From: Pseudomonas phage pPa_SNUABM_DT01
Sequence record: MW735835.1
Direction: 5' to 3' (one strand)
DNA length: 64,000 bases
How positions within the stretch are numbered: the first letter of the stretch is position 1; the number at the start of each line of letters is the position of its first letter. The position numbers and the translations under genes were made by a program. The notes beneath the pieces were generated by a model, which saw only the letters and a list, made by a program, of their open reading frames with translations, was not told the origin of the DNA and ran no database searches. Positions 1-64,000 of the stretch are shown here, one piece after another.

Positions 1-2505
1 ACGAATTTCACGGTCATTGTCATCGACTCCTCGGTAATGTCGCTGATACGTTTCTTGATCGACTCATCGTCGAGCAGAGTGGAGACCCCGAACAACGCCG
101 CCGCACGACGGATCATTGCTTGAGGGGTTGTGTTGATACCTGGCAGGATCTGTCCACGTGCCCAGGCCTTGATTTCACGGCGAGTCCAGTGGTCGAGCTT
201 ACGTGCGTCCCGGTAACGGTCACGGACGTAGATGCCCGACGGAGTGGACGGAACCACAGTGCCGTGCAGTACAAAGGATTTGGCATCCTCGTGGTACCAG
301 AACAGCGGAACCCGGAAGCGCAGGTAGACTTCTTCCCAGAGGACGTCTTCCGACGCCTTCTCGGTTGCCGGAATCTCGCCTTTGAGCCATGCCTTGACCT
401 CAGCGTCACGCCATTGGCCGGCCACCTTCAACGGGCGGGTCGGATCATTGAGGTAAACGCCGCTTTCCAACGCCTTGGGCTTGGTGCTGGTCTTGAGGTA
501 CTCGATCACTTCGTTATCGGCCCAGTGAGCAGGGCTGACACCGAACTGGACGTCGATCAGTCGACGAACACGTGCTTGAGCTGCCGGATCAGTGAGGGCA
601 AACTTCGCCACCACTTGTTCATTGGCCAGGGCCTTCAGTTCGTTCCACGACCAGTTCGACGGATCATCGCAGTTACGCAGACGATCTTCGACGTAGGTGC
701 CGTCCGGCAGGCGCTTGGGCTCACTTCCATTACGGAAATACGCCAGGATGTGCTGGTTGGTCCAGTGCGAGTTGATCTGGTAGATCGAACGCACTTGGCT
801 GTAGAGGAACTCGCGGTTGATGCTCTTATCGACTTCGATCTCGCCTTTGAGCCATGCCAGCAGCTGGCGTTCAGAACATGGCTTGCCTTCGACGATGGGT
901 GGGACCGGATTGTTGGGGAGAACACCGGACACGGCAAACTCCTTGACTTCGTTGTCGTCCAACCGATCAGGAACCCTGAACCGAGCACGGATGTTCAGCA
1001 GGATTACATTGGCCGGTACGGTGGTGATGATTTTGCCAGCTGCCCAAGCTTTCAGCTCTTCTTCCGACCAATCACCTGGATGTTTACTGTCCCGCACACT
1101 GTCCTCGACCAGAACCCCCTCATCAAAGCCCGCAGGAAGCGTTTTAGCGCTTACAAACGCCTTGACTGCACCATCGGTCCAGTTCTTGACGAACGCGCCA
1201 CAGGCGATGCGTAGAGCGGCTGTGAGGGTAGCGACCGTGGTGTTCATGCCAGGAGCAATCTCACCACGAGCCCAACCTACCAACTCGACCATGGTCCACT
1301 TGCTGGCGCTGATGAATTTCCGGCGAGCATCATCGAGGATTACTTCTTCCGGAGTTTCCGCAGCCATTGCTGCGCGCAGCTCAGAACCATCAGGAACCAG
1401 TTCGGTCCAGAGGGTAGGAGTTTTCTCTTCAGGAGGGTCCACAGGGTCGACAGGATCTGTCTCTCCCGGCTCTTCCTCGTCTGTTCCTTCACCCTCTTCA
1501 GGTTCTGGTTCAGTAGGTTCAGGTTCGGTCTCTGGTTCTGGCTCATCGACCGGGTCCTCCGGTTCTGGTTCTGGCGGGGTGGGCTTGACACCCGTTTCGA
1601 TGAAGGTGAGGGCCTGGTCTTCAGTCCACCACTCTTCCATCTCATCCATGTGCCGGCTGATCAGGGTCAGCTTGGCTTTGGCGTCAGCATCATTGCGCAC
1701 CAGGCTGAGCAACTGAGCATCGGTGTACTCAGTGTACGCATGCTCAACCTCAGGGATCTTCTGATCGACCACCCAGACCTTGAGGTCCTCGCGCTTCCAG
1801 TACCATTCGCCGCCGAACACTTCCAGCGCCACAGGCAGCAGGTTGAGGTCAGATTCGAGTTCACCGGCCACCCAGGCGGTCAGTTCAGCTTCTGACCAAT
1901 CCGCAGCCAGCTTCGAGGGCCGGTTACGGTCATTGATCAGAACACCGTTGCTGGTTTCCGCAGGCTTGATGCCTTTCTGGATGTACGCGCAGTAGTCTTC
2001 CCAGGTGATTCCCATGGGCAGATCAAACCGCTGGCAGGCTTCGTCGAGGATGTAGTACTGGCTACGCTCGAGGTCACCGAAGAAGCCCGCACCGAGGTCG
2101 GACAGCTCACTGTCGTTCCAGTACTTGGCTTCCTTGACCCAGCGGTTCGGGTCATTGATGTAATAACCACCCGGGCTCTTGGCCGGTTTGCGGTCAAACA
2201 TCAGCCAGTCGTAGAGGTCTTCCTCGCCCCAATTGACAGCATCGCTGTCGGTCAGGGCGGCGCGACCCCGCAGGGCCTTGTAGAAGTCCTCCCCACCACT
2301 GACGTGGTTGGTGAACAGCTCGTTGTTGGCCAGAGCGAAGAGTTCTGCCAGGCTCCAGTCCCCGAGTTCCTTTGCTTCCCGTTCGATGTCGGAGACCCAG
2401 AGGTCATTCGACGTCTTCGGTGGCTCCTGACCCAAGGACTCGTACACGGCAATCTCTTGCTCGCTCCAAGCCTTGGGGTAGACGCCCCTGTATTTATCGC
2501 TCATG
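1..2505 (-). CDS. Partial (3' end runs off the window) giant tandem-repeat protein. At least 9 repeats of about 75 aa with core W-[ST]-x-x-E-[LVI]-K-A-W-[AL]-x-G-[EQK]-I, plus an acidic Pro/Glu-rich linker (PEPEPEDPVDEPEPETEPEPTEPEPEE).
   Basis: Hand translation of the reverse strand from ATG at 2505 gives an uninterrupted ORF to position 1 (over 830 aa). The start codon is preceded by a stop of the upstream gene. The plus-strand ORFs 120-1214 and 817-1716 are its antisense mirror. Confidence 0.6.
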
Positions 2506-2514
2506 CGCACACCC

Positions 2515-3891
2515 TTAGGTAAAGGCTTCCAGAATGTTCAGTTTGGCCGTCTTCAGTTCTTTGGCGTGTGCCGAGGCCATCATGATGTCCATGAACTTGG
2601 ACGCCACAGAGGTGTTCTCAGCGCCGATGGCGTGCGGGATGGCCGCCAGGGCTTCACCTACGCACTTAGCGCAGAAGTCGGTAGCACCGGTCTTGCAGAA
2701 GATCGGCGAACGGGTAAGGACGGTCTTACCTTCGAGGCTGATGGCACGTTGCTCATCGAGCAGTACCGGACCTTTCGGGGTGATTTCCCAAAGGCCAGCG
2801 TAGTACGAACCTTGACCTTTCTCGATGGTCCGTTCCAGCCCCAGCGTAGCGCCGCAGTCGTCTTCGGAGATCGCGACGTTCTGGAACACCCGCATGAAGA
2901 ACTTCACCGCTTCCCCGCCGAGTGCAGTCAGTGCACCCCGGTAGAAGGAACCGGCACGAGTGGAGTTGAACATCGCCACCAGCTTGTCGGTGTCCCAGCC
3001 CTCGGTCAGCGAGTTGACCACGAGTTCGGCGCTACCGCCCTCGTTGAAGCCCGCTTCAGGACCGTGGATGAGGAACATACGCTTACGTGCCGTGCCCCAG
3101 GTCTTGTTCGACAGGAGGAAGCCTTCAGACGGGTCGTCTTTCAGCCAAGCCTTGTCCATGTCGATCAGTTCGTTCTGGATCTTCGAGACCACAACCGGGT
3201 CGTGCAGACGCTCTTGGTTCTCTTCGAGCAGCTTGGCACGACGACCGTAGACCGCCGGGTCAGTCATCAGCGACTTGGGCGTCAGGGTCGGCACGAACAA
3301 CTGGGTGAAACCAGCCAGTGCGCCCATGCAACGACCAAAGCGCATGTACATCTTCACCGGGATCTGGTCAGGCCGGGGTTCGACACCACTGACCTCAGGA
3401 TCGTCGCACAGCTTGGAGGCGATGATGCGTTCGATCTTGCTGATCTTCACCGGACCGACCTGGTAAGGGATACGGTCTTCGAAGGGTTCGACCAGCGCGA
3501 TGTAGTTGAACAGCAGATCGCCGTAGGTGGAGTCCACTTCCTCATGGAGGTTGGCGATCATGTCCGGGGTGACCTTGAGGTCATCGGCCGGGTAGAACAG
3601 CGGGGTCATCGGGACGGTATCCTCGATGGGTACCCATGCTTCTGGGTCTTCCACCGGGATGTGGCGCACCTGAGGGACACCATGATGATCACCGAGGATC
3701 ACCGTGCCTTCCGGCTCATGTTTCTCACCGGGCAGGTAGACTTCGGTGACATCGGCCTTGTAGCGGATGTCGTAAGCCTGAGGGACGATGCCGTTCTCAG
3801 GACGGACGACTGAGAAGGCACTGATGACCCAGTCCTTACGGCGGTAGCACCCTGCTCGCAGGGCGGCTACGTAGAGGTCTTGCTTCTTCAC
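2515..3891 (-). CDS. Multisubunit RNA polymerase beta-prime-like subunit fragment (C-terminal portion, split RNAP as in phiKZ-like phages)
   Basis: ISEDDCGAT aligns with bacterial beta-prime VTEDDCGT. RSPIFCKTGATDFCAKCVG aligns with RSVVSCDTDFGVCAHCYG. FNSTRAGSFYRGALTALGGEAVKFF resembles the NFREGL..YFISTHGARKGL region. The protein lacks NADFDGD, so it is a fragment. Confidence 0.55.
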   Translation of the reverse strand: MKKQDLYVAALRAGCYRRKDWVISAFSVVRPENGIVPQAYDIRYKADVTEVYLPGEKHEPEGTVILGDHHGVPQVRHIPVEDPEAWVPIEDTVPMTPLFYPADDLKVTPDMIANLHEEVDSTYGDLLFNYIALVEPFEDRIPYQVGPVKISKIERIIASKLCDDPEVSGVEPRPDQIPVKMYMRFGRCMGALAGFTQLFVPTLTPKSLMTDPAVYGRRAKLLEENQERLHDPVVVSKIQNELIDMDKAWLKDDPSEGFLLSNKTWGTARKRMFLIHGPEAGFNEGGSAELVVNSLTEGWDTDKLVAMFNSTRAGSFYRGALTALGGEAVKFFMRVFQNVAISEDDCGATLGLERTIEKGQGSYYAGLWEITPKGPVLLDEQRAISLEGKTVLTRSPIFCKTGATDFCAKCVGEALAAIPHAIGAENTSVASKFMDIMMASAHAKELKTAKLNILEAFT

Positions 3892-4721
3892 GGCGTATCC
3901 TCCGGAAGGGTAGAGAGCACGGCGGTGACGCGCTTGTAGGACTTCTGCACGACGAACGGATCATCATGCATCTCTTCTACGAAGAACATCACTTCGTCAC
4001 GCAGTGCATCGCGAGGGGTCTTGGCCAGGATGGCAATGGACAGCAATTGGTCAGCAAGATCCTCAGGACCGAGATCAGCCAATTGAGGCCGGGCGCTCTT
4101 GACCAGTTCTTCTGCCGAGGAACCGATCTCCACACCTGCGTTCAGGGATTCCATGCCGACGGTCAACTTCTCACCGACGATCTTCTGGTGAGCGTTCAGC
4201 AGACGGGTAGCGTTCTGTACGCCGTCTTCACCCTGCACGGTGTAACCCAGGTTACGTTCGACCCGTTCCTTGATGGCAAGGATCACGTCGCCGGAACACC
4301 CCAGCACGTACTCCATCAGTTCTTCAGGTTCGACCGCCATGTGGATGGCCAGTACGTTGCAGAGGGTATCGACCCCGTCTTCCCCGGCATTGACCGCGGT
4401 GAGGAATTCGTAGTCGTTGTCATTCGGGTTGAACAGCAAGCACTCGAGGATGCTTGCCAGCGGATCGAGCTTCAGGATGTCGAGGTCCAGTTCGATCTGC
4501 ATCTGCGCCAGCAAGGCACGGACCTGGTCCATGACGATGGTGCGGGCTTCGTCAACGAGGGTGATACTGTCGTGCTCGTTGGCGTTCATGCGCAGGATCA
4601 GGATACGGTCTTTGTAACCGGTAGCCTTGTACTTCTCCAGCGCTTGAGTCAGGGCCTCGAAACCATCGTAGACGGACGGGTCAACCTTATCCTGAAGGAT
4701 ATCGGAAAGTTCTTGCAACAT
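3888..4721 (-). CDS. Hypothetical protein, co-operonic with the RNAP beta-prime-like fragment (4-nt ATGA overlap)
   Basis: 277-aa ORF with protein-like composition and translational coupling to the downstream gene. No motif recognised. Confidence 0.5.
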   Translation of the reverse strand: MLQELSDILQDKVDPSVYDGFEALTQALEKYKATGYKDRILILRMNANEHDSITLVDEARTIVMDQVRALLAQMQIELDLDILKLDPLASILECLLFNPNDNDYEFLTAVNAGEDGVDTLCNVLAIHMAVEPEELMEYVLGCSGDVILAIKERVERNLGYTVQGEDGVQNATRLLNAHQKIVGEKLTVGMESLNAGVEIGSSAEELVKSARPQLADLGPEDLADQLLSIAILAKTPRDALRDEVMFFVEEMHDDPFVVQKSYKRVTAVLSTLPEDTP

Positions 4722-4817
4722 GGCGGTTTCCTTAATAAAAAAAGTTTACCCGACCTAATATGAGTAAAGTACAAATAATTGGCCAGGCCGTAAACAAATT
4801 AACTGGGGTACAAATGA
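4722..4817. promoter_or_regulatory. AT-rich divergent intergenic region between minus operon (..4721) and plus array (4818..). Candidate early/divergent promoters.
   Basis: ttaataaaaaaagtttacccgacctaatatgagtaaagtacaaataattgg is sharply AT-rich against a GC-rich background. Confidence 0.4.
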
Positions 4818-5216
4818 ATGAACACCACCGTCCAGACGCCTGCTCAGGCGTTGAGTGAGCTGCGCCAACAAGCGCTCAGACTCCTGTACAAATTCGCTGA
4901 ATCCACCCGTGATATCGCCCGCTTCCGTCAGTGGACCGATACCAACCGTCAAGCCCGTTGCAACCAACTGGTGCAGTGCATCAAGCGTGATCTCAACGAG
5001 TTCCATGGTCGGGTGCAAGCGCTCGACAACAAACACAAGCGCGAGATCTCCAGCAACGTACTGGCTCACCCGCATCACCCGGTCATGCTGGCCGCTGGCG
5101 GTGAGTGGTACTCCCTGATCGACGACATCACCAGTGTCGTCACCCCTAACTCGGCTGAACTTGCTGGCCTGCTGGCCCAAGAAGGTGCAGCCTCTCAACA
5201 AGCCGCTGTTGTATAA
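4818..5216 (+). CDS. Hypothetical protein (132 aa)
   Basis: ORF with ATG start. First gene of the plus array. Confidence 0.45.
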   Translation: MNTTVQTPAQALSELRQQALRLLYKFAESTRDIARFRQWTDTNRQARCNQLVQCIKRDLNEFHGRVQALDNKHKREISSNVLAHPHHPVMLAAGGEWYSLIDDITSVVTPNSAELAGLLAQEGAASQQAAVV

Positions 5217-5225
5217 GGTACTACC

Positions 5226-6830
5226 ATGAGCGACAATCAAAACGGCCAAGGTGGCATGGACGAGATCGATGGCGATCCGGCTGAGAACATGATCCAGGAC
5301 CCTGACGCGCCTCAAGGTGCTGATGCCTTTGCCGCTGCCGCGCAACAAGCCGCTGCTGCTGGTCCCGAGACTCCGGCTGAGAAACAGCCTGAGCCGAAAG
5401 TGGAAATCGAAGGTCTGTGGGATGAGGTCGACCAACCCAACCCGCACGTAACCCACAACGCCTCCATGTTCCATCGTCAGGCTCTGGCACCGACTCAGGT
5501 CGGCCTGGCAGCCCTGCACGTGGGCATGCGTGAGCTGGACATGATCATGGAAGCCCGTGGTCTGAACAACCTCACCGAAGAGAAGGCCAAGTCCCTCTCG
5601 AACGCTGACCGTCGCATGGTCAACCTAGCTCGTAACCTGACCACCATCTACCAAGACATCTACTTCGACGATGTCGACAAGGCCGGCAACTGGCACGCCA
5701 CGGTCATGCACAACGAGACCGCCCTCGGCGCTGGTAAGGTGAAAGCCGCCAACATCAAGGACCCGGTACTCGCCATTCGTGCGACCTTCGGCCAGGGTTC
5801 TCAGGTTCAGATCCCGCTGTGGTCCACTGGCCTGTGGGTGACCTTCCGTGCGCCGACCATCCAGGAACTGCTGGACTTCGAACAGAAGTGCCGCCTGGAG
5901 AAGATGAACCTCGGTCGTTCTTCCAACGGCATGGTCTTCTCGGCCGTCGAGGTGTACACCGTCGAGACTTACATGCGCTTCGCTCTGGAGCACGTGATCT
6001 CGGTGAACTACGCCTTCGAGACCGCTGACCACGTCGAAGAACTGCTGACCGTGATCCGTTCGCGCGATTACCAGCAGGTCGTGTGGGGCATGGTCTGTGC
6101 CATGTATCCGGATGGCTACCCGCTGCGTCAGCCGTGCGTGGCCAACCCCGATACCTGCGACCACCTGGACGAGGTTCTGCTGAACTTCGCCCGCATGGGC
6201 TTCGTGGACCGCGACAAGATCAGCGACAAGCAAGCGTTGATGATGGCCTCGCGTTCCACCAAGCGTGATCGCAAGTGGCTGGAAGAATACCAGGCCGAGT
6301 TCCCGTTCTTCGAGAAGCGCATCAACGTCGGCAATGGCCTGACTGCGGTACTGCGTTGCTCCTCGCTGGCCGAACAGATCGATGCAGGCCACCTGTGGGT
6401 GGACGGTATCTCCAAGGCAACCAACGAAGCCTTCGGTGCCCGTCTGTCCGAGATGGACCGCATCCGTCACATCATGCGTTCGGGCGCATTGACCAACCTG
6501 CGTCAGTACGGCCACTGGGTCGCCCAGTTCGAACACAAGACCGACCCGGAAGCTGCGCCGATCATTCACGCCGACTTCGAGAACAAGGACCGCATCCTCG
6601 AGTTGCTGTCTGAAGACCCGCAAGTCAGCGAGATGCTGACCAACGAGATCGTCGAGTGGATCAAGAAGTCGACCGTGTCCTACACTGCGCTGGCCAAGAC
6701 ACCGTGCCCGGCCTGCCAGAAGGAACCGGAAGACAAGACTCATCCGCACCTCATCCCGATCGACATCGGTTACGTTTTTTTCACCCTAGCCGCACTGAAG
6801 ATCAGCCAAGTAGAAGGCGCGGCGGTGTAA
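5226..6830 (+). CDS. Hypothetical protein (534 aa). Upstream partner of the candidate -1 frameshift.
   Basis: Long ORF with RBS-like ggtactacc upstream. Its last 16 codons contain the slippery heptamer T_TTT_TTC. Confidence 0.55.
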   Translation: MSDNQNGQGGMDEIDGDPAENMIQDPDAPQGADAFAAAAQQAAAAGPETPAEKQPEPKVEIEGLWDEVDQPNPHVTHNASMFHRQALAPTQVGLAALHVGMRELDMIMEARGLNNLTEEKAKSLSNADRRMVNLARNLTTIYQDIYFDDVDKAGNWHATVMHNETALGAGKVKAANIKDPVLAIRATFGQGSQVQIPLWSTGLWVTFRAPTIQELLDFEQKCRLEKMNLGRSSNGMVFSAVEVYTVETYMRFALEHVISVNYAFETADHVEELLTVIRSRDYQQVVWGMVCAMYPDGYPLRQPCVANPDTCDHLDEVLLNFARMGFVDRDKISDKQALMMASRSTKRDRKWLEEYQAEFPFFEKRINVGNGLTAVLRCSSLAEQIDAGHLWVDGISKATNEAFGARLSEMDRIRHIMRSGALTNLRQYGHWVAQFEHKTDPEAAPIIHADFENKDRILELLSEDPQVSEMLTNEIVEWIKKSTVSYTALAKTPCPACQKEPEDKTHPHLIPIDIGYVFFTLAALKISQVEGAAV

Positions 6831-7285
6831 CCCTAGCAATAGGAGAACACGTCGGAGACCGAAGCTTCGGCTTAAAGCAGATCGGCAATCGTGATGAGCC
6901 TTCGCACCTGGACAGAATCTTGGGTACCTACGACAAGACGCTGGACAGTATCCAAGCGGAGATCATCACGAGGGAGTGTTACGACGAGTACTTCGGCATT
7001 TACGCTCAGAGTACCCAAGGAGCTTCTCCTTGGGCTTTGGCCGCGATGCATGAGCCGGAAGACCTAGGTAAGGTGGACCCGTTCGATGTGTACCTTGAGC
7101 GATACTTGGTCGCCAACGTGCTGAAGTACACGGGAATCAACTTTCAAGATTTCATGAAGTTGCCCCGTGATCGAGCGGAAGCCATGTTGAAAAGGTGTGA
7201 CTCGTTGTCCTCGAAAGAAGACAGTGATGTGGCCAACCTCGTCAACGGGCGGAACGCCAAGCAACCGACGATGAAACCGAAATAA
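6782..7285 (+). CDS. Downstream -1 frame ORF (about 168 codons) with no in-frame ATG/GTG plus RBS until about 7048. Probably expressed as a C-terminal extension of 5226-6830 (fusion about 685 aa), or separated by a homopolymer error.
   Basis: Frame-2 coding continues from the slippery site (..RLRFFHPSRTEDQ..) with protein-like composition. The ORF track lists 6656-7285. Confidence 0.35.
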   Translation, partial: HPSRTEDQPSRRRGGVTLAIGEHVGDRSFGLKQIGNRDEPSHLDRILGTYDKTLDSIQAEIITRECYDEYFGIYAQSTQGASPWALAAMHEPEDLGKVDPFDVYLERYLVANVLKYTGINFQDFMKLPRDRAEAMLKRCDSLSSKEDSDVANLVNGRNAKQPTMKPK

Positions 7286-7316
7286 GGAGGAGGGGTTCGC
7301 CCCTCCTCTATTCCAT
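7285..7316 (+). terminator. Hairpin aggaggagggg-TTCG-cccctcctct followed by ATTCC (family member, weaker TATG-like tail)
   Basis: 11-bp GC-rich stem with UUCG tetraloop directly after the stop at 7285. Confidence 0.45.
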
Positions 7317-7364
7317 CTCACAGTGACGATACATTATCCAACTGTCTATCCATCGGAGTTCATC

Positions 7365-7871
7365 ATGTCTGATAAACGCAGTGGTATCGAGAAACTGACC
7401 AACCCGGAAGCACTTTTGCAGGGCTATTGGCAATCAGTGGTCCACCAGTACCGGGAAACCGATTACATTATCGTGGACGAGGACATCCGCGATATCGTCG
7501 CCAAGATCAACGAAGTTTCCGGGGTCTTGGTGACCGACTGCTGCGCCTCCCATCCGGAGCGTGAGCGTCATAACCTCTACCTGGCCTTCCTCCCAACCAC
7601 CGAAGGCTTTGATTTCCTCGCCGACCTGTATAACCACTTCGTGGGCCAGGTGTTGAACGAGGCAGTCATTGGTAATCTGGTCTCGCAGATCCAATTCCGT
7701 GTTCGTCATCGACAAGTCGATGTGAAATTCCAGGAGTGGGGCACCATTTGGAGCATCCGTCTCCCGGTGGACGATCAGAACGTGAAAGATCGTGCACTCA
7801 CCTGCCTCAGGAGGGCTGTTGACAATGCCATTGGAGATCTTAGACGAGAACCTGTGGGCGATCCAAGCTGA
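7365..7871 (+). CDS. Hypothetical protein (168 aa; the ORF track starts at GTG 7323)
   Basis: ATG at 7365 preceded by GGAG at -8. No motif recognised. Confidence 0.45.
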   Translation: MSDKRSGIEKLTNPEALLQGYWQSVVHQYRETDYIIVDEDIRDIVAKINEVSGVLVTDCCASHPERERHNLYLAFLPTTEGFDFLADLYNHFVGQVLNEAVIGNLVSQIQFRVRHRQVDVKFQEWGTIWSIRLPVDDQNVKDRALTCLRRAVDNAIGDLRREPVGDPS

Positions 7872-8286
7872 CACCCGCGTCATCACTGTCAACATGGTGG
7901 GTGCCATGGGTGCAGGAGTCGCCAGAACGGCCAGGAATACCATCCCTGGGCTGTACAAGCACTACCGCAAGATGATCACCCAGATCGAACCCACCCAGTT
8001 CATCACTTACCAACATGACGGCATCCGTTATTTGCTGATTCCCACGAAGCTGGATTGGCGAGACCCTTCGCCACGTGGGTTGGTGGTGCACAATTTCTGT
8101 AAACTGGTGGTCTTAGCCAACCGCCACCGCTTAGGCACCATCGTACTGCCGCCCATGGGGTGTGGGAACGGCCAGTTGGACTGGGAGAATGACATCCAGT
8201 ACCTCTACAAGTCGTTGTTGCCGTATCAAGAGACCAAGTTCATCGCCGCGTTAGGCGACATGAGGAGCAGGAATGGAAGGTCCTAA
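7825..8286 (+). CDS. Macro-domain-like protein (putative ADP-ribose binding/hydrolase)
   Basis: VNMVGAMGAGVARTA resembles the macro N-x-x-G-x-x-G-G-G-V-x-x-A-I motif. LPPMGCGNGQ resembles the second macro P-x-x-G-x-G-x-G element. AGGAGG lies about 12 nt upstream of ATG 7825. Confidence 0.4.
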   Translation: MPLEILDENLWAIQADTRVITVNMVGAMGAGVARTARNTIPGLYKHYRKMITQIEPTQFITYQHDGIRYLLIPTKLDWRDPSPRGLVVHNFCKLVVLANRHRLGTIVLPPMGCGNGQLDWENDIQYLYKSLLPYQETKFIAALGDMRSRNGRS

Positions 8287-9166
8287 TTACTTCCGCGATG
8301 CGTTCGGGTATTTCAAGCGAAAGACAGTGATCCCTGGGACCGATGGACTCGCCAATGCGATGCAGTCGGCCATCAAGGCTCACAAGTTCGTGTTGCCGGA
8401 AGGTGGGCGGGTGCTGGATAACGACTTGCGGGCTCTGCCTGACATCGTTCGTTTGCCGTACCCTACGTTGGTGCTCGAATATGCCTGCGAAGAAGACGTC
8501 CTCAGACCAATTGCTCAAGAGGCTGTTGACAAGGGCAGTGATGACGCCGAGATCCAGTTCATGCTCAAGGGCGGTTTCCGTCGAGACAAGCTGATCGTCA
8601 TCGCCATGCAGAAAGATGACAAGGACATCGACGTCTTTATCATCTTCCATTCCCCATTGCAGAACAACTGGGCTAGCCCGCCGTTCGAATGCACCATTCC
8701 GTCGAAAAAAGAAGAAGTGATGAACTTCCTTGATTCGGCTATCATCCCTGTTCGGGTTGAAAGTGACCATGGGATGTCGCAGGAATGGTTCCAGAAGATC
8801 GTCTGGGCCACCATGCAAGGACCTGTGCGTGCTATTTACGAGGTCGTTGAGGCGCTCTCGTTCAGTAACATCACGGAGATGGACATCCCTGCGAAGAAGA
8901 TGACCTTCACCGAAAGCCGGAAGAAGGCCTTGCCCTACGACAGCTACAAAGTGCTCGTGGTGGACAAGACTCAGAAGATCGTTGGTGCAGGGCGAAGCGA
9001 ACAACGAGCACCGGTGCAGCCTGGCGAGCGTCGTCAGAGCCGTGAGCACACCCGTCGAGGTCATGACCGTACCTATAAACGGTCCGGCAAGAAGATCTGG
9101 ATCAATCCCATGGTGATCAACGCCGGAGTGGGCGGAACGATCATCAAAGACTACTCAGTGAAATAG
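8273..9166 (+). CDS. Hypothetical protein (297 aa) with a basic C-terminal tail
   Basis: ATG with GAGGAG RBS. Overlaps the previous gene by 14 nt. Confidence 0.5.
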   Translation: MEGPNYFRDAFGYFKRKTVIPGTDGLANAMQSAIKAHKFVLPEGGRVLDNDLRALPDIVRLPYPTLVLEYACEEDVLRPIAQEAVDKGSDDAEIQFMLKGGFRRDKLIVIAMQKDDKDIDVFIIFHSPLQNNWASPPFECTIPSKKEEVMNFLDSAIIPVRVESDHGMSQEWFQKIVWATMQGPVRAIYEVVEALSFSNITEMDIPAKKMTFTESRKKALPYDSYKVLVVDKTQKIVGAGRSEQRAPVQPGERRQSREHTRRGHDRTYKRSGKKIWINPMVINAGVGGTIIKDYSVK

Positions 9167-9177
9167 GAGCGTCACCT

Positions 9178-9651
9178 GTGAAAGAGAAGAAACAAGTCCG
9201 TCTGGTCAACATCAGCAAAGCCCGCGTACAGAAGATCGATCCGAAGCTGCCATTGGTGTCCATCACCGACCGTTACAGCAACGGCGTCTCCATTCCGTAC
9301 AAGGATCAGCGCCCCTTGTTGCAACTGGAGTTCTTCCCGCGCGACCATGCGCCGGAGATCGCAGTCGAGCACTGCATGACCATCGAGCGCGCAGATCAGC
9401 TGATCAAGTTCGTCGAAGAGCAGCGTGAGGCCGGTGCTGAGGTGATCTACATCCACTGCACCGAAGGTCGTGTGCGCTCCTATTCGGTCTGTGCTGCACT
9501 GGAAAGCCTGCCGGGCTTCTACCATGACCACTCCGATGCCTGCATCAAAACGGGTATCCTGGACCGCTACACCTACAACCTCCTGGGTGATCGTTGCGAC
9601 GCTTACGACGAAGCCCGCTCGGCTGGCGCCGAAGAGGAAGCAGCCTCGTAA
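9178..9651 (+). CDS. Cys-based protein phosphatase (tyrosine/dual-specificity type)
   Basis: Signature HCTEGRVRS fits the HC-x5-R-[ST] P-loop. GTG start with taggagcg RBS. Confidence 0.55.
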   Translation: MKEKKQVRLVNISKARVQKIDPKLPLVSITDRYSNGVSIPYKDQRPLLQLEFFPRDHAPEIAVEHCMTIERADQLIKFVEEQREAGAEVIYIHCTEGRVRSYSVCAALESLPGFYHDHSDACIKTGILDRYTYNLLGDRCDAYDEARSAGAEEEAAS

Positions 9652-9909
9652 AAAAGTACCACGAGGGGATAGTGTATGCGAAATACGTTGGCACGCCGTG
9701 ATGCCAGCGCCCCTTTCGGATCGCCAGTCACGCGTGATCACATCCTCGGCCTCTCACGGCGGCGCGAGGACTGGTCACCGGCTGGCGATCCCCATACAGG
9801 GGACCTGTAGAGGGCTCTCTAACCCGTTCTCGCCGCCCGTACCCGTCCGTGGCACAATGGCGTGACTACGAGGTCCCCGCCTATCCTCAACCTCGGTAAG
9901 GATCTACCG

Positions 9910-10701
9910 ATGAAACAAGTCTACCTCGGCGTCAAAATCATCGTGGGCCAGCCCATGACTCGTGGTGCTTACAACGAGTACCGCGGATGGCAAACCCCGG
10001 AGCGTGAAAACGCTGAAGACGAAGGCTATCTGGTGGAATACCCGGACAGCGCGCCGAACCACCCGGACCATGCCGGGTACATCAGCTGGTCACCCAAGTC
10101 GGTCTTCGATAACAGCCACATCGCCCTTGGCGACGTGTCGAACTTCCCGCCCTTCGCCGTCCGTCTGATCGGCGAGCGCAACCAGCTGGCCAGCAACCTG
10201 GGCAAGCTGAAGACCTTCCTGGAAGGTGACGTTACCCACCTCAGTGAGCGTAACCTCGATCTGCTGAACCGTCAGGTACAGGCACAAGAAGTCCTGCTGG
10301 ACATCCTGAACCAGCGCCTGGATTCGGTTGACCTGGGCGTGAGCGTGTCCACTTCGGTTCGCGTCGAGCTGGACCTGGCCAACAACAACGCCAAAGACCT
10401 GATGGGTCTGGCAATTGCTGCTGGTGCTGAAGGTCAAGGCCCCACCGACGTCATCGTGGCACTCGAAGATGCCAAGATCGTCGATGCCGAGGGCAACGAG
10501 ATCGCCGACTCCAGCGTCGAGATCGAGAACCTGGTGCGTGGTTTCTCCGTGAGCGGCAACATCGGCGAGAACCTCTACGGTGTTGCAGTCTGCCGTGAGC
10601 GTTGCGTAGCCAACGTGCACAGCTCCTTCGTTGAAGAAGGCACCAAGCTGTCCCTGCTGGTCAAGATCGGCAGCCACAACCGCGCGCCAGCTTTCGCGTA
10701 A
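9910..10701 (+). CDS. Hypothetical protein (264 aa; the ORF track starts at 9862)
   Basis: ATG at 9910 with ggtaagga RBS. N-terminal domain YLGVKIIVGQPMTRGAYNEYRGW was not recognised. Confidence 0.5.
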   Translation: MKQVYLGVKIIVGQPMTRGAYNEYRGWQTPERENAEDEGYLVEYPDSAPNHPDHAGYISWSPKSVFDNSHIALGDVSNFPPFAVRLIGERNQLASNLGKLKTFLEGDVTHLSERNLDLLNRQVQAQEVLLDILNQRLDSVDLGVSVSTSVRVELDLANNNAKDLMGLAIAAGAEGQGPTDVIVALEDAKIVDAEGNEIADSSVEIENLVRGFSVSGNIGENLYGVAVCRERCVANVHSSFVEEGTKLSLLVKIGSHNRAPAFA

Positions 10702-10706
10702 ATCGT

Positions 10707-10760
10707 TACGGCCTCCGTAGATAGATATGTGAAACCACTATTCATCTTACGGAGGCTTTC
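10707..10760 (+). promoter_or_regulatory. Inverted repeat gcctccgta .. tacggaggc enclosing about 30 nt. The 3' arm contains the GGAGG Shine-Dalgarno of the small ORF at 10762.
   Basis: 9-bp perfect inverted repeat. The RBS is embedded in the stem. Confidence 0.35.
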
Positions 10761-10761
10761 G

Positions 10762-10938
10762 ATGTATCGCGTCCTGTCACTCGAAAAGATTCGCCAGCAA
10801 CAAACCCCCGAGGAACTGGAGAACAATCGCCAGAAGACCTTGGAAGCATGCGCTCGTTTCAAAGAGGCTCAAGAATCCTTGGAGAAGCTCTGTGCAGAAC
10901 GAGGCATCGAAGTGCCCGTGATGATGTGCGCTGCCTGA
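10762..10938 (+). CDS. Small hypothetical protein (58 aa, charged helical)
   Basis: ATG 7 nt after GGAGG. The ORF track lists 10729-10938. Confidence 0.4.
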   Translation: MYRVLSLEKIRQQQTPEELENNRQKTLEACARFKEAQESLEKLCAERGIEVPVMMCAA

Positions 10939-10939
10939 T

Positions 10940-11350
10940 GTCGGAGGCTCCCTAGACGTGGATGCGTTGCACGGCTTGCGTCCATTCATGTCAGGGGTGG
11001 TTCCCGGGGTACGGGGAGCCTCCACATTCTCAAGCCTGTACTCTGCCTATGGTATGTCGACCGAAGATTTCTTCCCTCGATGTGCTATGGCCCGAGACGA
11101 ACTGCGATTCAGGGGCGGTCCTGGCTTGAGAAAGGCTCCAGCTTCAACTGGAGTCGAGTCCCAACGAATTACGACAGCTCAAGGCGCTGCTGCGCTTGGA
11201 TTGGGAGATCCCGGTCGGCTGTCACCTGTTCGGAAAAGGCCCGGGTTAGCGGGCATCGGGCCAGCGGCAGCCTTTTGGCAGCGCGCGATAATGGCCGGCA
11301 GCCTACGTGGTAGCCATCCGCCGGCGCCCGGGCCTTTTCCACCTAGTTGT
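10940..11350 (+). ncRNA. GC-rich structured non-coding region upstream of the tRNA pair. Possible ncRNA or tRNA-processing leader.
   Basis: 14-bp perfect inverted repeat ggaaaaggcccggg (about 11231) with cccgggccttttcc (about 11327). 9-bp inverted repeat ggaggctcc/ggagcctcc (about 10944/11013). Hairpin ctccag-cttcaa-ctggag. Overlapping ORFs have antisense-like composition. Confidence 0.3.
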
Positions 11351-11426
11351 TCCGCGATAGCTCAGTTGGTAGAGCAGCAGACTGTTAATCTGTTGGTCCC
11401 TGGTTCGAGTCCAGGTCGCGGAGCCA
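11351..11426 (+). tRNA. tRNA-Asn (anticodon GTT), CCA encoded
   Basis: Manual cloverleaf: acceptor TCCGCGA/TCGCGGA, D-arm GCTC-AGTTGGTA-GAGC, anticodon loop CTGTTAA, T-arm CCTGG-TTCGAGT-CCAGG, discriminator G, CCA. Confidence 0.8.
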
Positions 11427-11435
11427 GCTTCACCC

Positions 11436-11512
11436 GGCTCCATAGTTCAGTTGGTTAGAATGCTAGCCTGTCACGCTAGAGGTCAGGGGTTCGAGTCCCC
11501 TTGGAGTCGCCA
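11436..11512 (+). tRNA. tRNA-Asp (anticodon GTC), CCA encoded
   Basis: Manual cloverleaf: acceptor GGCTCCA/TGGAGTC, anticodon stem CTAGC/GCTAG with loop CTGTCAC, T-arm AGGGG-TTCGAGT-CCCCT, discriminator G, CCA. Confidence 0.8.
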
Positions 11513-11529
11513 TTTTCACGGATACGATC

Positions 11530-11763
11530 ATGCACGATAGAATCGTTGAACTCGCCAACGCCCATGACGTCACCACCGCTGCTTTCGAAGCGCTCCTGAG
11601 TCAGGAGTTCTTGGCAAGAGTGAGTGTGTTCCATCGTCAGGCGAAGCATGTCACCGAAGTCATCAATCGTTTGCTGGTCGTGGTCCAAGGTGAGGAAACT
11701 CACTACATTGAACTCATGATGATCTTGATTGCTCCTGATCCGAAGTGGGTTCTCGCTCAATGA
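11530..11763 (+). CDS. Small hypothetical ORF (77 aa), weak RBS
   Basis: ORF-track entry directly after the tRNAs. Could instead be non-coding. Confidence 0.25.
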   Translation: MHDRIVELANAHDVTTAAFEALLSQEFLARVSVFHRQAKHVTEVINRLLVVVQGEETHYIELMMILIAPDPKWVLAQ

Positions 11764-11836
11764 GGACGTGGGGCCAGCCGGTACGGCAGTCGCTCTTGAT
11801 GCTTCTAGGAGTGGGTTCAATTCCCACCCGTCCTCA
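11762..11836 (+). pseudogene. tRNA-like element / degenerate tRNA
   Basis: Perfect 7-bp acceptor-like pairing GAGGACG..CGTCCTC plus canonical T-arm GTGGG-TTCAATT-CCCAC. D and anticodon arms do not fold canonically, and there is 1 extra nt between T-stem and acceptor. Confidence 0.3.
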
Positions 11837-12186
11837 ACCCATTCAAAGTTTCTGTTGTGCGGCGGCCGCTGTGCAACGGGATGCCGAGAGATAACTCTAG
11901 AAGGTCCAGAATCCGCCGTGGGAGGCAGACTTCCGACCTCTGGGGGCGATTGCAGTCGTCGTTCTCTTGGTTACAGTGCTAGGGACCATCCCGCCCGATA
12001 CGGTGCAAGGCTGCGACGAATTCCACAAACACGACTCCCTAGAGTGCACGCTAGAGGAGCAGCCGTACCTGAGGTCCATCCAGGTGGCGGTGTTGTAGTG
12101 TCACCCTGATGGACTGCTGTACGTTCTGGACTGGTTCCAGCCGCGGCACGTGACTACGGTAGAATAGCAACCGGTTCCGCCTCTGG

Positions 12187-12226
12187 CTGCCCGCTTGACC
12201 CTCGTTGGCGAGCGGGCAGTTATGCC
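12187..12226 (+). terminator. Hairpin ctgcccgct-(13 nt)-agcgggcag followed by TTATGCCG (hairpin+TATGCC family)
   Basis: 9-bp perfect stem. The downstream TATGCCG lies about 45 nt before the 12271 ATG. Confidence 0.4.
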
Positions 12227-12270
12227 GTTTCAACTACTTGGAACTGACTATAACAAGGACATCGGCCAAC

Positions 12271-12648
12271 ATGCACTACTTCCTGTTCTACCCAGCTCTC
12301 AACGCCTCATTCAACGACAGCACGGAACTGCTCGCTAAGTTCATGTGCCTGGGGGAGAATATCGTCGTGGCGATGGAGAAGGGTATTGAGAAGACTAAGC
12401 GAGTGGAGGAGGACGAACTCGAAGCACCACTGCTGCACCTTGTGACTGGCTTCAATGTCCGGCGCATTGAGCAGAAGTTCAACGCCATTGTAGAGAAAGT
12501 GATTGCTCGTTTCGGACAAGGATTGGAGCCCTCTCAGCCGAGCGAGAAAGGTAAACTGTCGATGATCGCCCTCCTGCTTGTACAGGACCGCTGGGACATC
12601 ATCGAGCAAGTAATAGACACTACGCCTTTGGCAATGCTGAGGCCGTAA
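12271..12648 (+). CDS. Hypothetical protein (125 aa; the ORF track starts at 12205)
   Basis: ATG at 12271, in frame. Weak RBS. Confidence 0.4.
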   Translation: MHYFLFYPALNASFNDSTELLAKFMCLGENIVVAMEKGIEKTKRVEEDELEAPLLHLVTGFNVRRIEQKFNAIVEKVIARFGQGLEPSQPSEKGKLSMIALLLVQDRWDIIEQVIDTTPLAMLRP

Positions 12649-12705
12649 CCATTTCATGAGGGGCGGCTGTCCGCCCTTTATGCCGTCACCCAAGGAGACT
12701 CATCT

Positions 12706-13143
12706 ATGCTGTCCAATCGTGAACTGTCCAAAGCCGTGCGTTGTGAAGTGCTCGGTAAAGTCAACCGCCGCATCAACTCGCTGTGTCGCATCCACAAACC
12801 GCTGCTGTCCAAGTTGGGACGTTGCTATTACGTCGTCTCGCTGAGTAACATCAAGCGGATCAAGATCCGCGTCATGTCGGCAGAGGCGCCGCTCGACCCG
12901 ACCAAACGCTGCCTGCTGGTGAACAGAGACCTCTACTCCCAGAATGCCTACTACGGTTGGGTCAAATACGACGACGGCAAGTGCCGGTTCGAGCGTCAGA
13001 AGAAAGTCAAAGAAGGGGTGACCTACGCCGATGGTCAGATCCTCTTCGAGATGACTTTGACGGGCATGGACGATCACTTCAGTCAAGAAGACGTCCGCCA
13101 GGCGTTCAAATACTACCGGGCGAAGAAGGAGTCGAAGAAATGA
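12706..13143 (+). CDS. Hypothetical protein (145 aa)
   Basis: ATG with aaggagac RBS. Confidence 0.55.
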   Translation: MLSNRELSKAVRCEVLGKVNRRINSLCRIHKPLLSKLGRCYYVVSLSNIKRIKIRVMSAEAPLDPTKRCLLVNRDLYSQNAYYGWVKYDDGKCRFERQKKVKEGVTYADGQILFEMTLTGMDDHFSQEDVRQAFKYYRAKKESKK

Positions 13144-13616
13144 AGAGCCCTTTCTTTTACCTAGGCAAGCTCACTGGGTATATCCATGGCTGGTTCACGG
13201 GCTGGATGGAGGGTCGGCGTGTTGCTGCCCTGTGGCGTCAATACGGGGCACTGGAGGCCATCCCCACTCGTCTCCTGCGTAACACCGGTCCATCGGCACC
13301 GATGATGGTGCGGCGCCAACAGGTGAAGATCGCCACGTTCCATCTGCTCAACGCCCTGGACATGACCAATGGCCCGCAGATCCCCAACACAATCGCGATG
13401 GTGGAAGCCTGGCTGAGCTTCAACTCTCAAGGCGAAGACATCATCACCATGGAGAACATCTCACGTTCAAACGGGATCGTCCACTCGCTGATTGACCTCG
13501 CTGTCCGTAAAGACGGTCTGGACAAGACCCAGTTACAAGAAGCCTTCAAGGCCATGAACAAGGTGTGGGTCTGGGAGCAGTACCGTACCAACAGATTCTT
13601 GTCCGTGGGCGATTGA
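13140..13616 (+). CDS. Hypothetical protein (158 aa), ATGA-coupled to the previous gene
   Basis: ATG at 13140 overlaps the stop of 12706-13143. The ORF track lists 12957-13616. Confidence 0.5.
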   Translation: MKSPFFYLGKLTGYIHGWFTGWMEGRRVAALWRQYGALEAIPTRLLRNTGPSAPMMVRRQQVKIATFHLLNALDMTNGPQIPNTIAMVEAWLSFNSQGEDIITMENISRSNGIVHSLIDLAVRKDGLDKTQLQEAFKAMNKVWVWEQYRTNRFLSVGD

Positions 13617-13624
13617 CATAAACG

Positions 13625-13660
13625 GGAGGGGTGCACCCCTCCCTTTCTTTTTGTTTTGAT
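13625..13660 (+). terminator. Rho-independent terminator gggagggg-TGCA-cccctccc plus TTTCTTTTTGTTTTG
   Basis: 8-bp GC stem followed by a T-rich tract. Confidence 0.65.
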
Positions 13661-13720
13661 TCGAATTATTTTCGACAATACATGATAGCGGTGAATATCC
13701 CCACCAATGTCTAAGGAGAC

Positions 13721-13978
13721 ATGATGAACCGTATCGAAAACGATGTAATGGGTACTCACGTCCTGCTCAACCTGGTCAAAGAGATCATGGACTGTGCCAT
13801 CAACATGAAGGACGAAACCACAGCCGAACGTATCCAGATGGTCCGCATCTGGTTCAACCGCGCCAAGCCGTCCGTTCAGCAGGATGTTGAAATGTTCCTG
13901 CGCCACATCCTGGCTGGGGAAGAAGAACACCAGACTCGTCTGGTTCGTTCTGCTATCGACATCATCATCACGAAATAA
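13721..13978 (+). CDS. Small hypothetical protein (85 aa)
   Basis: ATG with ctaaggagac RBS. An AT-rich stretch upstream (13660-13720) is promoter-like. Confidence 0.5.
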   Translation: MMNRIENDVMGTHVLLNLVKEIMDCAINMKDETTAERIQMVRIWFNRAKPSVQQDVEMFLRHILAGEEEHQTRLVRSAIDIIITK

Positions 13979-13987
13979 GGGATCGCC

Positions 13988-14710
13988 ATGCACAACCTGA
14001 ATGAGTTCACTGAAGACCAGTACGGCAACTTCATCATCGAGCACGATGGTGTAGAGGTCAACTACGGTCGTCTGCGCCTGATCGGGACCGAGTCGGGCAT
14101 GATGTTTGTGACCGATCTTCGTAACTACGGCGACATGGTCGAGATCTTCATGGAGGATTCGCTCTCCATGGAGAAATTCGATGGGCGGGCTAACTTCCAC
14201 CTTACCATCGAGATCGGTGAGCGAGGGGAAAGCAACTTTGTACGTTTGTGGCCGGTGCTCAATGAGGATGTCGATCGCCTCTGTCGAGTACTGACCGTGG
14301 AAACAGGTAACATCGTCGAGGTGTCGCACGAAGGCCATGTCTTGGCGGTTTATGACCGCCATGAGCTGAAGGAACAGTCTCACAACCTGGACTACTTCGA
14401 CAGCGAAGTCGCTCCCGATGCCGTCGAGGCCACTTCCTGGCCTCGACTGGAAATGGACTTCGACCTCGCGGCGAAGATCCTCAGTGAGTCCATCCGCGAC
14501 GAACTGCGTGATCATGCATTCGGCGATAAGGAAATCTACTGGCGAGATCAACACGGCCACCAAGTTGCCACGGGTTACTACGGTTCCTCTGGCGTCGAAG
14601 TGGGGATGTGCGGGTTCGACATCAACTTCTCTGAAGAAGAAGCTCGTCAGCTGGTTGGGCTGGGGACTCTGGGTGAAGTCCAGCGAAACGACTCCCAGGG
14701 GGACGAGTAA
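13988..14710 (+). CDS. Hypothetical protein (240 aa)
   Basis: ATG with aagggatcgcc RBS. Confidence 0.55.
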   Translation: MHNLNEFTEDQYGNFIIEHDGVEVNYGRLRLIGTESGMMFVTDLRNYGDMVEIFMEDSLSMEKFDGRANFHLTIEIGERGESNFVRLWPVLNEDVDRLCRVLTVETGNIVEVSHEGHVLAVYDRHELKEQSHNLDYFDSEVAPDAVEATSWPRLEMDFDLAAKILSESIRDELRDHAFGDKEIYWRDQHGHQVATGYYGSSGVEVGMCGFDINFSEEEARQLVGLGTLGEVQRNDSQGDE

Positions 14711-14833
14711 GAAATAACCAGGTCTGCTAGATGTATGATAGCAGGCCTGGTCTTGCAATAAATCGTATGAGGGTGTAAACTCTCTGCCACACAAACAAGA
14801 AACCACCACTAACCAGACGCCAAGGAGTGTCTA

Positions 14834-15163
14834 ATGAACGAAGCGCTTGGAAAGCGTGATTTGAAACGGATTCTTTCCGTTCGTTTGGATCAACTGGTGC
14901 ACGTCCCGAAGTTCTTTGACGATACTGGTTTTTCCACCCTGGGCCATTGCCTCCACGTGGAGGTAGATCGTGAAGACGGGTTGATCAAGTACGACCTGTA
15001 CGGTAACGTGGTAGCCCAAGCTCGTATCACCACTGGCGGCGTCGGTGACATTGAAGTCGTCGACAAGAAAGTGTGGGACGAGGATGAGTTGGGATTGGAT
15101 ACCCTGATCGAGTGCACGTGCGATTGCATGGGTATCTCTCCCAGGGAGATGTACAACATCTGA
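14834..15163 (+). CDS. Hypothetical protein (109 aa)
   Basis: ATG with caaggagtg RBS. Confidence 0.55.
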   Translation: MNEALGKRDLKRILSVRLDQLVHVPKFFDDTGFSTLGHCLHVEVDREDGLIKYDLYGNVVAQARITTGGVGDIEVVDKKVWDEDELGLDTLIECTCDCMGISPREMYNI

Positions 15164-15170
15164 TCCGAAA

Positions 15171-15200
15171 AGAGAGGGGCTTCGGCCCCTCTTCTTTTGC
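15171..15200 (+). terminator. Terminator agagaggggc-TTCG-gcccctcttct plus TTTGCC
   Basis: 10-bp stem, UUCG tetraloop, T-run. Confidence 0.6.
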
Positions 15201-15227
15201 CGTTTGACCATAACCAGGAGAAAGCCA

Positions 15228-15644
15228 ATGCGGAACCTCACCGCCAAGCTGTTGGTCTCAGCCCTCAAGGTACTGCATGCCGAAGAGACGTTCTTAGACA
15301 CGTGCGATTGGGAAACCTTACCCGATTACCGGATCGTCCGCATCACCCATGATGGGGAATGGAACAGCATCATCACCTTCGGCAGTAATAAGAACAAACT
15401 GACTGGCACAGTCAGAGTCAACTACAATGTACTCCGTCGTCATCTGATGGATCTCAGTTACAGCATCATCGAGACGGCTGGTGCTTCTTTCCAGACCTTC
15501 TCCAAAGCGGGTTATCCCGGGTTCTTCTTCAAGATCATGGAAAAGAAGAACCGCAAAGGAGAAACCACATTGCAGCGCCTAGAACGTGAAGCCGCAGAAG
15601 TTCAGGCCAAGCACGAACGCATGATCGCTGACAAGAAGAAATAA
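15228..15644 (+). CDS. Hypothetical protein (138 aa; the ORF track starts at 15204)
   Basis: ATG with ccaggagaaagcc RBS. Confidence 0.5.
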   Translation: MRNLTAKLLVSALKVLHAEETFLDTCDWETLPDYRIVRITHDGEWNSIITFGSNKNKLTGTVRVNYNVLRRHLMDLSYSIIETAGASFQTFSKAGYPGFFFKIMEKKNRKGETTLQRLEREAAEVQAKHERMIADKKK

Positions 15645-15650
15645 ACGGAT

Positions 15651-15668
15651 AGGGGACTTCGGTCCCCT
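15651..15668 (+). terminator. Hairpin aggggac-TTCG-gtcccct (no U-tract)
   Basis: 7-bp stem with UUCG tetraloop right after the stop. Confidence 0.4.
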
Positions 15669-15735
15669 CCCCCGTCAAGCCGACGAACGGTAATTGACAC
15701 GTAGCTGGGTTATGCTACAATTCAACTAAGGCCAC

Positions 15736-16014
15736 ATGGAGGGCAACATGAATGCAATAAATAACAAGAAAGGTACGAGAATGAAGAAAGTTGTAAACTG
15801 GTTCACCAATCGCTTGGACAAATGGTTCAAGTTCAAAACTGTCAAGCTGTTCAATTTCGAGGCTGAAGACATGAAGGTAGTAGGCTACGGGCTGATCACT
15901 CTGGCATTCGCAATCGTCATCAACGCGGGTGTCAACGCTTACGCGATACATGAAGGTAAGACTATCCATCAAACCTTTGAAGTCAACATCATCAAGAAGG
16001 AGGAGGCTAAATAA
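15736..16014 (+). CDS. Small membrane protein (one TM helix VVGYGLITLAFAIVINAGV) in a locally AT-richer island. Alternative start at 15748.
   Basis: ORF with GGAGGG RBS. Codon usage is noticeably AT-richer than its neighbours. Confidence 0.4.
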   Translation: MEGNMNAINNKKGTRMKKVVNWFTNRLDKWFKFKTVKLFNFEAEDMKVVGYGLITLAFAIVINAGVNAYAIHEGKTIHQTFEVNIIKKEEAK

Positions 16015-16029
16015 GAGCGGCACGAAAAT

Positions 16030-16072
16030 AAACCCAGGCCAAGACGGCCCGGGCTTTATTTTTTGTTTTGAA
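16030..16072 (+). terminator. Terminator cccaggcc-aagac-ggcccggg plus TTTATTTTTTGTTTTG
   Basis: Stem with one mismatch, followed by a long T-tract. Confidence 0.55.
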
Positions 16073-16117
16073 GGAATCCTATGCGTTAATTTTTCTTTTG
16101 TCCGCTAGGGATTCATT

Positions 16118-16723
16118 ATGAGATCTTTACTTATGGCGGGAGCCATGGTCAAGTCCGACATCAGAGGCAGTGTACTGTTCCAGACCAGTGGAACATTCAA
16201 ATGGAAATGTCCTGAAGGAGTCACCAAGGTATCGATAGCCCTTGTAGGTAGCGGTGGCTCTGGTTATTGGGAGAACCGTCAGATTGGTGCTGGCGGTAAC
16301 GTGCGGTTCGTCAACGACGTTCCCGTTGTTCCAGGTACAGAATACAACATCACCATCCCCAGTCAACGTGCAGCGAAGAACCTCAACGCCGATAACAGCA
16401 CCAGCGCTCTTGGCTATACGGCTAACTCTACGTTGTCCGCCACTGTACTGGGTGGTAACGGTCAACAACCACTCCAATCTCTTGGTAGCTCGATGCGAGC
16501 AGGCGGCGCGGTAGGTTATGTTGCCAGTGGTACCACTGGTCAAGGTATCAATCTCCTGACCTTCACTGCAACCGCCCCTTCCAGCGGTGGACGTTACGAT
16601 GGCCAAACCGCCGGCGGTGGTGGTGGCTACAATGGATCGAGTGCAGGTCTTGGTGCCGTGGGTGCCGTCCGCATTCTTTGGGGTAAAGGTAGAGCCTTCC
16701 CTTCCACCGATATTGTGGACTGA
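16118..16723 (+). CDS. Gly/Ser/Thr-rich protein (201 aa), possibly structural or fibre-associated
   Basis: Gly-rich segments GSGGSGY, GGGGGYNGSSAGLGAVGAV. AT-rich upstream leader. Confidence 0.45.
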   Translation: MRSLLMAGAMVKSDIRGSVLFQTSGTFKWKCPEGVTKVSIALVGSGGSGYWENRQIGAGGNVRFVNDVPVVPGTEYNITIPSQRAAKNLNADNSTSALGYTANSTLSATVLGGNGQQPLQSLGSSMRAGGAVGYVASGTTGQGINLLTFTATAPSSGGRYDGQTAGGGGGYNGSSAGLGAVGAVRILWGKGRAFPSTDIVD

Positions 16724-16760
16724 CAGCATAGAGCCCGGCATCTGCCGGGCTCTATGCTCT
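16724..16760. terminator. Bidirectional terminator between convergent genes: 15-bp perfect palindrome gcatagagcccggca-TCT-tgccgggctctatgc
   Basis: Sits exactly between the plus gene end (16723) and the minus gene end (16760). Confidence 0.6.
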
Positions 16761-18496
16761 TATGCTGCTTCCAGCGCCAGCTCTTTCTCGAACTCTGCCA
16801 GCAATTCCCACGGATCGGGAGCCTTCATCGTCTCGGTCATGATCTCGATCGAGTTCACAGGACCACCTGTAAGGTTGATCCCCACCAGACGTTGCTTGCT
16901 CGCCGTCACCCCGGCAATCCGACAGACCTCGTACATCGTCGTCATCTTCGACAGGTTGAGAATGATCTCACCGTTCGGATACGTCGAACCGATGTCAGCG
17001 TCAGACGTGTACCGCCGCACGTAACTGCGTACCGAGGGCAGGTCCTTGATCATGAACACGCCGTTGGCCTCTACGAGGCTAGTTGGCAAGGTCACAATCC
17101 AGTCATCTTTACCCAGAAGCAGTTTGTCCAGCTCATCTTCCATCCGGTCCGACAACGTACCCGCCACCATCCCATCTTTGAGCATGTCAAAGTAGAAGTC
17201 GTTGACGTTACGCTTCGGGTTCGAGTTGAAGATGCTGTACTCGGACGATCCCGACAGAATGCCAATCTGAGTGTTGAGGTCAGTGACTTTCTTGTCCAGC
17301 AGTTCCACACCCAAGCAGTCGTAGACGTTATACACCACGTAGTTGACTTTGTAGTGCTTCTGCATCTGCATGTGCCATTCGACACTACCAGACGCTGCGG
17401 TGGAGTCACCTGTCGGGAAGTAGAGCTTGCCCCAATCCTCGCCCAGGTTTTTCTTCAGAATTGCATCCAACGCATAGCTGGGTTCTTTACCCTTGGCCCG
17501 ACGGATGTTCCGGTAGACGGCTGCCGAGTCGATCCAGATGTGGCTGGAGGGTGTCTCCACCACGTGCCAACGATCGTACCATGCCAGGTTCTCTGACTTA
17601 CCATCGGCCTTGACCTTGGTTTCAGGACCCCGCTTATAACGGAAGTACTTGAACGGTTCCGGCACTTCCGGCGCACTGAACACCTCAGCCAGGTTGTAGC
17701 CTTCCATCTCCAGCGCACGGAGCATCACCGTGATGTCGAAGTCCATGTTCCAGAAGGACACGAAGTCTGGCTGCCATTCGTGACACTTGTCGATGCATTC
17801 CTTGACCATGGCCCCAGGGGACTTCATGATCTTGATCTCGAACTCGATCCCACGCGGCCTGGTGATGTGACCCAAGTGCTGGTCCAACGCTGCCTTAATG
17901 GTGTTGATCGGATCAGGGATACCGGCAATCCAGGTGTCCAGAATGGTCACGATGGCCTTGTTGTTGAAGGTCACCGTCGAGATGATGATGTCCTTACCCC
18001 CGTTCTCGTTCCACATGTCGGTCTCGGTGTCGAGTACCGCCACCTGGTTCGAGCGGAACAGTCCAGGCCATTTCTCCTGGTACTGACGTTTGATGAGGGT
18101 CGAAGGACTGATGTCGGCACCGTAGATGTATTGGTTCCGGCATAGGGTCTTTAACTGCTGCTTGGGGTTCCCGTAACCCAGACGGCGCACGATCTGTTGG
18201 TTCAGATCCCGCTGAGTGGTCTCACACTGGATAAGCTTATCCATGTACTCCACTTCTTTTTTGTCTTTGTGGTTGCGGTACTTCTCCTTGGTGATCCAGA
18301 AGGGTCGCTTACGGTTCGGATAGAAACGAAGTCGGGTCTGGTGAGTGCCATCCTTCAGATGGACGATCTCTTTGACCGTCAGCAGGTCATCGGTATCGTT
18401 CGCTGCTGATTCGGTATAAATGGCGTGTTTGCACTCGAGCCCAATGATGTCTTCTGGTTTGAAGACAGGTGCTTTCTTAACGACGGTCATTGGCAC
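16760..18496 (-). CDS. DEDDy-type 3-5 exonuclease domain protein (578 aa), possibly a split DNA polymerase proofreading subunit
   Basis: Exo I VLDTETD (compare Pol I FDTETD). Exo II FWNMDFDITVML (H/N-x-x-FD). Exo III YNVYDCLGVELL (Y-x-x-x-D). No polymerase motifs A/B/C. Confidence 0.55.
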   Translation of the reverse strand: MPMTVVKKAPVFKPEDIIGLECKHAIYTESAANDTDDLLTVKEIVHLKDGTHQTRLRFYPNRKRPFWITKEKYRNHKDKKEVEYMDKLIQCETTQRDLNQQIVRRLGYGNPKQQLKTLCRNQYIYGADISPSTLIKRQYQEKWPGLFRSNQVAVLDTETDMWNENGGKDIIISTVTFNNKAIVTILDTWIAGIPDPINTIKAALDQHLGHITRPRGIEFEIKIMKSPGAMVKECIDKCHEWQPDFVSFWNMDFDITVMLRALEMEGYNLAEVFSAPEVPEPFKYFRYKRGPETKVKADGKSENLAWYDRWHVVETPSSHIWIDSAAVYRNIRRAKGKEPSYALDAILKKNLGEDWGKLYFPTGDSTAASGSVEWHMQMQKHYKVNYVVYNVYDCLGVELLDKKVTDLNTQIGILSGSSEYSIFNSNPKRNVNDFYFDMLKDGMVAGTLSDRMEDELDKLLLGKDDWIVTLPTSLVEANGVFMIKDLPSVRSYVRRYTSDADIGSTYPNGEIILNLSKMTTMYEVCRIAGVTASKQRLVGINLTGGPVNSIEIMTETMKAPDPWELLAEFEKELALEAA

Positions 18497-18619
18497 TTCC
18501 TGAAACTGAGTGGAGTATATTGAAGGTGGTTATACAAATGGATATCGGGCCTTTGTAAGAATTTACGCCAATCTCTATGATTGGGTACTTACGCCAAGCC
18601 ACTTTTAAGAGACTCTGTC
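18497..18619. promoter_or_regulatory. AT-rich divergent promoter region between the minus exonuclease gene and the plus array
   Basis: gtatattgaaggtggttatacaaatggatat is AT-rich in a GC-rich genome and sits at a strand switch. Confidence 0.35.
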
Positions 18620-19936
18620 ATGAAACAAGCACTCGTTGCATCTCTGGAGGCCATCGACTTCCAGCGGAACTCCACCCTCATCAAGGAGATGGGGATGCAG
18701 TTCGACACCTGCCTGCGAGACCCGTCCAAAGACACCTTCAACAAGTGCTCCGAGGCGCTCTCCGCCATCGCTTTCAAGCACACCAAGATGAAGTTCCGCT
18801 TCCACTTCGTTCGTCTTGGTGGTCCGAACGCCTTCGTGATCCCGCCGCAGGCCGACATTGCCAACCCGATGCGCCCTGACGAAATCGCCACCAAGGTTCA
18901 GCGCCTGGGTCGCATGCCCACCGAGCAGGAGCTGTTCAAGGGCACGGTGGATCTGAAGACCGGCCAAGTTGGTGGCATCTACTCGGAAATCCCGATCGAC
19001 ATCTTCACTGCTGTCGAGTTCTTCACCGACCGCAACATGGGCAACATCACCGGCGACCACATCGCTGCGATCTCTGCTCATGAAATGGGTCACGGCTTCA
19101 CCTACCTGCGCTACCTGGGCCAGATGGTCCTGTCCAACTGCGCCGTGGCCGAGATCATCAAGAAGCAGCACGAAGGCGCTGACGACAAGGTGGTCCAGGA
19201 AGTCGTCAAGGTGGTCGAACAACGCACTGGCTGGCGCCTGCGCGATCTGGGCGAAATCAACCGTTCCACCGATCCACTGGTGGTCCAGCAAGTGATCATG
19301 GCTGGCATGGTGGACAGCATCCGTTCGGAACTGGGCACCAAGTTCTATGATCGTCGCGCTTTCGAGTTCTCTGCTGACCAGTTCGTGGCCCGTCACGGCG
19401 GTGCTCAACTGATCGTGGAAGCTTTGGACATCATGTACAAGTCCTACCCGGCGTACTTCAAAGAGTACCGTGGCCGCATGGCGAACATCATGTCCTCTCT
19501 GGTCGGCTACGGTCGCCTCGTTCTCGGCTCCCTGATGGTTGCCGGCGGCATCATGATGGTCCAGCCGCTGTTCTTCATCTTCGGTCTGTTCATGGTCCTC
19601 ATGAGCCTGTTCGGCGGTGGCGATGACGGTATCTACGACCCGATTCCCAAACGCTACGAAGCGATGCGTCGTGAGCTGATTGCGTCCTCCAAGGACCAGA
19701 ACCTCTCCATCGCACAGCGTAAAGAGATCATCGACCAGATCACTGCAATCGACAGCATCCTGGAAGAAGTCGCCAAGAACTCCAAGGGCTATTTCGCTCC
19801 CGACGTTGCCATTGAGTTCCTCAAGGGTATCTTCAACGGCCGACCGGCTGAGCAGAAGTTCCAGCGCATGCTCGAGAACCTGGTCAACAACCGCCTGTTC
19901 GAACTCTCCAACCAACTTCAAGCCAAATCGGTGTGA
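18620..19936 (+). CDS. Membrane zinc metallopeptidase-like protein (HEXXH; two C-terminal TM helices)
   Basis: AISAHEMGHGFTY contains HEMGH. Hydrophobic stretch MVAGGIMMVQPLFFIFGLFMVLMSLFGG. The ORF track starts at TTG 18581. Confidence 0.5.
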   Translation: MKQALVASLEAIDFQRNSTLIKEMGMQFDTCLRDPSKDTFNKCSEALSAIAFKHTKMKFRFHFVRLGGPNAFVIPPQADIANPMRPDEIATKVQRLGRMPTEQELFKGTVDLKTGQVGGIYSEIPIDIFTAVEFFTDRNMGNITGDHIAAISAHEMGHGFTYLRYLGQMVLSNCAVAEIIKKQHEGADDKVVQEVVKVVEQRTGWRLRDLGEINRSTDPLVVQQVIMAGMVDSIRSELGTKFYDRRAFEFSADQFVARHGGAQLIVEALDIMYKSYPAYFKEYRGRMANIMSSLVGYGRLVLGSLMVAGGIMMVQPLFFIFGLFMVLMSLFGGGDDGIYDPIPKRYEAMRRELIASSKDQNLSIAQRKEIIDQITAIDSILEEVAKNSKGYFAPDVAIEFLKGIFNGRPAEQKFQRMLENLVNNRLFELSNQLQAKSV

Positions 19937-19938
19937 AC

Positions 19939-20373
19939 ATGAAAATCCAGCGCCTCCTGCAACTCCTCGAGTCCGTTCCGAAACCCGAGCTGCGTAAGCC
20001 CTTCCTCGAAACCGCCCTGGCCGTCGAGATCGCCTACAGCCTGGCCCTGCCCAGTGGTCGTGTTGAAAGCGTGGTCGCCCACTTCGACCAGTTCCACGCC
20101 GAACAGGTGAAGCAGATCATCGGTGAAGTGAACGAACTGTACCCGTTCAACGTCAACGTCACCTACAACATGGTCGTCGACGCTTTCAAGAACCGCTACG
20201 TGATCTGCCACGAGCCCTGCCTGCTCACCGCCGATGACATCGCAGCCCAACTGCGCCGTCCGGCCTTCCAGATGTCCGTGGACCCGGTGCACGCCGAAGT
20301 CCTCCAGGCCGGTTACAGCAAACTGCTGCGCGATGACCTCTGCGAGTTCATCCGCCGGTTCATTCCTGCCTAA
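19939..20373 (+). CDS. Hypothetical protein (144 aa)
   Basis: ATG 3 nt after the previous stop. The ORF track starts at GTG 19933. Confidence 0.5.
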   Translation: MKIQRLLQLLESVPKPELRKPFLETALAVEIAYSLALPSGRVESVVAHFDQFHAEQVKQIIGEVNELYPFNVNVTYNMVVDAFKNRYVICHEPCLLTADDIAAQLRRPAFQMSVDPVHAEVLQAGYSKLLRDDLCEFIRRFIPA

Positions 20374-20380
20374 TCACACC

Positions 20381-20410
20381 GAGGGGAGCCTAGGCTCCCC
20401 TCGCTCTATG
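20381..20410 (+). terminator. Hairpin gaggggagc-CTAG-gctcccctc followed by GCTCTATGAG (hairpin+TATG family)
   Basis: 9-bp stem. TATG motif about 15 nt before the next ATG. Confidence 0.45.
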
Positions 20411-20421
20411 AGGACTGATCT

Positions 20422-21687
20422 ATGCTGATCTCCGAATCCGGGGCAATCGTAGACCCGAACGAACTCGCGGCTTGCCTCGAGACCACGCCTGAAGAGCTGG
20501 CTGCTCAGGATCAACAGATCCTTGAAGCCTCTCTGGAGGACCTGCTGGAAGATCTCGAGGGCAATATCAACATTGCTCCTGACGAGGACATCCCGGTAGA
20601 CGTGCTCGAACCGGCCATGGAATCCATCCTGAATGTCGCCAACGGCATCCTTGATGCTGGCGCTATCTCTCGTTCGGATGCCCAAGCCCTGCGTCAAATG
20701 ACAGCGTCTTTGGAGGGCTTCCAGGACACTTTCACCAACATGCCGATGGCATCGTTCACCGAACTACCGTCGAAGGTCAACTACGACGCTTCGATGGAAT
20801 CGGTCCTGAGCACCGTGGGCCGGAAGATCGTCGAAATCATCAAGGCGATCATCAAGTGGGTGAAGGAAAAGGCCAAGGCTATTGTCGGTTTCTTCCGCGA
20901 CAACCGCATGAAGGCCAAGAAGACCGAAGAAGCTTCCAAGAAGGTCAGTGAAGCACTGAAGGCCTCTGAAAAGAGTCTGGAAGAGATCTTCCTGTCTGCG
21001 GTCAAGCCAGAGCACCTGAAGCCCGACGGTCAAACCGAATTCCGTACTCGGAAGAAAGGCCAGAAGGTCGATTTGCACATCAACTCGCTGGCTGCTCACC
21101 TGAGTGACAACCCGACGAGCATCGGCAAGGTACAGACCTTCATCAATGCCTTGTCCGGTGGTGCGAAAGCCATGTTGACCAGCACCACTGATCTTCAGAT
21201 GGCCAACGTGACCGGTCTGGATTCGATGTTGTTTGCCGAGAAGACACCGTACACCAAGGGCGACTCCGCCCTGGAATCGACTGCCTATCTGCACGCCATC
21301 GCCAAGCGCCTGGCCAGCACTGTCGCCGACGTCGACGTGATCACCACCGACACCCCTGAAGCCGATGTCAATAAACGTCTGGCAGTGTTCGATGGGTCCA
21401 AGATGGCCAATCTGGCCATGATCATGGCAGTGCCCTTGACCAACACCGCGAATGCCGCGGCAAAAGGTCTGGAAGAGGTTAAAGCCGAGATCACCACGCT
21501 GACTAAGGACAACGTCCGCCTGACGAACGAAGACCCGCTGTACGTGAAGGCTCGTCATTACAAGGCTATCACGCAGATGGTCGACGATCTGAACAGCGTG
21601 TACGGTTACGTCATGAAGGCGTGGACCGATCTGATTTCGGTCGGTGCCAAGGTGGCCAAAGATCCGGGCTACGGCATAGCGGCCTGA
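20422..21687 (+). CDS. Hypothetical protein (421 aa), acidic N-terminus then Lys/Ala-rich helical region
   Basis: ATG with tgaggact RBS. Confidence 0.55.
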   Translation: MLISESGAIVDPNELAACLETTPEELAAQDQQILEASLEDLLEDLEGNINIAPDEDIPVDVLEPAMESILNVANGILDAGAISRSDAQALRQMTASLEGFQDTFTNMPMASFTELPSKVNYDASMESVLSTVGRKIVEIIKAIIKWVKEKAKAIVGFFRDNRMKAKKTEEASKKVSEALKASEKSLEEIFLSAVKPEHLKPDGQTEFRTRKKGQKVDLHINSLAAHLSDNPTSIGKVQTFINALSGGAKAMLTSTTDLQMANVTGLDSMLFAEKTPYTKGDSALESTAYLHAIAKRLASTVADVDVITTDTPEADVNKRLAVFDGSKMANLAMIMAVPLTNTANAAAKGLEEVKAEITTLTKDNVRLTNEDPLYVKARHYKAITQMVDDLNSVYGYVMKAWTDLISVGAKVAKDPGYGIAA

Positions 21688-21698
21688 CATGCAACATA

Positions 21699-21729
21699 CA
21701 GGGAGGGGCAGTTGCCCCTCCCTGTATGC
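21699..21729. terminator. Bidirectional hairpin cagggaggggca-GT-tgcccctccctg followed by TATGCC. Separates convergent genes.
   Basis: 12-bp palindromic stem between the plus gene end (21687) and the minus gene end (21732). Confidence 0.55.
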
Positions 21730-21731
21730 CG

Positions 21732-24656
21732 TTACTCCGAAGCGTGCTTCATGAACACGACGTCGATGCTGTCCACCACCCCGTAGGTTCCGTTGGGGAG
21801 GGAGATCAGCTTCTTGCCGATGCACAGACGGGACGATTCGTCAGCCATGGTGATCACACTGAAGTTGCGTGGGCCACCAAAGTTCTTAATCGCCACGGCC
21901 TGGATGTCGTTACCCATGACGTTCTTGAGTGCAGTCTGCAAGTTGTCTCGCGTGACCTGCATCTCTTTGAAGTCAGCAGTGATCGACTTACGGGTCGCTT
22001 TACGCATCTCTTCCTTGAGGACTTCGTTCTTGTAGACCGAGTCATTGACGTAGTACTCGACCACCAGGTGCTGTGCCGCTTGCAGGGACATCGCCAGGCT
22101 GTCATCCACCAGTGCCTCCACCAAGCCCACCGTCGACTTCGGATGGAACCAGAGTTTGGTCTTCTCCAGAAGCTTCTTACGGATCGGTGCCAGCGTGATG
22201 TTGACCCATTCCACGATCTGGTTCGGGACCGTCTCGCGGTAGTTCAGGTCGGTCTCGTTGGTGACGAAGAAGTACACGCCGTCGAACAGGCAGAGTTCTA
22301 CCTGACGCAGTACACTGCGCGGGGACGCAATGATCGGTTCACCGTCTTGGTAGATGATGGACCCTTCTTCATGCAGCACGATGGGGAGTTCGGTCTCCTC
22401 GTCGTACTTGATGTCGCCGGCCTTGTGCTTGTACACCACGTGAGGCTTGCCTTGTCCGTCGTACTCCACGAGTACGCCACCGGTGGCCGTGGTTTCCGGC
22501 ACGTTGGTGGTCCACAGCTCGTAGACGGTCTCCTCGTAGCGAAGGTATTGCTCCTCGCCAACCGTTGAACGTGCGCGCGCCCAGAGGCCTTCCAGGGACG
22601 CTCCCAACACTAGCGTGACTTGCTCGTGGTACAGACCCGAGATCTCGTCGGTGTAGAGGAACTTGCCCATGTTCTCGTCGATGCTGGTGTACTCGCCCTG
22701 TTCCACCAGAGCCGACTTGACACCGTAGAAGATGTCGAAGACGGTGGACATCGCTGCGGGGTAGGCATGCGGTGCAATGTCCTCGGCTTGGAAGCCGTTC
22801 AGGTAGACGTTGTGTTCAGGGTCGACGTCCCAGTTCGAGTCGAAGCGGAATTCGAAGATCCATTCCTTGGACTTCGGATCACGCCCTACCAGGGTGCCGT
22901 TCAGGTACGTGCGGGTCACTTCACCCGGCGCGATGTACGCCAGCTGAGCCACCAAGCCATCGTCGTCCAACTCCTTGAGGCTGTCGGTCGAGTCAGACAT
23001 GATGCGCAGCACCCAACCTGTGTCAGTGCGCTCGAAGGTGTGACCGTTACTGTTGATGCCCACGCCCATGGTGCCGTTGTCTTCGACGAAGAACCGGCGC
23101 GTCAGCTGCGGATTGCCGAAGTAATACGGTCGTACCGTGAAGACGTTGTCCGTGATGTCGTAGACGTAATGGAACGGGGTATAGAAGTAGTTGCCGTTGG
23201 TGACCCGGTCCACCAACAGGTCTGGCGAGAGTTCCAACAGCTCTTCCTTGGTTTCCTTGTCCACGATGGACAGGTAACCCCCTTCGTCCTTATACAGGGT
23301 CGACGGCAGGATGGTCATCCGCAGACCATTGTCCTTCACGTCGGCCGTAGCCAGGATCTGGTCAATGGTCTTGCTGAGTGTGATCACGTTAGCGCCCACA
23401 CCGGTGGAGACTTCCTTGATGTCCGGTGCAGGCAGCTCACGGGAAGCGGCGTACAGACGGTTGGTCAGGTTGTCCACGTCGGTTACACAGCTGAAGCCTG
23501 CGTCAGTGAGCAGGTCAAGCTGCGATTGGATCTGCACGTTAGTGATCGGGACATCGATGCGACCAGTGGCGTTGTTGATGACACGTTCTTTCAGCTTGGC
23601 GAAGCTGATGGCATTAGAACCGCCGGTAGCGGGAGTCGATGCCATGAAGTACGCCGAGGTCAGGCGGGCCACCGGAGAGGTGTACTTGCCATTGTCGTCG
23701 TTGTCGTAGTCATCGAAGGTCGCCTTGAACATGTCCGAGCTGTAACCATTGAGCGCCAGCTCCAACACCCCACGAGTGGTGTAGATGTCGATGCGCAGGG
23801 TACGGTTCACCAAACCAGTGGTGTAGTAGACCTGCGGGATAGAGACGTTCAACTGGTTGTTGTCCAGCAGCTTCAGAACAGCTGTCGGCACCAACGGGTT
23901 GTAGACCTGGTCGCTGTGCGTGGTGTTGATCTCGGTCCACCCACCGTTACCATCGCTGGCATAGACACGACAGTGGTAGAACTGGTCACTGAACCCGTAG
24001 GTCTTGTTGAAGACCTTGGAGGCAGTCAATGGAGCCGTGACCGACTTGATCTCGACTTGCTGGCACGGCACCTCCATCTGGATGAACTCCTCGTGACCGA
24101 GGTTGTAGTTCAGCAGAGACCATTCCACGCTGTTGGTTTCCAGCGGCATGGTTGGGGAGGGTTTGCTGTTGTCGTAGACGATCTGGAGGCCGCCGTGCGG
24201 CAACACCCGGATCTCGATCGGGTACTGGAGGGTAAACGGAACATCGCCCCCAAGGATCTTGGTGTGACGCGGGATGGTCAGTTTCTTCACCCCGGCGTTG
24301 CCGGTATCGACGGCTTTCTCAATCACTTCGTTCTTGTTGAAGGCCAGCAGGATGTTGGCCACCGAAGGACTGGAGAAGACGTTGATGTAATCGACGGTGC
24401 TCATGTGACGGTAGAGGTCATCACGGGTCTGAGCCTGCTCCGGGTATTGCAGACGGTTCAGGAACTCATCCTTCCGGGTCGCGTTGGCAAACAGCGTGCT
24501 GGCGAACTCCATCAGGTAGACGAAAGCGTTCGACGCATCGGTGATCTCGACTTCGCCGTTGGTGACGCGTTCGAGGTACTCGATACCGGCGCGTTGGATC
24601 GCCATCGGATTGAGCTTGGCCAGCTCAATCATGTTGTTCAAATCTGCCCTTTGCAT
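21732..24656 (-). CDS. Large hypothetical protein (974 aa), probable virion/structural protein
   Basis: Long ORF with protein-like composition. The opposite-strand ORF 22620-24671 has antisense-type V/D/L/G/R-rich composition. Confidence 0.55.
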   Translation of the reverse strand: MQRADLNNMIELAKLNPMAIQRAGIEYLERVTNGEVEITDASNAFVYLMEFASTLFANATRKDEFLNRLQYPEQAQTRDDLYRHMSTVDYINVFSSPSVANILLAFNKNEVIEKAVDTGNAGVKKLTIPRHTKILGGDVPFTLQYPIEIRVLPHGGLQIVYDNSKPSPTMPLETNSVEWSLLNYNLGHEEFIQMEVPCQQVEIKSVTAPLTASKVFNKTYGFSDQFYHCRVYASDGNGGWTEINTTHSDQVYNPLVPTAVLKLLDNNQLNVSIPQVYYTTGLVNRTLRIDIYTTRGVLELALNGYSSDMFKATFDDYDNDDNGKYTSPVARLTSAYFMASTPATGGSNAISFAKLKERVINNATGRIDVPITNVQIQSQLDLLTDAGFSCVTDVDNLTNRLYAASRELPAPDIKEVSTGVGANVITLSKTIDQILATADVKDNGLRMTILPSTLYKDEGGYLSIVDKETKEELLELSPDLLVDRVTNGNYFYTPFHYVYDITDNVFTVRPYYFGNPQLTRRFFVEDNGTMGVGINSNGHTFERTDTGWVLRIMSDSTDSLKELDDDGLVAQLAYIAPGEVTRTYLNGTLVGRDPKSKEWIFEFRFDSNWDVDPEHNVYLNGFQAEDIAPHAYPAAMSTVFDIFYGVKSALVEQGEYTSIDENMGKFLYTDEISGLYHEQVTLVLGASLEGLWARARSTVGEEQYLRYEETVYELWTTNVPETTATGGVLVEYDGQGKPHVVYKHKAGDIKYDEETELPIVLHEEGSIIYQDGEPIIASPRSVLRQVELCLFDGVYFFVTNETDLNYRETVPNQIVEWVNITLAPIRKKLLEKTKLWFHPKSTVGLVEALVDDSLAMSLQAAQHLVVEYYVNDSVYKNEVLKEEMRKATRKSITADFKEMQVTRDNLQTALKNVMGNDIQAVAIKNFGGPRNFSVITMADESSRLCIGKKLISLPNGTYGVVDSIDVVFMKHASE

Positions 24657-24667
24657 GGGTCACTCCA

Positions 24668-25858
24668 TTAAGCGATGATCTGGACGGGCGCCGGATCGTT
24701 CGGGTTCTCGATCGGCTGGATGTCGGTCTTGTCGAAATTGCCTTTGATGACGCTTTCGTACTCAGCCCGGTCTATCCACCATTCCAGCTCGTTGTTGTTC
24801 ATCATGTTGATCCACGGGAAGCCCTTGTAGTTGAACAGCTTGCGCTCTTCAGGGCTGATCTTGACCATGGACTTCTCACGGGTGCCGTCACCCATGCTGG
24901 CATTGAACGTCACCACCAGCTTGTTGAACTCCCACAGTGCCAACGGGTCGTTGTACTCGGCGACCGTGCACTCGAAGGTGGCTTGGATCGACTTGTTCGA
25001 CTCGTTGTAGGGGTTTTCACGGCTGTAGTTGAACGCAGTACCCATCGACAGGCCAGTGGGGAAACCCGCACCGCAGATGGCCCATTTCTGGATGAAGCGA
25101 CCCGACCAATCCATCACGAACCGGTAGACCCGGGTCATGTAGTCGATCTCATTTTGGACGATGCTGTAACCTGCGGGCTGGATCTTGGTGCCCATGTAGA
25201 CACCACCGATGTACAAAATCCACGCAAACAGCGTCAATGATATAGGATCGCCTAGGGTGTTTTCAAAGGTGCAGTCCAGGGAAAAACGACCATTGATCTC
25301 TGCGATCGAGTCGTTCATCATCCACACTTCTTTCGCCATGCCTTCTGCCGAACTGTACGCGTGAAGCGTCAGGTCGGGCCATCCGGACATATTCGTCAGG
25401 GTGTTACTGAGCAACGGCATAAAAGCTTGGCGGTTGTCGAAGATGGTGTTGTCACCTTTAATATCCGATTGGATACTGTCAGGCCAGAGCATCCGACGAA
25501 TGATTCGGCTGTACGACGACGGTTCTTCACTGGCCAAAACCGACAATTGTCGGAGCGCCATCACGTTATCGTATGACAGGTTCAAATTTGGGCGTGTGAA
25601 AAACGTCAGGCCCTGCATGTCGGTATTCGCAGGTACTGCCGAACCTTGTTGTGTCCGGTTGAAACCACCGAGCAGATCATGGAAACGAGCCCCAATAGCA
25701 CCCGTGCCCTGCTCTCGGGTCAGTCGGCGCATCAAGGCATCATCACTGTCAAACCCCCCGTACTTGGCAATGGTGTCCATCACCTGCGCCATGGCACTCA
25801 GGGGATTAGGGTTCGCCCTGGAAACCCGCTGAACTTTGTAATCATTCATTTCTACCAC
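24668..25858 (-). CDS. Hypothetical protein (396 aa), first gene of a 2-gene minus operon
   Basis: ATG 16 nt from the divergent plus gene. 11-nt gap to the downstream gene. Confidence 0.55.
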   Translation of the reverse strand: MVEMNDYKVQRVSRANPNPLSAMAQVMDTIAKYGGFDSDDALMRRLTREQGTGAIGARFHDLLGGFNRTQQGSAVPANTDMQGLTFFTRPNLNLSYDNVMALRQLSVLASEEPSSYSRIIRRMLWPDSIQSDIKGDNTIFDNRQAFMPLLSNTLTNMSGWPDLTLHAYSSAEGMAKEVWMMNDSIAEINGRFSLDCTFENTLGDPISLTLFAWILYIGGVYMGTKIQPAGYSIVQNEIDYMTRVYRFVMDWSGRFIQKWAICGAGFPTGLSMGTAFNYSRENPYNESNKSIQATFECTVAEYNDPLALWEFNKLVVTFNASMGDGTREKSMVKISPEERKLFNYKGFPWINMMNNNELEWWIDRAEYESVIKGNFDKTDIQPIENPNDPAPVQIIA

Positions 25859-25874
25859 GCCTTAATGAAGGGAA

Positions 25875-27329
25875 ATGTTCATGAAGAATAATGTCTCGCA
25901 AGAGAGTATCGGCGTCCTCGCCGGGATGGCGATCTCTACCGGGGCTGGCCTGTTGGTCAAATACACCCCGCAGATCGTTGCTGCTCTTTCGTCGAAGATC
26001 GGTCAACAAGCGGCAGGCGCGGTCATCGACCAAGCTAAGCAGACCATCGCCGATAGCATCAAGAACGGCAAGGAAACCGATTTGGTTCGCTTCACACAAT
26101 CTGCGCGTGTGGAGCCCATCCTGCTGATGGACAAGCGTGCGGTCCAGATCCCGTTCATTCAGGACGTGGTCCACACCGTGTTCAACATGTTCACCGGCTA
26201 CTGGTTGCTGGCCGTTTCCCTCGACACCAAGATCAACGGCGTCTCCGTTGGTAAGCGTCTCGACAAGTTCGCCACCGACCGCGACCTGAACGATGCCACC
26301 CTGACCATGCTCAGTGACGACTTCGGCATTCGTCCGTCCACCGAGTCCCTGGCCTTCGGCCTGCCGTTCATCGACGACATCATTGCTGAACAGGACGCTA
26401 CTGCTTCCATGGAAGCCGACAGCGACATCAGCGCTGAAGAGCTGGCCGCCCTGATCGGCAAAGCGCTCGACGAGCGTGAGCAGAAGGACGACAGCGAAGC
26501 TCAAAAGACCCTGAACAAGATCACCGACGAGCGTCTGCGTGACAAGCTCAAGCGTGAAATGGACAAGGTCCAGAAAGGTACCGCCAAAGACGCCACCGAG
26601 TTGGCCAAGAAAGCCCTCGATGAGTGGAAGCAGGAAAACGCCAAGAACGGCGGCACTGGCGTGACCAACGCTGCCAAGTACGTCGAGAAGATCACCAACC
26701 TCGCCGTGGGTAACGTCATTGACGTGACCATCAGCGAAGACGGCAAAGAAGCCGTGGTTCCGGTGACCATCCGTATGCGTGTGGCTGGTATGCCTTCTGA
26801 CACCATGGTCCAGACTCTGGCCGTGGGTGGTACTGATGTGACTTTCCGCAGCCGCTGGAGAGCTTGGCGTGCTGGCGAGATCGGTTTCTGGTCTGACTTC
26901 GTACTTCAGATGGACCGTGTCGACGCACACCGCGCCGCCATGATGAAGGACGAGACCGGCTACTACAAGACCGTCTACGCCCGTGCCAACCGCAACTCCA
27001 TGGCGCAGAACCTTGCCGGTGGTCCTTCGCTGGCCACTGCTTCGGCTATCCTCGTGCTGGACGCTACCACTGCGACCAACCTGGAACGCCGTATCGGCGG
27101 CAAGCTGGACAACTTCAAGACCCGCCAGGGCATCTTCGGCCACACCTACTCCATGCTGATGGCAGTGGTGGACCCGGACTGGGAATCGATCACCATCTAC
27201 ACCCGCGGCATCGAGATGCCGACCAAGCTGCGTAAGGACGACATCAAGACTGCCGGCAAGTCCGACAGTAAAGAAGTGATGGAAATCCTGAAGTCCTATC
27301 AGCTGGGTCGCGCTCCGGGCCGTATCTGA
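25875..27329 (+). CDS. Hypothetical protein (484 aa), probable virion component
   Basis: ATG start. Central acidic/lysine-rich helical segment. Confidence 0.55.
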   Translation: MFMKNNVSQESIGVLAGMAISTGAGLLVKYTPQIVAALSSKIGQQAAGAVIDQAKQTIADSIKNGKETDLVRFTQSARVEPILLMDKRAVQIPFIQDVVHTVFNMFTGYWLLAVSLDTKINGVSVGKRLDKFATDRDLNDATLTMLSDDFGIRPSTESLAFGLPFIDDIIAEQDATASMEADSDISAEELAALIGKALDEREQKDDSEAQKTLNKITDERLRDKLKREMDKVQKGTAKDATELAKKALDEWKQENAKNGGTGVTNAAKYVEKITNLAVGNVIDVTISEDGKEAVVPVTIRMRVAGMPSDTMVQTLAVGGTDVTFRSRWRAWRAGEIGFWSDFVLQMDRVDAHRAAMMKDETGYYKTVYARANRNSMAQNLAGGPSLATASAILVLDATTATNLERRIGGKLDNFKTRQGIFGHTYSMLMAVVDPDWESITIYTRGIEMPTKLRKDDIKTAGKSDSKEVMEILKSYQLGRAPGRI

Positions 27330-27355
27330 TCACCCCACCCTCAAGGAACCTTGAA

Positions 27356-28240
27356 ATGATCCTCGACTTCCTGCGCCGTCTGGCGGCATCCTTCACCAAG
27401 GATGAGTTGAAAGAAAAGCTTCGTGTGCTGGCGCAAGCCGGCCAGAAGGCCATCGAAACCTACATGAACGCCGAAACCGTGCTGACCTCCTTCAAGTCGA
27501 AGGCCGGTAAGGAGTTCGAGAACGAGATGGGCAAGGCCGTGCGCCTGCCCCCTCGCATGACCCTGGTGGCATACATCCGCCAGGTGCTGACCAACATGTC
27601 GGTGACCCTGGAGCTGCTGGGTGCCATTGCCGAGAAGTCCTACGGCAAAGACATCGTGGTGGAAGGCATCACCTACAAGCGGGCAGAGCTGCTGCGCACC
27701 ATCGGGTACATGGACTTCGTTGTCGCGTATTCGATGCAGCTGCTGCACTACCTGACTGTGGCTGAAGCCTCCGTGGTCTCGAAGGAACATGCTGACGGCC
27801 AAGAGCGTCCGCGCCCTGAGCTTCAGTACCTGAAGATGAACCAGAAAGCCTTCTTCACGCTGCTGCAAACCTTCAGCAAGCCGTCGCGTGAATTGGCAGC
27901 CCTGATCGAGTCCATTCCTGACATCACCGTCGGCGCCGACGATGAGAAGGTGATCGTTCCGCAGGTCGGCTACTCCAAGCTCGACCCGCTGAAGAACAAC
28001 TTCATCCCGGGCGTGTCCTCGACCGCGCTGGCCATCGGCATCTGGTGGGCCACCCTGCAAACGGCGAAGTACGAGCGCCTGAAAGAAGACGCTCGTTCGA
28101 TCCAGCTGCGTCTGGAGCAACTCCGTCTGCAAGCCCAGGGTAAGAGCGACGCTCAACTGGAACGCACCATCGCGACCTACGAGCGTTACCTGAACGACAC
28201 GGCGGAGAAGATCGCCAAGATGGAGGCGAAGTACGCATGA
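27356..28240 (+). CDS. Hypothetical coiled-coil-rich protein (294 aa)
   Basis: ATG with caaggaacc RBS. Confidence 0.55.
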   Translation: MILDFLRRLAASFTKDELKEKLRVLAQAGQKAIETYMNAETVLTSFKSKAGKEFENEMGKAVRLPPRMTLVAYIRQVLTNMSVTLELLGAIAEKSYGKDIVVEGITYKRAELLRTIGYMDFVVAYSMQLLHYLTVAEASVVSKEHADGQERPRPELQYLKMNQKAFFTLLQTFSKPSRELAALIESIPDITVGADDEKVIVPQVGYSKLDPLKNNFIPGVSSTALAIGIWWATLQTAKYERLKEDARSIQLRLEQLRLQAQGKSDAQLERTIATYERYLNDTAEKIAKMEAKYA

Positions 28241-28764
28241 GTCAGATCAAAACTCATCGCGGCTTCACTCTGTCCACTGACCCGAACGCTGCTCGTGGTT
28301 ATATTGACCTCCCTCTGGTGGATACGCTGTACCATCATATGGAGACCAAGACCAACTTCGAGCACGACTACGGTTATGTGCAAGATGTGCTGAAAGCCGC
28401 ACGTCAGATCCTCTTCACCGCCGATGGCCGGTTCATTCTGGCCAACCAAGTGAAGGTCCCGTGCTCCCACTGGGTTCTGCACTACACCCTGTCTACTCTG
28501 GCTTTCATCGCCGGGAAAGACCGCCAGCTCTCGCTCGAGAACTACCGTGACCTGCTCGTGTTCCATCCCAAGGACATCGTAGCGGCTGACCACGGTAAGC
28601 TCATCCGTGAACTCGACCTCGGTTGGTTCTTCGGCGCATCGGCTGGCGATATCCTTTCCTGCTGGTTGGCCCGTGAAGATGGCCTCACCGATCTGGTGCA
28701 ATCCCTGCATTTGATCGGCGGCAGCCTGCCTCCTGGCTGGCACGAACACACCGATGCGGCCTAG
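28237..28764 (+). CDS. Hypothetical protein (175 aa), ATGA-coupled
   Basis: 4-nt overlap with the previous gene. Confidence 0.55.
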   Translation: MSQIKTHRGFTLSTDPNAARGYIDLPLVDTLYHHMETKTNFEHDYGYVQDVLKAARQILFTADGRFILANQVKVPCSHWVLHYTLSTLAFIAGKDRQLSLENYRDLLVFHPKDIVAADHGKLIRELDLGWFFGASAGDILSCWLAREDGLTDLVQSLHLIGGSLPPGWHEHTDAA

Positions 28765-28874
28765 TGCCGCGTCGTTGTCAAAAGGCACCTATTGTGTGCA
28801 GGGATGTGGAACTGTCCTAGGTTCAGCCTGCATCCCGTTCCTTCTGTTTGCAAACACAACGGAGTTTTACACTC

Positions 28875-30104
28875 ATGCGTAGCTCGATTCTCTCTCAAGC
28901 TCTGAACGTCTCCATGGAGAACGATGACATCGTCGTCGAGAACCAGGAGATCAACCCGGTGACCGAAGAAACCACCGTTCAGGTGGACGAAGTCCTGGAA
29001 GAAGTGCGTGACGCCGGCGCCGTTGCCGACGAGCACGAAGAAGTGGTCGAAGAGCTGGACCAGGCTGCTGACAGCCTCGAGAGCCTGATCACCTCCCTGG
29101 AAAGCGCCATCGCCGACGGCGGCATGAGCCCGCAAGCCGCTGACGTCCACAGCCGCGCCCTGGCCATCGCCACCCGTCGCCTGCCGATCAACGCCAGCGA
29201 CTACACCGTTTCCACCGAATCCTTCGGCGGTACCGGCGACAAGCTGCAAGCCTCCATGGAAGCCCTCGAAGGCGCCAAGGAACTGCTGTCCAAGATCTGG
29301 AACGGCATCAAAACCGCCGTGCAGAACGCCTGGAAAGCAGTCGTCAACTTCGTCAGCACCATCGGCAAGTCGAGCGAAGCCCTGCGCCGCGCTGGCAAGC
29401 TGCTGATCGCCCAGGCCAACGGTGCCAAGGGCAACGCTGCTGGCAAGAAAGTCGACGGCACTGCCGTTGCCAAGCTGCTGCACAAGAACGGCGAAATGCC
29501 GTCCGGTTCGAGCGTCGGCGGCCTGCTGGCCACCATCGTTTCCAACGGCGGTGCCGTGGTTACCTCCGCCAAGGTTGCTCAGACCGAGCTGACCAAGCTG
29601 TCCGGCGCCATCGCCGCTGGCCGCACCACCACCGAAGAGCAGCAGGCTGGCTACGACGCCATCATCAACGCTCTGCCGAAGGGTGAGCTGCCTGGTGGCC
29701 GCGTGATCGAAGTCCAGGACTCCGGCATGCCGAAGCTGGTCCAGAAGGTCAACCTGAAGTCCGACAGCGTCGAGCTGGACGTTCCGTCCGTGAACGACAT
29801 CAAGTCGATCGGCCAAGGCATCATCAAGATCGCCGACTTCATCGCCGACTACGACAAGAAGTACTTCAAGGGCCTGGAGAAGTCCATCAACGACTTCGTC
29901 TCCAAGCAGGATCAGCTGATCAAGCGCATGGAGCTGGAAAAGGCCGAGACCAAGAAAGTCCGCGGCGAACTGGCCGGCTTCAAGAAGATCTCCTCGATCG
30001 CTCGCGCCGTCGGCCCGGACTACCTGTCCTACGCCGCCAACGCTGCCAAGGCCTCCTTCAACTTCGGTAAGAAGAGCCTGGCCCAGTACGCTGCTGCCAA
30101 GTGA
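28875..30104 (+). CDS. Ala/Lys/Gly-rich hypothetical protein (409 aa; the ORF track starts at 28848), possible scaffold or internal virion protein
   Basis: ATG at 28875 after acggag. Low-complexity Ala-rich helical composition. Confidence 0.5.
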   Translation: MRSSILSQALNVSMENDDIVVENQEINPVTEETTVQVDEVLEEVRDAGAVADEHEEVVEELDQAADSLESLITSLESAIADGGMSPQAADVHSRALAIATRRLPINASDYTVSTESFGGTGDKLQASMEALEGAKELLSKIWNGIKTAVQNAWKAVVNFVSTIGKSSEALRRAGKLLIAQANGAKGNAAGKKVDGTAVAKLLHKNGEMPSGSSVGGLLATIVSNGGAVVTSAKVAQTELTKLSGAIAAGRTTTEEQQAGYDAIINALPKGELPGGRVIEVQDSGMPKLVQKVNLKSDSVELDVPSVNDIKSIGQGIIKIADFIADYDKKYFKGLEKSINDFVSKQDQLIKRMELEKAETKKVRGELAGFKKISSIARAVGPDYLSYAANAAKASFNFGKKSLAQYAAAK

Positions 30105-30143
30105 TCAACTGATCGCTGAGCGTCAAGCGTGCTGACCGGATAC

Positions 30144-30178
30144 CCGCCTGGCTTCGGCTGGGCGGGTGTCTTTTATTC
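30144..30178 (+). terminator. Terminator acccgcctggc-TTCG-gctgggcgggt plus GTCTTTTATT
   Basis: Stem with one mismatch, UUCG loop, T-rich tail. Confidence 0.55.
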
Positions 30179-30233
30179 CGTTTGAACGAATTCTATGGTG
30201 AATTGTCCACTCCATCTCTGAAGAGCATCTGTC

Positions 30234-31499
30234 ATGTCTGATGAAGCCCTGCCTGAAATCCCAGGCAATGAGAGCGAGGGGTTCGTTGAAGTCCTGGAAG
30301 CTGAGCGCGAGCTGTCCAATGCCAAAGTACAACTCGAATCGCTGCTCAACGCCACTGACGCACTGGAGTCCTTGATCTCGCATCTGGACACCAATGACGT
30401 CGTCTCTGATGGTCACCGCGCCGCGGTCACTGTCAGCTTCGAGAACCTGCTCGGCAATACCGGTCTGGGTGTCAACGATATCCTGCCTGCGTTGCAAGCC
30501 CATGAGTACGGCACCGTCTCCACTGAATCGCTCAAGGATCGCCTGAAGGAGATCTGGAAGCGCTTGGTGGCGGGCATCCTGTCCGTGCTGCGTTTCCTGA
30601 AGACCTTCTGGAAATCCATCGCTACCTATCGTGGTCGTCTGCGTATCACGGCTAACCAGCTGGCTAAGCTCGGCACTGTGGCCCGTTACGCCACTGTCAA
30701 GCAGCCGCAGGTCGATCTGGGTATCGAGATCAAATCCCTCGTGCTGGGCGGTAGCGTCGTCTCCGATCCAGACGCCCTGATCCGTTCCATCTCCAACGCC
30801 CTGGACCAATACCGTGTCGTCACTGACATGTACACCTCCGGCATGTTGGAAGTCGGCAAGCAGTTCGAACGTGCGCTGACTGACGGCGGTTCGGGTTCCG
30901 ATAAGCTGGCGCAGGTCTGCGGTATCTTCACCCAGATGCCTGTCGATGCCATTGCGTCCAAGTTGTCGGCCATGGTGTACCGTGATCCGCGCTTCGGTCG
31001 TCGTCTTACCCTGACTGCTCCACCGATCATCGGTGGCTGGTCCCTGTTCTTCCTGACCCTGGAACAAGAGCAACGCAACGCTGGCGCCACTGACCTGCTC
31101 GGTTACGCCCAAGCCATCCGTACCACGGGTGTGCGCTTCGCTCTGACCAACGTCAACGTGAGTAACATCACGTCGGGCGCGGTCAAGACCGCCAATGGCC
31201 AGCAAGTCTCGGTCATGGCCAAGCGGGTCATCGAGATCCTCGACTGCATCGATGCCCAAGAACGTGCTGTCGGTGTCAACCGCATTGAAGCCCAGATCAA
31301 GAACGTCCTCCGGGCAGGCGAGCGCTATCAGGCGAACGCCATCTCCAATGACGGTTCTGGTGCTGACGAAAGTGTCCTGCGCTTCGTGCGCAACTACGCC
31401 AGCTGGGCAATCGGTCCGGTGGATCAAATGACCACCAACCTGCTCACGGTATCCCGCAACCTGTTGGTCTACGGTCGCAAATCTCTGAACGCCCGTTAA
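30234..31499 (+). CDS. Hypothetical protein (421 aa)
   Basis: ATG start. Protein-like composition. Confidence 0.55.
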   Translation: MSDEALPEIPGNESEGFVEVLEAERELSNAKVQLESLLNATDALESLISHLDTNDVVSDGHRAAVTVSFENLLGNTGLGVNDILPALQAHEYGTVSTESLKDRLKEIWKRLVAGILSVLRFLKTFWKSIATYRGRLRITANQLAKLGTVARYATVKQPQVDLGIEIKSLVLGGSVVSDPDALIRSISNALDQYRVVTDMYTSGMLEVGKQFERALTDGGSGSDKLAQVCGIFTQMPVDAIASKLSAMVYRDPRFGRRLTLTAPPIIGGWSLFFLTLEQEQRNAGATDLLGYAQAIRTTGVRFALTNVNVSNITSGAVKTANGQQVSVMAKRVIEILDCIDAQERAVGVNRIEAQIKNVLRAGERYQANAISNDGSGADESVLRFVRNYASWAIGPVDQMTTNLLTVSRNLLVYGRKSLNAR

Positions 31500-31510
31500 A
31501 GGATGGTTCC

Positions 31511-32941
31511 ATGAAACCCAGTCTCGAATCCCTGCTCGCCGATTCCCTCGGTGAGGTACAAGCCATTGCTGCCAAGACCGCTGGTACTGGCAACGCTGGC
31601 GATCTCGAACAACCCGGCCCCACCGAAAGCCTGGACCTGATCACTGCCGATCAGATTCAAGCCGAAGTCACCGAGCACCTGAAGGACGAGCGCTACAACG
31701 ATGGTGACATCCTGCGTGACGTCGAAAACGAGTTCTTCCTCGCCAACGAAGAAGAGCACGCTGCGATGCGTAAAGAGATCGCAGAAGTCCGTGAGATGGT
31801 CGGTGCTGTGTCGTCTTCGATGGAAATGCTCAGCGTCATCGCGTCGATGGAAAACGTCGACAGCACCGCGGTGATCACGGCGAACACCGCCATGGCCAAC
31901 ATCGCCAGTCAGTACGGCGAAGAGATGCCTCCGGTCCTCGTGGCCGAAGACGGTGCGTTCACCACGGCGTCGATGGAAGGCATGGTCGACTTCGTCAAGA
32001 ACATCCTGGTCAAGATGAAGAAATGGATCAAGGAGAAGTTCGAGAACATGGCGGTCAACTCCCGCCGTACCAACTTCTACCGCGGCACTCTGGTCAAGCG
32101 TGTGCAAGCCCTGCAAGCCCGTCTCGACGGCCTGCCGGAAGACTACGGTATCCCTGCCAAGCCCGTGCGCTACGACCCGCGTTACCTGGTGCAGATGTAC
32201 AAGGACGGTCAGGCGATTCCGTTCACTGCGGCTGCCTTGGGCGCCGTCTGCGGCGAGATCATCTCCCTCATGGAGAAGGCCGTCAAAGACGTCCACGTCG
32301 ACGCCTGCAAGCGTTCTGACGCCATTGGTGAAGTCATCGCTGCTATCCTCGTCACCCGCGACGAGATCGCTGCGGAAGAGCAGATGAAGAAGCTGTTCAA
32401 GGACATCACTGGTCCGTGGCCGACCCTGGGCATGGTCAAGCCTGGCAGCGAGCTGATGGGTATCACCTGGGGAACGCCGGGTGAAGGCTATCGCAGCCGT
32501 TACCGTGATGCCGAATGGATCATGGAACTGGTCGAGATGATCGAGATCAACCAGCTGCCGGTCAAGGTACGCCGTTCGGGCTCCTACCAGGTCAACATGC
32601 TCGACATCAACGCCATGCGTGAGATCCTCGACGTGGTTGTCAACATGATGGAAAACCCCGTCACCGAAGATCACAGCTACTACGAGGAACTGTCTGGTTC
32701 CTGGATGGAAGCCAACAAGGTGTGGGAACGTCTGTGGACCATGGTCACCACCATGGAGTTCAACCAGATGAACAATGAGTTGTGGCGCGCCTTCGACATC
32801 GCGACCACCGCCATGTTCAACCTGCTGGACAAGGCGTACTACCAGATCGAAGATCTGCGTAACCCGTACTTCCGCATGCTGTCCGGTTCGCTGTATATCA
32901 TGGAAGAACAGGCCAAGGCCTACGTGGCGGTCAACCGCTGA
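31511..32941 (+). CDS. Hypothetical protein (476 aa)
   Basis: ATG with aaaggatgg RBS. Confidence 0.55.
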   Translation: MKPSLESLLADSLGEVQAIAAKTAGTGNAGDLEQPGPTESLDLITADQIQAEVTEHLKDERYNDGDILRDVENEFFLANEEEHAAMRKEIAEVREMVGAVSSSMEMLSVIASMENVDSTAVITANTAMANIASQYGEEMPPVLVAEDGAFTTASMEGMVDFVKNILVKMKKWIKEKFENMAVNSRRTNFYRGTLVKRVQALQARLDGLPEDYGIPAKPVRYDPRYLVQMYKDGQAIPFTAAALGAVCGEIISLMEKAVKDVHVDACKRSDAIGEVIAAILVTRDEIAAEEQMKKLFKDITGPWPTLGMVKPGSELMGITWGTPGEGYRSRYRDAEWIMELVEMIEINQLPVKVRRSGSYQVNMLDINAMREILDVVVNMMENPVTEDHSYYEELSGSWMEANKVWERLWTMVTTMEFNQMNNELWRAFDIATTAMFNLLDKAYYQIEDLRNPYFRMLSGSLYIMEEQAKAYVAVNR

Positions 32942-32949
32942 TCCAAACA

Positions 32950-32981
32950 TAGAGGAGGGGTTCGCCCCTCCTCTATGCCGA
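32950..32981 (+). terminator. Hairpin atagaggagggg-TTCG-cccctcctctat followed by GCCG (stem 3' arm plus tail reads CTCTATGCCG)
   Basis: 12-bp perfect stem with UUCG tetraloop. Confidence 0.55.
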
Positions 32982-33025
32982 ATCGACTGATTTTATGACA
33001 AAGATCATCCACCCGGGGAATCCCC

Positions 33026-34684
33026 ATGCCTAACCTTCTTATCCCTCTGCCGAACACGCACGACACGGTCACACGCCGTGTAGCGAAGAGCGTGATCGAC
33101 AACGTGATCCGTATTGCACGGATGGACGTAGAACGCGTTGAGATCCGTGGAGAGAGCCAACAGGCTGCCCAGCCCGGTACTGAACTGGGCGACACCAAAC
33201 TCTTCAACCGGTTCCAACATGATGGACGTGTGATTGTCACCTTGCGTGAGACCTACGTGGAATCCGAGGTGATCAACGCTGAAGTCCGTCATCCGTACGC
33301 ACAACCTATTTTTGCCGACCCCATGCTCGGTATCCACATCAAGCCCATCTACAGCAACACCGAGATGGAGCTGAACTTCACCTACCGGGCGAAGTCCAAG
33401 TCGGAAGCCAACGTCTGGCGTGACGACATCAAAGTGCGCATGGCAGACAACCGTCAGTCGCACCTGCATGAAGCCGACTACTTTTTTGCCGTCCCGAACT
33501 TCTGCTCGGAACTGCTGATCCACATGCACGAGCTGCGCGAGAAACAAGCCGGCTATGGTGAATCCCTGGGCGAGTACCTCCAGCGCTATTACACCAAACG
33601 TGCTCGTGTGCTGACCAACCAATCGGGTAACGACAAAGTCTCCCTGCTGACCATCGCAGAGAAACAGCTCGGCATCCAAGGCTGGTTCGACTTCGATACG
33701 CCCATCGAGGAAGAGAAGCAGGAAGACGGCCCCAGCTACCTCATTCAGTTCAACTACAAGTTTAGCTACTTGAAGCCTGTGGAACTGAACGTGCTCTACC
33801 CGCAAGTGGTGCACAACCAGCTGATCAGTCCTGATTACCTGGTGGTCAAGCCAAAAGAAGAAGACCCGATGCGTCTGCCGACGTACAAGAGTGATTACCG
33901 CTTTGCATTGGATCACTTCGACTACTTGGCCCGCATTCCGAGAAAGCCCATTGGAGGCATTCACATCCCGGATTACGACGAGTGGATTCCCAAAGGCGTC
34001 ACGCCTTACACCACGTCGCTGATCAACTGGATGGTGGTCTTTGAGGCCAAGGACATGAACCTCTGCTTCAACCAAGAGGACGTCCTGAACACCGGCTTCT
34101 TGCCAGAGTTCATCGAGTGGATGCGCGGTGAAGGCAACAAGATGGTGAAGCAGGGCCAGAGTCCTATTCACTTCTGCCTGTACCGTGATGACCAGTACAT
34201 CGTCGACGGTGATCTGGAAATCGTGGTCACTGATCAAGCCTTCGAGATCCGGACCAAGACCCCGTGTGACCTGCGCCAGCGGTACCACCTGCGCATGGGC
34301 TTCTGCACGGAGTTGGGCAAGTACACCGAAGAGGCCCTGATGGCCATGCACGTGAACGGCATGAACACCCTGCGACTGTTCCAATCGGTGTTGAACCGCC
34401 TGGACGTCGAGGATGCTCAGGCTAACCACATGACGCCAGACGGCAAGCTGTCCATCTCGTACATCAAGCGCTTCTTCGGCTTCCTCCGTGATCAACGCAT
34501 CGGCTCCGAGAACATCACGCAGCCTGATGGCAACAACCAGAACAACCGGTACCCCAGCGACAGCTGGTTCGAAAACGACGACAACTTCGGTTTCCGCATG
34601 GATGTTCCGTACGTCATGCAATTGACGATCCTCGCCGGCAACCGTAACAGGGTGAACGCAGATGCCAGTTCCACAGCTTCCTAA
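33026..34684 (+). CDS. Hypothetical protein (552 aa)
   Basis: ATG with cggggaatcccc upstream. Confidence 0.55.
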   Translation: MPNLLIPLPNTHDTVTRRVAKSVIDNVIRIARMDVERVEIRGESQQAAQPGTELGDTKLFNRFQHDGRVIVTLRETYVESEVINAEVRHPYAQPIFADPMLGIHIKPIYSNTEMELNFTYRAKSKSEANVWRDDIKVRMADNRQSHLHEADYFFAVPNFCSELLIHMHELREKQAGYGESLGEYLQRYYTKRARVLTNQSGNDKVSLLTIAEKQLGIQGWFDFDTPIEEEKQEDGPSYLIQFNYKFSYLKPVELNVLYPQVVHNQLISPDYLVVKPKEEDPMRLPTYKSDYRFALDHFDYLARIPRKPIGGIHIPDYDEWIPKGVTPYTTSLINWMVVFEAKDMNLCFNQEDVLNTGFLPEFIEWMRGEGNKMVKQGQSPIHFCLYRDDQYIVDGDLEIVVTDQAFEIRTKTPCDLRQRYHLRMGFCTELGKYTEEALMAMHVNGMNTLRLFQSVLNRLDVEDAQANHMTPDGKLSISYIKRFFGFLRDQRIGSENITQPDGNNQNNRYPSDSWFENDDNFGFRMDVPYVMQLTILAGNRNRVNADASSTAS

Positions 34685-36065
34685 TATCGACACGGTGCAA
34701 CAGAAGCCAGTCGTCGAACCGGTCAAAGTGCAGCCCAAGGAATACCAGGGTGCCACTGTTGATACCCACGAGGTCAAGTTCGACCAACTGCTGACCTACA
34801 TCGCCGGTCAAGCCTGGCACGTCAACTACCTCCCGATCGTTCGTGGTCGGGACGACGATGTCCGTCCTCTGGAGCCGGGTGTTCACCCGGTATTCCAACA
34901 GTACAAGCTCATCAAGGGCATGGAACTGAAAGTCACCAGTCCGCTGCAACCTTCGCAGATCGGTGACACCAAGGACATGACGCTGAAGGGCTCTGCGAAC
35001 GTCTACGGCGTCGTTATCCCCAACGTCGGTGACATTATCGTGGGTGACGTCGGCGACGGCCGTGAGGGGCTCTTTGGGGTCACCTCGTCGAACCGACTGA
35101 CGCACTACACCGCCACCGTGCATGAGATCGAGTACAGCCTCATCCGTCTGATGGATCAGGCCCTGGCCGATCAACTGTACGGGCAGAATGTGGTCGAGAC
35201 CCTGGTCTTCCACAAGGACTTCCTCGACACCGGGAACGATCCGCTGATCTCCGAAGAGGAGACCCTGCTGGTCAACAACCTCAAGGAACACTACGAGCGC
35301 CTGATCGCCTTGTACTTCCATGACTTTTATTCCCGGGACCGCAAATCTCTATTGGTACCCAACCAGCCGCGAGTGACGTACGATCCCTTCCTCGTGCGTT
35401 ACATCAAGACCATCCTGACCACGGATGATCACCCGCTCATGCGTCATATCACCGAGTTCAACGTACAAGGTGACCAGACGATGTACGAGTTCACCTTCTG
35501 GAACTGCCTGGAGACCATGGATCACGCAATGCTGACCATGAGTGTCCACCAAGCTGGCATCGTCGATGTCAAGCAGTTCTGGAACGGACGACCCACCATG
35601 AACAGTATCTACTATTCGGGTGTGGAAGCCGTGGTCTATCCCGACCTGTCCCCCACCAATGTGGACGCCGGTTATAACAACTGCCATTTTGATCCGGTCC
35701 TGACCGATCTGGTGCGCGGCGCAGCCCGCTTCCGTGAGCTGAACCGGTTGTTCCGTGACGACCTGGACCTCGATCCGACGCTGGAGATCTACGAAGCCGT
35801 CTCTCCGGAGCGTGCTGCACAGATCAAGCGGGTCACGGTGGACGATTACTACGTGCTGAGCAAGGACTTCTACCTCCACAAGCCCGACGTCAAGTTGAGC
35901 AAGCTGGAAGCGCTGACGATGGCTGCCATGAAAGGCGAAGCCATTGACATCCGCACCCTGGACTTCCTCTGCACCAATGCGATCAAATGGGATAACGTCG
36001 AGCGGTTCTACTACTTCCCAATTCTGTTCACGCTGCTCCGCGTGTACAAAAGGAGAATCAAGTGA
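34662..36065 (+). CDS. Hypothetical protein (467 aa)
   Basis: ATG overlapping the end of the previous gene by 23 nt. Confidence 0.55.
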   Translation: MPVPQLPNIDTVQQKPVVEPVKVQPKEYQGATVDTHEVKFDQLLTYIAGQAWHVNYLPIVRGRDDDVRPLEPGVHPVFQQYKLIKGMELKVTSPLQPSQIGDTKDMTLKGSANVYGVVIPNVGDIIVGDVGDGREGLFGVTSSNRLTHYTATVHEIEYSLIRLMDQALADQLYGQNVVETLVFHKDFLDTGNDPLISEEETLLVNNLKEHYERLIALYFHDFYSRDRKSLLVPNQPRVTYDPFLVRYIKTILTTDDHPLMRHITEFNVQGDQTMYEFTFWNCLETMDHAMLTMSVHQAGIVDVKQFWNGRPTMNSIYYSGVEAVVYPDLSPTNVDAGYNNCHFDPVLTDLVRGAARFRELNRLFRDDLDLDPTLEIYEAVSPERAAQIKRVTVDDYYVLSKDFYLHKPDVKLSKLEALTMAAMKGEAIDIRTLDFLCTNAIKWDNVERFYYFPILFTLLRVYKRRIK

Positions 36066-36661
36066 GTAATCCCCGCTACCCCAACCTGGACTTGAAGAGC
36101 ATCGACTCTGTTCGAGAGCACATCTTCAAGGACACTTACACCTACGCCATTCCCGGCTATTTCCGGTACTCGAAAGAGTACAACCAGATCGTCGGGCACT
36201 TGAGCACGGGGTCGAAGCAGGGCGACGCCAACGCGATGGCCGAATACGTCAACATCGGTGGCACCATCGCCGACATCCTGAAGCTGTACGAGAAGGGATG
36301 TGACGTCAAGTTCGAGCACCGTGAAGATATCGTGACGGTTTACGAGGCATTGCTGGCCCACATCAACAACTGGGCCAACTACATCCGTCGTGACCCGAAC
36401 GTCAAGGATGCCCCGCTGAACTCCCTGTACTTGATGAGCGATTTCTGCACCACCATCAAGGCCCAGGTGATGGGCTTCAAGCCCAACGTGGAAGATGTCC
36501 CGCACCTCAAGCGGGTTTCCAGCCTGTTCGGCGGTGTCGTGGGCGCGGAAGAGCTGTTCAACGTCTCCGGTGTGGGCACCACGGTCGAAGAAACTGCTCC
36601 GACCATGAACCGTATCGAGAAAATGCTGGCAGAGCGTAAGAAAGACCAGCAAAAGCGGTAA
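36062..36661 (+). CDS. Hypothetical protein (199 aa), GTG start coupled to the previous stop
   Basis: 4-nt overlap. RBS aaaaggagaa. Confidence 0.5.
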   Translation: MSNPRYPNLDLKSIDSVREHIFKDTYTYAIPGYFRYSKEYNQIVGHLSTGSKQGDANAMAEYVNIGGTIADILKLYEKGCDVKFEHREDIVTVYEALLAHINNWANYIRRDPNVKDAPLNSLYLMSDFCTTIKAQVMGFKPNVEDVPHLKRVSSLFGGVVGAEELFNVSGVGTTVEETAPTMNRIEKMLAERKKDQQKR

Positions 36662-36680
36662 ATTCGACTGAGGGCGTCAC

Positions 36681-38066
36681 ATGGAATTCTCCCAAACGCC
36701 CCTTGGAGCCGAATACGAGCTGATCATGCGTGAAGGCAAAGGCGTCTACTACATGTACGACGCCACTTTCGCGACTGAACGTGAGAATATTGACGCCTTG
36801 CAGGTGGTCAGTATGGATTTCATCCGGGATTACCGTAACTCGGCCTCGGATGAAATCCTCATCAAGCTCGTTGTGCCCTGGGGCCAGTACCTGAACCGGG
36901 TTCTGCCGTTCAAAGAGAACCTGAAGGTGACCATCACTCGCAGTGAAGTTGATACCGTGAGTGGTGAGATCGTCGGGACTCGGGTGGAACAGACGTTTAT
37001 CGCGTTTCTGCCGCCTGAGACCGAAACCGGCATGCTCGATAATAGCCCTGAGACGGCCACGGAGTTCTCCGCGGACATCTCAGGTCTCAAGATCGTGCAA
37101 GTCCAGTTGCAAGAAGAGGCATTCAGCCGTGCCCGTTCGGAAATGGTGGGTGGGGTTTTCCGGGATTCGTCACCTTACGAGGTTCTGATCAGCCTGCTGC
37201 ACAACTCCATCCGACAAATGGACTTGGAGATCGCTGAAAGGATCGTTGGGGTGCACGCAACTCCTCCGAACAACACGGCGAAGCGCGGCACTACCCTGAT
37301 TCCCCACGGCACGCCGCTTGTAGCGCTTGCTGACAAGCTGCAAACCCAGTTGGGCGGTATCTACACTGCCGGAATCGGCTGCTACTTGCAGAAGGGTTAC
37401 TGGCACGTCTGGCCGCTGTACAACTACAAGCTCTATGACTCGGCTGAACGTACGGCCTTGTTCATCCTGGCGCCGTCTGGACGGTATCGGGGTGTGGAGC
37501 GCACCTACCGCATGGTGGACAAACACCTGACGGTATTCATCACTGGTGAAGTCTTGCGGCAAGACCCCTCCGAGATCCTTCTGCTCAACGAAGGTAACGG
37601 GGTCCGGTTTGCCAACGCAGACGCGATGATGGAAGGCTTCTTCGAGGTCTCCGGAAACAAAGCCGTGGCAAAAAGAACAAACAACGCCAATGAGTACGAG
37701 GCAATCAATCGTAAAGGCGTTTCCATGTCCCGAATCACCGAGGATATGGCAACCACGAACAACTTTAACGAAGCCTCCAAAGTTGCTGCCCGTAACGGGG
37801 CGTTCATCACCATGAACTGGGAAAACAGTAACCCAGACCTCATCATTCCTGGATTGCAGTGTGAGATCGGTTTCCTTGTTGAAGGCGACGTCTGCTTCAT
37901 CAACGGGGTCGTAGTGCACGCGCACGGGTATTCGGCATTGTCGGGTACTGGCCTGCACCAACGGATGCACCAGATCACCACGGAAGTGGTGTGTATGGTC
38001 GACCGTCAGTCGCCTGTGTATGCGAAGTTCCTCTCCAGTCAACAAAGCAATTCAACACAAACGTAG
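36681..38066 (+). CDS. Hypothetical protein (461 aa)
   Basis: ATG with ctgagggcgtcac upstream. Confidence 0.55.
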   Translation: MEFSQTPLGAEYELIMREGKGVYYMYDATFATERENIDALQVVSMDFIRDYRNSASDEILIKLVVPWGQYLNRVLPFKENLKVTITRSEVDTVSGEIVGTRVEQTFIAFLPPETETGMLDNSPETATEFSADISGLKIVQVQLQEEAFSRARSEMVGGVFRDSSPYEVLISLLHNSIRQMDLEIAERIVGVHATPPNNTAKRGTTLIPHGTPLVALADKLQTQLGGIYTAGIGCYLQKGYWHVWPLYNYKLYDSAERTALFILAPSGRYRGVERTYRMVDKHLTVFITGEVLRQDPSEILLLNEGNGVRFANADAMMEGFFEVSGNKAVAKRTNNANEYEAINRKGVSMSRITEDMATTNNFNEASKVAARNGAFITMNWENSNPDLIIPGLQCEIGFLVEGDVCFINGVVVHAHGYSALSGTGLHQRMHQITTEVVCMVDRQSPVYAKFLSSQQSNSTQT

Positions 38067-38111
38067 CACTACATTATCGTGGTGCAGTAACTCAACCTGA
38101 GGTCCACAGCT

Positions 38112-38834
38112 ATGTCTGAAAATCATACGCTGGGGATGGTAACCGTCAGGGCGGGAGAGATACTTACCTTCACATTCGACGAATCCACCCCTGAGAAGCG
38201 TCGGCACCTCACAGTCGTGGCCATCCAAGACATTGATCTAAGTCGTGAGATGGCCTTGTTCTGTCAGGCGACCAACAGAGCTGGTAAGGATATCTACACG
38301 GAGAACGCGCTGCCTGCGTTTATTCAGCATCTGGCAGAGAAGCGGCTCCTGCACGTCGGCAGGGAAGTAAGTGTGCACTTTGGCGACCGTGGTCGTCCTG
38401 CTGCACGACTTATGAATGAGTACAGGTTCAGGATCAACCCCGAATCTTACTGGGAGGACAAGCTGGTCAATCGATACACGACCAGCTCGTTCACGCTATT
38501 CAACCATCAACAGCACAGCCTCATGGTGATGATGGGCGTCGATGCCCCGTTTTACATCCTGGCTGATTTGCTGGACATGCAAGGAGAACCGCTCGGTGTA
38601 CTAAGGCTTTCAATTATACCCGATCAACGGCACACCTTCATCAGTCCCGACGACGTCGAGAGAATCCGGTTGGCCCTGCAAGCCGACATCGCAATGAATG
38701 TAGAAGAGATCAGTGTCATGGTGGAACGAGTCCGTGTGGCATCCAACCCTGACTTTGGTCAAAGCGTCTTCAAGCGTCACCTTCCACCCATCGAACATCC
38801 CCCTAAAGTTGAACCCGAGACATCCACTTCATAA
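38112..38834 (+). CDS. Hypothetical protein (240 aa)
   Basis: ATG start. Confidence 0.5.
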   Translation: MSENHTLGMVTVRAGEILTFTFDESTPEKRRHLTVVAIQDIDLSREMALFCQATNRAGKDIYTENALPAFIQHLAEKRLLHVGREVSVHFGDRGRPAARLMNEYRFRINPESYWEDKLVNRYTTSSFTLFNHQQHSLMVMMGVDAPFYILADLLDMQGEPLGVLRLSIIPDQRHTFISPDDVERIRLALQADIAMNVEEISVMVERVRVASNPDFGQSVFKRHLPPIEHPPKVEPETSTS

Positions 38835-38845
38835 AGGAACAGTGC

Positions 38846-39190
38846 ATGACCACCCCCAACACGTCTTGGAAGAAACCCCGCCCGCAAGGTAACCGCGACG
38901 ATCGTCGTCCGGATCAGCGCCCGCAGCGTTCCAACAGCTTCGGCAGCCTGTCCAGCCTGCGGGAACTCTCCGAACGCCAACCGGTGCGTAAACCGCAAGT
39001 CCAGCCGGAACCCCTGAAGTTCGAGGGTCCGCTGAACCACTGGTATGAAACCGAGCGCAACGGCCGGAAGTCTAAAGTCTTCCTGGTCGAAGTGAAGAAG
39101 GACGTCGTGACTTACAAGGACAAGGTCGAGGACAAGCATTCCCAGACCATGTCCCTGGCGAAGTTCATGAAGTTCTACAAGCCGGAGTAA
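38846..39190 (+). CDS. Highly basic Arg/Lys/Pro-rich protein (114 aa), candidate DNA-binding/internal protein
   Basis: N-terminal RPQGNRDDRRPDQRPQR plus a Lys-rich C-terminus. RBS aaaggaacag. Confidence 0.5.
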   Translation: MTTPNTSWKKPRPQGNRDDRRPDQRPQRSNSFGSLSSLRELSERQPVRKPQVQPEPLKFEGPLNHWYETERNGRKSKVFLVEVKKDVVTYKDKVEDKHSQTMSLAKFMKFYKPE

Positions 39191-39200
39191 GACGTGGCTT

Positions 39201-39232
39201 GAGGGGGCCTTCGGGCCCTCTCTATGCCCTCT
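39201..39232 (+). terminator. Hairpin gagggggcc-TTCG-ggccctctc followed by TATGCCC
   Basis: 9-bp stem with UUCG loop. Confidence 0.5.
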
Positions 39233-39254
39233 CGCCCAAACCACTGAGGTTGCT

Positions 39255-39536
39255 ATGAAAGCACAGTACGTAGTACTGCCGAGTGCGAAAGTGCCGGTAC
39301 GAGCTGGTCAGTTCTTTTCTTTGTCCAGCAAGTTGGACCCAAGCACCAAGGACAACTTCAAAGCCCTCGTGGACTTCGACATGGTCGAAGAGGCACTGAA
39401 GGCTGGTGTTGATCTGCACAAACCCGGCACCCCGACTGACAATGCTCGGGCCAACATGTCCATCGCTGCTCACCTCGTTCATTCGGGCTTGGCAGAAATT
39501 GTTGACAAGCCGAGTAAAAACAAACAAACACACTGA
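39255..39536 (+). CDS. Hypothetical protein (93 aa)
   Basis: ATG with ctgaggttgct upstream. Confidence 0.5.
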   Translation: MKAQYVVLPSAKVPVRAGQFFSLSSKLDPSTKDNFKALVDFDMVEEALKAGVDLHKPGTPTDNARANMSIAAHLVHSGLAEIVDKPSKNKQTH

Positions 39537-39561
39537 ATGGTGTGTATCAAAGGAGTTATCC

Positions 39562-39726
39562 ATGAAACCAGCCGATAAGGAGTTCGAGTCACGCGACGAG
39601 CTGGAAAAGGCTTACAGCGCCGGGTCTCTGAAGACCGGTGAGCGTTACTACGTTCGCAACATCAACGTCACCTATCGCCTTGACGTTACACGTAAAGGCT
39701 TTGTAGAAATCCCGAATAACCAGTGA
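39562..39726 (+). CDS. Small protein (54 aa)
   Basis: ATG 7 nt after aaaggag. Confidence 0.4.
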   Translation: MKPADKEFESRDELEKAYSAGSLKTGERYYVRNINVTYRLDVTRKGFVEIPNNQ

Positions 39727-39733
39727 GGCTGTA

Positions 39734-40084
39734 ATGGACCACGTGTATATCTGGTGGCTGGACAAATGGCTGCTGATGGCAACTCACATGTTGCTGGAAG
39801 AAGCTGACCGCGGCAATCATTCGATCAACATCCTCCCGGGCCACATCAAGATAGCGTTGGATCAGGCTTGCGGCAAGCACTACGGTGGTCAGCTGTACCC
39901 ACCGATCACCCTGGCCGGGAGTGTCAACCCCGACCACCTGGACGTCCTGCAACAAGAGCGCCAACTGGCGGCCATCCTGTCCAATGGCTGGTTCGGCGTT
40001 CCGTTCGAAGAAGTGCACCTGCCCACCATCAAGCAGTACCCGGGCATCATCACTACCTTTAGCCTTCAGGCGGTGCGGAAATGA
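39734..40084 (+). CDS. Hypothetical protein (116 aa)
   Basis: ATG start, coupled to neighbours. Confidence 0.5.
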   Translation: MDHVYIWWLDKWLLMATHMLLEEADRGNHSINILPGHIKIALDQACGKHYGGQLYPPITLAGSVNPDHLDVLQQERQLAAILSNGWFGVPFEEVHLPTIKQYPGIITTFSLQAVRK

Positions 40085-40695
40085 TCAGTGCAATCGATTT
40101 CTTGGTCAAAGGCGGCGGGCAGTTCGAGATCATCAAGGCTGACCATTGCGAAGTAGGCCTGGTCAACCTGTTCCTCGACGTTTCCTCGGCCACCACCGTC
40201 AAGGATCGTTACGATCTGATCTTCACCCCGGGTAACAGCTTCGGTCACATGACCGGCGGTTTCGACCTGGGTGTGGTGGAAGTCTTCGGGCGTGAGATCC
40301 AGATGAAGGTCCTGGAGATGATCAAGCAGAAGTACAGCGGTATGATGCCGGTGGGCTCTGCTGAAGTCGTCCAGATTGGTAACCATGCCGTGGTCTATGT
40401 TCCGACCATGATGGTGCCGACTCGTAACACAGGCCTGATCGATCCGTACATGCTCATGTGGCAAGGTCTGCGTGCAGTTGATCAATTCACCAAAGATACC
40501 GGAATCCATTTCCGCCATGCCCTCTGTCCGTTGTTCTGTGCGGGCACTGGTGGGTCGGCTCCTGACGTGGCCCTCCATCAGCAGAACATGGCGGTCTACG
40601 AGCATCGTCTCTCTCGTTCCGGTGCTCACCTGGGCTGCACTGACCTGTTCAGTGATGGCATGATCCGTTACAACTCCTTGTTCCAAGGTAAGTGA
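40081..40695 (+). CDS. Second macro-domain-like protein (204 aa), tentative
   Basis: TPGNSFGHMTGGFDLGV matches the macro pattern N-[AS]-x-x-x-x-x-G-G-x-D-x-x-[VI], compare NAANSSLLGGGGVDGAI. ATGA-coupled. Confidence 0.3.
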   Translation: MISAIDFLVKGGGQFEIIKADHCEVGLVNLFLDVSSATTVKDRYDLIFTPGNSFGHMTGGFDLGVVEVFGREIQMKVLEMIKQKYSGMMPVGSAEVVQIGNHAVVYVPTMMVPTRNTGLIDPYMLMWQGLRAVDQFTKDTGIHFRHALCPLFCAGTGGSAPDVALHQQNMAVYEHRLSRSGAHLGCTDLFSDGMIRYNSLFQGK

Positions 40696-41345
40696 TGGAC
40701 TTCTGGAAGGCGATGGGATGGGAGTGGAGCTTCACCTGGTGTGGGGTCGGCTCCCGTGATGTCCCGGAAGAATTCGAGCCTTTGTTGATTTGGGTAGGTC
40801 ATTGCATGGCGCTGTTGAAGGGTGTGTTGTGTACCGGTGATGCCACTGGTTCCGACTACCTCTTCTGGCAAGGCTATGAGCGCGGTAAGGCAGAGAACAT
40901 GCCACCTGCGCAGATCTACTACACCAAGCTGAAGAACATGCGTAGCCTCTCTCACGACCCATTTAAGGGCCATCATGAGGCTGAACGCTATGACACCCAT
41001 GCCGAGGCCCAAGCGCTCGCATTTCGCGCTCGTGGCTCGTTTGAAGGGCTATTCCCATCAGGCATCGGGCTCCACACCCGCAACGCTTTCCAAGTCTTGT
41101 CGGAAGAGTTGTGCTTCCCGCGTTGGATCACTGTGTTCTGGGCTAAACCTGTCGGTAAGAAAGGTTTGGTTTCCGGTGGTACCAACACGGCAGTACAGCT
41201 GTCCGTCATGAACAACATCAAGAAGGTCAACCTGTACGTTGAGGAGGACCGCATCAAGTTCGTCGAGTGGCTTAAAGGGCAGCTTGTCAAGAAAGGCATC
41301 CCAGTTCCGCCCCTCGACACACCCGAGCTGCCAATGGCAGCGTAG
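40692..41345 (+). CDS. SLOG/DprA-like Rossmann-fold protein (217 aa), tentative
   Basis: CGVGSRDVPEE..LIWVGHCMALLKGVLCTGDATGSD resembles the DprA/SMF/SLOG core (GSR .. SG.A.G.D). Confidence 0.35.
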   Translation: MMDFWKAMGWEWSFTWCGVGSRDVPEEFEPLLIWVGHCMALLKGVLCTGDATGSDYLFWQGYERGKAENMPPAQIYYTKLKNMRSLSHDPFKGHHEAERYDTHAEAQALAFRARGSFEGLFPSGIGLHTRNAFQVLSEELCFPRWITVFWAKPVGKKGLVSGGTNTAVQLSVMNNIKKVNLYVEEDRIKFVEWLKGQLVKKGIPVPPLDTPELPMAA

Positions 41346-41354
41346 GAGAATCTC

Positions 41355-41630
41355 GTGGATGACCGCATTATTGTAGTGGGTACCGATCATGGCTCTGCGA
41401 TGGAGCAACTCCGTAAGATCGCAGATTGTGAACGACCGTTGCCGGCACCTGCCATTGTGTTGGCTCCTGGCATTGAGCTGAAGCAACACCAGAGCCTCAC
41501 CACTCTGTGCCGCGAAGCCGGCTATAAGGTCACCGACATGATCGGTGGCATGGGTGTCATTCCCGACAAAAAGAAAGAACGGCCAGTGATCAAGGCAATG
41601 AGCCTGGCCGAGTTGTTCAAACTCAAATAA
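41355..41630 (+). CDS. Hypothetical protein (91 aa)
   Basis: ORF-track entry with RBS aggagaatctc. Confidence 0.45.
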   Translation: MDDRIIVVGTDHGSAMEQLRKIADCERPLPAPAIVLAPGIELKQHQSLTTLCREAGYKVTDMIGGMGVIPDKKKERPVIKAMSLAELFKLK

Positions 41631-41642
41631 CCTGGGGGCTGC

Positions 41643-42317
41643 ATGCTTCGTTATCAACCGACACACAAGGGCTTCTTGCTCGCAATCGAAGGACCGGATG
41701 GGGCGGGCAAGTCTACCCTGCGTACCTGGCTGAGCGACTGGTTCCAGTCCCACGGCATTACTGCGGTGATCACCCGTGAACCAGGCGGCACGCCTGAAGC
41801 CGAGATGATCCGTCAGGATATCCTGCGTAAGCGCGAACCCCATGAAGAACCTGTCTGTGCTTTGACCCAAGCGTTGAAGTTCATGGCTGCTCGTGCCCAG
41901 CACATCGACCGTGTGCTGAAACCTAACATCGTTGCGGGCGAGTTGGTCATCACTGACCGCTTCTGCGACAGCACCTTCGCGTACCAGAGCCAGGAGGGTG
42001 TGGACCTTGGCAAGCTGCGTGCTATGCATGACGTGGCGTTTGACGGGTTCAAGCCAGACCTGACCATCTTGCTCGACGGGGACCCCAACATCTTCCGTGA
42101 GCGTATGGCAGGCCGTGGTGAAGGCGCCTTGAACTTCTACGACCTCAAGCCCATGTCGTTCCATGAACAGTCTCGCCGGGTCTACAGCGAGTGTGCTTCG
42201 ATGGATGCCAACCGTTACGCGGTGATCGACGCGACCCAGAACTTCGAACAGGTTCAGGCACAGATCATCCCGTACCTGATGGACATCGACGCCTGGCTGC
42301 GTAAACGCCCAGCATAA
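41643..42317 (+). CDS. tmk: Thymidylate kinase
   Basis: P-loop LLAIEGPDGAGKSTL. DRF motif (ITDRF). Length and overall layout are typical of dTMP kinase. Confidence 0.8.
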   Translation: MLRYQPTHKGFLLAIEGPDGAGKSTLRTWLSDWFQSHGITAVITREPGGTPEAEMIRQDILRKREPHEEPVCALTQALKFMAARAQHIDRVLKPNIVAGELVITDRFCDSTFAYQSQEGVDLGKLRAMHDVAFDGFKPDLTILLDGDPNIFRERMAGRGEGALNFYDLKPMSFHEQSRRVYSECASMDANRYAVIDATQNFEQVQAQIIPYLMDIDAWLRKRPA

Positions 42318-42324
42318 CCCAGAA

Positions 42325-42357
42325 GAGTGGAGGGATGACCCCTCCACTCCTTTGCCC
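42325..42357 (+). terminator. Hairpin ggagtggaggg-ATGAC-ccctccactcc followed by TTTGCC
   Basis: 11-bp perfect stem. Confidence 0.5.
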
Positions 42358-42370
42358 TTAGGAGGGTATT

Positions 42371-42703
42371 ATGTCCATCATCATGACCACCATTTTGGCC
42401 GGTGAAGAAGAGCCCATGCAGCCTGTGGGTATCGATCCACACGGCACTCATCGGTTCCTCGAGAATCGCATCGTTCGTGACCTGCTGGACTTTGCATCTC
42501 CCCGTGGCTTCGACCTGAACCACATTGCAGTCCGTGGTCATGAAGGCCACTACTCTGATTCCGAGCATCGTCAGATGGCGCAGCTGATCGGTTACAGCGT
42601 TTGCGGTTACGGCACGTTGTCGTATGTCAATGATGCTTCGTACGAGGAAGCCTGGCGGCGGAGCCAAGCCCTCGAATCGGAAGACGATCCGAAAGAAGAG
42701 TGA
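42371..42703 (+). CDS. Hypothetical protein (110 aa)
   Basis: ATG with ttaggagggtatt RBS. Confidence 0.5.
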   Translation: MSIIMTTILAGEEEPMQPVGIDPHGTHRFLENRIVRDLLDFASPRGFDLNHIAVRGHEGHYSDSEHRQMAQLIGYSVCGYGTLSYVNDASYEEAWRRSQALESEDDPKEE

Positions 42704-42743
42704 TCCTACATTACACCAATACAGTCACCTAGGAGAGACAGGA

Positions 42744-43139
42744 ATGTCTAACACCCGCGCTGAAGAGTTGGCTCTCGCCGTATCCTCGATAGAGACCAAC
42801 GTCAACACCATCGAAGCATTGGTCGGTCAAGCGTACGCCAATGCTGATTTCAACTTCGTTACTGATTTCCGTGATTCCCGTGGCGCCAGCCTGGCTGAGT
42901 CCGGCGCCATCATGGGGGTCCTTGTCCGCCGTATGCAGGAGAACCTCAACTCCCTGGCGAACGTGCTTTACATTCGTGAACTGGAATCCCAACGGGAAGC
43001 CGTACCATGGCGTGAAATGGCAAAGGAAAACCGTCGTGTGGAAGCCATCTCGATGCTGCGCAAGTTCGCCAGCAATATCAGTTTCAGTGTCGGAGACGCT
43101 CGTGATGTGGTAGATGCCTACCTCAAACACGGTTTCTGA
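42744..43139 (+). CDS. Hypothetical protein (131 aa; the ORF track starts at 42624)
   Basis: ATG with ctaggagagacagga RBS. Confidence 0.5.
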   Translation: MSNTRAEELALAVSSIETNVNTIEALVGQAYANADFNFVTDFRDSRGASLAESGAIMGVLVRRMQENLNSLANVLYIRELESQREAVPWREMAKENRRVEAISMLRKFASNISFSVGDARDVVDAYLKHGF

Positions 43140-43227
43140 CCACCCGGAATAGGTAGAGCAGACCTAAGGCCATATACTGGTATAAACCGTTTTGGATGCT
43201 CAAACCAACATCAATCGGAGAAACACC

Positions 43228-44265
43228 ATGCATACCACTCAAACCACCCACCATCGTATCTTCGCTACCAATCTCGGCGGGTCTGTGCTCGACGATGTAA
43301 TGGCGGGCATTGGCGCAGACTTCACTGGTGACGCTGGGGTATTTGACCTCGTCATCGCTGAGGGGGACGACTTCTCGCTGGACACCGTCATCCGTGACAT
43401 GTTCCCAGCACGTCTGCTTCCTGACACCGCAGAAACCCCGTGGCACGTCGATCTGGGTGTCCTGGCTGAAAAGCTGGGCGAACTCTGCGAGCAGGAGGGC
43501 TACAAGCCTCAGACTGGCATGTTCACCCGCAAGTACTACGAGGACGGCGTCCAGGCTTCCTGTGACATCTCCTGCATCGAACTGATGGACCTGCTGATGG
43601 CTTTGGCGGGCAACCATTATAAGATCGAAGGTATCTACACCCAGTGGGCGATGCACAGCGACAAAGCGCAGTTTGGTGCTCACGCTGGTGGTACCCGCAT
43701 CACCACCCGCCACTTCTCGGTGCCGTGCTTCACTCCGCCGGATCGGGCAGAGACCGTGATCAAGACTCTGGCCAAGCACAAGCTGTGCGAAGTCGGCGAC
43801 TACTTCGTCAACGAGTTCATCAACCCGATCCTGGATTGTGTCCCGGAAGGTCCGATGCAGGGTGCAGTGGAGCGTGCTGCCATTCGTTTTATGGGTGGCT
43901 ATCGTGCACCGGTGTCCGAAGGCTTCCTGGCCAGTGTGTCTGAGCCTGCGGATAAGTCCGACGTGGCAGGAAACGAGGTGCCGGTGTTCGGTGGGGTCCC
44001 GATGGAGAAAACCGGTAAAGACTGGACCGTTCGTGATCTGGACTACTACCGTAACTGGAACTTCAGGCAGGTTGGCATCCTCTCTGGGATTTCGGTGACT
44101 GAGGAAGACGCCATCTTCTACATCGACTGGTTCGGTCTGAAACTTTCCGACTACCTGCACAATCAGCTGAAACTGCCAGCAGACTACGTGGCTACCGTCA
44201 AGGACATCCGTTCTCGTCTGCTCGCTGGTGAAGAACTCACCATCCCGAATCGCGAAAACAAGTGA
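43228..44265 (+). CDS. Hypothetical protein (345 aa; the ORF track starts at 43192)
   Basis: ATG with caatcggagaaacacc RBS. Confidence 0.5.
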   Translation: MHTTQTTHHRIFATNLGGSVLDDVMAGIGADFTGDAGVFDLVIAEGDDFSLDTVIRDMFPARLLPDTAETPWHVDLGVLAEKLGELCEQEGYKPQTGMFTRKYYEDGVQASCDISCIELMDLLMALAGNHYKIEGIYTQWAMHSDKAQFGAHAGGTRITTRHFSVPCFTPPDRAETVIKTLAKHKLCEVGDYFVNEFINPILDCVPEGPMQGAVERAAIRFMGGYRAPVSEGFLASVSEPADKSDVAGNEVPVFGGVPMEKTGKDWTVRDLDYYRNWNFRQVGILSGISVTEEDAIFYIDWFGLKLSDYLHNQLKLPADYVATVKDIRSRLLAGEELTIPNRENK

Positions 44266-44269
44266 CAAA

Positions 44270-44296
44270 ATAGATAGAGGGACTTCGGTCCCTCTA
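44270..44296 (+). terminator. Hairpin gatagagggac-TTCG-gtccctctatc
   Basis: 11-bp perfect stem with UUCG loop. Confidence 0.5.
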
Positions 44297-44328
44297 TCAT
44301 TCACCAATCTTTATCAGGAATCATCATC

Positions 44329-45009
44329 GTGGCAGAAGCAGTTACCGAAATCGAATACGACACCCTTGAGCAGGAGTCCTCCGTACTGGAAATGTTCATG
44401 GCGATCAAGAACCCCAACGCCAAGAAAGTCAAGAAGCTCGCTGCCCGGCTTTATAACGAACTCCCGCTCGAGATCCAGAAGCGTCTGTGCCGTGACATCT
44501 ACCGCGCACATGACCCGGTCCTCTACATGACCACCTGCTACAACAAGATCCACGATTGCGCCATCCTCGTGAAACAGTTCATCGAAGACGGCTGCCACGG
44601 GATGATCTTTACCGGCAAGAACGGTACGGACACCTACCCGATCAAGTTGGACACCCGCACCAACTGGCTGAACGAAGGCAAACGCTGGGACCCCGAGCAG
44701 GAAATGATCATCCAGCATGAAGCCGTGAATTCATGGATGCGTGATCACGACAAGGGTTACTTCTTCGGCAAGGTCGTACTCTTCCCCACCTTCGGTTTCT
44801 CCGGTGAGCCTCGCATCATCGAGATGGCCTGCGGCGACACCGAGGGCATGGTCAAGTACCCGGGCACTGACTTCTACGTGAAGGCTGGTGCTGAACTCGA
44901 TGTGCAGGCAGTAGCTAGGGCTCAGATCGACATGGATCGCCGTCGCAATGAAAAGTCCAAGCTACTCGACCACCAACTGAAGCAGGAGTTTGCCAAGCTT
45001 GCGAAATAA
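44329..45009 (+). CDS. Hypothetical protein (226 aa)
   Basis: ATG start. Protein-like composition. Confidence 0.5.
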   Translation: MAEAVTEIEYDTLEQESSVLEMFMAIKNPNAKKVKKLAARLYNELPLEIQKRLCRDIYRAHDPVLYMTTCYNKIHDCAILVKQFIEDGCHGMIFTGKNGTDTYPIKLDTRTNWLNEGKRWDPEQEMIIQHEAVNSWMRDHDKGYFFGKVVLFPTFGFSGEPRIIEMACGDTEGMVKYPGTDFYVKAGAELDVQAVARAQIDMDRRRNEKSKLLDHQLKQEFAKLAK

Positions 45010-45020
45010 CGAGGTGTAAG

Positions 45021-45701
45021 ATGAGCAGACCTGTCATTGATCTCATCGGGCAGCGTTTCAACATGTGGACGGTTAAAGATCTCCATAAGAACCGCTCTAA
45101 AGATGGGGGTTCTCGATGGGTCTGTGAGTGTGATTGTGGGGCGACCGGGGTGGTCTCTCGGCGCAACCTGGTTACAGGAAAATCCAAGTGTTGCGGCTGT
45201 TATGTCAGTGCGGAAGGGCTAGCCAATATCAGTCAGGCTAATTTCGTGCACGGCATGCGGACATCTCCAGAATACACCGCTTGGGCGGCGATGGTGCAAC
45301 AATGCACTAATCCAAAGCACATCGACTTTTGGAGATACGGCGGGTCTGGAATCGGGATCGTCCCAGAATGGGAGGCGGACTTCGAGAACTTTCTTACCGA
45401 CATGGGCCTACGACCCTCACCGTTGCATCGGCTCGAACGTATCGACGATACGCAGGGGTTCTCCAAGGATAACTGTCAATGGTCCATGACAGCCCACAAG
45501 AAAAGAAAGATCGATTATACTGGAACCCACACAATCCATGGCGAAGACCTCACCCTCCTTGAGATCGCTGAAAAATACAAGGTGCATTATTTTCGATTGC
45601 GGTACCGAGTCGCTAAGAAGGGACAGGCTGCTATCGATGCACTCAATGAATTACTGGAGCTAAAGAAAACATATGTCGCAGAAACTCTACATCGAGAATA
45701 A
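45021..45701 (+). CDS. Free-standing HNH-family homing endonuclease (AP2-like DNA-binding type)
   Basis: EYTAWAAMVQQCTNPKHIDFWRYGGSGIGIVPEWEADFENFLTDMGLRPSPLHRLERIDDTQGFSKDNCQWSM fits the E..W..M..RC.N.....Y..YGGRGI.VC..W..F..F..DMG .. LDRID..G.Y.P.NC.W pattern. The N-terminal Cys cluster CECDCG..KCCGC. Visibly lower GC and odd codon usage relative to neighbours. Confidence 0.7.
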   Translation: MSRPVIDLIGQRFNMWTVKDLHKNRSKDGGSRWVCECDCGATGVVSRRNLVTGKSKCCGCYVSAEGLANISQANFVHGMRTSPEYTAWAAMVQQCTNPKHIDFWRYGGSGIGIVPEWEADFENFLTDMGLRPSPLHRLERIDDTQGFSKDNCQWSMTAHKKRKIDYTGTHTIHGEDLTLLEIAEKYKVHYFRLRYRVAKKGQAAIDALNELLELKKTYVAETLHRE

Positions 45702-46278
45702 CCAGGAAGTCCGTGATCTGATCACCAAGTACGGCTTTGCGCAGAATGCACACGGTCGTTACTTCCTGGATGAACCGTTCCTGGATCATGCAGTCGTGGA
45801 TGAAGAGTGCCCCGAGGGTTTCCGTCCGGTGGCATTGCATATCGTACCGTACACCATCGTTGAGGGTGAGATCATCTACTACGCTTTCAACAGCATGGGC
45901 TTGCCGACTATCTACGTCAGCTTCAGCATCACCCCGGACGACTTCGTCAACCACAAGGCCGGGGATGAACTGATGTCGCCTTGCCAGTCGATTGTGGGTA
46001 AGGTCATCCAAACCTTCGATGCGCCACACATCGACCTGAAGGTGGACATCGACAAGTTCAAGTTCCCGGCAGTGGTCGATGGTGAGTTCGTGTGGTCGAT
46101 GGAAGTCCAATCTGCTGACCATCACACTGTGGATGAGCTGGTCGCTCAGTTGGGTTCCATCCTGGGGCGCGTCACCAAAGAGCAAATCATCAATGGTGAC
46201 GTGGAAGTCAACAAATTGTCCAAGGACGTGGTCGCTTACAAGGCGCCTGACGTCGCTCCGGACATCACGGTGGGCTGA
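45673..46278 (+). CDS. Hypothetical protein (201 aa). Its start overlaps the homing endonuclease 3' end by 29 nt.
   Basis: ATG with aaagaaaacat upstream. Confidence 0.5.
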   Translation: MSQKLYIENNQEVRDLITKYGFAQNAHGRYFLDEPFLDHAVVDEECPEGFRPVALHIVPYTIVEGEIIYYAFNSMGLPTIYVSFSITPDDFVNHKAGDELMSPCQSIVGKVIQTFDAPHIDLKVDIDKFKFPAVVDGEFVWSMEVQSADHHTVDELVAQLGSILGRVTKEQIINGDVEVNKLSKDVVAYKAPDVAPDITVG

Positions 46279-46279
46279 C

Positions 46280-46507
46280 ATGATCTTCCTCAAGGTTACC
46301 GTCATCGCACTGATCGCGATGCTTGTCCTGGCCTGGTTGGTTTATCGAGTCAGGCCGCGTTACACCAACTGGATCGACCACGACTGTGAGCGAGCCATGA
46401 GTTTCCTGATGTACCTGCGCACGACTTGGAAGGAACGCCTGTTCGCCTTGGTCTGCCTGTGGATCATCGTCTACTACAGCCTCATCAATAACCCCTGGAG
46501 TTCGTAA
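46280..46507 (+). CDS. Small membrane protein (75 aa, 2 TM helices)
   Basis: ATG overlapping the previous stop. Hydrophobic segments VIALIAMLVLAWLV and LFALVCLWIIVYYSLI. Confidence 0.4.
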   Translation: MIFLKVTVIALIAMLVLAWLVYRVRPRYTNWIDHDCERAMSFLMYLRTTWKERLFALVCLWIIVYYSLINNPWSS

Positions 46508-46508
46508 C

Positions 46509-46874
46509 ATGGGAGCCAAGGCGGCTATCCTGATTCACCTCTTTTCTATGGCGATGTTCATCACCTTGCTGGTGGCGTACATCATCCATGGGCTGATCTA
46601 CCCACGGGTATCTGGAACGATCCCGCTGGGCCCTCACACGGTCGACTACAAGGTCGGTCGAGTGCCGTTCTTCTCAGCACGCAAGTTCTTCGTCAAGTTG
46701 TACTACCGTTGGCAGTATGTCCCTGACTTGAACGGCTTCCTGCAAAGCAGTGCGGGTCGTGACTTGAAGTGCGAAGATAAGTCCTATTGGACACATCTCT
46801 TGGACTGCGGTCTTCTGTATCCGGCATTGTATGTTTATGTCTATGCCGGATTAGACTGGCTGCTGTTCGGATGA
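46509..46874 (+). CDS. Membrane protein (121 aa, multiple TM helices)
   Basis: ATG 2 nt after the previous stop. Hydrophobic N-terminal half. Confidence 0.45.
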   Translation: MGAKAAILIHLFSMAMFITLLVAYIIHGLIYPRVSGTIPLGPHTVDYKVGRVPFFSARKFFVKLYYRWQYVPDLNGFLQSSAGRDLKCEDKSYWTHLLDCGLLYPALYVYVYAGLDWLLFG

Positions 46875-46879
46875 TAATA

Positions 46880-46912
46880 AGGTCGGGATAACACCCGACC
46901 CTTTATTTTTGA
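46880..46912 (+). terminator. Terminator ggtcggg-ATAACAC-ccgacc plus CTTTATTTTTG
   Basis: Hairpin followed by a T-rich tract. Confidence 0.55.
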
Positions 46913-47100
46913 GGGGTCCTGTCGTGGAAGTGTCACTCAAAGCAATCCTGTTCTTCGCAACGCTGTTCCTCATCATCTCCTTCTGTACGTTGGAGGTGAA
47001 AAGAAAAGAGTGGGTCGACATGATCCGCATCATGCAGTGTGTCTTCTTCGGGGCCATCATCTGCATGTCCTTGACCGGGCTAGACATAGCCGGTTTTTAA
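46909..47100 (+). CDS. Small membrane protein (63 aa, TTG start, 2 TM helices)
   Basis: ORF-track entry. Hydrophobic composition. The non-ATG start lowers confidence. Confidence 0.3.
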   Translation: MRGPVVEVSLKAILFFATLFLIISFCTLEVKRKEWVDMIRIMQCVFFGAIICMSLTGLDIAGF

Positions 47101-47177
47101 GTACCTTGTGTGCATCATCTATGACAAACACTCGGGCTGAGGACACATCCTCAGCCCACTATTCCGAGGTACCGGTA

Positions 47178-47585
47178 ATGAATGCTTTTGGTATCAAGCA
47201 AGCCACTCTTCCTAAAGCTCCTGTCACCTGTGGCCGGATCATCGTCACGATGCCCACTCTGGAGCACGTGAAGGCTCTCCAGTTTCTGCTGAAGGACAAT
47301 GGCATCAGTCAGGAAGAGCCCATCCGTTACGAGGATTTCATCGCCAAGCCGAGTGATTACCCGGACAAGACCCGGTTGATCTGGCTGTTCCTCGAGAACC
47401 CGATGCAAATCTACTCAGTGATGGACCCGTTGACCATGTTCATGTGCGACGAGATCTTCGCTCTGGTTGGCAGGGCGGTCATTGTAACGCGCGACCAGTC
47501 TGGCAAACGCTGGGGCGTCAATGATGGTCCGTCGACGGAACACCTCGGTCAGTTCTGGGATGCGTTCGCTTACGTGAACCGTTAA
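47178..47585 (+). CDS. Hypothetical protein (135 aa). Alternative start at ATG 47121 (the ORF track lists 47010).
   Basis: ATG 47178 lies just after a 10-bp perfect hairpin gggctgagga-CACAT-cctcagccc (about 47134-47157). Confidence 0.4.
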   Translation: MNAFGIKQATLPKAPVTCGRIIVTMPTLEHVKALQFLLKDNGISQEEPIRYEDFIAKPSDYPDKTRLIWLFLENPMQIYSVMDPLTMFMCDEIFALVGRAVIVTRDQSGKRWGVNDGPSTEHLGQFWDAFAYVNR

Positions 47586-47634
47586 TAAAACCATCTGTCT
47601 GATCATCTATAGACAATAATAGCAAGGGGCCACC

Positions 47635-48360
47635 ATGTACAAACGTAAAGACACGATCGCCTTGGAGGCGGTGTTGTTGGAGAAGGGCTTGGATCTAAAC
47701 ACCGAGCTGGAGATCCTGGATGCCTGCAAACCTACGGCGAAAGATCTGTACGCTTCCCTGGCTTGTGCTCGCCGCCTGTTAGGCTATGGCATTGCTGTGC
47801 CGAACGTAACCATCGAACCCCGCAACACTTTGGTCGTGATGCAAGATATCGCGCTCAAGGGCGCTGACGGGGTCCACCTGGTCGTACGGACACAGTTCGA
47901 TGAGAACCTGCACCTAGACCGCTGTGACGTCATTATCAAAGGCGTTGTGCTCAAGGATCAAGGCCCTCGGGGCGGTGAACACACCGGCTACCTGTACTCC
48001 AAAGTGGAGATCACGACACTGGTTACGGTAACGCAGCTACTCGCTACGTTCGTCACTGACCTGTTCAAGCTGGTCTTCAACAGTGAATACGAAGAGGACC
48101 TGGTCCACATGGTCCTTCTCGAGGGTGTCGAGCTGAAGCGCGATCTGCCGATCCACTTCGCCAATCACTACCATGATGTCATCCTCAAGGACCACCCGTC
48201 CGTTGATGATCCGATTGGGGGTTACCCCGACCTGATCAAAGTGGCAGCGCTGTTGTTCCATCGCAACTGTCCAGACCAGGACAGCGTGATGTTCGTTCTC
48301 GAAAAGGGCGAAGAAGACGGCCATGCGGTCCTTGCCGTTCAGGTAGAGGAAGAGGCTTAA
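47635..48360 (+). CDS. Hypothetical protein (241 aa)
   Basis: ATG with agcaaggggccacc RBS. Confidence 0.55.
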   Translation: MYKRKDTIALEAVLLEKGLDLNTELEILDACKPTAKDLYASLACARRLLGYGIAVPNVTIEPRNTLVVMQDIALKGADGVHLVVRTQFDENLHLDRCDVIIKGVVLKDQGPRGGEHTGYLYSKVEITTLVTVTQLLATFVTDLFKLVFNSEYEEDLVHMVLLEGVELKRDLPIHFANHYHDVILKDHPSVDDPIGGYPDLIKVAALLFHRNCPDQDSVMFVLEKGEEDGHAVLAVQVEEEA

Positions 48361-48419
48361 CGGCCTTGACCCAGGGGAGGATGATCTTATGACACAATCC
48401 AATAAAGTAACTTCGGGTA

Positions 48420-48911
48420 TTGTCTATGGATCGAACTCCCCTGGCGCTTTGGGCTAAGCACCTCATAAGGGCCGCCATTGACTACTTCAATGAACGCTCG
48501 ACCAAAGCCTGTCTTATCGTTGACAACACCATTCTCAAGGATGGGGTCCTGGCCGCAATGGCTCAGGAGAACAACAGCAGTGACTTCATTGTCTGTGTCG
48601 CACCGGGTTTCACCACCCAGTTAGATTTCGGAGACGCTGATCTGACCATCAGTGTGAAGTTCCACGATGCTGCCCATTCAATGGTCATCCCGTACCACGC
48701 GATTCGTGCAGTGATTGCTGCCGACAGCGGTGGTGTGCTGACCGAGAACGGCCACATTAACATCATCAGCGTCCCGCCGGTTGTGTACCCGCCTGCGTCC
48801 CGCTACCGTAATGAAGAAGAACTGGACAAGATTGCTCAGCAAGTGGTAGAGGAAGAAGTCCATGCCCAGCCCACGCAGTCTGAGCTTCAGCTAGTTGTAC
48901 GGAGATCATGA
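48420..48911 (+). CDS. SspB-like ClpXP adaptor-like protein (163 aa)
   Basis: LIRAAIDYFNERSTKACLIVDNT parallels SspB LLRAFYEWLLDNQLTPHLVVDVT. FIVCVAPGFTTQLDFGDADLTISVKFHDAAHSMVIPYHAIRAVIAADSG parallels SspB IVLNIAPRAVGNLELANDEVRFNARFGGIPRQVSVPLAAVLAIYARENG. An acidic linker is followed by C-terminal LQLVVRRS, compare the SspB ClpX-binding tail LRVVK. Confidence 0.45.
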   Translation: MSMDRTPLALWAKHLIRAAIDYFNERSTKACLIVDNTILKDGVLAAMAQENNSSDFIVCVAPGFTTQLDFGDADLTISVKFHDAAHSMVIPYHAIRAVIAADSGGVLTENGHINIISVPPVVYPPASRYRNEEELDKIAQQVVEEEVHAQPTQSELQLVVRRS

Positions 48912-48918
48912 GGAAACA

Positions 48919-49230
48919 ATGGTCGCACAAGTCTGGAATGACACCTTCGGGAAACTTGAGTCCTTTACTCAGGAACTGGAGAGAGTCAAGTCTTACGTAG
49001 CCCTGTCCGAACTCAAGCCGCTGTGGCGGATCATGAAGTCGATTCAGTTGCGCTACCTTCCTGTGCTGGACGAGGATCTTTCTCGTCGGCTTGAGAAGAT
49101 GATTGAGAAGCTGGAGATTCAGGACGTGACGCCCACGGCCTACTCCGAAGATGCTGCTCGCACCATGTTAGGTAACCTCGGGTACTCGTGCTCCATCGAC
49201 CCAGATTCCTTCGATGAGGAAGATCGTTAA
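48919..49230 (+). CDS. Hypothetical protein (103 aa; the ORF track starts at 48895)
   Basis: ATG with gaggaaaca RBS. Confidence 0.45.
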   Translation: MVAQVWNDTFGKLESFTQELERVKSYVALSELKPLWRIMKSIQLRYLPVLDEDLSRRLEKMIEKLEIQDVTPTAYSEDAARTMLGNLGYSCSIDPDSFDEEDR

Positions 49231-49276
49231 GTCCTTGTCGTCCCACCCAAGCCAACACCAGTAGTAAGGGAACACC

Positions 49277-49930
49277 ATGAAGAAAGAGAACATTCCCAAT
49301 CCGCGTACTTTCCTCGGTCACCCGATCGTGTTCGTCGACTCGTACGAGCAAGTCGGCCGGATCGTTGCCACCCAGGGTCACATTGGCGAGTTCTTCGTTA
49401 TCGGAGACAACGTCAAGAAGCCTGGCGCGGCTGTCGAAGCGATTTTCAAAGATCACTTCGTCAAGCAATTCCGCATTCGTTCTTCTGGTTCATGGAATTC
49501 CCTGTTCCGAGCCATGGCTGACGTCGACACTGCACGTGAGGATGGTACTCACTACAGTGAGGCTCGCGACCTGATGTTCGTCTCGTTGCATTCGCCCCAC
49601 GACATCAGCTCGGCACTGAACCGTCATCGCGCACTGAACAACATCACGTGCCGCGAGATGTACTGGCTCGACACCATCCACCTCGGTGAAGAAGCCGACG
49701 ACCTGGTTGACATGGCCCTCAAGACCATGCCCTCGGTCATCACCCCGGTCCGTTACTCTGACCTGACCATTGCTCAGCGTTTCGACCTGACCGCCTTCGA
49801 GTTCGCTCGTTTCATGCGACCGATCCATTGTGTGGATTCGGTGGACAACAGTTACAAGGGTGCTCCGTTCTACCCCGACCTCGTGATCAGTGGCCAGTTC
49901 AAGCTGCCTAACCGCATCACACCTGACTAA
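49277..49930 (+). CDS. Hypothetical protein (217 aa)
   Basis: ATG with agtaagggaacacc RBS. Confidence 0.55.
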   Translation: MKKENIPNPRTFLGHPIVFVDSYEQVGRIVATQGHIGEFFVIGDNVKKPGAAVEAIFKDHFVKQFRIRSSGSWNSLFRAMADVDTAREDGTHYSEARDLMFVSLHSPHDISSALNRHRALNNITCREMYWLDTIHLGEEADDLVDMALKTMPSVITPVRYSDLTIAQRFDLTAFEFARFMRPIHCVDSVDNSYKGAPFYPDLVISGQFKLPNRITPD

Positions 49931-49931
49931 T

Positions 49932-49968
49932 GCGAGGGGCTTCGGCCCCTCCTTCCTTTTCTTTTGAG
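49932..49968 (+). terminator. Terminator gaggggc-TTCG-gcccctc plus CTTCCTTTTCTTTTG
   Basis: UUCG hairpin plus a T-rich tract. Confidence 0.6.
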
Positions 49969-49977
49969 AACACTGTT

Positions 49978-50256
49978 ATGATGACGCACTACCAACACCA
50001 GGATGATCACATCGTCATTGGTTCTGTCGCCGGTGACGAGGAAGCTCTGGCCAGCCTACTGAACAAGTTCAGTGACGCCGGTATCCAGCCCACGTTGATC
50101 AACCTGATCCATGAGGATGATCTGCACCTGATGATGGTGCACCACAAGGGCTTCGACGAAGCCACCTTGGCCGACCCGCAGAAAGCTCTGGCCAAGGTGA
50201 AAGAGATCCTCAATCCTTTCGCTGACGGCTTCACGGTCGCCCCTGAACAGCCGTAA
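49978..50256 (+). CDS. Hypothetical protein (92 aa; the ORF track starts at 49930 inside the terminator)
   Basis: ATG ATG at 49978/49981 after the terminator. Confidence 0.45.
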   Translation: MMTHYQHQDDHIVIGSVAGDEEALASLLNKFSDAGIQPTLINLIHEDDLHLMMVHHKGFDEATLADPQKALAKVKEILNPFADGFTVAPEQP

Positions 50257-50339
50257 GGAGCCATTATGTCATTCCACGAGGGTCACTACACACGCTAGCC
50301 TCCATCATGTCGATGGAGGCGCGAAAGTGAGTGACCAAG

Positions 50340-50594
50340 ATGTCTTACGACAAAGTATCCAAGCGCCTCAAGCGCCATCAGGATGCAGTGGCTGTGAATC
50401 AGCAACTGGCTATCTGCAAGTTTCACGAAGCGGTCGTGACGGAACCTTCTGGAGTCTTCCGTAAACGACATGCGCTGAACTGCGGACGGTCCAAATGCTT
50501 TCTTTGCTCCAATCCGCGGCGGCGGTTTAAAGCCATTACCTTGCCTGAACGTAGGGTAAACGAGGCGATGAAGTACGAACTGTTGTTCATCTAA
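50340..50594 (+). CDS. Small basic Cys-containing protein (84 aa; CKFHE..CGRSKCFLC), possible zinc-ribbon nucleic-acid binder
   Basis: The ORF track lists 50331 (GTG). The ATG at 50340 is in frame. Confidence 0.4.
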   Translation: MSYDKVSKRLKRHQDAVAVNQQLAICKFHEAVVTEPSGVFRKRHALNCGRSKCFLCSNPRRRFKAITLPERRVNEAMKYELLFI

Positions 50595-50596
50595 AC

Positions 50597-50630
50597 ATAG
50601 AGGGAGGCTTCGGCCTCCCTCTATGCCGTG
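50597..50630 (+). terminator. Hairpin atagagggaggc-TTCG-gcctccctctat followed by GCCG (reads CTCTATGCCG)
   Basis: 12-bp perfect stem with UUCG loop. Confidence 0.55.
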
Positions 50631-50688
50631 ACACAAGTGTTTTTGAACAAACCTGACCTATTCGATAGGTAACCAAGAGGATGCCGTC

Positions 50689-50976
50689 ATGGATTATTTT
50701 CACGTCTTTCGACAAGAAGGTCCGGTGTGCGTCTGCTTGACTCAATCACCGAACCACATCTATCAATGGGATAAATCTCGCGACTATGTGGCCAGTCATG
50801 TCATTGAGTTGCATGGTAAATGTTATCACTTGTTCATCTCGGGTGCTGAGAACATGACCATGCTTCGACAAGACAAGCACGCGGCGACTCGATTCGCTCG
50901 AGATTTCATCTGCAAAGGCAACGATGAATTTCTGGATATTGCTCGTATCCTGTTTAACCATCCGAGGAAGTTTTAA
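50689..50976 (+). CDS. Hypothetical protein (95 aa), AT-richer codon usage
   Basis: ATG with aagaggatgccgtc RBS. Confidence 0.5.
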   Translation: MDYFHVFRQEGPVCVCLTQSPNHIYQWDKSRDYVASHVIELHGKCYHLFISGAENMTMLRQDKHAATRFARDFICKGNDEFLDIARILFNHPRKF

Positions 50977-51567
50977 GTGGCGACCAAACAACAAAAGAAA
51001 ATGAAGAAGGCGCGCAAGATGCGCGAGAAACAGATCAAAGTCTTCTGGGGTATTGGATTTCTGATCGTGCTGGCAATTGGCCTTGTCTGGGCCAAACCGA
51101 GCCATGCAGCGGTGGTCGTGTCCCGTCCGGTCATAGTGGCCAGGCCAGCGGTCACACCACCGCCACCTCGGGTATCGCCCACTCGTGTGTCCAGCACACC
51201 GACCCCCAAAGCAGCCACTGCCACCGGTGCTCACCCTACGCAACGCTATAGCTCCAGCCTGAGCGGTAGTTCGTCCTCGCCGACGTTCTTGCCGATGTAC
51301 ATCCCGATCTACCTGCCGAGTGCTTCAACTCCTGGTACGGTCGAGAAAGTCGATGTGGCCACTCCCATGTTGACCAAGTGCACGCAGGAGCAGTTCCAGC
51401 AGGCGAAGCTGTGGCAGCAGGACTGCAAGCAGCTGGAAGACATCAGTGACCGTTACTGTCCGATCCTGTCGTACTTCCGTTACTGTAAGGAGGCCCAGCC
51501 TGACGAGATCAAAGAACTCAAGCAGGCAGGTCCGAACTACAAGCACGTCTACCTGATCCCGGAGTGA
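50977..51567 (+). CDS. Membrane-anchored Pro/Ser/Thr-rich protein (196 aa; basic N-terminus, one TM helix, proline-rich spacer, Cys-containing C-terminal domain)
   Basis: GTG start after gaggaag. TM helix IGFLIVLAIGLVWA. Spacer PAVTPPPPRVSPTRVSSTPTPKAAT. Confidence 0.5.
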   Translation: MATKQQKKMKKARKMREKQIKVFWGIGFLIVLAIGLVWAKPSHAAVVVSRPVIVARPAVTPPPPRVSPTRVSSTPTPKAATATGAHPTQRYSSSLSGSSSSPTFLPMYIPIYLPSASTPGTVEKVDVATPMLTKCTQEQFQQAKLWQQDCKQLEDISDRYCPILSYFRYCKEAQPDEIKELKQAGPNYKHVYLIPE

Positions 51568-51570
51568 CGC

Positions 51571-51942
51571 ATGGACGAGAACGAATACCCACTCAAACAG
51601 TGGAAGTCCAACGAACTGCTCAAGGCTGCCTGCAAGCACCTCCTTGAACAGCCGGAGTACGTGGCTATGGATGTGGCTCAGCGGGACGAGATGGTCCGCT
51701 TTGCTCACGCCTTGCGTCGCAAACTCATGTTGGTCGTGGATAAGCCCGATCAGGCGGATAAAGACTTCCTCCTGCGGGGTTTCTCTAGCCTGTATGACAT
51801 CGAGATCACCACCGACGATCACCTGCGTTACGTCGTGACCATCCATGGCTATACCTTCGTCTTCATCATGGGGATTCCACTCGGTGACAATAAAATCCAT
51901 CCCGCTATGCAGATACTGTTCCCGGAAGGACGTGATAGTTGA
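51571..51942 (+). CDS. Hypothetical protein (123 aa)
   Basis: ATG with ccggagtgacgc RBS. Confidence 0.5.
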   Translation: MDENEYPLKQWKSNELLKAACKHLLEQPEYVAMDVAQRDEMVRFAHALRRKLMLVVDKPDQADKDFLLRGFSSLYDIEITTDDHLRYVVTIHGYTFVFIMGIPLGDNKIHPAMQILFPEGRDS

Positions 51943-51999
51943 CGGCTTCTTCCCGTATTGCATTGACTACAACCGCTGTGCCATTCACAAGGACACAAA

Positions 52000-53424
52000 T
52001 TGATGATTCCGCAGAACTTGCTCGCTCTTAACGAGAACTTCATGACCCCGACCGACGACGTGTATCACGGCCTGATCGAGGACGTGCTCACCAACGGCAA
52101 CTACAAGGGTGACCGTACCGGTACCGGCACCTTCGCCGTCGTGGGCCGTATGGCTCGTTACAACCTGATGAACGGCCGTAGCCCTCGACCGACCACCAAG
52201 GCCATGAGCGACAACCCCGAACGCGAACTGTTGTGGTTCCGCAATGGTTCGTCTTCCATCAAAGAGCTACGTGACCAGAAAATCGGCATCTGGAACAGCT
52301 GGTTGATGCCTGGCTCGGCCAAGTACCGCCCGATGACCGTGGAAGAGATGAAACCCGGTATCATCAAGCATTACAAAGAGCAGGGTTACGACGACGTCGA
52401 GTTCGCTCCATATGCTGAAGGCGATGAAGACGTCACCGGTAAGTGGTTCACCGAGACCGGCATCAATCTCAACCCGAATGAAAAGACGCCCAAGGTGCGC
52501 ACGGTAGGTTATGCTGGCACGGCTGATCTGGCTGATTTCTACGCATGGCTATTGAGCATGAAAGCTCAAGTGCTGGTCGATGGTGATATCGGTCCTGGTG
52601 GCTACGGTCCTCAATGGCGCCACTGGCAGGACACTCAGCTCATCGACGAGAGCGAACTGCCAGCATACCAAGCTCAAGGTTACCAGCACGTCATCGACGT
52701 GCGTGACAGCGAAGCCTTCTATGGCAAGGTTGTGGTACACCGTGAGATCGACCAGCTGGCCAATGCGATCAAGCTGCTCCGTGAGGACCCGAACAGTCGG
52801 CGCATCATCGTGACTGCCTGGAACCCGGCACTGACCTGGAAAGCCGCTCTGCCTCCGTGCCACCTGTACTTCCAGTTCATCTCCCACGAGCTGACCTTGG
52901 AGCAGCGTTACATCATCGCCAAGGACCGTATGCTGCTCGAGAAGTACGACATCGCTCGTCATGAACAGCAAACCGGCATGATGGACTGCGCCCTGCGCAC
53001 CTGGAACGAATACGACATCCAGATCGACCGTCGTCACAAGACCGATGAAGAACTGCATGTCGTGATGGATCAGTTGCAGATCCCTCGCCGTGGCCTGTAC
53101 GGCTTCGTTCTGCTGCGTTCCAACGACCTCGGCCTGGGACAGCCGTTCAACGTCGCTCAGTACGCCAGCCTGACTCACATGGTCGCCCAGTGTGTCGGCA
53201 TGGCTCCGCTCGAACTGGTCTGGACTGCCGTGGATGCTCACGTGTATTCCAACCACGTCGAGGCACTGCGCGAACAGCTGGAACTCGAGTCCAAGGAATG
53301 TATCCCGCGGATCGTTCTGACCAAAGGCATCACCGACATCGACGCGTTCACCATCTCCGACATCAAGATCATTGACCACGAGATGCACAAGGCGCTGTCG
53401 GACAAGATGCCAGTCGCCGTCTGA
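52000..53424 (+). CDS. thyA: Thymidylate synthase (ThyA type) with two large insertions (474 aa versus about 264 aa canonical)
   Basis: DRTGTGT, PPCHLYFQF (PCH active-site Cys), LLRSNDLGLGQPFNVAQYASLTHMVAQ, HVYSNH. The insertions follow IWNSW.. and PCH. Confidence 0.85.
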   Translation: MMIPQNLLALNENFMTPTDDVYHGLIEDVLTNGNYKGDRTGTGTFAVVGRMARYNLMNGRSPRPTTKAMSDNPERELLWFRNGSSSIKELRDQKIGIWNSWLMPGSAKYRPMTVEEMKPGIIKHYKEQGYDDVEFAPYAEGDEDVTGKWFTETGINLNPNEKTPKVRTVGYAGTADLADFYAWLLSMKAQVLVDGDIGPGGYGPQWRHWQDTQLIDESELPAYQAQGYQHVIDVRDSEAFYGKVVVHREIDQLANAIKLLREDPNSRRIIVTAWNPALTWKAALPPCHLYFQFISHELTLEQRYIIAKDRMLLEKYDIARHEQQTGMMDCALRTWNEYDIQIDRRHKTDEELHVVMDQLQIPRRGLYGFVLLRSNDLGLGQPFNVAQYASLTHMVAQCVGMAPLELVWTAVDAHVYSNHVEALREQLELESKECIPRIVLTKGITDIDAFTISDIKIIDHEMHKALSDKMPVAV

Positions 53425-53642
53425 TGCTTGAGACGGTAGAAAAGGATGGGGAGTACTTCTCCCCATCCGGTCTGCGCTTCAAAGTGTTGCACCTTGGCAA
53501 ACATGGCCAGGATTGTTCGTGGCCAATGGTCATCTACACCAACCTCGAACCCACCCATGATCGCCCTGCTGGCGAAATCTGGGTGATCGAGGAGACGTTG
53601 TTCATGAAGCAGTTCTCCGATCAAGTACAGGAATCTCCATGA
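53424..53642 (+). CDS. Small DUF1653-like protein (72 aa), tentative
   Basis: Pattern GEYFSPSGLRFKVLHLGKH..PMVIYTNL..IWVIEETLFMKQF parallels Y.HYKG..Y.V...A.HSE....VVY..LY...WVRP...F. ATGA overlap with thyA. Confidence 0.4.
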   Translation: MLETVEKDGEYFSPSGLRFKVLHLGKHGQDCSWPMVIYTNLEPTHDRPAGEIWVIEETLFMKQFSDQVQESP

Positions 53643-53839
53643 ATCATACTCGCAACGCTGTCCGATTCTTCATTGTGATCTTCTGGATCATCGTGATCGG
53701 ATTGGGGTACACCGTCATTTCGCATTCCGGCAATGCGTACGCGCTTAGCTGGGCGTCTTGGTTGTTTTACGCTGTTGTAACCATCGTGGTGCTGTATATC
53801 GGCGCCGTACTCTCCTTCAAACTCTGGAACATCAAATGA
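53639..53839 (+). CDS. Small membrane protein (66 aa, 2 TM helices)
   Basis: ATGA-coupled. Hydrophobic composition. Confidence 0.45.
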   Translation: MNHTRNAVRFFIVIFWIIVIGLGYTVISHSGNAYALSWASWLFYAVVTIVVLYIGAVLSFKLWNIK

Positions 53840-54537
53840 AGAACATCTTCGCTGCTGTACTCATCATGCTCGCCATCGTTGGTTGCAGCCGTACCCCGTC
53901 GAACGTCCACGTGATCTCGACGACCAACTGCGGCGCATCGTGGGAGAAGCTCTCCGTCGGCTCCACTGTTCCCAAGCACACTGGCAACCCGTGCGGCTAC
54001 ACCGTGGCTCTGCCGAACTGGCCGATGGCCGGCGACACTCAGTTCAAGACCCAATTCTCCAAGAAGGTCCTGAGCAACGCGAAGATGTCGTACACCTACA
54101 CCATCACCGATCCGCTTCTGTTCATCAACGAAGCACGCTACCTCGGCAAGATGGGCGGCTCCCTCGAACTCTCTGCTGACAGCGTCGGCAGCCGTTACGA
54201 GATGGCTGAGAACATCATCATCGACAAGATGCTGCGTGAGGTGACGACTGAGCTGACTCGTGATCTGGACGTCGTCGATGCCAACCCGGCTGAGATCGAA
54301 GATGCGATCCTGAAGACCGCCAAGGACACCCTGGAGAAGAAAGGCATCGTCCTGAGCGATCTCGCCCTGGTCATCGAGAACGATGATCTGACTCGTCTGG
54401 CTATCGACGCCGCTACGGCGATCCGTGTGTACGAAGCTGCTGGCATCCGTTCGGTCGGCGAAAGCGTCATGACTGCTCGTGCCGGAGCTACCAAGATCCA
54501 GGTCATCACTGCCGCCGACGGCAACCCGGAACAGTAA
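53836..54537 (+). CDS. Lipoprotein with SPFH/band-7-like domain (233 aa)
   Basis: Signal peptide plus lipobox MKNIFAAVLIMLAIVGC. The C-terminal region KGIVLSDLALVIENDDLTRLAIDAATAIRVYEAAG resembles the SPFH core. The ORF track lists 53758-54537. Confidence 0.45.
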   Translation: MKNIFAAVLIMLAIVGCSRTPSNVHVISTTNCGASWEKLSVGSTVPKHTGNPCGYTVALPNWPMAGDTQFKTQFSKKVLSNAKMSYTYTITDPLLFINEARYLGKMGGSLELSADSVGSRYEMAENIIIDKMLREVTTELTRDLDVVDANPAEIEDAILKTAKDTLEKKGIVLSDLALVIENDDLTRLAIDAATAIRVYEAAGIRSVGESVMTARAGATKIQVITAADGNPEQ

Positions 54538-54541
54538 CGCT

Positions 54542-54808
54542 ATGGTCGTGACAGGAAGACGGCCCAACATGACCCATGTCTCGGGTGCGTTCTATCTTGT
54601 TCGCACCCAGGCTGGCCTGAAGAAAGCCATCAAGCATTACTTCGACGAAGACGATGCCAAGATGGATGTGCACGGCTATCCGAAGAAGTACCCGGCGTTG
54701 ATTAGTCTCAATACCGGGTATCAGGGCTACTGGTACATCGTCGTCAAGCAAGTACATCTGAACGATCTGAAGAAGGTCCTACTGGACCAAGGTGAAATCA
54801 AGGAGTAG
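54542..54808 (+). CDS. Hypothetical protein (88 aa)
   Basis: ATG 5 nt after the previous stop. The ORF track lists 54479-54808. Confidence 0.4.
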   Translation: MVVTGRRPNMTHVSGAFYLVRTQAGLKKAIKHYFDEDDAKMDVHGYPKKYPALISLNTGYQGYWYIVVKQVHLNDLKKVLLDQGEIKE

Positions 54809-54810
54809 TT

Positions 54811-54993
54811 GTGGACAAACGTACTTTCATGCTTCAGTTCATCCTGAATGCACGTCGTTCTGGCCGTGATCGGGATATCCATAGCGAACGCGATCGTAGT
54901 GAAATTGTGGATGCAGCTGAAGATCTGTGGAACAAGGTAAACGAGAAGTGTGGCCCGGTAGCTAATCCGCACACCCCTGTGCCGAGACCCTGA
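54811..54993 (+). CDS. Small hypothetical protein (60 aa, GTG start)
   Basis: aaggagtag RBS immediately upstream. Confidence 0.4.
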   Translation: MDKRTFMLQFILNARRSGRDRDIHSERDRSEIVDAAEDLWNKVNEKCGPVANPHTPVPRP

Positions 54994-55009
54994 CGATAAG
55001 GAGAAAACA

Positions 55010-56047
55010 ATGGGTGGTAATGCACTGGCTCCGTTTGGAGCGCGTCGCGTAGACGCAAAGACTGCAAAAGCAGTGACCAGAAAGATGTTCGACGTGATGT
55101 CTGCTATCGCGGTCAAGCACGGCCTGGTTCTGAACATGCACCTGATTCCGGCTTATCGCACCAAGCCGGACTTCGGTGACCTGGACTTCGTCGTTGACAG
55201 TCGCTTCATGCAGGGGATCGACCGTACCACCCTCCTTGCCGAGTTGAAAGAACACTTCAACGCGGACATTCCGTTCAACAATGGTGGAACGGTGCTAAGT
55301 GTTGGCGTTCCGTTGGAAGAAGGTGGGTGTCTACAAGTCGATCTCATCTGGACTGCCGAAGAGAACATCAACACTTCGTTGGCGTACTTTGCCTGGAACG
55401 ATCTCGGTAACCTGATGGGTCGGATCGCGCACAAGTTCGGTTTGAAGTATGGCCATGATGGTTTGTGGATCGTCCTCCGTGACGGCACCTATGAGTTCGG
55501 CAAGATCCTCATCACGCGGGACACTGCCGAAGCTCTGACCTTCATGGGCTACGATCCCGTACGTTGGCTAGAAGGGTTCGAAACCCGTGACGATATCTAC
55601 CGTTTCACGGCATCGACTCGTTTCTTCAACAAAGCGATCTTCGAACTGGACAACCGGAACCACACGGCACGGGTACGTGAGAAGAAACGTCCTGTGTACA
55701 TGGAGTTCCTGGAGTGGGTGAAGAACCCGCCGTTCGAGTTGGCTGAGTACGAGTTCCCTGCGGACAAGTCGCTGAACCTCCCTCGTCTGTTTGAAGTGTT
55801 CCCACATGTCAAGCCGATCTACGAGAAAGAGTGGGCGAAGCTGGAAGAGCAGAAGTACCTCAAGACCCGGTTCAACGCAAGCCTTGTGAAAGAAATCACA
55901 GGGCGTGAAGATCGGGCGCTGGGTGATTACATGAAGCACTTCAAAGCAAACCACTGGAGTGCACTGGCGGACATCCGGAATATGTCGGACGACCAAGTCC
56001 GTGACCTGATCGTCCGTGTCGAGAAGGAATTGACTGAGATGGCGTAA
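55010..56047 (+). CDS. Hypothetical protein (345 aa) upstream of the CCA enzyme, possibly nucleotidyltransferase-like (GDLDFVV)
   Basis: ATG with taaggagaaaaca RBS. Only a weak h-G-D-h-D-h signature. Confidence 0.5.
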   Translation: MGGNALAPFGARRVDAKTAKAVTRKMFDVMSAIAVKHGLVLNMHLIPAYRTKPDFGDLDFVVDSRFMQGIDRTTLLAELKEHFNADIPFNNGGTVLSVGVPLEEGGCLQVDLIWTAEENINTSLAYFAWNDLGNLMGRIAHKFGLKYGHDGLWIVLRDGTYEFGKILITRDTAEALTFMGYDPVRWLEGFETRDDIYRFTASTRFFNKAIFELDNRNHTARVREKKRPVYMEFLEWVKNPPFELAEYEFPADKSLNLPRLFEVFPHVKPIYEKEWAKLEEQKYLKTRFNASLVKEITGREDRALGDYMKHFKANHWSALADIRNMSDDQVRDLIVRVEKELTEMA

Positions 56048-56067
56048 GCTACTCATAAGGAGTCTAA

Positions 56068-57378
56068 ATGGAAGTATTTCTGGTAGGTGGGTTTGTCCGG
56101 GATACACTTCTCGGACTCTCGCCGAACGATCGCGACTATGTCGTGGTTGGAGAAAGCCCAGAAAGCATGCTGGCGAAGGGGTTCACCCAAGTGGGTGGCC
56201 ACTTCCCGGTATTCTTGCATCCCGAAACCCAAGAAGAATATGCCCTGGCCCGGCAAGAGGTGAGCACCGGTGACGGTTACGGTGACTTCACCTATAACTG
56301 GGACGGGGTGTCGCTCGAGATGGACTTGAGCCGTCGTGATTTGACGATCAATGCCATGGCGATTGACACCAACGGTGAAGTGGTAGACCTGTTTGGAGGG
56401 GTAGCTGACCTCAACGCACGACTACTGCGGCACGTAGGTCCTGCATTCGTTGAAGACCCGTTACGGATCATGCGTGTGGCTCGTCTGTCTGCGGTATTGG
56501 GCTTCGACATCGCGTACGAAACCATGGCCCTCATGAAAGAAATGGTGGCCAAGGGCATGCTTCAGGCGTTACCGGGCGAACGCGTGTGGAAAGAGACTGA
56601 GAAGGCTCTGCTCAGCAAAGAACCGAGTCGGTATTTCAAGGTGCTGAAGGAATGCGGTGCTCTCCATGTCTGGTTCCCTGAACTGGACTTGATGGATCGT
56701 GTCCCGCAGCGTCCTGATTACCACGCTGAAGGCGATGTCTGGGTGCACACCCTGATGGTGCTGGATGAATCGGTGCCGCTGACCATGCATTTGGATCGTG
56801 AGCGTTGCTTGCGAGTGCGTTACGCCACGTTGACGCATGACTTCGGTAAGCTGGGCACACCGCAGAAGCTCTTGTGGGCAGATGACGGTGAGTTGCTGGG
56901 CAAACACCATGGTCATGAGGACCCAGATCGCTTTGGTCCGTTCCTGATGGCCTTCTCCAACCGGATTAAGGTGCCTACTCGCCTGCGTAAGTTCGCTCAT
57001 GTCGTGTCGGTCATTCATCAGAATGTCCACTCGATCAAGAAGATGTCTCCTAAGGGCCTGGTGTCGTTGTTCGACAAGGTCGGCGGTAACCGTTCCATTC
57101 GCGATGATGAATACTACCTGGAAGATCTCTCGATCGCCTGCTTGGCTGATAGCCTCGGTAGGCTGATAACCAAAGAAGATGGGTCGCTGGCTCAGATTCC
57201 CGGGTATCCTCAAGGCCAGTACTTCATCGACACCATGACACTCATCAACAACGTCGATGCTGGCGAGATCATGCAGAAAGAACTGGCCAAACGATGGCCG
57301 GTGAAGAAAGCACTGGAGAGCGTCCGGTCTGCTCGCAGTAAGGCAGTCGCTCCCTACGTCCGATCCCATAAATCTTAG
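56068..57378 (+). CDS. cca: tRNA nucleotidyltransferase (CCA-adding enzyme, class II) with C-terminal HD domain
   Basis: VGGFVRDTLLGLSPNDRDYVVVG. FPVFLHPETQEEYALARQE (near-identical to the E. coli Cca motif). RRDLTINAMAID. DPLRIMRVARLSAVLGF. HD signature YHAEGDVWVHTLMVLD. Confidence 0.8.
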   Translation: MEVFLVGGFVRDTLLGLSPNDRDYVVVGESPESMLAKGFTQVGGHFPVFLHPETQEEYALARQEVSTGDGYGDFTYNWDGVSLEMDLSRRDLTINAMAIDTNGEVVDLFGGVADLNARLLRHVGPAFVEDPLRIMRVARLSAVLGFDIAYETMALMKEMVAKGMLQALPGERVWKETEKALLSKEPSRYFKVLKECGALHVWFPELDLMDRVPQRPDYHAEGDVWVHTLMVLDESVPLTMHLDRERCLRVRYATLTHDFGKLGTPQKLLWADDGELLGKHHGHEDPDRFGPFLMAFSNRIKVPTRLRKFAHVVSVIHQNVHSIKKMSPKGLVSLFDKVGGNRSIRDDEYYLEDLSIACLADSLGRLITKEDGSLAQIPGYPQGQYFIDTMTLINNVDAGEIMQKELAKRWPVKKALESVRSARSKAVAPYVRSHKS

Positions 57379-57386
57379 GAGTCCGT

Positions 57387-57884
57387 ATGGACCGTGAGTT
57401 TCTTGCTGAAATCGATCCTATCATCGCACAGATCAAGTCCGATGATGCAGGCAACTACGTCTTCCACCCGACCGAGAAGTCGTACGCCCTGATCCTGATC
57501 GACCGTACCATCGACATCTACGCTCGCATCCAGCACACCGGCCTGCAAGAGGCCATGAAGGACATGTGCGGCGTATTCGACCTCGTGTACGAGCCGCCGC
57601 AGGGCTGGAAGCTGAACGGGGTGTCATCGTTCTCGATCACTCTGATCGGCCAACGTGTCGACGTGTCGCTCGAGTTCTCCCGACACAACCCTGAAGACTC
57701 GAGCGTCATCGAGAAGGACCGGAAGGACTACGTGATCGAGCTGGCGAACTTCGCCGAGCGTGTCTACCTGTGTCGTATCCTCAGTGGCATCAATGTCAAC
57801 ATGCCTGTACACCGTAACCGTCAGCTGGACTTCGTGTTCACGTACGACGGTAAGGAACTGGCTATCAGTAAGCCGGGGGAGTGA
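57387..57884 (+). CDS. Hypothetical protein (165 aa)
   Basis: ATG with ttaggagtccgt RBS. Confidence 0.5.
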   Translation: MDREFLAEIDPIIAQIKSDDAGNYVFHPTEKSYALILIDRTIDIYARIQHTGLQEAMKDMCGVFDLVYEPPQGWKLNGVSSFSITLIGQRVDVSLEFSRHNPEDSSVIEKDRKDYVIELANFAERVYLCRILSGINVNMPVHRNRQLDFVFTYDGKELAISKPGE

Positions 57885-58525
57885 TGAACCACTTTCTTAC
57901 TCGTCTGGAAGGTAAGCTGCTGGTAGTCCTTGAGACGAATCCCAGTGCTAACCTTCCATACCACAACAACGAACACATGAAACAGATGTGGGCGCTGGCC
58001 AGGACCATCTGGGAACGTGAGGAGGAAGATGTCGGTCTGGGCGATTCCACTTGGAACTACGTGGTGCTGATGTTCGCCTGCCTGTTCCATGATTGGGATC
58101 ATTCCGGTGGCCACGACTCCGATCACTACAACGTGCTCCGGGCTCGTGAGTTCGTCGAAGAGCTGATCGCCAAGAATGGTTACACCCTCCCGGGGCGTGT
58201 CATCAAGGCGATTGACGATGCGATCGCCGTGACCGAGTTCCCCTTCGTTATCCAGCCGAAGAATCGACTGGAAGCAGTGATTCGCGATGCGGACTCACTG
58301 TATGCCACTCATCGTCGCGACCCTACCGTCATCATTGACGGCTTGCGTCAAGAGATGGAAGTCAAGTTTGGCAATGCGATCTCTGACCAGCAGATGCTGG
58401 ACGGTCATATCGACTTCATGGCCAAGACCACCATGTTCACCAAAACCGCCCACGATATCTGGGCTGCCAACGCGCAGCCGTTCGTGGAAGACCTGAAACG
58501 CTACGTTAAAGAACGAGGTAATTGA
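57884..58525 (+). CDS. HD-domain metal-dependent phosphohydrolase (213 aa)
   Basis: H..H (NNEHMKQM) .. FHDWDH .. D pattern characteristic of the HD superfamily. ATGA-coupled. Confidence 0.5.
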   Translation: MNHFLTRLEGKLLVVLETNPSANLPYHNNEHMKQMWALARTIWEREEEDVGLGDSTWNYVVLMFACLFHDWDHSGGHDSDHYNVLRAREFVEELIAKNGYTLPGRVIKAIDDAIAVTEFPFVIQPKNRLEAVIRDADSLYATHRRDPTVIIDGLRQEMEVKFGNAISDQQMLDGHIDFMAKTTMFTKTAHDIWAANAQPFVEDLKRYVKERGN

Positions 58526-58830
58526 TGTCTACTCACCAGGTACGCAGCTACACCCTGAGCGGTGCTGCCATGGACGTGTTCACCAAGCTGTATCACAAAG
58601 GTCCGCAGGAAGACGGCGATCTGCCGAGCAAAGCCGGCATGACCGAATTGATCGATCTCGGCCTGGCCAAGAAAGACACCCGTCAAGACGGCATCAACAA
58701 GCTGACCAAACTCGGTGAGCATGAAGCGGGCGTGTACTTCACCCAAGTGGCCGTCAACAAGCAGCAAGAAGAAGCTGCTGCACGTGAAGCCGAGGAAGAG
58801 GATACCACCGATGAAGCAGAGCAGGCGTAA
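58525..58830 (+). CDS. Hypothetical acidic protein (101 aa)
   Basis: ATG overlapping the previous stop. The ORF track lists 58522. Confidence 0.45.
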   Translation: MSTHQVRSYTLSGAAMDVFTKLYHKGPQEDGDLPSKAGMTELIDLGLAKKDTRQDGINKLTKLGEHEAGVYFTQVAVNKQQEEAAAREAEEEDTTDEAEQA

Positions 58831-59107
58831 TTTCCTGCGGATGATCGGTGTAGGTGCAGGAGCGGCAATTGCCGCTCCTGTGTTTGCACTGGTCCCTGAA
58901 CCGCAGGTCGACTTGGCCGCCCTCGAAGCTGAGTATCATCAGAAGGTCCTTGACGATCTGCTGACCCGCATCCGTGAAGGCGTCTACGAACAGGTCCAGA
59001 ATAGCAACTACGAAACTGCCCTCGAAGCTGCTCGTGGTGACGCGTTTGCCAACATGCTCTTTCAGAACCGGGTGGTAACGCCCGATGAAGTTGGACTCTT
59101 CGTATAA
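58811..59107 (+). CDS. Small exported protein with twin-arginine (Tat) signal peptide (98 aa)
   Basis: MKQSRRNFLRMIGVGAGAAIAAPVFA: S-R-R-x-F-L motif, hydrophobic core, A-x-A cleavage-like site. The ORF track lists 58715-59107. Confidence 0.45.
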   Translation: MKQSRRNFLRMIGVGAGAAIAAPVFALVPEPQVDLAALEAEYHQKVLDDLLTRIREGVYEQVQNSNYETALEAARGDAFANMLFQNRVVTPDEVGLFV

Positions 59108-59137
59108 ACGCTCTAAGAGCACAACAAGGACTAAGAA

Positions 59138-59560
59138 ATGAAGAAGTACAGCCTGTTTCTCGCCGTCGCTTTCGCTTCCCTGACCCACATCGCCCCGACT
59201 CAAGCAGCCGAGATCATCGGCGAGGTAACGGCGGTCGTCGAGAAGGCAACCTGCACGCTCGTAGCGAAGGAAGACACCACCGGGAAGACCGTGGTAGGTG
59301 GTGGCGCTGGCGCGGTCGGTGGGGCCGTTGTAGGCCGTCTGATAGGGGGTAAGAAAGGTACCGGGTGGGGTGCACTGATTGGTGCCGGTGCTGGTGCCCT
59401 GATCGGTAACAACATGGGCGACGAGACCTACTCGTGCAACCTGATCATTACTGCTGATGGCAAGCGCCAGATGGTCGATGCGACCACCGAGAAGAAGCTC
59501 AAGCAGGGTGACCAGATCACCCTGATCAAGACCGACGACGGGAAACTGTCTGTCATGTGA
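59138..59560 (+). CDS. Secreted glycine-zipper protein (140 aa; Sec signal peptide, GxxxG repeats)
   Basis: MKKYSLFLAVAFASLTHIAPTQAAE signal. GGGAGAVGGAVVGRLIGGKKGTGWGALIGAGAGALIG glycine zipper. RBS aaggactaagaa. Confidence 0.55.
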   Translation: MKKYSLFLAVAFASLTHIAPTQAAEIIGEVTAVVEKATCTLVAKEDTTGKTVVGGGAGAVGGAVVGRLIGGKKGTGWGALIGAGAGALIGNNMGDETYSCNLIITADGKRQMVDATTEKKLKQGDQITLIKTDDGKLSVM

Positions 59561-59659
59561 TCCAAGCGTCCGAGGGGTAACTCCCTCGGACTGTATACCG
59601 CATTGGATTTTTCTTTGGTCCTACATTATCCAGCAGCACTAAGCTAAGGGGGTAACACC

Positions 59660-59938
59660 ATGAGCGAGTCACCAGAAGAGTTTGGGCCACTGACGCCTGA
59701 ACAAGAACAAGAGATGCTCCGTCATCCGTTGAACGGACAGTACATCCACGAGCTGGAAGAGGATGTCAAGTACTACAGCCGTGTGCTCAAGGACACTTCG
59801 GAAGGCGATCCAGTACATCGCCGCTTTACCGCCCAGCTGGAATCCACGCAGCGTTACATTAACCTTCGCCGTCGGTTTGACCAATACGGCGTCGCTACCA
59901 TCTTCGACCTGGACAAAGTCCACGACACCCGCCGTTAA
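59660..59938 (+). CDS. Hypothetical protein (92 aa)
   Basis: ATG with ctaagggggtaacacc RBS. Confidence 0.5.
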   Translation: MSESPEEFGPLTPEQEQEMLRHPLNGQYIHELEEDVKYYSRVLKDTSEGDPVHRRFTAQLESTQRYINLRRRFDQYGVATIFDLDKVHDTRR

Positions 59939-59967
59939 TTCACCCAGCAATCATCAGGAGATACCCC

Positions 59968-60306
59968 ATGAACAAAGCACTCGACGAACTGATGTGGGCT
60001 GCTCACCGCGCGGAAGGTGAAGCCGCTCATGCAATCGACAACACCGAAGGGATGTTCATCGACATCCGTGACGAGCAACAACTGCCCGTTGAAGGTGACA
60101 TCGAAGGTATCCATACCTTTAACCTGGGCGTGTCCATGGGTATCAAAACCTTCCTGGATCATTTGTCCACGGCAGGCTACAGCATCGTTACTCCTGACGG
60201 TGACGTCATTGCGCCTCATAGCGAAGGCTGCAAGACCGAACCGCTGGGTGAGACCTGGCAACACTGGCTGCTCTCGGGTGGCAAGAACCTGCGGGTGGCG
60301 GAATGA
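59968..60306 (+). CDS. Hypothetical protein (112 aa)
   Basis: ATG with atcaggagatacccc RBS. Confidence 0.5.
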   Translation: MNKALDELMWAAHRAEGEAAHAIDNTEGMFIDIRDEQQLPVEGDIEGIHTFNLGVSMGIKTFLDHLSTAGYSIVTPDGDVIAPHSEGCKTEPLGETWQHWLLSGGKNLRVAE

Positions 60307-60659
60307 AAACGGCAGTAGATCTCCACGTGCGTGTGAAAAGTGTCTACCTTGCTTCCACGCACCATTATAAACGCCTGAAGGGAGGCAAACAACTCAGTCG
60401 TATTCGCCGTTGTGTGAAGGACGTTACAACCGAAGTCAGACCCAAGCAGGACGCTGTTAATGGCATCAACCTGATCATCGAAGTCCGTGATCGTCAATTC
60501 ACGGGTCGTCTGGAAGGTGTCCTGTGCAAGAAGACCGGTACCATCAGCTTCGCGGTTGTCGATTCCCAGATGTCCAGTTACCTGAAGAAGAAACGCTTCA
60601 ATGTAATTGGTTATGAACTCGAAGCCCGCCAAACCAACCTCAATCGCCGTAAAACGTAA
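60303..60659 (+). CDS. Hypothetical basic protein (118 aa), ATGA-coupled
   Basis: 4-nt overlap with the previous gene. Confidence 0.5.
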   Translation: MKTAVDLHVRVKSVYLASTHHYKRLKGGKQLSRIRRCVKDVTTEVRPKQDAVNGINLIIEVRDRQFTGRLEGVLCKKTGTISFAVVDSQMSSYLKKKRFNVIGYELEARQTNLNRRKT

Positions 60660-60670
60660 GAGAGATAACC

Positions 60671-60904
60671 ATGAGTGAGAACAAAAGCGCTGTAGATTTC
60701 ATCCTGGATCAGGCTGACCAGTTTGATCCGACCACCGTGCCCGGCTTTGAAGAGCGGGACAAGGCCGGTGAGTTCAAGAACAAGACCCCGTCCGAGATCC
60801 GCGAGATCCTCCTGAACGAAGCCGAGATGGAGGATTACAACCGCGAAGAGGCCGACGCCATGGAAGAAGAAGACCGTCGTAATGAGGAGCGCGATGATGG
60901 CTGA
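60671..60904 (+). CDS. Small acidic protein (77 aa)
   Basis: ATG with agagataacc upstream. Confidence 0.45.
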   Translation: MSENKSAVDFILDQADQFDPTTVPGFEERDKAGEFKNKTPSEIREILLNEAEMEDYNREEADAMEEEDRRNEERDDG

Positions 60905-61205
60905 GAAAGACGATCAGCTGGCTGAAGACCTGCGCGTACCTGTCGGCGGTTTCTCGGTCAGCACTCAGCTGAAAGCGCAGCTGTCCGGCGTCAAGAAGCT
61001 CCTGGAAACCGACTACTCCAAGTTCAAGGAGAAGAAGGCCTACAGGCTGAAGAAGATCCCGGACGCCGCCTACTTCATCAACTACATCGCCGTGTGCCCG
61101 AACAGCGGTCTGCCAATGGCCCTGGGCTTCACGGTGACCACCACTGGCTACGCTCCTCAGGCAATGCTGCTGAAGGACCTCAAACCGGAAGAAGTGTTCT
61201 TCTAA
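60894..61205 (+). CDS. Hypothetical protein (103 aa; the ORF track starts at 60882)
   Basis: ATGATG at 60894. Overlaps the previous gene by 11 nt. Confidence 0.45.
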   Translation: MMAEKDDQLAEDLRVPVGGFSVSTQLKAQLSGVKKLLETDYSKFKEKKAYRLKKIPDAAYFINYIAVCPNSGLPMALGFTVTTTGYAPQAMLLKDLKPEEVFF

Positions 61206-61214
61206 GGAGTTGTC

Positions 61215-61538
61215 ATGTCGCTGAAAGAAGACGATCCCTGGGCAGGGACGATCGACCTCACTCAGGCCAGTTTCGGGCGAGGGCGCGAGATCAAGGTCCA
61301 GTTGATGGTGGCGCACCAGTTGGCCACCATGGATTTCAGTGGTTTCAAGGCCAAGCACTGCTACCGGGTGCGTGGTCAAGAAGATGCTGTCTTCTACATC
61401 AACGAGATCCAGAAGCACCACGAATCGGCCATGCCGGAAGCCTGCGGGTTCTTGTGCATTCCCGGCTCCCTGAAACCTGCCCGTGTCATGCTCACTGAGT
61501 TGGGCGGGGAGGTGTTCATTGGTCCTTCCGTACTCTAA
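61215..61538 (+). CDS. Hypothetical protein (107 aa)
   Basis: ATG with ctaaggagttgtc RBS. Confidence 0.5.
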   Translation: MSLKEDDPWAGTIDLTQASFGRGREIKVQLMVAHQLATMDFSGFKAKHCYRVRGQEDAVFYINEIQKHHESAMPEACGFLCIPGSLKPARVMLTELGGEVFIGPSVL

Positions 61539-61569
61539 GCAGAAGCCATCTGTTGGTGGTCTGGCGCTG

Positions 61570-61782
61570 ATGGTTCCGGCCAACGACAACAAGCCAGACT
61601 TCGTCATCATTGGCGACCATACCAGGCTCTCCGTCAAGGCGTCTCTCTGGTTCAAGGTACGGGCAACCGTTCAGCACCAGTGGGCCTACGATCAACTCAA
61701 GAAGTTCGCTGAAGCGAATGAAATGAGTGAGCCGATCTTGGTCATCATCGATTACGACCACCAAGTCATCAAGCCGAAATAG
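61570..61782 (+). CDS. Small hypothetical protein (70 aa; the ORF track lists 61483-61782)
   Basis: In-frame ATG at 61570. Weak RBS. Confidence 0.3.
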   Translation: MVPANDNKPDFVIIGDHTRLSVKASLWFKVRATVQHQWAYDQLKKFAEANEMSEPILVIIDYDHQVIKPK

Positions 61783-61812
61783 AGGAGAGGCCTTCGGGCC
61801 TCTCCTTTTCAC
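61780..61812 (+). terminator. Terminator agaggagaggcc-TTCG-ggcctctcct plus TTTC
   Basis: 10-bp stem, UUCG loop, short T-run. Confidence 0.55.
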
Positions 61813-61829
61813 CATCGTGAGGGAACGAC

Positions 61830-62639
61830 ATGTACACTGCCAAGTCTTCAGGGATCGTGCAATACAACGCAAACGACAGTCGCGTTGAGATCCTGCGGCC
61901 GGTCAACGCATCGGAACGTGCAAACCCCGAATCCTTTTATCAGCTTGAGGAATTCCTCACTGGTACCGTGATCCAGATGGTCGCTACCAAGGACCTCAAT
62001 CACTTCCGCCAGCATGAGAACCTGCATGTCTGGGGTAAAGAACTCTACACCATGGAGATGTACGTCAACCTGCTACGAGATGTGCACCGCATGGTGATCG
62101 TTCATGGACCTAATACCGAAGTCTTCGGTCCACAACCAGATCAGGGCTTCATCATGAAGTCCATCGGCAACAAGATGCACGTCGGGATGCAAGTGACCAA
62201 CCAAGCGGTGTTAATGGCCTTGGACACGCACATCGCCGGTATCATGGCAGATGGCACTATCCTGCGTGAAGGGACGGTGTCTTCGTTTGACAGTTTCGTC
62301 GCAATGGCTCAGCAACGTGTCGATAACGCGTTATCAATCATCACCACGGAGGCTTCTGGCTGCTTGCGTCGACAATGGGACCAAGCTGCTGGGTTGGAGA
62401 TCCATGAGATCCAGCACTTCTACGTTCGCAACACGTCGACAGACTGGAAGGACTACCTCGACCTGCAACGGGTCATGGACATCCTCAACGTCTCGCACAC
62501 CACCATCAATCGTTACCGAGCTGGGCAAGTCCCTGCGGGTTGCGATCCCTTCCCCAAACCTGACCGCTTTCGTGGTCGGTCCCCGTACTGGCATAAGAAC
62601 ACCATCGATGGCTGGATCGTCCGCCGGGTAATGGAGTGA
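61830..62639 (+). CDS. Protein with C-terminal AlpA/Xis-like helix-turn-helix (269 aa), putative transcription regulator
   Basis: C-terminal LDLQRVMDILNVSHTTINRYRAGQVPAGCDPFPKPDRFRGRSPYWHKNTIDGWI parallels AlpA-family LRLPEVMRLTGLSRSTIYRLIKAGEFPKPIKLGARSVGWLESEIEEWI. Confidence 0.5.
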   Translation: MYTAKSSGIVQYNANDSRVEILRPVNASERANPESFYQLEEFLTGTVIQMVATKDLNHFRQHENLHVWGKELYTMEMYVNLLRDVHRMVIVHGPNTEVFGPQPDQGFIMKSIGNKMHVGMQVTNQAVLMALDTHIAGIMADGTILREGTVSSFDSFVAMAQQRVDNALSIITTEASGCLRRQWDQAAGLEIHEIQHFYVRNTSTDWKDYLDLQRVMDILNVSHTTINRYRAGQVPAGCDPFPKPDRFRGRSPYWHKNTIDGWIVRRVME

Positions 62640-62641
62640 TC

Positions 62642-62672
62642 GAGGGAGCCTTCGGGCTCCCTCTTATGCCGC
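62642..62672 (+). terminator. Hairpin gagggagcc-TTCG-ggctccctc followed by TTATGCCG
   Basis: 9-bp stem with UUCG loop. An AT-rich leader follows up to 62757. Confidence 0.5.
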
Positions 62673-62756
62673 CTCGCCTATTTATTTTTTCCAAGATATC
62701 CCTATGTACCGCTTTCTTTAATAAGCCTGTTAAGGCTCCCAAACAGGTAGTAAATC

Positions 62757-63674
62757 ATGCCGCCCAGCTTTGAAACACTCAAGACGAAGTTCATGGCGCT
62801 GTTGGTAGCGATCTCTGAGCACCTGGACACCAAGCTGGACAAAACCAGTGCCGCTGTCAGCGCAGATAAGCTTACCAATCCGTTCAGCCTGACTCTCAGT
62901 GGTGATCTTTCTGGTAACGTCTTCATCCAAGGCAATACCAGCATCAACTGGAATGTCACTCTCGTGAATTCCGGCGTTACCGCCGGGGTCTACCCAAAAG
63001 TCACTGTCGATGCCAAAGGCCGTGTGACTGGTGGCGAACTACTTATCGCGGCAGACATCCCTTCCCTAGATGCGGCCAAGATCGGTTCGGGTACCTTTGC
63101 CGTTGCTCGCATTCCGACACTCGATGCATCGAAGGTGGGTACGGGTGTGTTTGACCCTCAGCGTATCCCACTGCCCACTAAACTGGCCGCATCCCGTTCC
63201 TTCACCATGACAGGCGATGGTGATTGGTCGGTCAGTGGTGACCTCAGTGGTAACCTGACCGGCGTCCTGACCCTGGCCAACTCCGGTGTCGTTGCGGGTA
63301 CGTACGGTGGGGCTACTCAGATCCCCCAAGTGACTGTGGATGCCAAAGGCCGTATCACGGGTGTCACGCTGGTGAACATCAAGGCCCAAACGGCCATCCC
63401 GGTGAACGAATACGTGACTGTGGCAGCAGGTGGCGTGAAGCAGTACGACCTGCAAACCCTGCTCGGCGCAGGTCATGCCAGCTTCGACAAGAAGACTGCT
63501 GAGATCTGCGTCCGTGCCAAAGACACCAACAGCGCTTCGCCGATGTACCAGGCGTACGCCAACGCAGAAGCACTGGTCAGTGCGGGCATCAAGGACGAAC
63601 GCTACGTAATCATCGCCAACCAGTCCACTTCCGCGCTGGACCTGTTCGTCAAGGTCCTTGTACATCCTCTTTAA
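62757..63674 (+). CDS. Tail fibre protein with phage tail-fibre repeats (305 aa)
   Basis: Duplicated LTL[AV]NSGV[VT]AG[TV]Y...VTVDAKGR[VI]TG motif (VTLVNSGVTAGVYPKVTVDAKGRVTGG and LTLANSGVVAGTYGGATQIPQVTVDAKGRITGV), the classic tail fibre repeat. Confidence 0.65.
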   Translation: MPPSFETLKTKFMALLVAISEHLDTKLDKTSAAVSADKLTNPFSLTLSGDLSGNVFIQGNTSINWNVTLVNSGVTAGVYPKVTVDAKGRVTGGELLIAADIPSLDAAKIGSGTFAVARIPTLDASKVGTGVFDPQRIPLPTKLAASRSFTMTGDGDWSVSGDLSGNLTGVLTLANSGVVAGTYGGATQIPQVTVDAKGRITGVTLVNIKAQTAIPVNEYVTVAAGGVKQYDLQTLLGAGHASFDKKTAEICVRAKDTNSASPMYQAYANAEALVSAGIKDERYVIIANQSTSALDLFVKVLVHPL

Positions 63675-63685
63675 GGACTGAGCCA

Positions 63686-64000
63686 TGGCTGATATTTCCT
63701 TTGATGTGGCAGAAGGGTACTATCTAGCGCCCTTCACTGCCAACATGCTCTTGAGCGCCAATGTTCAGAGCTTGCAGTTCAGTGTCAACGGGGCACCGCC
63801 TGCCATTTCTAAGTACATCGCGTACGACACCCTCACTCCTCCGAACCCGTTCATCGCGGTGACCCAGGACGGTACGGGTAACGTGGTGTACGACGGTGGT
63901 TTCCCGAAGTTCTACAACAGTGTGGCTCCTGTGGCGGGGATCAATGCCTCGATCACCATGGAGTTCAAAGCCACTCGCACTGCTGGCGCCACCGGTAACA
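63686..64000 (+). CDS. Partial CDS (5' part) running off the window. Probably another tail/fibre-associated protein.
   Basis: ATG at 63686 after ttaaggactgagcc RBS. Open to the window end (MADISFDVAEGYYLAPFTANMLLSANVQ..). Confidence 0.45.

Follow-up and report, generated by a model that had tools for sequence, protein, structure and literature searches.

The 64,000-nucleotide stretch of Pseudomonas phage pPa_SNUABM_DT01 analyzed here (sequence record MW735835.1; the window) contains about 22 intergenic GC hairpins in sense orientation. By analogy with phiKZ, these hairpins and the TATGCC(G) box that follows many of them probably constitute the factor-independent terminators of a phiKZ-like (Chimalliviridae-type) jumbo phage (estimated probability about 0.8); the box is most likely a site of transcript release and not a promoter. 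The phiKZ-like genome type implied in the initial annotation is borne out by the split RNAP beta subunit, the phiKZ-type DNA polymerase and the internal head proteins found in the window. The DNA has ~55% GC, the best protein identity of this phage to any deposited phage is below 40%, and the genome is a new high-GC relative of the phiKZ-like giant phages.

Anatomy of the hairpin family

All 12 hairpins of the initial annotation exist, at the positions it gave. Its description of the loop as almost always TTCG is correct for most of them, except at 20381 (CTAG) and 21699 (AGTT), and it had overlooked the TTCG hairpin at 30138, whose stem contains one G.U pair. UUCG loops are present in 11 window hairpins, and 12-14 hairpins carry TATGCCG or a near variant (TATTCCG, TTTGCCG or TATACCG) directly 3' of the stem. 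The elements are listed below, with E values from a covariance model (CM) trained on the window clade only.

7286..7315, + strand: hairpin GGAGGAGGGG-TTCG-CCCCTCCTCT with variant box TATTCCA, beginning directly 3' of the stop codon at 7285; dG -19.3; CM match E 0.0036; among relatives, a covarying stem and the tail TATTCC/TATTCG
12189..12227, + strand: hairpin GCCCGCT...AGCGGGC with a 15-nt loop, then AG-TTATGCCG, at the end of a tRNA/ORF-poor region; GTTATGCCG kept in 6 relatives with covarying stems
12655..12685, + strand: hairpin CATGAGGGGCGG-CTGT-CCGCCCTTTATG with box TATGCCG; CM match E 2e-4
13624..13657, + strand: canonical intrinsic terminator GGGAGGGG-TGCA-CCCCTCCC, then TTTCTTTTTGTTTT; kept in relatives (in L019, TATGTCCG and a U-run)
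15168..15202, + strand: TTCG hairpin with A-tract/U-tract extension and box variant TTTGCCG; CM match E 5e-5
15651..15668, + strand: TTCG hairpin AGGGGAC-TTCG-GTCCCCT without box or U-tract; a different hairpin in relatives
16025..16069, + strand: canonical terminator with U-tract (TTTATTTTTTGTTTT) and upstream A-tract; conserved in 5 relatives
16725..16759, both strands: bidirectional terminator AGCATAGAGCCCGGC-ATCT-GCCGGGCTCTATGCT between convergent genes; dG -31.1; CTCTATGCT readable on both strands
20380..20413, + strand: hairpin CGAGGGGAGC-CTAG-GCTCCCCTCG, then CTCTATGAGG; ambiguous, the TATG overlapping the Shine-Dalgarno sequence of gene 20422; YTATGAGG kept in 8 relatives
21692..21731, both strands: bidirectional terminator CATACAGGGAGGGGC-AGTT-GCCCCTCCCTGTATG at a convergent junction; dG -31 to -36; TATGCCG on the + strand (21725-21731), TATGTTG on the - strand (21698-21692); CM match on each strand
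30138..30180, + strand: TTCG hairpin with one G.U pair, dG -27, then TTTTATTCCG
32948..32980, + strand: hairpin CATAGAGGAGGGG-TTCG-CCCCTCCTCTATG with box TATGCCG; CM match E 4e-7; covariation across 9 orthologues
39201..39229, + strand: TTCG hairpin with one G.U pair and box TATGCCC
42325..42357, + strand: hairpin GAGTGGAGGG-ATGAC-CCCTCCACTC with box variant TTTGCCC; TTTATGCCC in L043 and L044
44273..44301, + strand: TTCG hairpin GATAGAGGGAC-TTCG-GTCCCTCTATC with degenerate tail TATCATT
46881..46910, + strand: canonical terminator GGTCGGG-ATAACA-CCCGACC, then CTTTATTTTT
47134..47166, + strand: hairpin GGGCTGAGGA-CACA-TCCTCAGCCC, then AC-TATTCCG; kept in L043, with covariation
49932..49965, + strand: TTCG hairpin with U-rich tract CTTCCTTTTCTTTT
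50596..50628, + strand: hairpin CATAGAGGGAGGC-TTCG-GCCTCCCTCTATG with box TATGCCG; CM match E 3e-9; kept in L042-L045 with covarying stems
59568..59600, + strand: hairpin GTCCGAGGG-GTAACT-CCCTCGGAC, then TG-TATACCG; in L045 a related hairpin, then CTTTATACCG
61783..61813, + strand: TTCG hairpin AGGAGAGGCC-TTCG-GGCCTCTCCT with TTTTCACC (short U-run); CM match E 3e-6
62642..62671, + strand: TTCG hairpin GAGGGAGCC-TTCG-GGCTCCCTC, then T-TATGCCG; best CM match, 46 bits

The box that had been described after many hairpins reads TATGCCG at 12221, 21725, 32974, 50622 and 62665, TATGCCC at 39223 and TATGCT at 16753, whereas 20407 reads TATGAGG. Overlooked were the box at 12679 (hairpin and TTTATGCCG) and the variants TATTCCG (30174, 47160), TATTCCA (7309), TTTGCCG/C (15196, 42351) and TATACCG (59594). 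Also missed was that the stem is often prolonged as CATAGAG...CTCTATG, an extension that places TATG inside the descending arm. A recognizable tail is absent at hairpins 15651, 50298, 53444 and 44273. U-tracts occur, as had been noted, in only some hairpins (~4-5 of 22); the T content of the tail is only ~44%, and the standard rule for intrinsic terminators, at least 5 T in 8, picks out only a minority.

Enrichment and strand specificity

Perfect TTCG-loop stems of at least 7 bp with at least 5 GC pairs were found nine times in the window, never in 100 dinucleotide shuffles and never in the CGAA orientation; two further TTCG loops, at 39201 and 30138, each contain one G.U pair. On the + strand of the window, 12 hairpins are combined with a box; in 200 shuffles the mean was 1.5 and the maximum 6. 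Clade-wide (532 kb), sense intergenic hairpins comprise 46 TTCG and 0 CGAA loops, an asymmetry that points to an RNA-level, sense-specific signal.

Taken over the whole window, TATGCC is not enriched (18 versus 15.4 expected), but the enrichment anticipated in the initial annotation is evident on the sense strand of intergenic DNA, for TATGCCG (6 versus 0.14) as well as for TATG (31 versus 4.9). Inside genes TATG is rare (49 versus 114 expected), as would fit a polymerase signal. The box is carried by 62 of 165 sense hairpins and by 26 of 41 strand-views at convergent junctions, compared with 4 of 501 coding hairpins. When hairpins are defined strictly, intergenic TATGYYG is hairpin-bound in 54 of 86 cases and TATG-purine in 15 of 192. 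Hairpin-bound TATG shows additional conserved positions, YY before and CCG after, while the flanks of free TATG are uninformative or purine-rich; uninformative flanks have also been described for phiKZ late promoters.

The near-perfect palindromy of many copies (CATAGAGG...CCTCTATG) and their ~20 recurrences in 64 kb with similar sequence would also be expected of a dispersed palindromic repeat (REP/MITE-like) or of a target site for a protein that binds DNA as a dimer, in either case with no relation to where transcripts end. This explanation is hardly credible: the asymmetric TTCG loop is strictly strand-specific with respect to gene direction, every element sits at the 3' end of a gene and has a tail that is asymmetric, with CCG on its sense side, orthologous stems covary while the sequence itself is not conserved, and RNA 3' ends have been mapped at the homologous phiKZ elements.

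Conservation and covariation

Across the relatives of the window phage, TATG is invariant and the stems show covariation; covariation among paralogous instances is biased by the selection of instances. At the 21692 junction, 10 orthologues display compensatory changes in 7 of 15 pairs, and the CATA/TATG pairs are invariant in 10/10. Where genes converge, both strands retain the box. At the orthologous 30138 site it reads TATTCCG, TATGCCG, TATGCTG or TATGTTG, an interchange at one site that covers the published TTATKYYG consensus. In 7 relatives, the 39201 hairpin and its TATGCCG/TATGTCG keep with the upstream gene, and the sequence 3' of the box diverges. The same module is present in 13/13 distant phiKZ-like contigs examined (GC 0.44-0.58).

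Transcript ends at the homologous phiKZ elements

The 61 phiKZ terminators mapped by ONT-cappable-seq share the motif 5'-BCCYCCCCHWWDGGGRRGGBYTTATKYYGT-3' (Putzeys et al. 2024, Microlife, PMC10914365), and terminator motif A of 201phi2-1 is the same motif (PMC11512511). The window TATGCC(G) box agrees with its 3' tail, TTATKYYGT. We placed the published phiKZ TTSs (Table S4; 46 sites) on the phiKZ sequence. Thirty-five of the 46 sit 1-8 nt 3' of a hairpin, with a mode of 4-5, and 14 of the 18 box terminators have their RNA 3' end at -1 to +2 relative to the K base. Searched with the clade-only CM, phiKZ gave T065, T046 and T021 as the top three hits, and 9 of 15 matches were mapped TTSs. By homology with these phiKZ data, transcription probably terminates at the window hairpins, with RNA 3' ends within the box.

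The same 3' ends around UAU|G could also mark an endonuclease cleavage site, with the stem-loops blocking exonucleases and transcription reading through. Extra-stable C(UUCG)G hairpins are indeed classic 3' protective structures, and hairpins 15651, 50298 and 53444 have no tail. We nevertheless regard RNA stabilization or processing as very improbable. The stem-to-3'-end spacing in phiKZ is that of intrinsic termination, and some of the phiKZ sites are called intrinsic by ARNold (Table S4), although many hairpin-associated TTSs are not. Canonical U-tract versions take the place of box versions at equivalent positions (13624, 16025, 46881), and the bidirectional symmetry at convergent junctions suits termination. 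Processing and termination are, moreover, not mutually exclusive roles.

Promoter-like elements are separate from the box

Ceyssens 2014 reportedly gave the phiKZ late promoter as T-3ATG+1. The statement in the initial annotation that these promoters centre on TATG proved correct, the core being T-3ATG+1 with G as +1 (Yakunina 2015, PMC4666361; structure PMC12809450). The release zone and the late-promoter core use the same tetranucleotide, TATG. Four promoter-like elements were found in the window:

18565..18584, + strand: ACGCCAATCTCTATGATTGG in a divergent intergenic region without hairpin, 41 nt before gene 18620; kept in 9/11 relatives
30187..30204, + strand: CGAATTCTATGGTGAATT with free TATG, a putative late promoter located 20 nt past the box, the start codon of an internal-head-protein gene following after 37 nt; identical in 10/10 relatives
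32987..33008, + strand: CTGATTTTATGACAAAGATCAT with free TATG, a putative promoter 20 nt past the box and 29 nt before a start codon; near-invariant in 9-10 relatives
47112..47128, + strand: CATCATCTATGACAAAC, upstream of hairpin 47134; conserved in L043

Hairpin 47134, lying downstream of the last of these, is best read as a terminator within a 5' leader.

The initial annotation had proposed a fused terminator and promoter, in which the TATG of the box would be the start core for the non-virion RNAP and perhaps also the release site. The core experimentally defined in phiKZ fits this proposal. For most boxes, a gene on the same strand follows 18-120 nt downstream; the next gene is generally 20-100 nt downstream, as had been stated, but not at the convergent junctions at 16753 and 21725. 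Late phiKZ TSSs P049 and P075 are only 5-11 nt past a terminator stem. No other TATG precedes the next start codon at the boxes at 12679, 39223, 12221 and 50622 (hairpins 12655, 39201, 12189 and 50596), so these may have a promoter role, and some boxes may have secondary promoter activity.

Several observations nonetheless make the fused element unlikely. Not one of the 46 mapped phiKZ TTSs falls on a TSS, and the box G serves as none of the late TSSs read within P001-P126; P049 and P075 start from a second TATG. Separate phiKZ promoters lie 10-47 nt further downstream, and no hairpin precedes the model late promoter P119L. At convergent junctions, where the box is kept on both strands, a promoter would yield only antisense RNA. 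The flanks set hairpin-bound TATG (CCG) apart from free TATG (purine-rich or uninformative). In the same spacers, the free TATG at 30194 and 32994, ~20 nt downstream of the box, are better conserved than the box, and the free TATG-purine elements at 30194, 32994, 18576 and 47120 are better promoter candidates. Of the earlier proposal, two parts are supported, the predicted terminator and, for phiKZ-type phages, a promoter often within a few tens of nucleotides of it; the box as promoter is not supported.

Proposed mechanism

When a gene or operon has been transcribed to its end, the element located there would fold in the nascent RNA into a very stable GC stem, usually C(UUCG)G-capped. The phage multisubunit RNA polymerase would then release the transcript a few nucleotides later, in a tail YY-UAUG-YYG(U), in DNA form CTCTATGCCG or TTATGCCG. 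This tail would replace the bacterial U-tract and be constrained in sequence, beyond composition alone. The upstream CATA(G/A) can pair with (C/T)TATG, making many elements symmetrical; owing to this symmetry the same element could stop transcription from both directions, as would be used at convergent junctions. Promoters would be distinct from these elements, usually lying 20-40 nt beyond the box, and would fall into two classes, one with free TATG-purine and one with TACATTAT/TACATGAT, giving rise to the frequent terminator-then-promoter spacers.

Comparison with known systems

With bacterial Rho-independent UUCG terminators the window elements share the stable GC hairpin, the frequent C(UUCG)G loop, the presumed release a few nucleotides past the stem and an A-tract/U-tract-type symmetry that lets an element work in both directions; four or five of the window copies are canonical in every respect (13624, 16025, 46881, 49932). 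Unlike bacterial terminators, most copies have no U-tract of at least 5-6 U and carry instead a sequence-specific UAUG-YYG, kept across phages of 37-58% GC, and the polymerase is presumably the phage non-canonical multisubunit RNAP, not the host enzyme.

The phiKZ late promoter resembles the box in its TATG, its intergenic location upstream of genes and the avoidance of TATG inside window genes. It has, however, neither conserved flanks nor a hairpin, whereas the box is tied to a hairpin, is flanked by conserved YY and CCG, occurs where genes converge and, in phiKZ, coincides with RNA 3' ends instead of 5' ends.

The phiKZ terminators differ from the window elements in genomic GC content (37% versus ~55%). 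The window often has CTATG, with C for the first T of TTAT, its YY is mostly CC and not TT/CT, and its 5' arm is usually rich in G (GAGGGG...CCCCTC), where the published consensus has a C-rich one, although mapped phiKZ terminators with a G-rich 5' arm do exist. Common to both are a GC-rich stem-loop directly after the gene, often with a TTCG loop, YY-TAT-K-YY-G-T directly 3' of the stem, an upstream CATA that pairs with TATG, bidirectional copies at convergent junctions and a separate promoter often within 10-47 nt.

Phage and relatives

Self-trained gene calling placed ∼86 genes in the window (GC content ∼55%), nearly all of them on the + strand from position 4818 on. Matches to PHROG families comprised a split multisubunit RNA polymerase (RNAP) β subunit (E = 7e-129), a phiKZ-type DNA polymerase, internal head proteins, virion proteins, ThyA and a CCA-adding enzyme, and they identify the genome as that of a phiKZ-like jumbo phage with predicted multisubunit RNAPs of its own. 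BLASTP revealed no similarity between the window RNAP subunit and phiKZ gp55 or gp123; we assign the predicted protein to a subunit other than these two.

By megablast, a 12-kb portion of the window had no DNA-level counterpart among deposited phages, and relatives were therefore sought via proteins. The top tblastn matches among deposited phages were Xanthomonas, Klebsiella and Ralstonia jumbo phages with at most 38% protein identity; IMG/VR provided relatives of 254–277 kb with 68–87% amino-acid identity, which together with the window phage are denoted the clade. No syntenic relatives were found for the anchor proteins encoded at 43228–44265 and 56167–57378, so that comparative coverage is thinner in the right-hand third of the window. 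Among the relatives, the hairpin at 61783 had no comparative match, and the sole match for the one at 62642 was the element alone at a non-orthologous site.

GC hairpins and their TATG box

The initial annotation had described a family of TTCG-loop GC hairpins followed by a TATGCC(G) box, and every hairpin that it listed is present in the window. Of the perfect GC stems of 7 bp or more, nine are capped by a TTCG loop, compared with none in the CGAA orientation and none in 100 dinucleotide shuffles. Two further TTCG hairpins, each with one G·U pair, lie at 39201 and 30138, the latter newly recognized here. The full catalogue holds ∼22 compact hairpins, all in sense orientation, located 0–33 nt past stop codons and with ΔG values of −11 to −36 kcal/mol. 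The sequence following the stem reads TATGCCG in six cases, TATTCCG in two, and TATGCCC and TATGCT in one each; variant tails are TTTGCCG/C (two), TATTCCA (one) and TATACCG (one), and a few hairpins have no tail at all. A U-tract (at least five U in eight) is seen in four to five of the ∼22 (13644, 16055, 46902, 49956 and partly 61806). The stem is commonly prolonged as CATAGAG...CTCTATG, whereby the TATG pairs with an upstream CATA, a feature absent from the initial annotation.

Counted over the whole window, TATGCC is not enriched; enrichment is confined to the intergenic, sense-strand, hairpin-attached subset. The intergenic sense strand contains 31 TATG (4.9 expected) and six TATGCCG (0.14 expected), and hairpin and box coincide 12 times, against 1.5 on average over 200 shuffles. 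TATG occurs on both strands at the following convergent junctions:

16725–16759, both strands, convergent junction
21692–21731, both strands, convergent junction

Within genes the tetranucleotide is avoided. Over all window coding sequences, TATG was counted 49 times versus 114 under synonymous-codon shuffling (z = −8; 2.3-fold depletion), the strongest depletion in a set of twelve motifs that included ten tetranucleotides. Its complement CATA is depleted 2.1-fold (21 versus 44), and related TA-containing tetramers less so. Such avoidance would be expected if TATG were a strong signal to the polymerase, be it as promoter or as terminator.

The first of the two junctions belongs to gene 16145–16723, which has a weak coding score and is missing from the relatives L013–L016 and L021, where terminator 16025 adjoins the gene for DNA polymerase; gene 16145–16723, as an insertion, brings along a putative bidirectional terminator of its own. 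A very stable hairpin of 20 bp with an AATT loop (58847–58890; ΔG −31.8) has neither box nor U-tract. It lies 16 nt past the stop codon of 58525–58830 and overlaps a weak ORF call at 58811–59107.

Correspondence to phiKZ terminators

Transcript ends of phiKZ have been mapped by ONT-cappable-seq (Putzeys et al. 2024, PMC10914365). Sixty-one of its terminators share the motif 5'-BCCYCCCCHWWDGGGRRGGBYTTATKYYGT-3', in which a 'TTAT region' comes after a hairpin (PMC10914365), and the terminator motif of phage 201phi2-1 is identical (PMC11512511). In the 100 kb of phiKZ that we scanned, the hairpins match the window layout (cataaa-GCCYCCC-TTCG-GGGRGGC-TTTATGYYGT), including the CATA/TATG pairing and the TATG boxes on both strands at convergent junctions (TTATG in phiKZ). 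As in phiKZ, the window elements are sense stem-loops less than ∼100 nt past a gene, with bidirectional copies between convergent genes. The clade tail, with the logo Y Y T A T G/T C/T C/T G T, agrees with the published BY-TTAT-K-YY-G-T, except that C frequently replaces the leading T of TTAT. T makes up a fraction of 0.44 of the clade tails versus 0.52 in phiKZ, and a loss of U-richness in this GC-rich clade is not clearly apparent. Most window stems have a G-rich 5' arm, whereas the published consensus (CCYCCCC...GGGRRGG) is C-rich there. Because the mapped phiKZ terminators T016, T046 and T065 also have a G-rich 5' arm, stem polarity is probably a property of the MEME consensus and not a functional requirement.

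Coordinates of phiKZ transcription start sites (TSSs) and RNA 3' ends (TTSs) were taken from the supplement of bioRxiv 10.1101/2023.10.13.562163 (TTSs in Table S4); 46 of 133 TTSs and 55 of 149 TSSs were placed on the phiKZ sequence (TSS contexts P001–P126). Thirty-five of the 46 TTSs fall 1–8 nt past a hairpin, with a mode of 4–5. Among the terminators with a TATK box, 14 of 18 have their 3' end between −1 and +2 relative to K, and the RNAs end at the box in ...UAU, ...UAUGY or ...UAUGYY. Together with the motif match, the position of these ends just past the hairpins supports the terminator role that had been proposed for the window hairpins. By homology with phiKZ, we infer that they terminate transcription in the window phage as well, and that the box most likely represents the zone of transcript release. 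Judged from sequence, the module is the known phiKZ-type terminator; what is new is the high-GC, uncultivated clade that carries it.

The initial annotation had taken the box for a phage-specific promoter. The phiKZ late promoter consists of T-3ATG+1 with no further conserved sequence (PMC4666361, PMC7598289), and a pocket in gp123, the core β-like subunit, recognizes the TATG on the non-template strand (PMC12809450). It requires neither conserved flanks nor a hairpin, whereas the box has both. In the clade, the logo of hairpin-bound TATG shows Y−5 and Y−4 before and C+2, C+3, G+4 and T+7 after the tetranucleotide; the flanks of free TATG, without a hairpin (n = 93), hold no information. Placement differs too: a late promoter should allow transcription of a downstream gene on the same strand, whereas the boxes kept on both strands at convergent junctions face the end of the gene opposite. 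In phiKZ, none of the 46 TTSs coincides with a TSS, and no late TSS among P001–P126 maps to the G of a hairpin-attached box. P049 and P075 start at a second TATG 5–11 nt past the stem, P006, P016, P054 and P078 start 20–42 nt 3' of the terminator, and the divergent region that contains P119L, the model late promoter, has no hairpin. Given the absence of coinciding ends and starts among the phiKZ sites placed and the presence of boxes on both strands at convergent junctions, the assignment of the box as a promoter is not supported, although some boxes might have minor promoter activity. The accompanying proposal of frequent terminator-then-promoter spacers is upheld: eight phiKZ TTSs have a separate same-strand TSS 10–47 nt downstream (three early, one middle and four late).

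Conservation and breadth

Stems at orthologous junctions of the clade vary through compensatory exchanges. At site 21695, 7 of 15 stem pairs show double changes among 10 sequences and the outer four pairs, CATA with TATG, do not vary; the both-strand box at this convergent junction is retained in 10 of 10 relatives. Elsewhere, many junctions lack the CATA before the stem but retain the TATG or TATK after it. TATTCCG, TATGCCG, TATGCTG and TATGTTG interchange at orthologous site 30138, and TTTGCCC and TATGCCC at 42325; these exchanges cover the published K-Y-Y degeneracy. At 39201, hairpin and box remain with the upstream gene and the sequence 3' of the box differs between relatives.

In pooled clade counts (532 kb), the box was found on 62 of 165 sense intergenic hairpins, on 26 of 41 strand-views at convergent junctions and on only 4 of 501 coding hairpins. 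By a strict hairpin test, intergenic TATGYYG was hairpin-bound in 54 of 86 instances versus 15 of 192 for TATG followed by a purine. A loose RNAfold criterion raised the former to 93%, but with a baseline of ∼50%, and the strict criterion was preferred.

The 13 more distantly related phiKZ-like contigs that were inspected (GC 0.44–0.58) all contain hairpin plus YTATGYYGT, the tail following 15–46% of strong hairpins versus 2.6–7.8% of background windows. A covariance model, R1, was produced from 16 window-clade instances only. Its top three matches in 100 kb of phiKZ were the mapped terminators T065, T046 and T021, and 9 of the 15 matches at E≤1 were mapped same-strand TTSs (chance ∼0.8% per match). 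In the window, R1 again picked out the catalogued sites, predominantly on the + strand. The instance alignment was a single-geometry set (A4), a MAFFT alignment of mixed stem lengths (A3) being out of register and discarded; a covariation count on A4 is selection-biased and was set aside as evidence.

Candidate promoters and other elements

Three elements are credible late-promoter candidates; the first two are free TATG elements ∼20 nt 3' of a box that are identical or, for the second, near-invariant in the relatives:

30187–30204, + strand, CGAATTCTATGGTGAATT, precedes an internal-head-protein gene
32987–33008, + strand, GATTTTATGWCAAAGATCAT, free TATG ∼20 nt past a box
18565–18584, + strand, ACGCCAATCTCTATGATTGG, divergent region, without hairpin

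The elements at 32987–33008 and 18565–18584 are imperfect palindromes about TATG (TGATTTT-ATGACA-AAGATCA and CCAATC-TCTAT-GATTGG), which hints at a site for a dimeric regulator or a melting-prone structure at these putative promoters.

A second promoter-like class, GATTCGAAT..TTTTCGACAATACATGATAGCGGTG and CGATACATTATC, occurs at 13658–13692, 7330, 38070, 59622 and 42707. It is conserved in relatives, 25–35 nt past terminators, and may represent early or middle promoters. Following hairpin 15651, a near-consensus sigma70-type promoter sequence (15694–15721, + strand; TTGACA, a 16-nt spacer with TG, TACAAT; 11 of 12 matches) is conserved in five relatives. The phage family is thought to transcribe without host RNAP, which makes such an element unexpected. 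Directly 3' of terminator 50596, GTGACACAAGTGTTTTTGAACAAACCTGACCTAT (50629–50670) is highly conserved in relatives L042–L045 and could be a promoter, operator or leader. In one spacer at 47112–47166, the promoter-like ATCTATGACAAAC lies upstream of a hairpin with a TATTCCG tail, an arrangement conserved in relative L043. This putative terminator within a 5' leader is reminiscent of those reported from phiKZ 5'UTRs; it might function as an attenuator.

Relaxed ARAGORN settings revealed a third tRNA, Lys-CTT (11764–11835, + strand), beside the Asn and Asp tRNAs (11351–11512); it was not called by default ARAGORN or Rfam. The surrounding 2.6 kb (9652–12270) may be a tRNA/ncRNA operon, since they are ORF-poor and end in hairpin 12189 with TTATGCCG.

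A possible double use of TATG in initiation and termination

The occurrence of TATG in both the late-promoter core and the release zone throughout the family suggests, as a working hypothesis, that the polymerase core recognizes the two in a common step. TATG might accordingly be a single polymerase signal in two uses, a proposal to which we assign a probability of roughly one in five. At late promoters, the non-template TATG, whose G is +1, would be read by a gp123-type pocket, as known from phiKZ. At terminators, the tetranucleotide lies 0–4 nt past the hairpin, and transcripts, as mapped in phiKZ, end between UAU|G and UAUGYY. The elongating polymerase might re-engage the non-template TATG and would then pause with the hairpin newly formed, and this sequence-specific pause, instead of a U-tract, would drive release. 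In a stronger version, the released polymerase would re-initiate at the same G. Both the invariant post-hairpin TATG of phiKZ-like phages with 37–58% GC and its avoidance in genes would follow from such a double use.

A hairpin+YTATGYYG model would mark the limits of transcription units in uncultivated Chimalliviridae-like genomes and prevent annotation of the box as a promoter. The literature on these phages that we surveyed contained no biochemical work on termination by jumbo-phage RNAPs. Compared across GC contents, what is conserved of the published 'TTAT region' is TATG-YYG, which contains the late-promoter tetranucleotide and provides a testable hypothesis on termination by these non-canonical polymerases. 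Canonical intrinsic terminators are characterized by a U-tract, whereas the box-type tails of the clade average 44% T; because the tail is not a U-tract, most sites are missed by standard terminator finders.
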